Positions 1 through 15,881 of a stretch of 15,881 nucleotides of DNA are shown one piece after another; positions within the stretch are counted from its first letter, which is position 1, and the number at the start of each line of letters is the position of its first letter. A program made the position numbers and the translations under genes. Below the pieces are notes generated by a model, which worked only from the letters and a program-made list of their open reading frames with translations, did not search any database and was not told the DNA's origin. Source of the stretch: Clostridia bacterium. Its GTDB lineage: Bacteria > Bacillota > Clostridia > Christensenellales > Aristaeellaceae. The DNA is taken from contig JAZRWA010000024.1 of NCBI GenBank assembly GCA_045599485.1, forward strand, positions 1 to 15,881, written 5' to 3'.

Positions 1-2876
1 TCCTTCAAAGCCGTCTCGTGCGCCAGGCGGGTCACGCTTGTCTTTTGCCGGTGATGCAGCTTTGCGGATGGGTGCATACGGCGCAAAAACTATTCGTTAA
101 AGTCAGTATCCAAGGCAGGAAGCACAACAGGATGGTCACCGGGCAGCTCTTGATGGTATTCGCTTTCATCGTGAAAACGCACGTCCCACAGGCTGCCGTT
201 GAGGGCGGTGTACAGCTGATCGCGGTTGTCGGTCAGTGCGGGCTCGATGGCCTGTCCCACCCATTCCAGCATGCTGGTGGCACAGCCGCTGGCATAATCG
301 CCGGGCGGCAGGCGCCATTTTTTGCGGGCGCTGTCCAGCGACTTGGGGCTGGCCAATAGGATAAGGCGGTCGCGGGCGCGTGTCATGGCCACATAGAGCA
401 GGCGGGCTTCCTCGGCGCGGTCCTCACGGGCGGCACGCTCGGCAATGGCACGGCCGCCCAGCGTCTGGTCGGCAACACGTTCTTCGGCATCCACCCATTT
501 GAGGGAAAGCCCCAGCTGCTGATCGATGCGCAGCGTATCGCCGCTGCGCGCGCCGCGGAAGGCTCTGGCCATTTCCATGACAAACACCACGGGGAATTCC
601 AGTCCCTTGGTTTTGTGGATGGTCATGATGCGAACCACATCGTCCTTTTCGCTCAGCTCTTTGGCGGTCGTTTTATCCGAAGAATGCAGGGCGGCCTCGG
701 AATTGCGCAGAAAATCAAACAGGGAATAGCGTGCCCCCTCATCCTGTGCCCTTTCACACAACAGGCGCAGGTTCGCCTGACGGATGCGGCCGTCCCTTTC
801 GGCCCCGGCGAGGGCGTAAATACCCGTTTCGCGCAGCAAATGGCGCAAAAGGGCGTCCACCGTCATCTGGTCGGACAGAAAACGCCATCGATCCAGTGTG
901 TCCAGCACGTGGGCGATGTCGGGCTCAGTCTCGCGCAGGGCAAAGATGCCTTCGTACAAATGGGCATATTTTGCGCAATTCTGGCTGATTTCCGCCAATC
1001 TTTCGGAAGAAAAGCCAAAGCAGGGCGTACGCAGGGCGGCAAGCAGCGGCAGATCCTGATAGGGGTTATCCAGCACGCGGATGAGGTTGACCATGTCCTC
1101 CACCTCGCGCTGCTCGTAAAAGCTGGCGTCGGCATCGCTGAAGCAGGGAATGCCCTCGTTTTGCAGGATGCGGGCAATGGTCTCACTGCGGCCGCTGGCC
1201 TGACGGACCAGCAGAACAAAATCACGCCACTGCAGCTTGCGGTTTTGATACGGCTGCCCCACCAGCTGCTTGATGCGGCGCGCCGCCTGCTGTGCCTCGT
1301 ACATCCAGCCGCGGGTCAGCTCTTCGTTTTCGGCGGAGTCCTCGGAGGGCTTTTCTTCCCCATCCTTCTTTTTGACACCACCGATGAGGTGCAATTCGAC
1401 CGCGGGGCCCATTTCAGCGTCGCTGCGGGCGTTCAGCTCGGCATCCTTGTCATAATCCAGCTCAGCACTGCGCAGCGAGGCATCGGGTGTACCGGTTTTG
1501 CGCATGGCGCGCTTGAACACGCAGTTGACGGCATCCAGTATGTTTTTGTTGGAACGGAAGTTCTGGGACAGCACGATCTTACGCTCGGTGCCGTCCGCTT
1601 CCTTGCTGAAGCTTTCGTATTTGCCCAAAAACAGCGAGGGATCGGCCTGACGGAAGCGATAAATGGATTGTTTGACATCGCCGACCATAAACAGGCGGTT
1701 GCTTTCGGTATGGATCATGCGGACGATGCCTTCTTCAATGCCGGACACGTCCTGATATTCATCCACAAAGATCGCGTCATAGGAGGCGGCGACCTCGGCA
1801 CGGACACGGTCATCCTTCAATGCTTCGATGCACAGATGCTCAAGATCGTTATAATCCATCAGACCGCGCTGACGCTTGAACGCGGCATAGCGATCGGCAT
1901 AGTTGTGCACCAGACGGCACAGGGCGTTGGCCGGGGCCACGGTATCGGCGATACGGGATGTTTCCGACGCCAGATCATAGGAGACCAGCGCTTGCGCCTT
2001 TTTGAAGCAGTCCTTGGCTTCCTCACGAAAATCGGTATAGATCTGTTTGGCGGCAGGGTCGGGGGCGTTTTTCTTGGTAGCACGGGTCAGCGTGGCAAAC
2101 TTCAGCTCCTGGATGCTGTTCATGGCGCGCACGGACGCCATTGCTTCACTGATCAGGTCAAAATCCGCTTTGCAGCTGTCGGTGTACAGGGCAAGACTTG
2201 GATGGATCGCCAGCTGCGCTTCCATCTGCTCGATATAGGCGCGCGCGCCCTCCAGCTGCATCAGCGCTTCCTTGGCAAAGATCAGCTGCAGCGAGCGGAG
2301 AGAGGCAGGGTCGGTGGACGGCTTGTGCGTGTCGAGCCATTCCCACGGCTCCGGCTGCATCATGATAAAGCCGTACAGCTTTTCCGCCATATCGACGATC
2401 TCTTCATCCTCAAACTGCGCACGCAGCAAGCGATCTTCCTCCTAAGAAGAAGCACACATCTGCTCCACGGCTTCGCTCAGGGCTCGCAGGCGCAGAGGCG
2501 CCAATTGCGGGTCGGAGCCGATGCGGGCGTTGGGGTCGGCTCCGCACGCCTGAAAGTGCGTTTTGATGACATTGTGGCAAAAGACGTGCAGGGTGCTGAT
2601 CTGCGCGCGCTTCAAGGAGCGAAGCTGCTCCCGCATATGACGGTTCTAAGCGGCTTCTGCATCCAGAGCCCGTTCCATTTTGTCACGGAGCTCGGCGGCC
2701 GCGGCGCGTGTAAAGGTAATGATGAGAAAACGGGTCACTTCGCCGCCCGCGCGCAAAAGGCGCAGCACGTGCTCGATCAATACTGTGGATTTACCGCTGC
2801 CTGCGGCCGCGCTGACCAGCGTATCGTGGTTATCCGCTTCAATGGCCTTCAGCTGATCTTCTGTCCAAACGCGCAC
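1..2876 (-). CDS. addA: AddA/RecB-type UvrD-family (SF1) ATP-dependent helicase-nuclease. The 3' end runs off the window. The frame carries three in-frame TAG codons (2646-2648, 2442-2444, 90-92).
   Basis: Track ORFs 2646..2945, 2442..2636 and 90..2429 share one minus-strand frame (2945-2636=309 and 2636-2429=207, both multiples of 3). They are separated only by single TAG codons (plus-strand cta). The frame stays open past a third TAG at 90-92 for 29 more codons to the window edge (FLRRMHPSAKLHHRQKTSVTRLAHETALK). SF1 motifs occur in order across the pieces: Walker A AAAGSGKST (piece 1); ISTLHVFC (piece 2); VDEYQD, MVGDVKQSIYRFR, QNFRS, MTIHKTKGLEFPVVF and LYVAMTRARDRL (piece 3). The layout, and the K-x-S-V-T motif after the third TAG, resemble B. 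subtilis AddA as I recall it. The likely start is GTG at 2876 (MRVWTEDQLKAI), 6 nt after GGAGGG (2883-2888). The MFHVKH extension in the track is translation of the parS palindromes. No addB-like gene lies upstream. Confidence 0.8.
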
Positions 2877-2891
2877 AATGATCCCTCCGAT

Positions 2892-2907
2892 TGTTTCACG
2901 TGAAACA
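2892..2907. promoter_or_regulatory. parS: parS site (ParB/Spo0J centromere-like binding site), copy 1
   Basis: Perfect 16-bp palindrome TGTTTCACGTGAAACA, extending to the 18-bp palindrome TTGTTTCACGTGAAACAA at 2891-2908. It matches the Firmicutes parS consensus tGTTNCACGTGAAACa. It lies in the intergenic region between addA and csoR. Confidence 0.8.
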
Positions 2908-2928
2908 ATGGCCTTATGCAAACCGCAA

Positions 2929-2944
2929 TGTTTCACGTGAAACA
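2929..2944. promoter_or_regulatory. parS: parS site (ParB/Spo0J binding site), copy 2
   Basis: Second perfect TGTTTCACGTGAAACA, within the 18-bp palindrome ATGTTTCACGTGAAACAT at 2928-2945. It lies 37 bp (start to start) from copy 1. Confidence 0.8.
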
Positions 2945-2963
2945 TTTTTCACGCAAATCGAAT

Positions 2964-3002
2964 GTTATATAATAGGATATAACTGTTTCAACAAAATGTC
3001 AA
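2964..3002 (-). promoter_or_regulatory. Candidate sigma-A promoter(s) driving addA, upstream of both parS sites
   Basis: Two candidates on the minus strand in an AT-rich tract. One is TTGAAA (2986-2991), 16 nt, TATAAC (2964-2969). The other is TTGACA (2997-3002), 17 nt, TATCCT. Either would place the parS pair in the addA 5' leader. Sequence match only. Confidence 0.3.
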
Positions 3003-3008
3003 CAAGGC

Positions 3009-3037
3009 TTGACAAATACGGGGGTGGGGTATAGAAT
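3009..3037 (+). promoter_or_regulatory. csoR promoter
   Basis: TTGACA (3009-3014), 17-nt spacer, TAGAAT (3032-3037), about 33 nt upstream of the csoR ATG. Confidence 0.6.
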
Positions 3038-3066
3038 GGACATCGAAAACATACCCCCGGGAGGTA
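3016..3066 (+). promoter_or_regulatory. Two candidate CsoR operator boxes (G/C-tract pseudo-palindromes flanked by ATAC/GTAT)
   Basis: Box 1 is ATACGGGGGTGGGGTAT (3016-3032) and fills the -35/-10 spacer. Box 2 is ATACCCCCGGGAGGTA (3051-3066); TACCCCCGGGAGGTA matches its own reverse complement at 12 of 15 positions, and it overlaps the RBS. Both resemble the TACCC-N-GGGGTA type CsoR operators known from Bacillus, Listeria and Staphylococcus. This is an inference from resemblance. Confidence 0.4.
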
Positions 3067-3069
3067 AAG

Positions 3070-3375
3070 ATGAAAATGAAAGAATGCTGCTGCGCGGCAC
3101 GCACCACCGAGCGTGACGCTGCCGAAAAAAAGAAGCTGCTGGACCGCCTCAGCCGTATTGAAGGTCAGATCCGCGGCATCCGCGCCATGCTGGAAAAGGA
3201 TGCCTATTGCGCCGATGTGTTGACCCAGTCGGCCGCGGCCCGGTCGGCGCTGGATGCCTTCAATCGGCAGGTGCTCAGCCGCCACATCCATACCTGCGTG
3301 ATGCAGGACATGGCCGAGGGCAAGGCGGACGCGCCCGATGAATTGTGCGAACTGATCCTGAAGTTGGTCAAATAA
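3070..3375 (+). CDS. csoR: CsoR-family copper-sensing transcriptional repressor
   Basis: The 101-aa product carries the DUF156/CsoR core LLDRLSRIEGQIRGIRAML. The C-H-C Cu(I) ligand pattern is present (YCADVL ... HIHTC). GGAGG lies 6 nt upstream of the ATG. The stop is TAA. The N-terminal tail contains ECCC. Confidence 0.9.
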   Translation: MKMKECCCAARTTERDAAEKKKLLDRLSRIEGQIRGIRAMLEKDAYCADVLTQSAAARSALDAFNRQVLSRHIHTCVMQDMAEGKADAPDELCELILKLVK

Positions 3376-3394
3376 TGTATAAAATGGTAAATAC

Positions 3395-3423
3395 TTGACA
3401 ATTACAAACATTGTGTCTATAAT
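3395..3423 (+). promoter_or_regulatory. Consensus promoter immediately upstream of copA
   Basis: TTGACA (3395-3400), 17 nt, TATAAT (3418-3423). The spacer contains the small palindrome ACAA-N3-TTGT. No terminator lies between csoR and copA. Confidence 0.6.
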
Positions 3424-3441
3424 GAAAGAAAGAGGCAAACA

Positions 3442-5940
3442 ATGAAGCAATATCATGTAACGGGGATGAGCTGTGCCGCCTGCTCCGCCCGCGTGGAAAA
3501 AGCGGTCAAGGGCGTGCCCGGGGTGACGGAATGTGCTGTCAGCCTGCTGACCAACTCCATGGGCGTGGAAGGAACCGCCTCAGACGGCGACATCATCCGT
3601 GCGGTGACGGAGGCGGGCTACGGCTGCAGCCCCAAGGACGGAGGCAGTACCGCAAAAAGCGCCGCGTCCTCCGTGGATGAACTGACCGATACCGAAACGC
3701 CGAAAATGATCCGGCGTTTGATCGCCAGCCTGTGCCTGCTGCTGCCGCTGATGTATGTTTCCATGGGCGGCATGATGTGGGGCTGGCCTGTTCCCTCCCT
3801 GTTTGCGGGCAACGGCCTTGCCGTTGGCATTTATGAAATGCTTCTGGCAGGTCTGGTCATGGTCATCAACCAGAAGTTTTTTATCAGCGGCTTCAAGGGA
3901 CTGATCCACAAAGCCCCCAACATGGATACACTGGTGGCCATGGGCTCGTTTGCCTCGTTTGCGTGGTCGGTGGTGACGCTCTTCCGCATGACGCTGCCGG
4001 GCGCGATGCCGATGCATCTGCTGCACGACCTGTATTTTGAGTCGGCGGCCATGATCCTGACCCTCATCACCGTGGGCAAAACGCTGGAAGCGCGCAGCAA
4101 GGGCAAGACGACGGACGCGCTCAAGAGCCTGATGAAGCTCTCTCCCCGCACCGCGACCCTGGAAAGGGACGGAAAACAGGTGACGGTGCCCATTGAAGAG
4201 GTGCGCCCCGGCGATATCTTTGTATTGAAGCCCGGCGACAGCGTGCCGGTGGACGGCGTGATCGTGGAGGGCAGCGGCTCCCTCAATGAAAGCGCGCTGA
4301 CGGGCGAGAGCGTGCCTGCGGACAAGACGGTGGGCGACCGTGTCAGCGCCGCCACCATCAACCTGAACGGCGCGCTGCGCTGCCGGGCCGAGCGCGTGGG
4401 TGAGGATACCACGCTGGCGCAGATCATTCGCCTCTGCTCGGATGCCGCAGCGACCAAGGCCCCCATCGCGCGGCTGGCGGACAAGGTCAGCGGTGTGTTT
4501 GTGCCCGTGGTGCTGGGCATTGCTGCGGTGACGTTTATCATATGGCTGCTGCTGGGCGAAAGCACGGGCTTTGCGCTGGCAAGAGGCATCAGCGTGCTGG
4601 TCATCTCCTGCCCCTGTGCGCTGGGCCTGGCAACGCCGGTCGCTATCATGGCGGGCAGCGGCGTGGGTGCCAGGAACGGCATTCTGTTCAAGACCGCGGC
4701 CTCGCTGGAGCGGGCGGGACGGACGCGCGTGGCGGCGCTGGACAAGACCGGCACCATCACCGAGGGCGTGATGAGCGTGACCGATGTGCTGCCCGAAAAC
4801 GGCAGCGAGGAGGCGCTTTTGAAGCTGGCGGCCTCTTTGGAGGCGCGCAGTGAGCATCCCGTGGGCCGCGCCGTTGTAAAAGAGGCCGAAAAACGCGGCA
4901 TCATGGCCGAAAGCGTGACCGATTTTGCCGCGCTGCCGGGCAAGGGACTGATGGCGCGCCACGCCGGCGGCAAGCTGGTGGGCGGCAGCGTCAGCTACAT
5001 TGCGGAAGTGACCGAGCTGCCCGGGAACGTGAAAAAACAGGCGGAAAGGCTCTCTGACGAGGGCAAAACGCCGCTGTGCTTTGCCTTGGAGGATCGCTAC
5101 ATCGGCATGATCGCTGTGCGGGATACCCTCAAGAGCGACAGCGCGGAGGCCATCAAACAGCTGAAAAACATGGGCGTGCGCGTGGTGATGATCACGGGCG
5201 ACAATGCCCGCACGGCGGCCGCCATGGCCAAAGCCGCGGGGGTGGACGAGGTGCTTTCCGGTGTGCTGCCCGACGGCAAGGAAGCCGCCGTGCGGAGCCT
5301 CAAAAAGTACGGCCCTGTCATGATGGTGGGCGACGGCATCAACGATGCCCCCGCCCTGATCAGCGCCGATGTGGGCGCCGCCATTGGCGCGGGCACCGAT
5401 GTGGCCATTGACGCCGCCGATATCGTACTGATGAAGAGCAGCCTCAGCGATGTGGCGGCGGCCATCCGCCTGTCCCGCGCGACGCTGACCAACATCCGCG
5501 AGAACCTTTTCTGGGCGTTTTTCTACAACGCGGTGTGCATTCCGCTGGCCGCCGGTGCGTTTATCCATTGGACGGGCTGGCAGATGAGCCCCATGCTGGG
5601 CGCTGCCGCCATGAGCCTTTCCAGCTTCTGCGTGGTGAGCAATGCCCTGCGCCTCAACCTGATCGATATTCATTCCCCCAGGCATGATCACCGTCTGAAG
5701 GGCAAGGCGCCTCAAACGACCGTGCTGGAGCTGGAAGTGGAGGGCATGATGTGCCACCACTGCGAGCGGGCGGTATCCGAAGCGCTGTCGGCGATCGACG
5801 GCGTGGTGGACGCCTCCGCCGATTTTGAGACCGGTAAGGTCCTGCTGACCTGCGTAAAACCCATTCCGGAGCAGGTGCTCCGCCAAGCCATAGAGGAGGC
5901 GGATTATGCCCTGCTGTCCGTAAAAGAACAGGAGAAATAA
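3442..5940 (+). CDS. copA: Copper-translocating P1B-type ATPase with N-terminal and C-terminal HMA metal-binding domains
   Basis: The 832-aa product has an N-terminal HMA domain (GMSCAACSARVE), the TGES motif (LTGESVP), the transmembrane CPC motif (SCPCALGLATP), DKTGTIT, MITGDN and VGDGINDAP. A second HMA domain sits at the C-terminus (VEGMMCHHCERAV). AAGAGG RBS. The stop is TAA. Confidence 0.95.
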   Translation: MKQYHVTGMSCAACSARVEKAVKGVPGVTECAVSLLTNSMGVEGTASDGDIIRAVTEAGYGCSPKDGGSTAKSAASSVDELTDTETPKMIRRLIASLCLLLPLMYVSMGGMMWGWPVPSLFAGNGLAVGIYEMLLAGLVMVINQKFFISGFKGLIHKAPNMDTLVAMGSFASFAWSVVTLFRMTLPGAMPMHLLHDLYFESAAMILTLITVGKTLEARSKGKTTDALKSLMKLSPRTATLERDGKQVTVPIEEVRPGDIFVLKPGDSVPVDGVIVEGSGSLNESALTGESVPADKTVGDRVSAATINLNGALRCRAERVGEDTTLAQIIRLCSDAAATKAPIARLADKVSGVFVPVVLGIAAVTFIIWLLLGESTGFALARGISVLVISCPCALGLATPVAIMAGSGVGARNGILFKTAASLERAGRTRVAALDKTGTITEGVMSVTDVLPENGSEEALLKLAASLEARSEHPVGRAVVKEAEKRGIMAESVTDFAALPGKGLMARHAGGKLVGGSVSYIAEVTELPGNVKKQAERLSDEGKTPLCFALEDRYIGMIAVRDTLKSDSAEAIKQLKNMGVRVVMITGDNARTAAAMAKAAGVDEVLSGVLPDGKEAAVRSLKKYGPVMMVGDGINDAPALISADVGAAIGAGTDVAIDAADIVLMKSSLSDVAAAIRLSRATLTNIRENLFWAFFYNAVCIPLAAGAFIHWTGWQMSPMLGAAAMSLSSFCVVSNALRLNLIDIHSPRHDHRLKGKAPQTTVLELEVEGMMCHHCERAVSEALSAIDGVVDASADFETGKVLLTCVKPIPEQVLRQAIEEADYALLSVKEQEK

Positions 5941-5943
5941 ACC

Positions 5944-6702
5944 ATGAACATGAATCAGCGCCGCGAAAGGATCGTGCAGCTTGTCAACGGCGGGGGCTCG
6001 GTGAGCTTTTCCACCCTGAAAAAGGAGTTTCCTCAGATATCGGAAATGACCCTGCGGCGCGATCTGGAGTATCTGGATCAGAACAGGCTGCTGATCCGCA
6101 CGCATGGCGGCGCGCGCAGTGTGGAGGTGCTGGTGGGCACGGATGACCTTTTGCCCCGCCGTACACAGCGCAACGCGCAGGAAAAGCAGCAGATCGCCGT
6201 CAAGGCGGCGCAGCTGCTGCAGGCGAACACGACGGTGTTCCTCGATTCCGGCTCCACCTGCACCGAACTGGCCCGGGTGTTTCCCGATGGACCGTACATG
6301 ATCTTTACCACCTCGGTGGGCTGCGCGGTCGATCTGGCGCGGCTGCAGCAGCCGCAGGTGCATATGCTGGGCGGCGCACTCAATGCCAGCTCACTGTCCG
6401 TCAACGGCGCCGCGACGCTGGAATGGCTGAATCATATCAATTTTGACATCGCGTTCATGGGCGTGACAGGGTATATTCAAAACCGCGGCTTTACCTGCGG
6501 CAGCGAGGAGGAATGCGCCGTCAAGCGCGCCGTCATTCAGCGCGCCGACCGCGTGGTGCTTTTGATGGATGCCAGCAAGGTGGGCGTGACAAGCACGTTT
6601 ACCTTTGCGGATGCCGACCGTGTCAGCATTCTGGTGACGGACGGCCTGCTGGACGAAAAGACCGAGCGGCACTTTGAAGCCTGCGGCATACAGGTGTTGT
6701 AA
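5944..6702 (+). CDS. DeoR/GlpR-family transcriptional regulator
   Basis: The 252-aa product has an N-terminal HTH (FSTLKKEFPQISEMTLRRDLEYLDQNRLLIRTHGGA) and a C-terminal DeoR sugar-binding-type domain (VFLDSGSTCTELA, DIAFMGVTG). The ATG lies 3 nt after the copA TAA, and AGGAGA lies inside the copA 3' end. The stop is TAA. Confidence 0.85.
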   Translation: MNMNQRRERIVQLVNGGGSVSFSTLKKEFPQISEMTLRRDLEYLDQNRLLIRTHGGARSVEVLVGTDDLLPRRTQRNAQEKQQIAVKAAQLLQANTTVFLDSGSTCTELARVFPDGPYMIFTTSVGCAVDLARLQQPQVHMLGGALNASSLSVNGAATLEWLNHINFDIAFMGVTGYIQNRGFTCGSEEECAVKRAVIQRADRVVLLMDASKVGVTSTFTFADADRVSILVTDGLLDEKTERHFEACGIQVL

Positions 6703-6711
6703 GTTTTTAAG

Positions 6712-6753
6712 GGGGGAACCACGCTTTCCGAAGCCGGAAAGCATGGTTCCCCC
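6712..6753 (+). terminator. Long hairpin downstream of the DeoR-family gene; also the core of the left inverted repeat of the low-GC islet
   Basis: GGGGGAACCACGCTTTCCG (6712-6730), loop AAGC, CGGAAAGCATGGTTCCCCC (6735-6753). The stem is 19 bp with one mismatch. It is followed by TTTAACC, a second small stem CCCTT/AAGGG and then CAGTTTTTT. Confidence 0.55.
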
Positions 6754-6788
6754 TTTAACCCCTTCCGAGAAAGGGCAGTTTTTTAATA
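6712..6788. repeat. Left copy of a ~70-75 bp imperfect inverted repeat flanking the low-GC islet
   Basis: GGGGGAACCACGCTTTCCGAAGCCGGAAAGCATGGTTCCCCCTTTAACCCCTTCCGAGAAAGGGCAGTTTTTTAAT aligns with the reverse complement of 7630-7701 (GGGGCGACCACGCTTTCAGAGCCTGAAAGCATGGTCGCCCCAAACCCCACCCGAGAAAGGGCTGTTTTAAT). By hand alignment this is roughly 85% identity with one indel. Confidence 0.7.
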
Positions 6789-6799
6789 TGGTATAATAA

Positions 6800-6846
6800 C
6801 ACCCCTGCATGTTTGGAAGATGATAGTCAACCATGATGCAGGGGTG
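6800..6846 (-). terminator. Hairpin downstream of the low-GC ORF
   Basis: CACCCCTGCAT (6800-6810) pairs with ATGCAGGGGTG (6836-6846): an 11-bp stem with a 25-nt loop. On the minus strand it is followed by TTATTATACCATATTAAAAAA. The large loop makes it an atypical intrinsic terminator. Confidence 0.4.
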
Positions 6847-6865
6847 TGTTTGGTCCTATTATTGA

Positions 6866-7513
6866 TTAATCCCATGTTATATGCATATACTTTTCAGTTG
6901 ACTCAAGGTAACGTTTAGCTCCTATCAGATATCCCAAATCATGCAGCCGCTTTCTTTGCATTTCAGTTTGAGCGGTCATGGTATGCACAAACATCGTTTC
7001 ATCGGGGATATATAATCCTCCGTATGTTGCGATTTGCAGTATTGGCAAGTGATATTTGTCTGAATACCCAATGTATTCGCCGTAGACTTCAACCGGAATG
7101 TTTTCAAATCCGTCAAACACAGTTTGATTTTTTTCATATCCCGGATTACTTCCCACAAAGATACCGTTTTGCTTCAGAGCGTAAATAACAATCCATTCAT
7201 TATTGTTTTCGTCGGTGATGCGAAATGCAAAAAGATCATCGATTCTAAAGTACTGAGTTATGGAACCATAAATTGCAATTAACCGTTCTTCAAAACGATC
7301 GTTCCAGTTATCAAAGTAGGTTTCATAATCAACGTGCATAAATGGAATAATGCTTTCACCACGCTGGGCTTTATCGATGATTGCCTGAGCTTCTGAGGGA
7401 TTATATCCCAATGCAAGCATTTTGCCGTAATTCAACGTAACTGTGCTTTCACTGTCAGCCAAACAATTTGAGACGAGCAGAAAGCAGATGATGGTCAACA
7501 GAACTTTCTTCAT
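6866..7513 (-). CDS. Hypothetical secreted protein encoded in a low-GC islet; no family recognised
   Basis: Track ORF 6866..7528. The preferred start is the second ATG (7513, MKKVLLTIICFLLVSNCLADS), with GGAGG 8 nt upstream. The N-terminus is a typical signal peptide. Sampled 60-nt lines inside are 37-43% GC, against about 65-68% in the flanks. The stop is TAA. Confidence 0.65.
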   Translation of the reverse strand: MKKVLLTIICFLLVSNCLADSESTVTLNYGKMLALGYNPSEAQAIIDKAQRGESIIPFMHVDYETYFDNWNDRFEERLIAIYGSITQYFRIDDLFAFRITDENNNEWIVIYALKQNGIFVGSNPGYEKNQTVFDGFENIPVEVYGEYIGYSDKYHLPILQIATYGGLYIPDETMFVHTMTAQTEMQRKRLHDLGYLIGAKRYLESTEKYMHITWD

Positions 7514-7629
7514 AGTAAAAACCTCCATCGCATTACGAGACTAATAAATCAGTTCGTCAAAAATGCAACTATTCCTTCTGCACAAACAAAGTTGGTGATA
7601 GTTTTTTGCGCGTGTCTGAGAAGTTATTA

Positions 7630-7701
7630 GATTAAAACAGCCCTTTCTCGGGTGGGGTTTGGGGCGACCATGCTTTCAGGCTCTGAAAGCGTGGTCGCCC
7701 C
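7630..7701. repeat. Right copy of the inverted repeat flanking the low-GC islet; contains the hairpin that would terminate the EamA gene
   Basis: Hairpin GGGGCGACCATGCTTTCAG (7661-7679), loop GCT, CTGAAAGCGTGGTCGCCCC (7683-7701). It is preceded by AAAACAGCCCTTTCTCGGGTGGGGTTT. The reverse complement matches 6712-6788. Confidence 0.7.
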
Positions 7702-7712
7702 AACACAGTCCT

Positions 7713-8576
7713 TTACCCCCGTCCGCGCCCTTCCGCGAGGGCGGCGGAGGCAATAATGAGCACCGAGCCAATCATGGCGGGCACCGTCAGCACCTCGCCG
7801 AGGAACAGCGCGGACAGCAGCAGCGCCGATACGGGATCGATGTAGCTGAGCACCGCCGCCGAAAAGGCGGGAATGCGCTGCAGACCGCCAAAGTACAGCA
7901 CATACGCCAGTCCCGTGTGCACCAGTCCTGCGGTGAGCAGCAGCAGGATGCTTCCGCCATTCAGCTGCGGCAGGGCAAAGCCGCCCGTCAGCAGCAGGTA
8001 GGGCACCATGGCGCAGGCCGCGCCGAGCAATTGCCAGAAGGTCTTTTCATAGGGGTCGGGCATGGGCAGCAGCTTGTTGCAAACGACCACGAAGGCATAG
8101 AACACGGCGGCGGCAAGACCCAGCAGAATGCCCGTCTGCCCCGCGGCGGCGCCCTCGGTCACGCCCGAGACCAGCACCATGCCGAGGACGGCGGCTGCTG
8201 CGCACAGCGCCTTGCGCAAGGTCAGGTGCTCCCTGAACAAAACAGGCGACACCAGAATGATAATGACCGGCTGCATATAATAGCACAGCGTGGCGGTGGA
8301 GACCGAGGTGTAATTGTACGCCTCAAACAGCAATATCCAGTTGACGCCCATCACGGCGCCGATGCCGAGCAGCCCCAGCACCTTTTTGTGCCCGATACCG
8401 TGAAACAGCCTGCGCCCGCTGAAGCGCGCAAACAGCAGGATAAACAGCGCGCCGAGGCCTCCGCGCACAAAGGCGAGCAGCCCCGAGGGCACGGGCAGCG
8501 CCCTGCGCAGCAGCCCCACCGTGCCGAAGATGAGCATGGAAGCGATAAAGGCGGCATAGGCCGCGTGCTTTTTCAT
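7713..8576 (-). CDS. EamA/DMT-superfamily permease (10-TM drug/metabolite transporter)
   Basis: The 287-aa product is highly hydrophobic and shows the duplicated EamA-like architecture (FGTVGLLRRAL... and ...LSYIDPVSALLLSALFLGE). The stop is TAA. Confidence 0.8.
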   Translation of the reverse strand: MKKHAAYAAFIASMLIFGTVGLLRRALPVPSGLLAFVRGGLGALFILLFARFSGRRLFHGIGHKKVLGLLGIGAVMGVNWILLFEAYNYTSVSTATLCYYMQPVIIILVSPVLFREHLTLRKALCAAAAVLGMVLVSGVTEGAAAGQTGILLGLAAAVFYAFVVVCNKLLPMPDPYEKTFWQLLGAACAMVPYLLLTGGFALPQLNGGSILLLLTAGLVHTGLAYVLYFGGLQRIPAFSAAVLSYIDPVSALLLSALFLGEVLTVPAMIGSVLIIASAALAEGRGRG

Positions 8577-8599
8577 GGCAACCGATCCTTTCAGCTTTG

Positions 8600-8636
8600 A
8601 AAAACCGCCGTCCGCAAGGGACGGCGGCAGTTTTTT
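8600..8636 (-). terminator. Rho-independent (bidirectional-looking) terminator after the DUF362 gene
   Basis: CCGCCGTCC (8605-8613), loop GCAAG, GGACGGCGG (8619-8627). A-run 8600-8604 lies on one side (a U-tract on the minus strand) and TTTTTT 8631-8636 lies on the other. Confidence 0.7.
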
Positions 8637-8646
8637 GCGGCTTGGA

Positions 8647-9750
8647 TTACTGCATTTCGACCAGGTCGTAGGCGCGGGAGCCGAGACCGATCTTTTCGGC
8701 CTGATCCAGCACGGCGGCGCCGTCGGTATCGGGGTGCAGCATGGAAGCGTGATCGCCGGGGGTGCGCATGCCGCGGGTGTAGAGCAGGCTGTTGTGCTGG
8801 GGCATCATGCTGTTGACCTTGTCCAGCGCGGCCTGATCGATGGCGACGGGGTCGAAGGAGGCGAACATGCCCACATCCTCAATGACGGGGGTGTCGTTGA
8901 TGTTGTAGCAGTCGCAGTAGGGAGAGATGTCACAGGCGAGGGTGATATGGAAGCACTCACGGCCGCGGACCACGGCGGCGGTGTATTCGGCGATCTTGCG
9001 GGAAAGGATCTCGTTGGCGCGGTCATCCATGGGATGCACGCACTTGACGGGGCACTTTTCGATGCAGCGGCCGCAGCCGGCGCACTTGGTGGCATCGACA
9101 TAGGCGGTGCCGTTGACGGCGATGGCGCCGTGGGCGCAGAAGGTGGTGCAGGTGCCGCAGCCCACGCACTGGGAGGCATCCACCACGGGCTTTTCGCTGG
9201 CGTGCATATCCTTTTTGCCCTTGCGGCTGCCGCAGCCCATGCCCAGGTTTTTGAGCGCGCCGCCAAAGCCGGCGGCTTCGTGGAATTTGAAATGGTTGAG
9301 GGAGATGACGATATCGGCATCCATCACGGCGCGGCCGATGTAGGCATTCTGCACATACTCGCCGTTGACGGGCACGGCCACCTCGTCATCGCCCTTGAGG
9401 CCATCGGCAATAATGACATGGCAGCCGGTGGCGAAGGGGTTGAAGCCGTTCTGATAGGCGGCGGACAGGTGATCGAGCGCGTTGACACGCGGGCCGGTGT
9501 ACAGCGTGTTGCAGTCGGTCAGGAAGGGCTTGCCGCCCTTGGAGGCAATATAATCACACAGGGCACGGGAATAATTGGGGCGCAGATAGGCCAGGTTGCC
9601 GGGCTCGCCAAAGTGGGTCTTGACGGCAACAAACTTGCCCTTCATATCGATCTTGTCCAGACCGGCGGTCTTGACCAGACGGATCAGTTTTTCGGTCAGG
9701 CATTCATCGCCGGGGCAGCGGAAAGAGGTAAAAACGACCTGAGAGCTCAT
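8647..9750 (-). CDS. DUF362 domain protein with an inserted 2x[4Fe-4S] ferredoxin-type module
   Basis: The 367-aa product has a DUF362-like N-terminus (KGKFVAVKTHFGEPGN, FLTDCNTLY) and two CxxCxxCxxxC(P) clusters (CVGCGTCTTFC and CAGCGRCIEKCP). GGAGGA RBS. The stop is TAA. Confidence 0.8.
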   Translation of the reverse strand: MSSQVVFTSFRCPGDECLTEKLIRLVKTAGLDKIDMKGKFVAVKTHFGEPGNLAYLRPNYSRALCDYIASKGGKPFLTDCNTLYTGPRVNALDHLSAAYQNGFNPFATGCHVIIADGLKGDDEVAVPVNGEYVQNAYIGRAVMDADIVISLNHFKFHEAAGFGGALKNLGMGCGSRKGKKDMHASEKPVVDASQCVGCGTCTTFCAHGAIAVNGTAYVDATKCAGCGRCIEKCPVKCVHPMDDRANEILSRKIAEYTAAVVRGRECFHITLACDISPYCDCYNINDTPVIEDVGMFASFDPVAIDQAALDKVNSMMPQHNSLLYTRGMRTPGDHASMLHPDTDGAAVLDQAEKIGLGSRAYDLVEMQ

Positions 9751-9784
9751 GGCTTGTTTCCTCCATAATAGATGTTCGGCAAAG

Positions 9785-9814
9785 ATTATAGCACAGGTTG
9801 GGGTAAAATGTCAA
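9785..9814 (-). promoter_or_regulatory. Promoter of the DUF362 gene
   Basis: On the minus strand: TTGACA (9809-9814), 18 nt, TATAAT (9785-9790), with an extended -10 TGC immediately upstream. Confidence 0.55.
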
Positions 9815-9840
9815 AGAACAGGCTTTGCGCGGCCCTCTGA

Positions 9841-9877
9841 CAACAAAGAAGCGGCAGGGTTTTTGACCTTGCCGCTT
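9841..9877 (-). terminator. Probable terminator downstream of hup
   Basis: Minus-strand RNA AAGCGGCAAGG-TCAAAAA-CCCTGCCGCTT (one mismatch), followed by CTTTGTTG. Confidence 0.45.
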
Positions 9878-9895
9878 TGGAAGCGTGATGGGAGA

Positions 9896-10177
9896 TCAGT
9901 CCTTGCCGTTCAGCTTGTCGCGCAGGCTGGCGGCGGGCTTGAAGGCGATGGCGCGGGAAGCGGCAATTTCGATGGCTTCGCCGGTGGAGGGGTTGCGGCC
10001 GGTGCGGGCAGCGCGCTCCTTGACCTCAAAGGTGCCGAACTTGCTGAGGGAGACCTTGCTGCCGGCGCAGACAGACTCGGCGATCAGGTCGAAAACGGCT
10101 TCCACGGCCTCTTTGGCTTCGGTGTTATTCATGCCGGTCTTTTTGGCGACGGCGGCAAACAGATCCTGCTTGTTCAT
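9896..10177 (-). CDS. hup: HU-family nucleoid-associated DNA-binding protein
   Basis: The 93-aa product MNKQDLFAAVAKKTG...FGTFEVKERAARTGRNPSTGEAIEIAASRAIAFKPAASLRDKL is a textbook HU/IHF fold sequence. GGAGGT RBS. The stop is TGA. Confidence 0.95.
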   Translation of the reverse strand: MNKQDLFAAVAKKTGMNNTEAKEAVEAVFDLIAESVCAGSKVSLSKFGTFEVKERAARTGRNPSTGEAIEIAASRAIAFKPAASLRDKLNGKD

Positions 10178-10241
10178 GGGGATACCTCCGAATAATGTAA
10201 TCGCCCGGGTGGGGCGTAGTCAGCCTTATCAAGTATACATA

Positions 10242-11531
10242 TTAATTTTCGCTTGTCAAGGCTTTTTCTGTTTCTTCTGTCCGCGAAACAAGGACAGTTA
10301 CGGCGCGCTGCAGCTCTTCCTCGGCGGACTTTCCCTCGCGGCGCAGACGGTCGACCAGCAGCAGAAGCTCCTTTTGCGGGTTGTTTTCAACAAGGTCGGC
10401 GATGTTGTCGCCGTGCGCCTGAAGCTTTTTGAGCACCTTCTCCGCCCGGAGCAGAGCGGGCAGCGACAGCGACACGGCGCGCAGCGTATCGGCAAAGCCG
10501 GCGGTGCCGCGCTCCCGCTGCTTGACCTTTTCCCAGTTGAGAAGGACCTCGTCGGCGGTGCCGCAATGCACATCGCCGAAGATGTGCTCGTGACGACGTA
10601 CCATTTTGCTGACGATGCCGCTGGTGACGTCGGACAGCTCAAAGGTGCCGTACTGCGCCCCGATATCGGACTGGAACACGATCTGCAGCAGCACATCGCC
10701 CAGCTCGTCCGCCACGTGCTCCCAATCCCGCTCACTGACCGCCTGCGAGACCTCGTAGGCTTCCTCAATCAGATAGCGGGAAAGCGTGTCATGCGTCTGC
10801 TCCCGGTCCCACGGGCAGCCGTTTTGCCCCCGCAGCAGCGCCATTACACGCACCAGATCGTAAAAATCATGGCGTTCGCGCGCCTGCACCGGGGCGGGCG
10901 GCAGGTAGAGCGCGGCGGTGTGGTCGTACTTCTTTTGACGGTCCATCTCCCACAGGGGGATGCGCACGGCTTCACGGTGCGCCCGGGACGTGGGCGGGAA
11001 GAACAACACCTCGGTCTCATCGCCGTACCACGGGGTGAGCTTCAGCTTGCATTCGCCCGCCAGATAGGGCGTGTTGAGCTCGGTGATGAGGAGCCCTCCC
11101 TGTGTGTCGGTCACCTCCAGATCGGTGGCGCTGACCACACGCATGGCCCCGCGCGCCTGCGCCGCCTGCAGCAGCGGCGCGGAAACGGGCATGCCGCCTT
11201 CGATGATGATATCGCCGGGGTGCTTTTCGCACAGCGCCTGCACGGTGGTGTCGGTCAGGGCATCCAGCACGGCATACACGGCCTTGCCGCGGGCAGCGGC
11301 CTTTTCGACGGCAGCCACGGCGGCGGCGGTGAATTCGTCAAAATCCTACGCGGACTCGTGCAGGGCATCCAGAGAGGTAAAGGCAATGCCCTGTTCGGCA
11401 AGGTACTTGCCCGCGTCGGTCAGCGCGGTGCGCAGCACCAGGCGTTTGGCGGTTTTGAGGGTATCGAGCACGCCCAGGGTGAGGTGCTCACGCGGGCCGG
11501 GGCCCAGGGAAACGACGGTCACGGAATGCAT
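10242..11531 (-). CDS. yabN: YabN-like fusion protein (N-terminal tetrapyrrole-methylase-family SAM methyltransferase domain plus MazG NTP pyrophosphohydrolase domain); contains one in-frame TAG at 11346-11348
   Basis: Track ORFs 11346..11648 (real start ATG 11531, MHSVTVVSLGPGP, RBS GAGGAGG) and 10242..11318 are in the same frame (11348-11318=30). They are joined by TAG plus 9 sense codons (...LDALHESA-TAG-DFDEFTAAAVAAVEK...). The MazG core is present downstream (GCPWDREQTH, EEAYEV, ELGDVLLQIV, RRHEHIFG). The gene order flippase-yabN-hup matches the yabM-yabN neighbourhood of Bacillus and Clostridia. The final stop is TAA. Confidence 0.85.
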
Positions 11532-11541
11532 GGGTTCCTCC

Positions 11542-13149
11542 TCAGCGTTTGACAAAGCGTCGCAGACGGCCGGGAACATCCTCGGGGCGGATGGCCTTGA
11601 TCGCAAAGGCGAGCAGCGCGTAGACGGCAATGCCTGCCAGAATGGCAACGGCCACGGCGATCAGCAGCAGGAAACGGCCGCCGGTGAGGCATTTTTCGGT
11701 AAAGAGCACGTACCAGATGACGTATACGATGGCCCCCATGGCCACGGTGGCTGCCAGCGGGCGCAGAAGGATATCGGTCACGGGGAAGCGCTTGGAAGCG
11801 TAGCGGACGACAAAATACAGGTTGGGCACCATCGACACGGTGTAGCACACCAGCGAGGCGATGGGCGCGCCGTGAATGTTGATGGAGGGCGTGCCGATGA
11901 GCAGATAGTTGAGGCCGATCTTGCAGATCACACCCGCCAGCAGCGTGTACAGCGGCAGGCGCTGCTTGCCGCAGCCGTGCAGGATACCGCTGGTGGCCTG
12001 CACCATGGTAAAGAAGAAGATGGTAAAGGCACTCATCTGCAGGATCTGCGCGCCCAGATCGAGCTGCGCGGGGGTGTATTTAGCGCTGAAGAGCAGGTAC
12101 AGGATGGGGCGGGCGAGCAGGCTCATGCCCATTGAACAGGGCATGCCCACAATGGAGGCGATGCGCATGCCGTCAATGCTCTGACGGGATACATCCTTCA
12201 TGTCATGGCGTGCCATGCCGGCGGAGATGGCGGGCACCAGATTGGTGCTCATGGCCATGGCCAGGGCGGTGGGCACGTTGATGAGCGACAGCACCACGCT
12301 GGAGTACAGACCGTAGCGCACCAGCGCCTCGGCGTGCGCCATGCCGTCGGCTTCCATCAGGTTGGTGACCATGAAGCTGTCGATCCACCCGGCCAGGGGC
12401 ACGATGCAGCTGGACAGCGTGATGGGAATGGAGATCTTGAGCAGCGTTTTGACCAGCTGGGCGGTTTCGGGCGCGGGCTCGGTGCTGTTTTGCGGTACGG
12501 CGGCAAACTCCCCGCCGGCGCGGCGGTGGGCAATGCCCATAAAGACAAGCGCGGCGCCCTCGGCCACACTGGTGCCCAGCAGCATGCCCGCGGCGCCCCC
12601 GGGCGCGCCGCCCAGGTTCATGCCCGCGACGGCCATGGGCAGGGCGACCGCCAGCTTGCCCACCTGCACGATGAGCTGGGAGATGGCGGTGGGCATCATT
12701 TTGCGATGTCCCTGCATGTAGCCGCGGTAGGCGCTCATGACGCACACCAGCAAAAGCGACGGCGCGATGGCGAGGTAGCCGATGCGGATCTCGGGCGCGC
12801 CGGCCTGATTGGACAGCCAGCCGCTGAAGATGACCAGCAGCAGCGTGGCCAGCAGGCCCAACGCTGTCAGCCCCCATGCCGCCAGCCTGAACACGCGGCG
12901 GGCGGCGGAGGGATCCTGTCGCGTGACATAGTGCGCCACCATGCGGGAGATGGCCACGGGCAGACCGGCAGAGGAGATGGTCAGCAGCAGGTTATAGCTC
13001 TGGAACACCTTGGAATACAGACCCAGCCCCTCGGCCCCGATGTAGGCGGCCAGCGGAATGCGGTAGAGCACGCCGACCACCTTGCAGATCAGCCCTGCAA
13101 GCCCCAGTATGGAGATGCCGCCGACCAGCGATTTGGTTTTTTGAGACAT
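11542..13149 (-). CDS. MOP-superfamily flippase (SpoVB/YabM/MurJ-like polysaccharide or lipid II flippase)
   Basis: Track ORF 11542..13209. The preferred start is ATG 13149 (MSQKTKSLVGGISILGLAG), with GGAGGA upstream. The roughly 535-aa polytopic membrane protein has SpoVB/MurJ-like N-terminal motifs (YRIPLAAYIGAEGLGLY, LPVAISR). The stop is TGA and overlaps the yabN RBS. Confidence 0.8.
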   Translation of the reverse strand: MSQKTKSLVGGISILGLAGLICKVVGVLYRIPLAAYIGAEGLGLYSKVFQSYNLLLTISSAGLPVAISRMVAHYVTRQDPSAARRVFRLAAWGLTALGLLATLLLVIFSGWLSNQAGAPEIRIGYLAIAPSLLLVCVMSAYRGYMQGHRKMMPTAISQLIVQVGKLAVALPMAVAGMNLGGAPGGAAGMLLGTSVAEGAALVFMGIAHRRAGGEFAAVPQNSTEPAPETAQLVKTLLKISIPITLSSCIVPLAGWIDSFMVTNLMEADGMAHAEALVRYGLYSSVVLSLINVPTALAMAMSTNLVPAISAGMARHDMKDVSRQSIDGMRIASIVGMPCSMGMSLLARPILYLLFSAKYTPAQLDLGAQILQMSAFTIFFFTMVQATSGILHGCGKQRLPLYTLLAGVICKIGLNYLLIGTPSINIHGAPIASLVCYTVSMVPNLYFVVRYASKRFPVTDILLRPLAATVAMGAIVYVIWYVLFTEKCLTGGRFLLLIAVAVAILAGIAVYALLAFAIKAIRPEDVPGRLRRFVKR

Positions 13150-13173
13150 AACGGTTCCTCCGATAAAAAGGCG

Positions 13174-13211
13174 AAAAAAACGATGCAAAGCGCTTTGAAC
13201 GGTTTGCATCG
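13174..13211 (-). terminator. Rho-independent terminator after the small membrane ORF
   Basis: Minus-strand RNA CGATGCAAA-13-nt loop-TTTGCATCG, followed by TTTTTTT (plus-strand A-run 13174-13180). Confidence 0.6.
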
Positions 13212-13230
13212 CAGGCGGTGTGTTTCGGAA

Positions 13231-13341
13231 TTACAGGATGAGGGACGCCAGCGTGGAGCCCACGATGAGCACCGCCAGAATGATACACATGACGCGCACA
13301 AAGGTGCTGACGCCCTGCTTGTTGTTCTTTTTGCCGCTCAT
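13231..13341 (-). CDS. Small (36 aa) predicted single-pass membrane protein
   Basis: MSGKKNNKQGVSTFVRVMCIILAVLIVGSTLASLIL has a basic N-terminus followed by one hydrophobic helix. GGAGG lies 9 nt upstream of the ATG, and the ATG lies 1 nt after the upstream TAA. A terminator follows. No homology is recognised. Confidence 0.45.
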   Translation of the reverse strand: MSGKKNNKQGVSTFVRVMCIILAVLIVGSTLASLIL

Positions 13342-13342
13342 G

Positions 13343-13591
13343 TTACTGCACCTCCGTCTGATAGGCTTCGATGGCGCGGGACAGCTGATCGGGGCAGGAT
13401 GTATTGCCGCGGCAGGGAATGCCGCGCAGCAGATCCTTGACCTCATCGGCCTTGCGGCCGACGACCATCTTGGCCAGGCCCAGGGTGTTGCCGCGGCAGC
13501 CGTTGTGGATGGTGCAGGCGGTGATGATGCCGTTTTCGATCTCCAGATCGATCTGGGTGGAGCAGGTGCCACGGGTTTTATACTGGAACAT
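13343..13591 (-). CDS. TIGR03905-type 4-Cys (TSCPD-like) small protein
   Basis: The 82-aa product MFQYKTRGTCSTQIDLEIENGIITACTIHNGCRGNTLGLAKMV...PCRGNTSCPDQL matches the characteristic TIGR03905 pattern. GGAGGA RBS. The stop is TAA. Confidence 0.8.
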   Translation of the reverse strand: MFQYKTRGTCSTQIDLEIENGIITACTIHNGCRGNTLGLAKMVVGRKADEVKDLLRGIPCRGNTSCPDQLSRAIEAYQTEVQ

Positions 13592-13606
13592 GAATATTTT
13601 TCCTCC

Positions 13607-14194
13607 TTATAGGCTGTGATGCGGGAAAAGAGCTTCGTAATCCTTCCTCAGGATGGCAAACAGATACACATCGCGGTACTGTCCCTTGCTGTAGACGCGG
13701 CCGCGCAGCAGCCCCTCCCGGGTCATGCCGCATTTTTCCATCACACGGCCGGAGGCGGGGTTGCGGGGATCGTGCATGGCTTCCACCCGGTTGAGACGCA
13801 GCTCTTCAAAGCTGAAGCGCAGCAGCGCGCCGAGCGCTTCGGTGGCGTAGCCGCGGTTCCATACATCCCGGGCGAGGGAATAGCCGATCTCGGCACAGTG
13901 GCTGTCGCAGTCGATGCAGCTGAAGCTGACGGTGCCAAGGACGCGGTGATCCTCCTTGCGCTCAATGGCCAGGCTGCCGGGCAGCCCCAAACGGTACTGG
14001 CGCCTGAGGCGGCGGATGTAAGCGCGCGTTTCGGCGGGCGAGGCGTGCGCCTTGAGCGGTTCAAAGCGGCTGACCTACGGATCGCCGTAGCAGCGGAACA
14101 GATCGCGGCTGTCCTGCATCGTGACGGGGCGCAGCACCAGCCGCGGCGTCTCGACCTCGGGCAGCAGGCGAAAAACACGTCGGTAATCCTGCAT
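13607..14194 (-). CDS. RimJ/RimL-like GNAT N-acetyltransferase with one in-frame TAG at 14075-14077 (codon 40)
   Basis: Hand translation from ATG 14194 (RBS AGAGG) gives MQDYRRVFRLLPEVETPRLVLRPVTMQDSRDLFRCYGDP-TAG-VSRFEPLKAHASPAETRAYIRRLRRQYRLGLPGSLAIERKEDHRVLG.... This runs in frame into track ORF 13607..13990 (14194-14077=117 and 14194-13990=204). The N-terminal piece is the canonical first strand and helix of Acetyltransf_3-type GNATs. The acetyl-CoA motif WNRGYATEA lies after the TAG. The final stop is TAA. Confidence 0.8.
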
Positions 14195-14212
14195 AAAGGA
14201 AACCTCTTGATA

Positions 14213-14241
14213 ATTATCCCATATTCAGGGAAAAAATGCAA
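14213..14241 (-). promoter_or_regulatory. Promoter of the GNAT / TIGR03905 / small-ORF operon
   Basis: On the minus strand: TTGCAT (14236-14241), 17 nt, GATAAT (14213-14218), with TGG (an extended -10 TGn) just upstream. Confidence 0.5.
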
Positions 14242-14254
14242 TCGATAAAAAATT

Positions 14255-14872
14255 TTACAACGGGCGGGATGCCAGCACCCTTGTGGGCCGTTGTATAGTA
14301 GAAAGCCCTTCATAGGGCGCGGCGGTCTGCTGCAGGGCGCGCTGCGCCAGAAGCAGGCCCACGATGGTCTTGCTGTCGCGGATCTCTCCGTTCAGGATCA
14401 TGCCCACGGCGTCGGAAAGCGGCAGGGAGGCGATGTTCAAAAACTCGCCCTCATCGGGGTGCGTTTCGTGGGCGGTCAGCCCCGTGGCCAGATAGATGCC
14501 GATGTGTTCATCGCAAAAGCCGGGCGTGGTCAGGATATCGCTGAGCAGCGTCCAGTTTTCGGCCATGAGGCCGGTCTCCTCGCTCAATTCGCGCTTGGCG
14601 GCGTCGAGGGTGCTTTCGCCCTCCTTGTCCAGCTTGCCGGCGGGAATTTCCCACGTGAAGCGGTGATTGACCACACGGTGCTGGCGCACCAGGGTGACGC
14701 AGCCGTTTTCGTCCACGGGCACCACGGCGGCGGCGCCGTGGTGACGCACCACCTCGCGGGGGGCTGTGCTGCCGTCGGGCAGGCGCACCTGCCAGCGTTC
14801 CACGTTGATGATCTTGCCTTCAAAAATGGGTTCGGAGGAGAGAAAGACCTCCTCCAGTCTGCTGTCGTCCAT
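14255..14872 (-). CDS. nudF: Nudix hydrolase, ADP-ribose pyrophosphatase type
   Basis: The 205-aa product has the Nudix box GKLDKEGESTLDAAKRELSEETGL and a NudF-like N-terminus (EPIFEGKIINVERWQVRLPDG). GAAGGAG RBS. The stop is TAA. Confidence 0.85.
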   Translation of the reverse strand: MDDSRLEEVFLSSEPIFEGKIINVERWQVRLPDGSTAPREVVRHHGAAAVVPVDENGCVTLVRQHRVVNHRFTWEIPAGKLDKEGESTLDAAKRELSEETGLMAENWTLLSDILTTPGFCDEHIGIYLATGLTAHETHPDEGEFLNIASLPLSDAVGMILNGEIRDSKTIVGLLLAQRALQQTAAPYEGLSTIQRPTRVLASRPL

Positions 14873-14962
14873 GTTAAAGCTCCTTCAACAAAAAAGTGCT
14901 GAAAGGAGTATTCGACAAAGAGACGGTTTTTCCTGCCTGAAGGGCGCGCCGGGGCGCTTGCA

Positions 14963-14991
14963 TTGACGAAAAAAACGTTCTGTTATATAAT
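14963..14991 (+). promoter_or_regulatory. Promoter of the repeat-protein gene
   Basis: TTGACG (14963-14968), 17 nt, TATAAT (14986-14991). Confidence 0.55.
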
Positions 14992-15044
14992 TGTAGGAGT
15001 TTTTTACCTGAAAATTCCCGCTTTCCAAAGGAGGCTTTAGGAGT

Positions 15045-15881
15045 ATGAAAAAACATTTTGCCGCTTCCCTGACGGCGCTGGTGACGGCGCTGCTGCTGGT
15101 GCTTGGCTGCACAGGCGCTTTGGCGGCCAATGGGGTGCCGGAGGTGCTGTTTTCGCTGACCTGGAACGAAAACGGCGTGATGATGCAGTCTGACGCTGCG
15201 CCGCTGGCGGACAGCCCGGACAGCTACTGGCTGTATGTGCCGCAGGGCGCGCTTCAGAACGACGCGACCCTTTCGGTGTATGACACCACGGGGCGTTATG
15301 CCTATTTTTCACTGGCAAACGGCACGCCGCTTTCGGCCGTTGGCTATCTGGATGCCGGCAGCCAGGCAAACGGCAACGCCCTGCCGGTGCTGGCGTATGA
15401 CGCCTCCTATCAGCTGATCGGGCAGTTGAACCTGTACATTTCCACTGTGACCGATGCGCCGCTGCCGCCCGCGCAGCCCGATACCACGGTGATGGTGTAT
15501 TATGTCGATCAGAACTATAACAGCATCGCTTCGCCCACCACGGTGAATGTGCCTTACGGTCAGACCGTGACGGTAACGCCCTCCGCGTGGGACATTCCCG
15601 CGGGCTACACCCTGCAGGGCAGCAGCCAGCAGAATGCCAGCTACACGGACAGCGCGATCTATTTTGTGTACGCCGCCCCGCAGAACACAATGGTGACGGT
15701 GTACTATGTCGATCAGAACTACAACAGCATCGCGACCCCGACCACCATTGAGGTGCCGTACGGACAGACGGTGACCGTCACGCCCTCCGCGTGGGACATT
15801 CCCACGGGCTACACCCTGCAGGGCAGCAGCCAGCAGAATGCCAGCTACACGGACAGCGCGATCTATTTTGTGTACGCCGCG
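15045..15881 (+). CDS. Secreted, possibly lipid-anchored surface protein with MucBP-like tandem repeats; 3' end off window
   Basis: This ORF is not in the supplied track because it has no stop inside the window; it was hand-translated from ATG 15045 (GGAGG upstream). The product begins MKKHFAASLTALVTALLLVLGCTGALAANG..., a signal peptide with a lipobox-like VLGC. Later it has two 68-aa repeats, V(Y)YVDQNYNSIA.PTT..VPYGQTVTVTPSAWDIP.GYTLQGSSQQNASYTDSAIYFVYAA, resembling MucBP adhesin domains. The frame is open for 279 codons to the window end. Confidence 0.75.
   Translation, partial: MKKHFAASLTALVTALLLVLGCTGALAANGVPEVLFSLTWNENGVMMQSDAAPLADSPDSYWLYVPQGALQNDATLSVYDTTGRYAYFSLANGTPLSAVGYLDAGSQANGNALPVLAYDASYQLIGQLNLYISTVTDAPLPPAQPDTTVMVYYVDQNYNSIASPTTVNVPYGQTVTVTPSAWDIPAGYTLQGSSQQNASYTDSAIYFVYAAPQNTMVTVYYVDQNYNSIATPTTIEVPYGQTVTVTPSAWDIPTGYTLQGSSQQNASYTDSAIYFVYAA
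15486..15881 (+). repeat. 204-bp in-frame tandem repeat (unit 1 is 15486-15689; unit 2 is 15690-15881 and is cut by the window end)
   Basis: TATGTCGATCAGAACT recurs at 15501 and 15705, giving a 204-nt period. The distal 102 nt of the units (15576-15677 vs 15780-15881) differ at only 2 positions. The proximal ~90 nt differ at many positions. Confidence 0.85.

What the first reader, a model, noticed from the sequence alone, without database searches (positions are those of the whole stretch)
90..14077. Five in-frame TAG codons in three conserved housekeeping genes, and no gene ending in TAG: candidate UAG sense decoding
**What the sequence shows.**
- The in-frame TAGs (plus-strand cta) are at 2646-2648, 2442-2444 and 90-92 in the addA-like gene, 11346-11348 in the yabN-like gene, and 14075-14077 in the GNAT.
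- In every case the flanking ORF pieces are in the same frame.
- The only defect is a TAG. There are no frameshifts and no TAA or TGA interruptions.
- Indispensable family motifs lie on both sides of each TAG, so a product truncated there would be non-functional.
- All 13 complete CDS in the window end in TAA (11) or TGA (2). None ends in TAG.

**Why this is notable.**
- RF2 reads UAA and UGA; RF1 reads UAA and UAG. The stop usage here is therefore what an RF1-independent organism with reassigned or efficiently suppressed UAG would show.
- If the three nonsense codons were equally likely in random decay, five of five being TAG has probability (1/3)^5, about 0.4%. This is a crude estimate that ignores mutational bias.
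- UAG-to-Gln recoding is known in some gut phages. Pyrrolysine use is known in a few Firmicutes and Deltaproteobacteria, mainly in methylamine methyltransferases.
- I am not aware of a described bacterium that reads UAG as sense in core genes such as these.

**Limits.**
- The amino acid cannot be inferred here, because the TAGs align to variable positions. In the GNAT it sits where the family consensus 'DPEV' usually has an acidic residue, as I recall.
- No tRNA-like sequence is evident in the intergenic regions of this window.

**Alternatives.**
- Three independently decaying pseudogenes.
- Systematic CAG-to-TAG or TGG-to-TAG editing, or a sequencing or assembly artefact.
- Conditional pyrrolysine insertion.
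Basis: partly seen in the sequence, partly recalled or inferred. Interest (0 to 1): 0.92.

Follow-up and report, generated by a model that had tools for sequence, protein, structure and literature searches.

The report
Bacterial TAG codon read as glutamate
In this gut Clostridia lineage the stop codon TAG sits inside intact, conserved genes at positions where relatives have glutamate, so it is probably translated as glutamate, which I found reported for no bacterium.

Summary
Five in-frame TAGs are the only lesions in addA, mazG/yabN and a GNAT gene, and Pfam domains run across four of them.

They are neither decay nor error:
- Independent assemblies of a sister species (about 89% nucleotide identity) carry TAG at the same mazG and addA sites.
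- Those assemblies have five further in-frame TAGs of their own, in spoVB, prmC and addA.
- dN/dS is 0.01-0.3 on both sides of every TAG that could be tested, with dS 0.3-0.6. There are no frameshifts or other stops.

Of 10 distinct TAG sites, 8 correspond to GAG or GAA in the nearest TAG-free relative. Four of these are polymorphisms among near-identical strains. Four sites fall in glutamate-dominated columns (118/119, 103/119, 97/120 and 89/183). Log-odds favour Glu by 18 bits over Gln.

There is no RNA structure 3' of the TAGs and no tRNA in any contig I could reach.

The "no TAG stops" argument is weak, because standard-code relatives also lack TAG stops (0 of about 60).

RF1 loss and a CUA-anticodon tRNA could not be tested.

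Best reading: lineage-wide UAG-to-Glu sense decoding. I found no published report of this for a bacterium.

The parts
3..2876 (-). addA-like gene (AddAB helicase-nuclease subunit A). The 5' part runs off the contig end. The start is uncertain: GTG at 2876 or ATG at 2945. It contains three in-frame TAGs.
   Evidence: Pfam UvrD-helicase 5e-50 and UvrD_C 1e-32. Homologues are named AddA. dN/dS against L008 is 0.07 overall and 0.009-0.105 in each inter-TAG segment.
2646..2648 (-). In-frame TAG a1 in addA, specific to the window species
   Evidence: The sister species has TCG and the next lineage has AGC. The column is variable: G 31, Q 22, E 11.
2442..2444 (-). In-frame TAG a2 in addA, specific to the window species, within an acidic stretch
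   Evidence: The sister species has TTG and the next lineage has GAT. The column reads D 46, T 35, E 7.
90..92 (-). In-frame TAG a4 in addA, conserved as TAG in the sister species
   Evidence: TAG is at the same codon in L008 and L016 with identical flanks (DFNE*FLRRM). The next lineage, L013, has GAG.
10242..11531 (-). mazG/yabN-type gene (TP_methylase-like N-terminal domain plus MazG domain) with one in-frame TAG
   Evidence: Pfam MazG 2e-23 and TP_methylase 1.5e-6. dN/dS is 0.09-0.19 upstream and 0.10-0.12 downstream of the TAG.
11346..11348 (-). In-frame TAG in mazG, conserved as TAG in L001, L006 and L012
   Evidence: L007 has GAG. The column is E in 97 and D in 17 of 120 homologues, with no Q.
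13607..14194 (-). GNAT (RimJ/RimL-type, Acetyltransf_3) gene with one in-frame TAG
   Evidence: Pfam Acetyltransf_3 8e-36, spanning residues 18-158. dN/dS downstream of the TAG is 0.28-0.31.
14075..14077 (-). In-frame TAG in the GNAT gene at the E of the 'DPEV' motif
   Evidence: L001, L006 and L007 have GAG. The column is E 89, D 19, Q 6 of 183 aligned representatives.
3070..9750 (.). TAG-free neighbouring genes: csoR, copA, deoR, a hypothetical gene, eamA and DUF362. All end in TAA.
9896..10177 (-). HU gene, TAG-free, ends in TGA
11542..13149 (-). spoVB/MurJ-like flippase gene. It is TAG-free here (CAG at codon 78), but some sister-species strains have TAG at that codon.
   Evidence: L001 and L012 have TAG, L006 has GAG and L007 has GAG.
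14255..14872 (-). NUDIX hydrolase gene, TAG-free, ends in TAA. Used as the dN/dS comparison gene.
   Evidence: dN/dS is 0.21.

Best explanation
In this lineage of gut Clostridia (the window MAG plus a sister species that includes GCA_024404275.1 from horse faeces), UAG is not a terminator. It is translated as an ordinary sense codon, most likely glutamate.

**Shown**
- TAG lies inside genes that are intact and under purifying selection.
- TAG persists across species and interchanges with GAG or GAA among close strains.
- TAG sits at glutamate-conserved columns.
- TAG is never used to end a gene in the reachable sequence.
- No local RNA signal accompanies it.

**Inferred**
- A tRNA with anticodon CUA, charged with Glu, reads UAG.
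- RF1 is lost or does not compete, and termination relies on UAA and UGA through RF2.
- The wider clade had already almost purged TAG stops, so the codon could be captured.
- TAG now drifts as a rare synonym of GAG. It is about 1 codon per 1000, or about 1.7% of Glu codons in the window.
For: **TAGs are real and conserved**
- The five TAGs are confirmed in frame, and four of the five lie inside Pfam domain matches.
- The same TAG occurs in mazG in three independent assemblies (L001, L006, L012). The same TAG occurs in addA in two (L008, L016).
- The sister species has five further TAGs, in spoVB, prmC and addA a3, a5 and a6.

**Selection**
- dN/dS is 0.01-0.31 on both sides of each tested TAG, against 0.21 for the TAG-free nudix gene. 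dS is 0.3-0.6. There are no frameshifts.

**TAG corresponds to glutamate**
- Eight of 10 TAG sites are GAG or GAA in the nearest TAG-free relative. Four of these are differences among closely related assemblies of the sister species (94-98% nt): spoVB, addA a3, addA a5 and prmC.
- Among the nine sites then known, the next lineage has GAG at 6. P is about 0.006 against the pool of one-step neighbour codons.
- Glutamate frequency in the aligned columns:

| Site | E in column |
|---|---|
| prmC | 118/119 |
| addA a3 | 103/119 |
| mazG | 97/120 |
| GNAT | 89/183 |

- Summed log-odds over 9 sites are E +14.2 bits, D +7.5, Q -4.2 and K -9.4. The prmC site adds a further gain for E of about 3.8 bits by my arithmetic.

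**Context**
- There is no excess RNA structure 3' of the TAGs (z -0.3 to +1.3).
- None of the 12 tallied complete window CDS ends in TAG, nor does any sister-species gene once the TAG-split pieces are joined.
- No paper in the held library reports bacterial UAG decoded as a standard amino acid.
Against: - No CUA-anticodon tRNA was seen, and RF1 status is unknown. All reachable contigs of the lineage (about 35 kb of unique sequence) lack tRNA genes. prfA is not linked to prmC in this clade.
- Only two species-level lineages and five TAG-bearing genes were examined, so genome-wide use is extrapolated.
- Two window TAGs (a1, a2) correspond to Ser/Leu codons in the sister species and lie in variable columns, so they say nothing about Glu.
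- Lack of TAG stops is shared with relatives that have no in-frame TAG, so it does not itself show reassignment.
- Bacterial GluRS normally reads the anticodon (established knowledge of tRNA-Glu identity). A Glu-charged CUA tRNA therefore needs an adapted synthetase or tRNA, which has not been demonstrated.
Confidence: 0.7

Rival explanations
1. UAG is translated, but as another residue. One option is glutamine, from a tRNA-Gln(CUA) as in code-15 phages or from near-cognate reading after RF1 loss. The other is pyrrolysine, genome-wide, as in archaeal code 34.
For: - TAG-to-Gln is the only described TAG reassignment in the bacterial and phage world, and TAG-to-Pyl is genome-wide in some archaea.
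- One site pairs with CAG: spoVB is CAG in the window and TAG in L001.
- Column a1 favours Q.
- Some Clostridia encode Pyl machinery (own knowledge). says only that bacterial Pyl is reported in a few methylamine methyltransferases and one L-serine dehydratase.
Against: - Q scores -4.2 bits and K (a crude proxy for Pyl) -9.4, against +14.2 for E.
- TAG occupies columns with E 118/119, 103/119 and 97/120, and Q at 0-7.
- All four polymorphisms among closely related sister-species assemblies are TAG against GAG or GAA, never CAG or AAG.
- No PYLIS-like structure is present.
- No pyl genes or methylamine methyltransferases are present in the reachable contigs, but this is a tiny sample.
Confidence: 0.15
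2. This is ambiguous or partial suppression rather than full reassignment. RF1 is retained, a natural amber-suppressor tRNA reads through UAG with moderate efficiency, and the lineage tolerates a mixture of full-length and truncated products.
For: - TAG is rare (about 0.1% of codons).
- TAG is polymorphic within the species, as expected for a young or leaky state.
- RF1 status is unknown.
Against: - addA carries 2-4 TAGs per gene depending on the strain (three in the partial window copy). Even 50% read-through per site would give less than 13% full-length protein at three sites, yet the gene is under strong constraint (omega 0.07).
- A TAG sits at an invariant Glu of PrmC.
- No gene in the lineage uses TAG to terminate.
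Confidence: 0.1
3. The genes are pseudogenes, or genes split into separately working pieces, and the TAGs are true stops.
For: Protein databases hold them as fragments of 355, 817, 450 and 201 aa, called under code 11.
Against: - dN/dS is 0.01-0.3 on both sides of the TAGs at dS 0.3-0.6, with no frameshifts or other stop types.
- Split points differ between species and strains within the same gene (a1 and a2 against a3 and a5). This is incompatible with a stable split architecture.
- The lesions are exclusively TAG, at 10 of 10 sites.
Confidence: 0.03
4. The TAGs are sequencing, assembly or base-modification artefacts that produce systematic G-to-T calls.
For: All sequences are MAG or metagenome contigs, and no reads were inspected.
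Against: - The same TAGs recur in assemblies from different projects and pipelines: the NCBI MAG of the window, GCA_024404275.1, ENA ERZ27247129 and Logan SRR27361835.
- The flanks of the five window TAGs show no shared motif by eye.
- In the window, 138 other GAG codons are unaffected.
Confidence: 0.02

Closest known systems
UGA stop-to-sense codes of bacteria: table 4 (UGA to Trp; Mycoplasmatales, some insect endosymbionts, Eggerthellaceae) and table 25 (UGA to Gly; Absconditabacteria and Gracilibacteria)
   Same: - A chromosomal, lineage-wide reading of a stop codon as a standard amino acid.
- Genes look split under table 11.
- The expected mechanism is a mutated tRNA anticodon plus loss of the matching release factor.
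   Different: - The codon is UAG, not UGA. RF1 rather than RF2 would be dispensable.
- The amino acid is Glu.
- The host DNA is about 60% GC and shows ordinary gene content in the reachable contigs. It does not look like a reduced, AT-rich genome.
- The codon is still very rare, at about 1 per 1000.
Genetic code 15 in gut phages (crAss-like, Lak and others): TAG to Gln
   Same: The same codon is read as sense, in the same habitat (animal gut). The Firmicutes hosts are ordinarily standard-code.
   Different: - Here the DNA is a bacterial chromosome segment (addA, copA, yabN-HU-spoVB and prmC neighbourhood), not a phage.
- Aligned columns favour Glu over Gln by about 18 bits.
Archaeal genetic code 34 (all TAG read as pyrrolysine; Kivenson et al., bioRxiv 10.1101/2024.09.30.615893)
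   Same: - Genome-wide TAG sense reading with only two stop codons.
- TAG is scarce.
- There is little loss of coding density under table 11, so routine tools miss it.
   Different: - This is Bacteria, not Archaea.
- The TAG positions are Glu-conserved and interchange with GAG or GAA. That is not expected for Pyl.
- No Pyl machinery could be examined.
Eukaryotic UAR-to-Glu codes (Blastocrithidia nonstop, per the abstract of PMC12153298 listed; peritrich ciliates, from my own knowledge)
   Same: A stop codon beginning with UA is read as glutamate.
   Different: - Those are nuclear eukaryotic codes with eRF1 changes.
- They involve UAA as well as UAG, whereas here UAA is the main terminator (10 of 12 CDS).
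- They are unrelated lineages.
Engineered RF1-free E. coli with UAG freed or reassigned (C321.deltaA, RFzero strains; PMC4434889, PMC6207430)
   Same: The cell state proposed here is the same: no TAG stops, RF1 dispensable, and UAG available to a suppressor tRNA.
   Different: Those strains are synthetic. Here the state would have arisen naturally, and TAG has begun to spread into coding sequence.

Membership tests
Lineage-wide stop-codon reassignment (alternative genetic code) | In-frame occurrences of the stop codon inside conserved, otherwise intact genes | tested here: met
   There are five TAGs in three window genes. Across five genes of two species there are 10 distinct sites.
Lineage-wide stop-codon reassignment (alternative genetic code) | The codon is kept, and the genes are under purifying selection, across related species | tested here: met
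   The TAG is shared at mazG and at addA a4. dN/dS is 0.01-0.3 on both sides.
Lineage-wide stop-codon reassignment (alternative genetic code) | Consistent amino-acid identity at aligned conserved columns | tested here: met
   Glu scores +14.2 bits against D +7.5 and Q -4.2. The four Glu-dominated columns are 49%, 81%, 87% and 99% E.
Lineage-wide stop-codon reassignment (alternative genetic code) | The codon is absent from genuine termination sites | tested here: inconclusive
   None of the lineage's genes ends in TAG, taking the 12 tallied window CDS and the sister-species genes after joining split pieces. Standard-code relatives also show 0 of 19, 0 of about 13 and 0 of 35.
Lineage-wide stop-codon reassignment (alternative genetic code) | A cognate tRNA with the matching anticodon (CUA) | not testable with these tools
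   There are no tRNA genes in the window or in the lineage contigs scanned, and no Rfam hit in six of the sources. The rest of the MAGs could not be fetched.
Lineage-wide stop-codon reassignment (alternative genetic code) | Loss or alteration of the release factor that reads the codon (RF1, prfA) | not testable with these tools
   prmC is not followed by prfA in the sister lineage L013 or in the outgroup, so synteny gives no handle.
Pyrrolysine decoding (pyl system / code 34) | pylT and pylSBCD are present | not testable with these tools
   Only about 35 kb of the lineage was reachable, and none of it encodes pyl genes.
Pyrrolysine decoding (pyl system / code 34) | TAG falls at positions with no conserved standard residue, or within methylamine methyltransferases | tested here: not met
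   TAGs fall in addA, mazG, GNAT, spoVB and prmC. Four sit at Glu-conserved columns, and they interchange with GAG or GAA.
Code 15 (TAG to Gln) phage recoding | A phage genome context | tested here: not met
   The gene content is housekeeping and chromosomal. There was no match in the viral contig collection.
Code 15 (TAG to Gln) phage recoding | Gln at the aligned columns | tested here: not met
   Q scores -4.2 bits overall. Q counts are 0 of 120, 7 of 119 and 0 of 119 at the most conserved columns.
Pseudogenes | Relaxed selection and mixed lesion types | tested here: not met
   Omega is 0.01-0.3. The only lesions are TAGs, with no indels, at dS 0.3-0.6.

The most novel reading that the evidence does not exclude
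A clade of uncultured, roughly 60% GC gut Clostridia has naturally converted UAG from stop to glutamate across its genome. It would use a Glu-accepting tRNA(CUA) and would lack functional RF1. The conversion would have come after its wider family had already purged TAG stops, by codon capture and without genome reduction or AT pressure. This would be the first bacterial UAG sense code and the first prokaryotic stop-to-Glu code.
Probability: 0.5. Interest if true: 0.95.

Novelty: new variant of a known kind. Interest (0 to 1): 0.9.

Why it matters
- The sources I read describe bacterial stop-codon reassignments to standard amino acids as involving UGA only. TAG sense reading is described only in phages (Gln) and in archaea (Pyl).
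- A natural bacterial UAG-to-Glu code would add a new translation table.
- It would show that RF1-independent life arises naturally, outside engineered E. coli.
- It would give a young example of codon capture in a GC-rich, apparently non-reduced genome. TAG is still rare and still polymorphic with GAG, so the process can be watched in progress.
- It implies a Glu-charging system that tolerates a CUA anticodon, which would interest genetic-code engineers.
- On the practical side, proteins of this lineage are stored truncated in public databases. Current table-prediction tools would also miss it, because coding density barely changes.

Tried and rejected
1. **Fetching the rest of the window's genome.**
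   - The window is a whole 15,883-bp contig of an unannotated NCBI MAG.
   - Its genes are not indexed for retrieval.
   - It is absent from the GTDB-representative, JGI and IMG/VR collections.
2. **Testing RF1 loss by synteny.** In many Clostridia prfA follows prmC (own knowledge).
   - I spent the last homologue search on PrmC.
   - In this clade prmC is followed by other genes, in the outgroup and in the sister lineage.
   - The lineage's own contigs end just after a hairpin 3' of prmC. The test is therefore uninformative.
3. **P0241**, probably the window MAG's PrmC on a 16.3-kb contig, could not be retrieved.
4. **Looking for a tRNA or any structured RNA** in the contigs gave nothing.
5. 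**Looking for a PYLIS- or SECIS-like element** 3' of the TAGs gave no excess folding.
6. **A +4 nucleotide context effect.**
   - G follows 7 of 9 TAGs.
   - G also follows 47% of GAG codons in these genes, so this was dropped.
7. **Stop usage as evidence.** "No gene ends in TAG" was rejected as a discriminator once relatives proved equally TAG-poor.

Full report
**1. The observation**

The window is about 60% GC. Its real genes stand out by GC3 of about 0.8.
- On the minus strand the triplets at 2646-2648, 2442-2444, 90-92, 11346-11348 and 14075-14077 are TAG.
- Each lies in the coding frame of, respectively, an addA-like helicase-nuclease gene (three sites), a mazG/yabN-type gene, and a RimJ/RimL-type GNAT gene.
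- When only TAA and TGA are treated as stops, each gene becomes a single open frame with no other lesion.
- Pfam domains align straight across four of the five TAGs: UvrD-helicase over residues 27-446, TP_methylase over 4-87, and Acetyltransf_3 over 18-158. The addA TAG at 90-92 lies outside any Pfam match.
- The 12 complete CDS I tallied end in TAA (10) or TGA (2) and never in TAG.
- TAG accounts for 5 of 4,847 codons, against 285 GAG plus GAA codons.

**2. Origin of the sequence and its relatives**

The window is essentially an entire 15,883-bp contig of an unannotated NCBI MAG. It is absent from the GTDB-representative, JGI and IMG/VR collections.

A sister species is about 89% identical in nucleotides and 91-93% in amino acids. 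It is represented by independent assemblies:

| Locus | Source |
|---|---|
| L001, L016 | GCA_024404275.1 (JAKSQG01), a "Clostridia bacterium" MAG from horse faeces |
| L006 | ENA ERZ27247129 |
| L008, L012 | Logan SRR27361835 |

- These assemblies are 94-98% identical to each other.
- The next lineage out (L007 and L013, JGI 3300020112) is about 70% identical in amino acids.
- Further relatives (L002-L005, L014, L009 and L010) are 55-69% identical.

**3. Not decay and not artefact**
- The mazG TAG is present at exactly the same codon in L001, L006 and L012. The addA TAG at window 90-92 is present in L008 and L016.
- The sister species has five in-frame TAGs that the window lacks or cannot show:
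  - one in spoVB (L001 and L012);
  - one in prmC (L016);
  - three in addA (a3, a5 and a6; a5 and a6 lie beyond the window's end).
- Nei-Gojobori estimates between the two species give dS of 0.3-0.6. They give dN/dS of 0.01-0.31 in every segment upstream and downstream of a TAG. The TAG-free nudix neighbour gives 0.21. No indel breaks any frame.
- Split points differ between species, and even between strains, within the same gene. That rules out a stable split-gene arrangement.
- The same TAGs recur in assemblies from four unrelated projects. Together with the lack of any obvious shared motif in the flanks of the five window TAGs, this rules out systematic miscalls.

**4. Which amino acid**

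There are 10 distinct TAG sites. The table shows the codon in the nearest relative that lacks TAG at each site.

| Site | TAG carried by | Nearest TAG-free relative |
|---|---|---|
| mazG | window, L001, L006, L012 | GAG (L007) |
| GNAT | window | GAG (L001, L006, L007) |
| spoVB | L001, L012 | GAG (L006, L007); CAG in the window |
| addA a3 | L008 | GAG (window, L016, L013) |
| addA a4 | window, L008, L016 | GAG (L013) |
| addA a5 | L008 | GAA (L016) |
| addA a6 | L008, L016 | GAG (L013) |
| prmC | L016 | GAA (L008) |
| addA a1 | window | TCG (L008, L016) |
| addA a2 | window | TTG (L008, L016) |

- Eight of the ten sites therefore pair with a glutamate codon.
- All four differences among the closely related sister-species assemblies are TAG against GAG or GAA.
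- Among the nine sites then known, the next lineage has GAG at six. If TAGs arose from the eight one-step neighbour codons in proportion to their usage, GAG would be expected at 23% of sites. The probability of six or more is about 0.006.
- In wide alignments the TAG columns are dominated by glutamate:

| Site | E in column |
|---|---|
| prmC (the "EP" motif) | 118/119 |
| addA a3 | 103/119 |
| mazG | 97/120, plus D 17 and no Q |
| GNAT (the "DPEV" motif) | 89/183 |

- Summed log-odds over nine sites are E +14.2 bits, D +7.5, Q -4.2 and K -9.4. By my arithmetic the prmC column adds about +3.8 bits for E and removes about 4.6 bits from each of the others.
- Sites a1 and a2 lie in variable, partly acidic stretches and carry no information.

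Glutamate is therefore the best-supported reading. Gln (the phage code 15 meaning) and a Lys-like residue such as Pyl fit poorly.

**5. Context**
- The roughly 100 nt 3' of each window TAG fold no better than shuffled controls (z -0.27 to +1.25). There is therefore no PYLIS- or SECIS-type signal, and decoding appears independent of context.
- G follows 7 of 9 TAGs, but it also follows 47% of GAG codons. I make nothing of this.
- ARAGORN finds no tRNA in the window or in the eight loci scanned. Rfam finds nothing in the window and five related loci.

**6. Stop usage**
- No gene of the lineage ends in TAG once the TAG-split pieces are joined.
- The same holds for relatives that have no in-frame TAG:

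| Relative | TAG stops |
|---|---|
| L014 | 0 of 19 called genes |
| L007 plus L013 | 0 of about 13 |
| L002-L005 | 0 of 35 crude calls |
| L009 | 1 of 15 |

- It does suggest that the whole family had nearly purged TAG as a terminator. That is the precondition for codon capture. This step is inference.

**7. What could not be tested**
- The two classical hallmarks, a tRNA(CUA) and loss of prfA, need the rest of the genomes, and I could not reach them.
- Synteny is no help either. prmC is not followed by prfA in the sister lineage or in the outgroup. The lineage's contigs stop just after a hairpin 3' of prmC.

**8. Literature**
- Shulgina and Eddy (PMC8629427) state that all known bacterial reassignments of stop codons involve UGA.
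- The papers of Parks and colleagues (PMC13462651 and the gTranslate preprint) list only UGA codes for bacteria. For archaea they cite the genome-wide UAG-to-Pyl code.
- Kivenson et al. (10.1101/2024.09.30.615893) say that in bacteria TAG is otherwise read as stop.
- The KACI screen of about 2.7 million NCBI assemblies describes no bacterial TAG sense code.
- Targeted searches found no report of bacterial UAG-to-Glu. The held library is not the whole literature.

**9. Mechanism**

Shown:
- UAG lies inside functional genes.
- It is inherited across species.
- It is exchanged with Glu codons.
- It sits at Glu-conserved positions.
- It needs no local signal.

Inferred:
- A CUA-anticodon tRNA charged with Glu reads UAG.
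- RF1 is absent or non-competing.
- Termination relies on UAA and UGA through RF2.
- How Glu gets onto a CUA tRNA is open, because bacterial GluRS normally reads the anticodon (established knowledge). One speculative route in Firmicutes, which lack GlnRS, runs as follows. A tRNA-Gln-derived CUA tRNA is charged with Glu by a non-discriminating GluRS and then escapes GatCAB amidation. A tRNA-Glu(CUA) paired with an adapted GluRS is the other route.

**10. Verdict**
- I put about 0.85 on "TAG is translated in these genes".
- I put about 0.7 on the full statement, including Glu.
- I put about 0.5 on a complete genome-wide reassignment with RF1 loss.
- It is a new variant of a known kind of system (stop-codon reassignment), and it is of high interest.

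Noticed in passing
L002-L005, L007, L013, L014 (relatives); compare window: Standard-code relatives of this lineage (55-70% aa identity) almost never end genes in TAG. The counts are 0 of 19 in L014, 0 of about 13 in L007 plus L013, 0 of 35 crude calls in L002-L005, and 1 of 15 in L009. Their DNA is 53-58% GC. The whole family may avoid TAG as a terminator. This would be unusual in itself, and it may be the precondition for the reassignment.
   Followed up: partly
L001/L012 against L006 (spoVB codon 78); L008 against L016 (addA a3, addA a5, prmC codon 202): TAG and GAG or GAA alternate at four sites between closely related sister-species assemblies (94-98% nt). TAG behaves like a segregating synonymous variant of a Glu codon.
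   Followed up: yes
window 6777-7639 (gene 6866-7528, minus strand): A low-GC (about 45%; GC3 0.40) 220-aa ORF has no Pfam hit and a hydrophobic, signal-peptide-like N-terminus (by eye). It lies in an insertion of about 700 bp that the sister species lacks between eamA and deoR. It is probably horizontally acquired.
   Followed up: partly
window ~9824-9834 against L006 6068-6678: The sister species carries a 205-aa histidine-phosphatase (His_Phos_1) gene between HU and DUF362. This gene is missing from the window, a roughly 610-bp indel.
   Followed up: no
L008 7148-7185; L016 1-62: A strong inverted repeat (terminator-like hairpin) follows prmC. Two independent assemblies both break their contigs within 40-60 bp of it, which suggests a repeat such as an rRNA or tRNA operon or an IS element next door.
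   Followed up: no
window 15045-15881 (plus strand): A cell-surface protein with a signal peptide and tandem MucBP-type repeats. The unit '...MVTVYYVDQNYNSIA.PTT..VPYGQTVTVTPSAWDIP.GYTLQGSSQQNASYTDSAIYFVYAA' is repeated nearly exactly. The gene runs off the contig end, and the repeats probably caused the assembly break.
   Followed up: no
protein database entries P0001, P0121, P0242, P0379-P0382: Public protein collections store this lineage's MazG, AddA, PrmC and SpoVB as truncated fragments of 355, 817, 201 and 450 aa, because the genes were called with table 11.
   Followed up: yes

Follow-up and report, generated by a model that had tools for sequence, protein, structure and literature searches.

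The window, i.e., the whole 15,881-nucleotide stretch of DNA that was analysed, belongs to an uncultured gut Clostridia lineage that consists of at least two species-level groups, that of the window's MAG and a second one including GCA_024404275.1 (JAKSQG01). One end of the window is occupied by the 5′ part of addA, which starts with a GTG codon at positions 2876-2874, preceded by the ribosome-binding site GGAGGG at 2888-2883. The features relevant to this work are as follows.

1 to 2876, minus strand: addA (helicase-nuclease AddA), 5′ 958 codons, cut by the contig end; relatives have 1160 codons and a TGA end
2646 to 2648, minus strand: in-frame TAG 1, addA codon 77, numbered from the GTG start
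2442 to 2444, minus strand: in-frame TAG 2, addA codon 145, numbered from the GTG start
90 to 92, minus strand: in-frame TAG 3, addA codon 929, common to all four of the four lineage sequences covering this codon
2892-2907 and 2929-2944, unstranded: two perfect parS sites just upstream of the addA start
10242 to 11531, minus strand: yabN-type gene (TP_methylase-like N-terminal domain and MazG) with one TAG at 11346-11348, codon 62
13607 to 14194, minus strand: GNAT gene (Acetyltransf_3) with one TAG at 14075-14077, codon 40

Between positions 2948 and 1 of the minus strand, the helicase frame contains three stops only, all of them TAG, and no frameshift. Open reading frame calling with code 11 reproduced the fragments of 99, 64 and 779 aa of the original prediction, except that the 99-aa fragment begins at an upstream ATG; counted from the GTG, the first segment of addA has 76 codons. 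Translation also yielded the expected 29 open codons past TAG 3 to the window edge, and the helicase motifs follow each other across the stops in the order first noted, with Walker A (AAAGSGKST) before TAG 1, ISTLHVFC between TAG 1 and TAG 2, and DEYQD...TIHKTKGLEF...VAMTRAR between TAG 2 and TAG 3. Upstream of the gene, the predicted parS-containing region was found, with two perfect sites (TGTTTCACGTGAAACA) where none is expected by chance. These sites are context and have no part in recoding. As had been noted, no addB gene lies upstream, and the divergent neighbours of addA are csoR and copA. No addB adjoins addA in the lineage loci either, and the locus of a sister MAG (L014) is likewise without a large ORF at that place, so the absence of addB beside addA is not special. 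An Rfam search of the window and of the related locus L083 gave no matches.

The related loci L001, L083 and L086 extend beyond the point at which the window is cut. In them the frame runs on for approximately 200 more codons, through the PD-(D/E)XK domain that had been anticipated, to a TGA stop at codon 1161. The Pfam family PDDEXK_1 matches residues 987-1145 of the relatives (GVIDLCF...DYKTD), in the same frame and beyond the window, and addA also has matches to UvrD-helicase and UvrD_C. The read-through AddA of L001 scored 733.7 bits against the NCBIfam equivalog TIGR02785 (addA_Gpos), above its cut-off of 707.65, and the match covers residues 4-1152 of the protein and positions 2-1232 of the 1234 of the profile. 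Among the matches listed in a scan of the GTDB species representatives for AddA there was no member of the lineage, the best of those matches being 51% identical.

We compared addA of the window with that of L001. The two are 92% identical in amino acids and 87% in DNA, with no indels in 958 codons. Their overall dN/dS is 0.068 at a dS of approximately 0.6, indicating strongly purifying rather than relaxed selection, and the five addA segments between TAGs gave values of 0.009, 0.091, 0.072, 0.044 and 0.14. AddA orthologues align across all TAGs. Frame, selection and homology thus uphold the initial argument that nonsense codons of the TAG type only, without any indel, do not look like pseudogene decay. 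Pseudogene decay, genes whose pieces are translated separately, or errors of sequencing and assembly would account for the fragments that code 11 calls and that NCBI annotates likewise. We nevertheless hold this group of explanations to be very unlikely. Decay is at odds with a dN/dS of 0.07 on either side of the TAGs, with the lack of indels and with stops that are TAG but never TAA or TGA, and it leaves the Glu-specific pattern described below without explanation. As for split genes, the breaks fall inside single domains, and past the TAGs no start signals were noted. An artefact of sequencing or assembly was ruled out, as the same TAGs are found in NCBI, ENA and Logan assemblies of different samples.

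The original prediction had dealt with recoding as a property of addA only, which proved too narrow, since yabN, GNAT, prmC and spoVB-like genes have in-frame TAGs as well. In the yabN-type protein, the TP_methylase match (residues 4-87) spans TAG codon 62. This TAG is common to the window and to L089, L090 and L091, and the 61-aa N-terminal fragment to which it gives rise was found again in seven of eight cluster members. Similarly, the Pfam match of the GNAT protein (residues 18-158) runs across TAG codon 40. In related strains, prmC and the spoVB-like gene carry in-frame TAGs at codons 202 and 98, respectively. In the NCBI annotation such genes appear as fragments, i.e., MCQ2453943.1 (928 aa), MCQ2453939.1 with MCQ2453938.1, and MCQ2454235.1.

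Across the lineage we found in-frame stops at 10 columns, a small number drawn from approximately 8,000 distinct codons and located within two chromosomal neighbourhoods. All 10 are TAG, with no TAA or TGA, which excludes chance as their source. The TAGs at addA 929 and 1082, yabN 62 and prmC 202 recur in a MAG at NCBI and in ENA and Logan assemblies, which are independent and come from different samples. The source samples bear the accessions SRR27361835, ERR6929691 and ERZ27247129. The lineage loci contain copA, csoR, yabN, a spoVB-like gene, prmC, glgCD, parS and a cluster of DnaA boxes, and this gene content ruled out a phage or mobile origin.

What residue stands at these columns can be judged from related strains, from homologues and from sister genomes. 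Seven TAG columns vary between strains, and the alternative is Glu in five of them (addA 818, GAG; addA 959, GAA; GNAT 40, GAG; prmC 202, GAA; spoVB-like 98, GAG), Ser in one and Leu in one. Among the sense codons a single step away from TAG, GAG accounts for only 23%, giving a binomial P of approximately 0.008 for five of seven. The GAG at GNAT codon 40 is found in L089 and L091. The Ser and Leu alternatives are those of addA 77 (TCG) and addA 145 (TTG) in the species-B strains L001 and L086; both are variable positions and say nothing on the residue. Indeed, their homologue columns are mixed (G 30, Q 19 and E 15 at addA 77; D 44, T 33, S 13 and E 7 at addA 145). At the other columns the homologues favour Glu, with 118 of 119 sequences at prmC 202, 100 of 115 at addA 818, 76 of 119 at GNAT 40, inside a conserved D-P-E-V motif, and 70 of 141 at yabN 62, where D follows with 27. 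In the nearest sister free of TAGs (JGI sample 3300020112, loci L092 and L093), 8 of the 10 TAG columns are occupied by Glu. At addA 929 the nearest sister P0002 has Glu (FNEEFGQRMH, for FNE*FLRRMH), and sister S has E at yabN 62.

Column log-odds summed over nine TAG columns amounted to +17.3 bits for Glu, -0.7 for Gln and -5.6 for Asp, with all other residues at -7.5 bits or below. The second rank of Gln deserves attention, as UAG reassigned naturally in phages and eukaryotes usually comes to mean Gln (PMC8629427), and as spoVB-like codon 98 is CAG in the window but GAG or TAG in other strains. TAG might thus be translated as a residue other than Glu or as a mixture, either as Gln (code 15) or by near-cognate read-through with Gln, Tyr, Lys or Trp after loss of RF1. 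This is unlikely in our estimation. Gln lies 18 bits below Glu, so that the TAG columns do not align to Gln as table 15 would have it, and it is absent from the 119 PrmC homologues at position 202. Within the lineage, TAG alternates with Glu in five columns and with Gln in a single one, where Glu occurs too; exchange with Gln is scarce even though a transition turns CAG into TAG and CAG is hardly less frequent than GAG. Pyrrolysine, used genome-wide for TAG as in some archaea, would have a precedent in what bioRxiv 10.64898/2026.05.24.727570, citing Kivenson et al. 2025, gives as the sole prokaryotic UAG reassignment on record. We give this reading hardly any credence, because the columns are specifically Glu, near-invariant in PrmC, with Lys at -14.2 bits, and because GAG or GAA takes the place of TAG from one strain to another.

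If TAG is read as an amino acid, genes should not end with it, and none of approximately 25 real genes of the lineage does. All end in TAA, the main terminator, or TGA. A single ORF call ending in TAG, other than gene fragments, overlies the DnaA-box cluster and was rejected as spurious. In so small a sample, the lack of TAG-ended genes is not significant alone because the sisters also seldom use TAG stops (approximately 7 of 90 by heuristic calls, and 1 of 16 and 0 of 12 among called genes).

TAG is rare, at 5 of 4,356 codons, and a G directly follows it in 7 of the 11 occurrences looked at; apart from this frequent G, the surroundings of these 11 TAGs share no RNA signal. Rarity and the next base would both suit a dual meaning of TAG, whereby RF1 is retained while an efficient natural amber suppressor brings about partial or context-limited read-through. 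Against it, the context common to the TAGs is limited to that one base, and none of the genes seen terminates with TAG. Moreover, the TAGs have been kept over a dS of 0.6 within catalytic domains of essential-type genes with a dN/dS of approximately 0.07, so that efficient decoding is needed. A dual meaning is therefore improbable in our view.

We thus favour the reading that TAG is a rare sense codon for glutamate in this lineage, for which the sequence comparisons make a strong case. They consist of in-frame TAGs in five or more unrelated genes of housekeeping type, strong purifying selection on either side of them, exchange of TAG with GAG or GAA in close strains, homologue columns occupied by Glu, and no credible gene ending in TAG. 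With TAG read as Glu, addA is one intact gene of 1160 codons.

Decoding of TAG would involve a tRNA with the anticodon CUA charged with Glu. It may most plausibly have arisen from a duplicated tRNA-Glu(CUC) or, alternatively, from tRNA-Gln(CUG) charged by a non-discriminating GluRS and escaping amidation. ARAGORN found no tRNA genes in any lineage locus, approximately 60 kb altogether, and hence no tRNA(CUA) there. In the JGI metagenomes, a collection from which the lineage seems absent, a 23-mer of a Glu-type CUA anticodon arm had no matches, and a 17-mer of the CUA anticodon arm had 52 matches, none of which is a tRNA. RF1, the release factor concerned, is probably missing or no longer active on UAG. 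The gene order is uninformative in this respect, for prfA does not adjoin prmC in the lineage (L083) and the sister MAG loci L087 and L088 lack it there as well. Codon capture would be the likely route to reassignment, since genes of the surrounding clade already seldom end in TAG. Taking these elements together, we think it probable, on comparative grounds, that the lineage uses an undescribed bacterial code in which UAG would mean Glu genome-wide, UAA and UGA would be the sole terminators, a Glu-accepting tRNA(CUA) would be present and RF1 would be lost.

Bacteria with UGA reassigned to Trp or Gly include Mycoplasmatales, insect endosymbionts, Eggerthellaceae MAGs and Absconditabacteria/Gracilibacteria. 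Their codes (tables 4 and 25) resemble the case proposed here in the lineage-wide change of a stop to a sense codon, the fragments that result from table 11 and the residue-specific columns. They differ from it in that the codon here is UAG and the residue Glu, that RF1 rather than RF2 is expected to be dispensable, and that the genomes, at 59-60% GC, are neither AT-rich nor visibly reduced. Gut phages that read UAG as Gln (table 15; crAss-like and Lak) share the habitat, the use of UAG as sense and the splitting of genes under table 11, whereas the DNA here is chromosomal and of housekeeping type and the residue is Glu, not Gln. Engineered RF1-free Escherichia coli (C321.deltaA and related) resembles the proposed case in that UAG no longer terminates and is available to a suppressor tRNA, but it is man-made and its TAGs were removed by design; the lineage would be its natural counterpart, with new TAGs accumulating.

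Peritrich ciliates use table 30 and Blastocrithidia nonstop table 31. These UAR-to-Glu eukaryotic nuclear codes have the same outcome for UAG (PMC12153298), but they rely on eRF1-based termination and have UAA reassigned too, the main terminator here being TAA. The pyrrolysine archaea (after Kivenson et al. 2025, cited in bioRxiv 10.64898/2026.05.24.727570) are prokaryotes that have lost UAG as a stop genome-wide and, as that citation has it, with so small a drop in coding density that standard pipelines miss the change; the code proposed here would share these features. Theirs is a dedicated non-canonical amino acid with the pyl machinery, while the columns here point to canonical Glu. In PMC8629427, PMC13462651 and bioRxiv 10.64898/2026.05.24.727570, every bacterial stop reassignment described concerns UGA, and a new meaning of UAG is limited to phages and eukaryotes and, with pyrrolysine, to some archaea. 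Our literature search found neither a report of UAG being reassigned in bacteria nor a paper that cites these accessions. The code proposed here, if true, would be without natural precedent for UAG in bacterial chromosomes and for a stop-to-Glu code in prokaryotes.

GenBank at present splits the affected genes into fragments and "hypothetical proteins" (e.g., MCQ2453938.1, MCQ2453939.1 and MCQ2454235.1), and, given the rarity of TAG, the change would escape code predictors that go by coding density. Under the proposed code, the change would have been caught early, with TAG making up approximately 2% of Glu codons and still swapping with GAG and GAA between strains. With TAG seldom a stop even in the sisters, it would be a recent instance in which codon capture could be weighed against the ambiguous-intermediate model. 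A natural Glu-tRNA(CUA), perhaps in a natural RF1-free background, would be of use to synthetic biology. In the gut, a habitat with many TAG-recoded phages, the change would also bear on barriers to phages and gene transfer. Finally, it would mean that a free-living, GC-rich gut bacterium can abandon RF1-dependent termination in nature without genome reduction.

All three stops in the helicase frame of addA, read from 2948 to 1, are TAG codons, as had been predicted. Codons are numbered from the GTG start.

2876 to 1, off the window edge, minus strand: addA (helicase-nuclease), a 958-codon open frame
2876-2874, minus strand: likely GTG start of addA, with GGAGGG just 5'
2646-2648, minus strand: TAG 1, addA codon 77
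2442-2444, minus strand: TAG 2, addA codon 145
90-92, minus strand: TAG 3, addA codon 929

ORF calling under code 11 reproduced the fragments of 99, 64 and 779 aa, and translation placed the SF1 helicase motifs in them where they had been claimed to lie.

The closest relative found, P0001, is the addA protein on Logan contig L001, from a second species-level group of the same lineage (92% protein identity). The two genes (~87% DNA identity, dS 0.6) align codon for codon, with 0 indels in 958 codons. Their dN/dS is 0.068 overall and low in every inter-TAG segment (codons 1-76, 0.009; 78-144, 0.091; 146-817, 0.072; 819-928, 0.044; 930-958, 0.14). Past the window end, the frame in L001 and two other related contigs (L083, L086) encodes a PD-(D/E)XK domain (GVIDLCF...DYKTD) and then reaches TGA at codon 1161. 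Read-through translation of L001 addA gave a protein that scored 733.7 bits over its full length, above the NCBIfam AddA equivalog cut-off of 707.65, and matched Pfam UvrD-helicase, UvrD_C and PDDEXK_1. The sequence comparisons support an addA that is intact and under selection, not a pseudogene, as the original prediction had suspected. Checks of frame, nuclease domain and selection, which it had set as possible refutations, came out in its favour.

The predicted parS region upstream of addA contains two perfect sites (TGTTTCACGTGAAACA; 2892-2907 and 2929-2944), 37 bp apart start to start and directly 5' of the GTG. The promoter-proximal site, 2892-2907, ends 16 bp from that codon. The reported lack of an upstream addB also held, the divergent neighbours being csoR and copA. 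No addB adjoins addA in the lineage loci or at the sister MAG locus L014; the absence is apparently clade-wide rather than peculiar to the window locus. On L083, a 330-bp stretch (3850-4182) inside an AT-rich 1.1-kb non-coding gap contains 14 DnaA boxes, of which six are perfect (TTATCCACA), ~2.5 kb past the addA end, after DUF1385 and prmC genes; ~1 match would be expected by chance over the whole 9.7-kb contig. Taken with the pair of parS sites, the stretch resembles a replication-origin region or DnaA-box cluster. It has no adjacent dnaA, and the 186-aa ORF call that overlaps it is spurious.

In-frame TAGs were also found in other genes and strains. L001 addA has Ser (TCG) and Leu (TTG) at the sites of TAG 1 and TAG 2, shares TAG 3, and has extra TAGs at codons 818, 959 and 1082. 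TAG is codon 202 of prmC in five related contigs and codon 98 of a spoVB-like gene in related contigs. Two more genes of the window are affected:

10242-11531: yabN/mazG, with TAG at 11346-11348, within the TP_methylase-like domain
13607-14194: GNAT gene, with TAG at 14075-14077

The lineage was sampled through the window's NCBI contig, the NCBI MAG GCA_024404275.1, and ENA and Logan assemblies from several samples. This recurrence supports in-frame TAG as a feature of the lineage's genetic code, beyond addA alone. The addA dN/dS, the lack of indels, and the TAGs recurring across genes and assemblies all contradict an explanation by decay, gene splitting or artefact. PGAP annotation of GCA_024404275.1 under table 11 gives AddA as the 928-aa MCQ2453943.1, with the remainder of the frame called as separate ORFs in L086, the contig from that MAG, splits PrmC into the 201-aa MCQ2453939.1 and the 72-aa "hypothetical" MCQ2453938.1, and leaves the YabN N-terminus as the 61-aa "hypothetical" MCQ2454235.1.

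The lineage has ten TAG columns, three of them TAG in every covering strain and seven variable.

Residues at the TAG columns (siblings; nearest sister; homologues)
addA 77: TCG (Ser); Ser; G 30, Q 19, E 15
addA 145: TTG (Leu); Asp; D 44, T 33, S 13, E 7
addA 818: GAG (Glu); Glu; E 100/115
addA 929: all TAG; Glu; R 31, D 22, L 14, E 6
addA 959: GAA (Glu); Pro; E 31, K 22, G 16
addA 1082: all TAG; Glu; G 50, E 21, Q 13
prmC 202: GAA (Glu); Glu; E 118/119
yabN 62: all TAG; Glu; E 70/141
GNAT 40: GAG (Glu); Glu; E 76/119
spoVB-like 98: GAG (Glu), window CAG (Gln); Glu; no homologue set

In the nearest TAG-free relative, 8 of these 10 sites encode Glu. In the genes studied, GAG, from which TAG arises by a transversion, accounts for only 23% of the sense codons that a single mutation would turn into TAG; given this share, a Glu alternative at five or more of the seven variable columns has a binomial P of ~0.008. 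GAA, two steps from TAG, is the alternative at two Glu columns, as synonymous drift among GAA, GAG and TAG would predict. Codetta-style log-odds summed over nine columns (112 to 141 homologues each) gave Glu +17.3 bits, Gln -0.7, Asp -5.6 and others at most -7.5. TAG is very likely a sense codon in this lineage, and it probably means Glu, the sole residue compatible with these comparisons. Gln, or mixed near-cognate read-through, is unlikely, as Gln lies 18 bits below Glu and finds no support at PrmC 202. Pyrrolysine is highly improbable, being at odds with the Glu-specific columns and with the exchange of TAG for GAG and GAA.

The real genes of the window end in TAA (10) or TGA (3) and never in TAG, a test of terminator usage that draws on a small gene sample. 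TAG-ended ORF calls in related loci are all internal gene fragments, except one over the DnaA-box cluster, rejected as a spurious call. A dual meaning of TAG with RF1 kept is doubtful, since it fits poorly with TAGs persisting inside catalytic domains. In the surrounding clade TAG ends ~7/90 genes by heuristic calls, and 1/16 and 0/12 called genes, the last being the nearest sister (JGI 3300020112), whose 12 genes have no TAG in frame or as stop. TAA is strongly favoured there despite a GC content of 55-60%, and of 50-62% across the sister loci sampled (L002, L003, L005, L007, L014, L087, L088, L092, L093).

Glu decoding of TAG would involve a tRNA that has a CUA anticodon and carries Glu. Gln-tRNA in Clostridia is generally produced by way of a non-discriminating GluRS and GatCAB, so that CUA variants of tRNA-Glu(CUC) and of tRNA-Gln(CUG) could each end up loaded with Glu. 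Efficient decoding across a dS of 0.6 suggests that RF1 would be lost or ineffective. We consider this tRNA and RF1 mechanism somewhat likely. No lineage locus contains a tRNA gene; pattern scans of JGI metagenomes, from which the lineage is seemingly absent, found no Glu-type CUA anticodon arm; and gene order around prmC is uninformative on prfA/RF1. As TAG is rare (5 of 4,356 codons, versus 265 GAG plus GAA) and polymorphic among strains, the reassignment looks young.

Other features were noted in the window and related contigs. GC-rich palindromic repeats of ~40 bp, similar to REP or terminator elements, recur 3' of gene ends (GGGGAACCACGCTTTCCG...CGGAAAGCATGGTTCCCC, plus a GGGGCGACCATGCTTTCAG variant) and are break points of several short-read contigs.

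Window 6713-6752 and ~7640-7705; L083 3302-3347 and 5503-5582; L089 (another related contig) 8788-8852 and 9038-9077: palindromic repeats
Window 6866-7513, minus strand: 215-aa lipoprotein-like ORF, with signal peptide, no Pfam match, in a 44% GC island
Window 15042-15881, off the end, plus strand: secreted repeat protein with signal peptide

The lipoprotein-like ORF is missing from the second species group, in which deoR adjoins eamA (L089), and so is probably a recent insertion. Between DUF362 and yabN (9751-10241) the window has an HU gene alone (9896-10177); in the corresponding interval (L089 5720-6691) related strains additionally have a His_Phos_1 phosphatase gene. The secreted protein carries near-identical tandem repeats of ~65-70 aa (MVYYVDQNYNSIA..PYGQTVTVTPSAWDIP.GYTLQGSSQQNASYTDSAIYFVYAA) and is probably a cell-surface adhesin.

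According to PMC8629427 and PMC13462651, known bacterial stop reassignments concern UGA in every case, and bioRxiv 10.64898/2026.05.24.727570 gives UAG-to-Pyl, in archaea, as the only genome-wide UAG change in prokaryotes. Nowhere in the literature searched was UAG described as reassigned in a bacterium. Gut phages are known to read UAG as Gln, whereas Glu is proposed here; UAR-to-Glu is known from a few eukaryotes. Four of seven listed features of stop-codon reassignment were found, the other three being terminator usage, with its small sample, and the molecular hallmarks tRNA and RF1. Judged from sequence, the lineage's case works like stop-codon reassignment. The route would be codon capture, with which the TAA preference and scarce TAG stops of the clade fit, and this scarcity in the wider clade may have prepared the ground for the capture of TAG.

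Follow-up and report, generated by a model that had tools for sequence, protein, structure and literature searches.

In a narrow lineage of uncultured Clostridia from the herbivore gut, sampled from horse faeces and related gut material, UAG probably no longer terminates translation and instead specifies an amino acid, Glu being the likeliest. The stretch of DNA under study, in full 15,881 nucleotides and hereafter called the window, contains five in-frame TAG sites, one each in a YabN-like gene and a GNAT gene and three in AddA; close relatives add four more, in AddA and PrmC. The total is thus nine distinct sites in four housekeeping genes, collected from the window and six sister contigs that derive from at least four independent datasets. 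Every one of these sites is a TAG, with neither TAA nor TGA among them, and no indels or frameshifts are present. The occurrence of these codons in several conserved genes, the purifying selection acting 3' of them and the exchange of TAG with GAG and GAA between strains make it very probable that TAG is read as sense in this lineage. The TAG of the YabN-like gene, from which the analysis starts, is best accounted for as one manifestation of a codon whose meaning has changed across the lineage.

The YabN-like gene and its TAG codon

The first-pass annotation described an ATG at 11531, a run of 61 codons, a TAG at 11346-11348 and a frame that continues beyond it; this arrangement is confirmed on the minus strand, with the following features.

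10242 to 11531, minus strand: YabN-like gene read through TAG; 429 codons, TAA end, one continuous NCBIfam YabN match
11537 to 11543, minus strand: Shine-Dalgarno sequence GAGGAGG, 5 nt 5' of ATG 11531, invariant in sister contigs L001 and L011
11346 to 11348, minus strand: codon 62 of the YabN-like gene, an in-frame TAG where homologues conserve Glu
11271 to 11522, minus strand: TP_methylase-like domain, aa 4-87, which spans the TAG (PF00590, 28.7 bits, cutoff 27.8)
10578 to 10799, minus strand: MazG nucleotide pyrophosphohydrolase domain, aa 245-318 (PF03819, 2.1e-23)
11316 to 11318, minus strand: GTG start of a 358-aa protein in the standard-code annotation (P0369); equals Val72 within the continuous alignment, start not conserved

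The gene opens with GAGGAGG-N5-ATG, where the Shine-Dalgarno sequence shares bases with the TGA that ends the upstream MurJ/SpoVB-like gene. The N-terminus encoded from ATG 11531 is MHSVTVVSLGPGP..., and the 61 sense codons 5' of the TAG read MHSVTVVSLGPGPREH...LHESA; after the TAG the frame resumes with DFDEFTAAAVAAVEK... and runs for 367 in-frame codons to the TAA at 10244-10242. The 429-aa product, with X placed at the TAG, was used as query for Pfam and NCBIfam, and gives a single match to NCBIfam YabN_Meth_PPase (NF052436) over aa 4-375 (5e-88), which crosses the TAG; the proposal of one methylase-MazG gene is thereby borne out. The score of 296 bits lies below the curated equivalog cutoff of 525 and the match covers positions 1-386 of the 486 in the profile, the low score being due to the presence of a single MazG repeat. 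As in Bacillus subtilis YabN, which belongs to the same family, an N-terminal TP_methylase-like domain is fused to MazG and the gene follows one for a SpoVB/MurJ-like flippase; the protein of the window differs from it in having one MazG domain only. About 120 homologues of 420-480 aa, the length range in this Clostridia group, show the same architecture without interruption.

The TAG had been assigned to a variable acidic or polar stretch, and on this point the first-pass annotation has to be corrected, since in an alignment of 48 homologues the column contains Glu in 43 and Asp in three, and it is flanked by the invariant His58 and by the invariant Asp63/Phe64. Chance does not account for the arrangement, and the codon itself is not peculiar to the window. 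The same TAG is found at codon 62 in two more independent assemblies, L001 (a horse-faeces MAG contig) and L011 (an ENA contig), whose products are 94% identical to that of the window at the amino acid level, with dS of about 0.3 and with differences in neighbouring codons that are mostly synonymous. Sister strain L017 has GAG instead, and its gene differs from that of L011 at only 20 of 1290 nucleotides, indicating that the two spellings interchange like synonyms. A sense codon such as GAG at this position could be taken as a sign of a misread base; here it likely identifies the amino acid rather than exposing an error. dN/dS values, calculated according to Nei-Gojobori for the window against L001 and L011, are 0.08-0.19 upstream of the TAG (codons 1-61), 0-0.03 immediately after it (codons 63-90) and about 0.10 over the downstream part as a whole (codons 63-429); the values for codons 63-90 imply that the stretch just 3' of the TAG is constrained as protein in this frame.

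A restart of translation at GTG 11318 can be discarded. This codon is the first in-frame start 3' of the TAG and no purine-rich Shine-Dalgarno sequence precedes it; it lies inside the continuous alignment, as had been noted, and the Val72 codon, GTG in the window, is GTC in both L001 and L011, while Val75 is GTC in L001 and GTG in L011. The downstream starts chosen by database gene callers vary from strain to strain (V72, V75, V84, V87), none of them has a Shine-Dalgarno sequence, and a two-gene arrangement with a real start was not seen in the relatives. The earlier view that the downstream piece lacks a start and a ribosome-binding site of its own therefore holds. Concerning local signals, a segment of 131 nt around the TAG and 3' of it has a fold no more stable than that of shuffled sequences (z = 0.64), which leaves no PYLIS- or SECIS-like structure 3' of the codon, and the region gives no match in Rfam. 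By these comparisons the YabN-like gene is neither erroneous nor dead; in all probability it is one intact gene of 429 codons, and codon 62 would be a rare codon for Glu, written TAG.

Other genes with in-frame TAG codons

That the TAG is genuine, as first proposed, is upheld. The event is not confined to the YabN-like gene: in-frame TAGs also occur in the AddA and GNAT genes of the window and, in sister strains, in those for AddA and PrmC, which places the cause in a changed reading of TAG in the lineage. The relevant genes and sites are listed below.

1 to 2876, minus strand: AddA-like helicase-nuclease gene, GTG start at 2876, GGAGG at 2888-2884; 958 codons in the window, running off its edge
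2646 to 2648, minus strand: AddA TAG, codon 77 (site AddA-100); TAG in the window, TCG (Ser) in L012
2442 to 2444, minus strand: AddA TAG, codon 145 (site AddA-168); TAG in the window, TTG (Leu) in L012
90 to 92, minus strand: AddA TAG, codon 929 (site AddA-958); shared with L012, L018 and the horse MAG, i.e. all clade members seen; Glu in outgroup L014
Site AddA-847: TAG in L012, GAG in the window and L018
Site AddA-988: TAG in L012, GAA in L018
Site AddA-1111: TAG in L012 and L018, Glu in outgroup L014
13607 to 14194, minus strand: GNAT (Acetyltransf_3) gene, 195 codons, one TAG read through, TAA end; the Pfam match, aa 18-158, spans the TAG
14075 to 14077, minus strand: GNAT TAG, codon 40; GAG (Glu) in L001, L011 and outgroup L013
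Site PrmC-202: TAG in L018 (gene 2430-3260), L019, L020 and the horse MAG, GAA in L012

The AddA gene starts with GGAGG-N7-GTG, and its product aligns to B. subtilis AddA (3u44_A) over 26-879. Its 958 codons within the window include three TAGs (first bases 2648, 2444 and 92) and no TAA or TGA. The L012 ortholog, 92% identical, has 1250 codons, a TGA end and four TAGs, located at codons partly other than those of the window, and L018 has two TAGs in the C-terminus of the protein. The window and L012 can be compared over 958 codons with no indel, yielding a dS of 0.605 and a dN/dS of 0.068, where each segment between TAGs is at or below 0.14; for the C-terminus, L012 against L018 gives a dN/dS of 0.097.

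PrmC, the release-factor glutamine methyltransferase, has its TAG at the invariant Glu202 of the EP motif. In the strains with this TAG the gene is annotated as two proteins of 201 and 72 aa (MCQ2453938/9 in the horse MAG), split at the TAG; the tail 3' of the TAG shows a dN/dS of 0.15 between L012 and L018. Overall, the segments 3' of TAGs in the YabN-like gene, AddA and PrmC have dN/dS values of 0-0.15 at dS 0.1-0.6, and by this measure all three are functional genes, translated through TAG. No in-frame TAG is present in the outgroup orthologs of YabN, AddA, PrmC and GNAT.

Choice of the longest ORF and a stop-codon census based on GC3 proved unreliable, because antisense ORFs are long in high-GC DNA; program gene calls and Pfam-checked genes were used instead. 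A plus-strand ORF at 3..2903, with an in-frame TAG of its own, was dropped as the antisense of AddA. The minus-strand ORFs 2965-3456, 3580-6363 and 13741-14313 are spurious as well, the last of them offered by the standard ORF list and overlapping the real GNAT gene. Searches for additional material gave no further clade members in a JGI metagenome scan with AddA and no match in exact look-ups of four window proteins; a pattern scan of IMG/VR returned a single contig, L021, from an unrelated phage, as a chance match on the antisense strand.

Just upstream of the AddA start, the 16-bp palindrome TGTTTCACGTGAAACA occurs in two perfect copies (2892-2907 and 2929-2944), against 0.01 expected by chance, and one copy is found at the same place in L012 (1671-1686). 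It may be an operator, and it accounts for the 'MFHVKH' and 'VSRET' N-termini of some database AddA calls.

Amino acid assignment, decoding and competing explanations

The nearest sense-codon relative encodes Glu (GAG or GAA) at seven of the nine TAG sites, and Ser and Leu at the other two, AddA-100 and AddA-168, both of which lie in variable columns; Gln, Lys, Tyr and Trp are found in the nearest sense relative at none of the nine. Between strains TAG exchanges with GAG (YabN, AddA-847, GNAT), with GAA (AddA-988, PrmC-202) and with TCG and TTG (the two AddA sites in variable columns). Besides the YabN position, TAG occupies near-invariant Glu columns in AddA (103 of 119 homologues) and PrmC (28 of 28). 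This distribution is not expected from codon usage, since GAG and CAG account for 2.75% and 2.85%, respectively, of the 5026 codons of the window, and among the sense codons that differ from TAG by a single base GAG represents 20%; even with a share of 27%, the probability of at least seven Glu sites out of nine is 0.002. The double differences between GAA and TAG in very close strains are compatible with a neutral path through GAG. Taken together, the seven of nine sites on which the assignment rests, the near-invariant Glu columns and the path via GAG designate Glu as the best assignment, and it is fairly likely that Glu is the amino acid read at TAG.

The 13 complete genes of the window end in TAA (10) or TGA (3) and none in TAG, and no TAG-terminated gene was seen among the other genes on clade contigs. 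The outgroups behave likewise, and the lack of TAG ends is thus not peculiar to the clade: in the nearest ones, L013/L014 (JGI 3300020112, 68-71% identity), no gene out of 13 ends in TAG, and in the more distant L015 only one of 19 does. The 13 genes of L013/L014 are also free of in-frame TAGs. TAG may already be almost unused in this sister lineage, as codon capture would predict. As for the decoding apparatus, ARAGORN, applied to the window and every clade contig (approximately 45 kb), found no tRNA gene, and hence no suppressor tRNA, nor did Rfam on 44 kb. A release factor 1 (RF1) gene next to prmC was considered as a clue and given up: prfA is adjacent to prmC neither in the clade (L012, L018) nor in the outgroups (L014, L015), and being unlinked in this group it makes the prmC loci uninformative on RF1.

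The mechanism can be outlined only in conditional terms. UAG would be decoded by a Glu-charged tRNA whose anticodon, CUA, is one base away from the CUC of tRNA-Glu, and RF1 would have been lost or weakened; the change could have come about by codon capture, in a group that already made little use of TAG as a terminator. Somewhat more likely than not, this would be a natural bacterial code in which UAG would specify Glu via a tRNA-Glu(CUA), with RF1 lost or disabled, limited to a young herbivore-gut Clostridia lineage where TAG, at about 0.1% of codons in a genome of about 60% GC, would still be spreading as a rare synonym of GAG.

Among the alternatives, a lineage-wide translation of TAG as something other than Glu, such as Gln as in code 15 phages, pyrrolysine, or a mixture of near-cognate residues following RF1 loss, shares all the evidence that TAG is read, and two of the sites do align with Ser and Leu; moreover, the AddA-847 column has Q in 7 of 119 homologues, and in RF1-deleted E. 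coli UAG is read by near-cognate tRNAs. It is nevertheless unlikely, since Gln, Lys, Tyr and Trp are not aligned with any of the nine sites, even though CAG is as common as GAG and its change to TAG is a transition, since TAG is kept at three near-invariant Glu columns, and since the two-step differences between GAA and TAG suit a synonymous route. Pyrrolysine in particular finds no PYLIS-like fold after the YabN TAG; the TAGs seen are located in housekeeping genes unrelated to those for methylamine methyltransferases. Under the standard code TAG would terminate and the genes would be split or decaying, with a 61-aa peptide and a reinitiated MazG protein from the YabN locus. The annotation under table 11 is indeed in this form, giving 61 plus 342-358 aa for YabN, two pieces for PrmC and fragments for AddA; this explanation is improbable, however, because nine interruptions out of nine are TAG, an outcome with a probability of (1/3)^9 for three equally frequent stop types, no indels accompany them, and dN/dS is 0.03-0.15 right 3' of the TAGs, ahead of any possible restart. 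Furthermore, the candidate restart codons vary between strains and lack a Shine-Dalgarno sequence, PrmC would be cut within its catalytic domain at the invariant EP motif, and AddA would fall into four or five pieces.

A gene-specific, programmed read-through of the YabN TAG, in which local context or structure would give regulated short and long products, could draw on the identity of the TAG and the next 20 nt in three strains. It is very improbable when the TAGs in three other genes with unrelated contexts are considered, together with the lack of significant structure and the plain GAG of L017. A sequencing or assembly error, or contamination of the contig by a TAG-recoded phage, has in its favor only the prior probability of such events, MAG contigs being at times chimeric, and is scarcely credible: the same TAG appears in independent NCBI, ENA and Logan assemblies, the affected genes have housekeeping roles, lie on the chromosome and are in synteny with outgroup MAGs that use the standard code, and the residue aligned with TAG is Glu and not the Gln of such phages.

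Relation to known genetic codes and further observations on the window

All known bacterial reassignments of stop codons concern UGA (PMC8629427; bioRxiv 2026.04.02.715157), and three genetic codes are counted in Bacteria (bioRxiv 2024.09.30.615893). A 2026 screen of 2.7 million assemblies reported no bacterial TAG reassignment (bioRxiv 2026.04.02.715157), though one MAG of this clade is public, and no report of TAG reassignment in bacteria was found in the literature examined. The UGA codes, namely code 4 (UGA to Trp, in Mycoplasmatales and some endosymbionts) and code 25 (UGA to Gly, in Gracilibacteria/Absconditabacteria), resemble the present case in the lineage-wide conversion of a stop into a sense codon, in the single type of in-frame stop found in conserved genes, and in the new tRNA and the loss of the matching release factor that are expected. 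They differ from it since they involve UGA and RF2, mostly in genomes that are reduced or low in GC; in the present lineage UAG is the codon, RF1 would be the factor, the genome has about 60% GC and the amino acid is apparently Glu.

Gut phages of the code 15 type (crAss-like and Lak, with TAG read as Gln) share the use of TAG as sense and the gut environment; conversely, they carry suppressor tRNAs and recode mostly late genes, whereas in this lineage the TAGs fall in housekeeping genes of the chromosome, and Gln is aligned with none of the nine. UAR codons are read as Glu in some eukaryotes, i.e. code 30 of peritrich ciliates and code 31 of Blastocrithidia, where UAG is read by a tRNA-Glu with a changed anticodon. 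These are nuclear codes in which UAA is reassigned too, while here TAA is still the main terminator (10 of 13 genes). The archaeal Pyl code (bioRxiv 10.1101/2024.09.30.615893) is likewise prokaryotic, and its TAG is not a terminator and occurs in frame in ordinary genes; it is archaeal and needs pylTSBCD, whereas the residues aligned here are Glu. By the features compared (no PYLIS-like fold, chromosomal genes, no Gln), the lineage would represent neither a Pyl nor a phage case.

If the proposed reading is true, this would be the first cellular bacterium reported to have reassigned UAG to one of the standard amino acids, such changes having so far been known in phages, organelles, eukaryotes and, as Pyl, archaea, and it would extend the list of bacterial codes to a free-living gut Clostridium. 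It would also offer a young natural codon capture, in which TAG is rare and polymorphic with GAG and GAA between strains, and a parallel in nature to the recoded E. coli strains from which RF1 has been deleted; phages infecting these cells would meet a host that reads through amber codons. Under table 11 the genes of the lineage are mis-annotated as truncated or split, as for MCQ2454236, MCQ2453943 and MCQ2453938/9, and genome quality and coding density would be underestimated.

Some additional features of the window and of the sister contigs deserve mention. Between about 6600 and 7800 the GC content drops to 44-45%, against about 60%; this low-GC island includes a minus-strand ORF (6866-7528) for a lipoprotein-like product of 220 aa with no Pfam match. 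In sister contig L011 the interval from the EamA gene to the DeoR gene lacks the island, which is probably a recent insertion. In L011 a His_Phos_1 (phosphoglycerate mutase-like) gene at 6074-6691 lies between the HU and DUF362 genes, and the corresponding part of the window (9751-9895) is devoid of it. Finally, a GC-rich element containing a hairpin (GGGGCGACC...GGTCGCCCCAAACCC...) recurs at intergenic positions in the window (about 7650-7700), in L011 (8821-8837) and in L018 (5538-5554), and resembles a REP-like or terminator repeat.

Follow-up and report, generated by a model that had tools for sequence, protein, structure and literature searches.

The window analysed here, a stretch of 15,881 nucleotides of DNA from a Clostridia bacterium, carries a gene for a RimJ/RimL-type GNAT acetyltransferase whose frame on the minus strand begins at ATG 14194-14192, ends at TAA 13609-13607, and is interrupted only by a TAG at 14075-14077 (codon 40). 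The peptide around this codon reads ...ETPRLVLRPVTMQDSRDLFRCYGDP-TAG-VSRFEPL..., and both the frame and the peptide are as they had been described in an earlier note made from the sequence alone. The following features lie at this locus:

13607..14194, minus strand: full-length RimJ/RimL-type GNAT acetyltransferase gene of 195 codons (PF13302)
14075..14077, minus strand: the in-frame TAG of the GNAT gene, codon 40, inferred to be read as Glu (GAG in the sister species, Glu column)
13607..13990, minus strand: truncated ORF of 127 aa with a TTG start at 13990, publicly annotated as P0002 (NCBI) on a 15,883-bp contig that is essentially the window
14203..14208, minus strand: Shine-Dalgarno-like AAGAGG, 8 nt before ATG 14194, read from the sequence
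14213..14241, minus strand: possible weak promoter, TTGCAT (14241-14236), 17-nt spacer, GATAAT (14218-14213), read from the sequence

When translated through the TAG, the GNAT protein matched the Acetyltransf_3 profile (PF13302) with 124.2 bits (E 7.8e-36, gathering score 25.4), residues 18-158 aligning to profile positions 1-138 of 138 in a single ungapped stretch that spans the TAG; the test for membership in the family, a full-length match above the gathering score, was met. The truncated ORF scored 92.1 bits and covered profile positions 56-138 only, and approximately 32 bits of the full score came from the 39 codons upstream of the TAG. The alignment did not break at the TAG and the upstream codons scored as domain sequence, so that the claim of an N-terminal third of the fold encoded upstream, in the same frame, held. 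The annotated 127-aa protein is most probably an artefact of translation with table 11. Homologs of the GNAT protein are 186-233 aa long and collinear with the read-through product, and they place the TAG, as had been claimed, within a conserved D-P-x-V-[SA]-R-[HYF] segment, with D38 and V41 invariant and P39 conserved to at least 90%. The residue expected at the TAG column is Glu, which is present in 75 of 118 outgroup homologs and is encoded by GAG at codon 40 in all five sister-species assemblies (L001, L012, L014, L015, and L016). In comparison with the sister species, dN/dS was 0.28 for the part of the gene before the TAG and 0.31 for the part after it.

Solved RimJ/RimL-like GNAT structures, the closest being 3fbu, 3igr, 2z0z, and 1nsl, aligned with residues 15-187 of the read-through protein, and 3fbu has Asp at the TAG position. 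The read-through protein resembles RimJ/RimL-type GNATs in matching the whole PF13302 profile, whereas its similarity to PDB entries is only distant (best E-value 7.7e-16, 62 bits). "RimJ" is accordingly used here as a family label only; with no more than distant sequence similarity to go on, neither the substrate nor N-terminal acetylation of ribosomal protein S5 has been demonstrated. Upstream of the gene, the proposed ribosome binding site held, with AAGAGG visible, and the proposed promoter held in part: its letters are present and a TGn extended -10 is visible, but it is weaker than had been stated, the -35 box matching TTGACA at three of six positions and a consensus promoter scan making no call there. 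The GNAT TAG is known from one assembly only, the collections searched containing no other for the window species. Exact-protein look-ups with three proteins (NUDIX, TSCPD, and P0241) did not return a second assembly of this species, and P0002 and P0371 are each the only member of their cluster.

The GNAT gene had also been described as one of several TAG-bearing genes in the window, and this held. Five in-frame TAGs were found in three otherwise intact housekeeping genes (one in GNAT, one in YabN/MazG, and three in AddA), and no in-frame TAA, in-frame TGA, or frameshift was found in these genes. The remaining features are as follows:

10242..11531, minus strand: YabN-type gene with an N-terminal TP_methylase domain and a MazG domain, with one TAG (PF00590, PF03819)
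11346..11348, minus strand: YabN in-frame TAG, conserved between both species (sister contigs L001, L002, and L012)
3..2876, minus strand: AddA (helicase-nuclease subunit A; UvrD-helicase, UvrD_C) with three TAGs, running off the window start
2646..2648, minus strand: AddA TAG no. 1, window species only, TCG (Ser) in the sister species, variable column
2442..2444, minus strand: AddA TAG no. 2, window species only, TTG (Leu) in the sister species, variable column
90..92, minus strand: AddA TAG no. 3, common to all sister-species assemblies (P0369, P0370)

At the YabN TAG column, Glu is the residue in 75 of 147 representative homologs, and dN/dS was 0.19 upstream and 0.10 downstream of the TAG. 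Glu is a minority residue at the columns of AddA TAG nos. 1 and 2. In support of AddA TAG no. 3 being shared, the proteins P0369 (NCBI) and P0370 (ENA) both terminate exactly at ...DTDFNE. AddA genes carry three to four TAGs each, and dN/dS ranged from 0.009 to 0.14 across all five segments between them. A further TAG at approximately 7541-7543, in a low-GC frame, was rejected as a coding TAG because it lies upstream of the ATG of that ORF.

The sister species consists of a horse-faeces metagenome-assembled genome (MAG), GCA_024404275.1 ("Horse_feces223"), together with ENA and Logan assemblies; its contigs from NCBI, ENA, and Logan are L001, L002/L013, L007, L012, and L014-L018. TAG sites common to the window and the sister species were found in YabN and at AddA column 926, and the conserved YabN site represents an ancestral TAG. 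The sister species has further sites in a SpoVB-like gene (dN/dS of 0 and 0.18 on either side of the TAG), at AddA columns 815, 956, and 1079, and in PrmC. With dS at 0.17-0.74 across the compared genes, the divergence that the shared TAGs have survived is substantial. Identical TAG sites recurred in independent NCBI, ENA (MEGAHIT), and Logan assemblies built from different runs. In total, the approximately 35 kb of clade sequence examined yielded ten distinct TAG sites in two species (in GNAT, YabN, AddA, SpoVB-like, and PrmC genes), with no other in-frame stop and no frameshift. TAG is thus embedded in several conserved genes under purifying selection and has been inherited across species.

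More than 100 full-length homologs each were available for GNAT, AddA, and PrmC. The distribution of in-frame TAG was phylogenetically coherent: it is present in the window and sister species and absent from the nearest outgroups, L003-L006 and a JGI contig with P0122/P0243. No in-frame TAG was found in the SpoVB-like and PrmC genes of outgroups, which are at most 69% and 68% identical, respectively. Two DNA-pattern scans of JGI metagenomes, targeting the TAG sites of YabN and GNAT, returned nothing, and the clade is probably absent from that collection. A comparison of TAG density between clade and outgroups, based on stop-to-stop frames selected by GC3, was discarded since the selection picked antisense frames and dropped real genes, rendering its P value of 1.0 meaningless.

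The following evidence bears on the amino acid meaning of TAG. Among close strains and species, five swaps with TAG were observed, three with GAG (AddA column 815, SpoVB column 77, and GNAT column 39) and two with GAA (AddA column 956 and PrmC column 201), and none with CAG or CAA; a change between GAA and TAG takes two mutational steps. Separately, the window has CAG (Gln) at the TAG position of the sister-species SpoVB-like gene. Residues at the TAG columns point in the same direction as the swaps, with Glu in 117 of 118 homologs for PrmC and 102 of 118 for AddA, in addition to the shares given above for GNAT and YabN, and with no Gln at the PrmC TAG column among the 118 homologs. TAG therefore interchanges with GAG and GAA between strains and sits on columns conserved for Glu. 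In a calibrated column test, the mean log-odds for Glu was +1.88 bits at TAG (9 sites), compared with +1.63 for GAG and +1.68 for GAA; the other codons scored were negative for Glu (CAG -1.51, AAG -1.41, TCG -1.49, TTG -3.65, TGG -3.68, and TAC -3.83). Totalled across TAG sites, Glu reached +16.9 bits and the next best residue, Gln, -1.4, a gap of approximately 18 bits. Within the limits of a small sample (9-10 sites), TAG was indistinguishable from GAG and GAA in this test and unlike any other codon, and a Codetta-type membership test, requiring a consistent amino acid at conserved columns, was met for Glu on the same 9-10 sites.

TAG never ended a gene in the sampled loci. Of 13 complete genes in the window, 11 end in TAA, 2 in TGA, and none in TAG, and no TAG terminator was found in the read-through frames inspected at the sister loci L012 and L017. 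However, the missing TAG terminators are not significant alone, because outgroups use TAG as the stop of only about 1 in 15 genes. The tRNA scans turned up no gene in the window, and none in seven related loci that included four clade contigs. As for release factor 1 (RF1), prfA is not adjacent to prmC in outgroups, and the clade contigs end at prmC (DUF1385-prmC neighbourhood). RNA structure downstream of the TAGs was not detected (z -0.27 to +0.77), nor was a common sequence context around them; a recoding signal at the TAGs was therefore rejected.

The explanation we favour is that TAG is a glutamate sense codon in an uncultured Clostridia lineage of the herbivore gut, comprising the window species and the species of GCA_024404275.1 (probability of approximately 0.78), with the reservation that neither the tRNA nor the state of RF1 was observed and that there is no proteomic evidence. 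Also weighing against it are the small amount of clade sequence, the single assembly behind the GNAT TAG, and the two AddA TAGs of the window species that align with Ser and Leu codons. This goes further than the earlier note, since TAG likely behaves as a glutamate codon throughout the lineage. The GNAT gene at 13607-14194 would then be intact, codon 40 being a rare synonymous Glu codon, and the inference from its sequence, which we consider likely, is that Glu40 lies within D-P-E-V-S-R-F. Mechanistically, TAG would be read by a tRNA with anticodon CUA charged with Glu, which has been inferred and not shown. A plausible source for it is a duplicate tRNA-Glu(CUC) that underwent a C36-to-A change. 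RF1 may have been lost or inactivated, leaving UAA and UGA, read by RF2, as the sole stops; this too is an inference rather than an observation, as is a starting background already poor in TAG terminators. On a bolder reading, likewise considered likely with its tRNA and RF1 loss only inferred, a gut Clostridia clade of approximately 60% GC has lost RF1 and decodes TAG with a dedicated tRNA(CUA), which would make this a fourth kind of stop-codon code in bacteria and the first in which UAG is the codon concerned.

Alternatively, TAG may be translated without being cleanly Glu. It could be read as Gln by a supE-like tRNA-Gln(CUA), as pyrrolysine by a pyl system, or only partially and ambiguously by a natural suppressor competing with retained RF1; taken jointly, these three variants are unlikely. 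Recoded phages and many eukaryotes usually reassign TAG to Gln (PMC8629427; bioRxiv 10.1101/2021.08.26.457843), and both the window CAG at a sister-species TAG in the SpoVB-like gene and the second place of Gln in the column test could be cited in favour of Gln. However, Glu leads by approximately 18 bits, the PrmC column has Glu in 117 of 118 homologs and no Gln, and all five swaps between close strains involve GAG or GAA. Pyrrolysine draws support from the genome-wide TAG-to-Pyl code of archaea (bioRxiv 10.1101/2024.09.30.615893), but so bulky a residue is implausible where PrmC and AddA have a nearly invariant Glu, and no PYLIS-like structure follows the TAGs; the membership test for pyrrolysine was not met on account of the missing downstream structure, the Glu columns, and the Glu-codon swaps, with pyl genes themselves falling outside the test. 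Partial suppression cannot be excluded because neither tRNA nor RF1 was observed, yet three to four TAGs per AddA gene would nearly abolish the protein, and all of its segments are under strong purifying selection.

A further alternative is that TAG is a genuine nonsense mutation and that GNAT and the other TAG-bearing genes have become pseudogenes, or alleles inactivated only recently, in a population undergoing decay or hypermutation. Such an origin would be simple for GNAT, as the sister GAG becomes TAG by one G-to-T change, and with the codon usage here, one-step nonsense changes yield TAG more often than any other stop (55-62%). In addition, Shulgina and Eddy have warned that in-frame stops of pseudogenes can mimic reassignment (PMC8629427), and the GNAT TAG occurs in just one assembly. 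Nevertheless, we regard this explanation as very unlikely. Every one of the ten sites is TAG, and neither TAA nor TGA nor a frameshift occurs (chance P of approximately 0.005-0.014 for nine of nine), two TAG/GAA swaps require two substitutions each, and some TAGs are common to two species at dS of 0.3-0.7 with dN/dS of 0.01-0.3 on both sides. PrmC, AddA, and a MurJ/SpoVB-type flippase are among the genes concerned, and the enrichment of TAG on Glu columns matches that of GAG and GAA, which is not expected of random hits. The pseudogene membership test was not met (dN/dS of 0.01-0.31, lesions that are TAG only, and some lesions shared between species). Finally, TAG could reflect sequencing or assembly artefact or foreign DNA, from either a TAG-recoded phage or a ciliate contaminant that reads TAA and TAG as Glu or Gln. 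Consensus errors are possible in MAG contigs, TAG-recoded gut phages are common, and KACI has attributed most inferences of TAA/TAG-to-Glu/Gln in prokaryotic MAGs to protist contamination (bioRxiv 10.64898/2026.04.02.715157). This possibility is all but excluded here. Artefact is contradicted by the repetition of TAG sites across independent NCBI, ENA (MEGAHIT), and Logan assemblies, and foreign DNA by gene content and order typical of a Clostridia chromosome (AddA, PrmC, CopA-CsoR, HU, YabN, and SpoVB-like, with ribosome binding sites). Phage or plasmid origin was rejected since comparison with phage and plasmid records gave no meaningful match, the sole phage hit being 36 bp, and the membership test for a TAG-recoded phage was not met, all genes being chromosomal and housekeeping. 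Ciliate contamination was rejected because ciliate codes do not allow for TAA as the main terminator, which it is in 11 of 13 genes, and because the operons are bacterial.

Reading TAG as Glu invites comparison with known variant codes. In bacteria, UGA is read as Trp under table 4 (Mycoplasmatales, some endosymbionts, and Eggerthellaceae) and as Gly under table 25 (Absconditabacteria and Gracilibacteria), the change being accompanied by a suppressor-type tRNA and loss of RF2 (PMC8629427, PMC13462651). The present case, as proposed, resembles these in being a clade-wide change from stop to sense in which standard gene callers fragment conserved genes, but it involves UAG, Glu, and an expected loss of RF1 in a genome of approximately 60% GC that is neither AT-rich nor reduced. 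The same meaning, UAG to Glu, is found in peritrich ciliates (table 30) and in Blastocrithidia nonstop (table 31) (PMC12153298). NCBI tables 30 and 31 are nuclear codes in which UAG (and UAA) encode Glu. These eukaryotes change UAA and UAG together through modification of a single eRF1, whereas TAG alone is affected here, in a bacterium with Clostridia-type operons and TAA as its main terminator. TAG-to-Gln gut phages (table 15-like) likewise have in-frame TAG in a gut-associated prokaryotic system and read it by means of phage-encoded suppressor tRNAs (bioRxiv 10.1101/2021.08.26.457843; PMC10879173). Phage recoding, however, affects phage genes, mostly late ones, in hosts that retain the standard code, while the TAGs described here lie in chromosomal housekeeping genes, with Glu as the inferred residue and no phage genes or phage similarity. 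Finally, the archaeal TAG-to-Pyl code and conditional bacterial Pyl use (bioRxiv 10.1101/2024.09.30.615893; 10.64898/2026.05.24.727570) share with this clade the restriction to TAG, a low density in ordinary genes, and the ease with which they are missed; the clade differs in being bacterial and in having TAG track Glu codons and Glu columns, which is unexpected for Pyl.

All bacterial stop-codon reassignments accepted to date concern UGA (PMC8629427; 10.64898/2026.04.02.715157; 10.64898/2026.05.24.727570), and UAG reassignment is otherwise confined to phages (Gln), archaea (Pyl), and eukaryotes. No report of bacterial TAG reassignment was found in the literature searched. If the glutamate reading is correct, no bacterial chromosome with TAG reassigned would have been reported before this one. 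TAG is rare in the clade (approximately 1 per 900 codons, or 2% of Glu codons) and coding density is therefore barely changed; annotation tools that rely on coding density would miss such recoding for this reason, leaving an annotation blind spot in which about one in four proteins of these MAGs would be deposited truncated or split, like GNAT. The clade would also be a source of a natural pair of tRNA(CUA) and GluRS, and codon-capture and ambiguous-intermediate models could be tested in a genome without AT bias. In a free-living gut bacterium, the glutamate reading would mean that natural loss of RF1-dependent termination is possible in bacteria, a state otherwise comparable to that of engineered E. 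coli with RF1 deleted.

The 195-codon frame of the GNAT gene is interrupted only once, by a TAG at codon 40, and the public annotation consists of just the downstream 127-amino-acid ORF (P0002), which starts at TTG 13990 and comes from an NCBI contig of 15,883 bp that is essentially the window. The earlier note had proposed that the missing N-terminal part lies upstream in the same frame, split off by this one TAG, and had suggested aligning the read-through protein to PF13302 (Acetyltransf_3). The proposal held on both the frame and the alignment: residues 18-158 of the read-through protein spanned the whole profile (positions 1-138 of 138) without a break across the TAG (124.2 bits), and the truncated ORF matched positions 56-138 alone (92.1 bits). 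The GNAT homologs, more than 100 in number, were all collinear at about 190-210 amino acids, and the TAG lies, as had been claimed, inside a conserved segment (D-P-x-V-[SA]-R-[HYF]). The claimed ribosome binding site (AAGAGG) is likewise visible, 8 nt from the ATG. The claimed promoter, TTGCAT-17-GATAAT, held only in part, as the sequence is present but its -35 box has just three of the six consensus bases, and a consensus scan made no call. The earlier observation and reading are thus supported overall, and the gene most likely encodes an intact 195-amino-acid Acetyltransf_3-family enzyme with glutamate at position 40. "RimJ-like" is a family label only, the substrate being unknown.

Full-length GNAT frame and in-frame TAGs of the window
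14194-14192 (ATG) to 13609-13607 (TAA), minus strand: full-length GNAT frame, 195 codons
14075-14077: TAG in GNAT
11346-11348: TAG in YabN
2646-2648, 2442-2444 and 90-92: TAGs in AddA

The GNAT TAG is not an isolated one-gene lesion. By gene content, the window (59.6% GC) is a Clostridia-type chromosomal segment encoding AddA, CsoR, CopA, DeoR, a low-GC hypothetical gene, EamA, a DUF362 ferredoxin-like gene, HU, YabN (TP_methylase plus MazG), a SpoVB/MurJ-like flippase, a 36-amino-acid membrane peptide, TSCPD, GNAT, NUDIX, and a secreted repeat protein. With TAG taken as sense, these genes contain five in-frame TAGs, in GNAT, YabN, and AddA (5 per ~4,470 codons, or ~2% of Glu codons), and no in-frame TAA, in-frame TGA, or frameshift. 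The 13 complete genes terminate with TAA (11) or TGA (2) and never with TAG, a strong skew to TAA despite ~60% GC. Outgroup loci likewise rely mostly on TAA and TGA, TAG ending about 1 in 15 genes; it is conceivable that reassignment was eased because TAG was already seldom a stop in the ancestor.

Related contigs were compared from the sister species, that of a horse-faeces MAG, drawn from three independent sources: NCBI (MAG GCA_024404275.1, "Clostridia bacterium Horse_feces223"; L002/L013 and L017), ENA MEGAHIT assemblies (L012, L014, and L015), and Logan assemblies of four different runs (L001, L007, L016, and L018). The nearest GNAT (P0001, 79% identical) lies on the syntenic contig L001.

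TAG sites in the clade (window species plus sister species), by alignment column (col) of the named protein
YabN col 61: TAG in window, L001, L002, L012 (shared); no sense codon within clade
AddA col 926: TAG in window, L007, L017, with ENA protein P0370 also ending there; no sense codon within clade
AddA col 1079 (past window edge): TAG in L007, L017, L018; no sense codon within clade
GNAT col 39: TAG in window only; GAG in five sister assemblies
AddA col 74: TAG in window only; TCG (Ser) in sister species
AddA col 142: TAG in window only; TTG (Leu) in sister species
SpoVB-like col 77: TAG in L001, L002, L014, L015; GAG in L012, CAG in window
AddA col 815: TAG in L007; GAG in L017 and window
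AddA col 956: TAG in L007; GAA in L017
PrmC col 201: TAG in L017 (gene 8020-8850) and L018 (gene 1699-2529); GAA in L007 (gene 6317-7147)

More distant relatives carry these genes intact and without TAG (L003-L006, SpoVB 65-69% identical; a JGI contig, AddA 56% and PrmC 68%). One orthologous gene of 151-153 amino acids terminates with TAG in outgroups L008 and L010, indicating that TAG is a rare but genuine terminator outside the clade. L003 (CAVDRM010000015.1) is labelled "Anaerovibrio sp.", a Negativicutes genus; its bin is probably mislabelled, because the locus is syntenic with the Clostridia SpoVB-like region and 69% identical to it.

All five TAG/sense swaps among close strains or species involved Glu codons (GAG in three, GAA in two, the latter requiring two mutational steps), and Glu dominated the outgroup columns at TAG sites. 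Glu occupied 117 of 118 sequences at the PrmC site (the conserved E-P of the HemK/PrmC motif), 102 of 118 at AddA col 933, just upstream of helicase motif VI, 75 of 118 in GNAT, and 75 of 147 in YabN, and was the commonest residue at AddA col 1145. In a Codetta-style calibration of codons on the same alignments, TAG scored with the Glu codons.

Mean log-odds for Glu, and share of columns in which Glu ranks first
TAG (9 sites): +1.88; 0.56
GAG (110 sites): +1.63; 0.55
GAA (99 sites): +1.68; 0.56
CAG: -1.51; 0.10
AAG: -1.41; 0.22
TCG: -1.49; 0.09
TTG: -3.65; 0.03
TGG: -3.68; 0.00
TAC: -3.83; 0.02

Summed over TAG sites, Glu reached +16.9 bits and the next best residue, Gln, -1.4 bits. The two window-specific AddA TAGs fall in variable columns, opposite Ser and Leu of the sister species, and are uninformative rather than contradictory. 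TAG therefore behaves as a rare Glu-like sense codon.

Nei-Gojobori dN/dS between window and sister species stayed far under 1 to either side of each TAG: 0.28 upstream (39 codons) and 0.31 downstream (149 codons) in GNAT (dS 0.44-0.48), 0.19 and 0.10 in YabN, 0 and 0.18 in the SpoVB-like gene, and 0.009, 0.09, 0.07, 0.04, and 0.14 across five AddA segments (dS 0.46-0.74). Thus, the shared TAGs predate the species split and coexisted with purifying selection on downstream sequence, and the TAG-bearing genes are very probably functional. Random nonsense mutation at this codon usage would yield TAG in 55-62% of events, giving a chance of 0.005-0.014 that nine of nine events were TAG.

That TAG is translated in the clade is very likely, and true reassignment to Glu is the likely reading (probability roughly 0.7-0.8), with tRNA and RF1 status not observed. 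The main remaining alternative, that TAG is read as Gln or Pyl or is only partially suppressed, is unlikely given the Glu-specific swaps, columns, and log-odds calibration. Decay of the genes into pseudogenes is opposed by that same evidence, by dN/dS, and by recurrence of TAGs in the sister species, and sequencing artefact by recurrence across independent assemblies at every site except that in GNAT, known from one assembly only; both are very improbable. Ciliate contamination, which usually underlies TAA/TAG-to-Glu/Gln calls in MAGs (10.64898/2026.04.02.715157), is excluded by the predominance of TAA as terminator and by the bacterial operons in which the genes lie. A recoded phage or plasmid was ruled out by gene content and comparison with phage and plasmid records.

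As for how reassigned TAGs might be decoded, no local recoding signal was found: predicted folding of the 100 nt after the TAGs was no more stable than that of shuffled controls (z -0.27 to +0.77), and neighbouring bases vary by site without a common context. In bacteria, UAA is recognised by both release factors, UAG by RF1 alone, and UGA by RF2 alone. To decode the 3-4 TAGs per AddA message efficiently, the cell would thus need a Glu-charged tRNA with anticodon CUA and an RF1 that is lost or disabled, both inferred from known bacterial termination and not observed; the stops left would be TAA and TGA, matching the observed terminators. No tRNA genes occur on the window or the related contigs examined. 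DUF1385-prmC-prfA is the gene order in many Firmicutes, but prfA was not linked to prmC on the outgroup contigs examined; in L008-L010 (PrmC 55-56% identical), DUF1385-prmC is followed by VanW/TetR genes. PrmC methylates RF1 and RF2. With TAG in some strains, and GAA in another, at the near-invariant Glu of its E-P motif, part of the termination machinery itself relies on TAG being read through in this lineage.

A low-GC island in the window (6391-7700; ~44-48% GC versus ~60% elsewhere) encodes a 220-amino-acid signal-peptide protein without a Pfam match (6866-7528, minus strand) between DeoR and EamA; that gap is only ~310 bp in L012, so the island looks like a window-species-specific insertion. 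The YabN-DUF362 interval (window 9751-10241; L012 5657-6751) contains HU and a histidine-phosphatase (His_Phos_1) gene in the sister species and HU alone (9896-10177, minus strand) in the window. A secreted protein with near-identical ~70-amino-acid tandem repeats (...VYYVDQNYNSIA.PTT..VPYGQTVTVTPSAWDIPAGYTLQGSSQQNASYTDSAIYFVYAAP...) continues past the window end (15045-15881, plus strand; L001 1-921, L012 3-848, and L013 1-708, the last with a weak MucBP match) and might be an adhesin.

Shulgina and Eddy state that UGA is the codon affected in every bacterial stop reassignment known (PMC8629427), a 2026 survey of ~2.7 million assemblies gives no bacterial TAG reassignment (10.64898/2026.04.02.715157), and the gTranslate preprint mentions only the archaeal UAG-to-Pyl code (10.64898/2026.05.24.727570). 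Targeted full-text searches turned up no bacterial case of UAG-to-Glu; this change is known in eukaryotes only, from peritrich ciliates and Blastocrithidia (PMC12153298), where UAA changes too. The present case would therefore be a stop-codon reassignment, an already known kind of system, novel in bringing together this domain, codon, and amino acid. The main significance of the GNAT TAG lies in what the codon says about the organism's genetic code.
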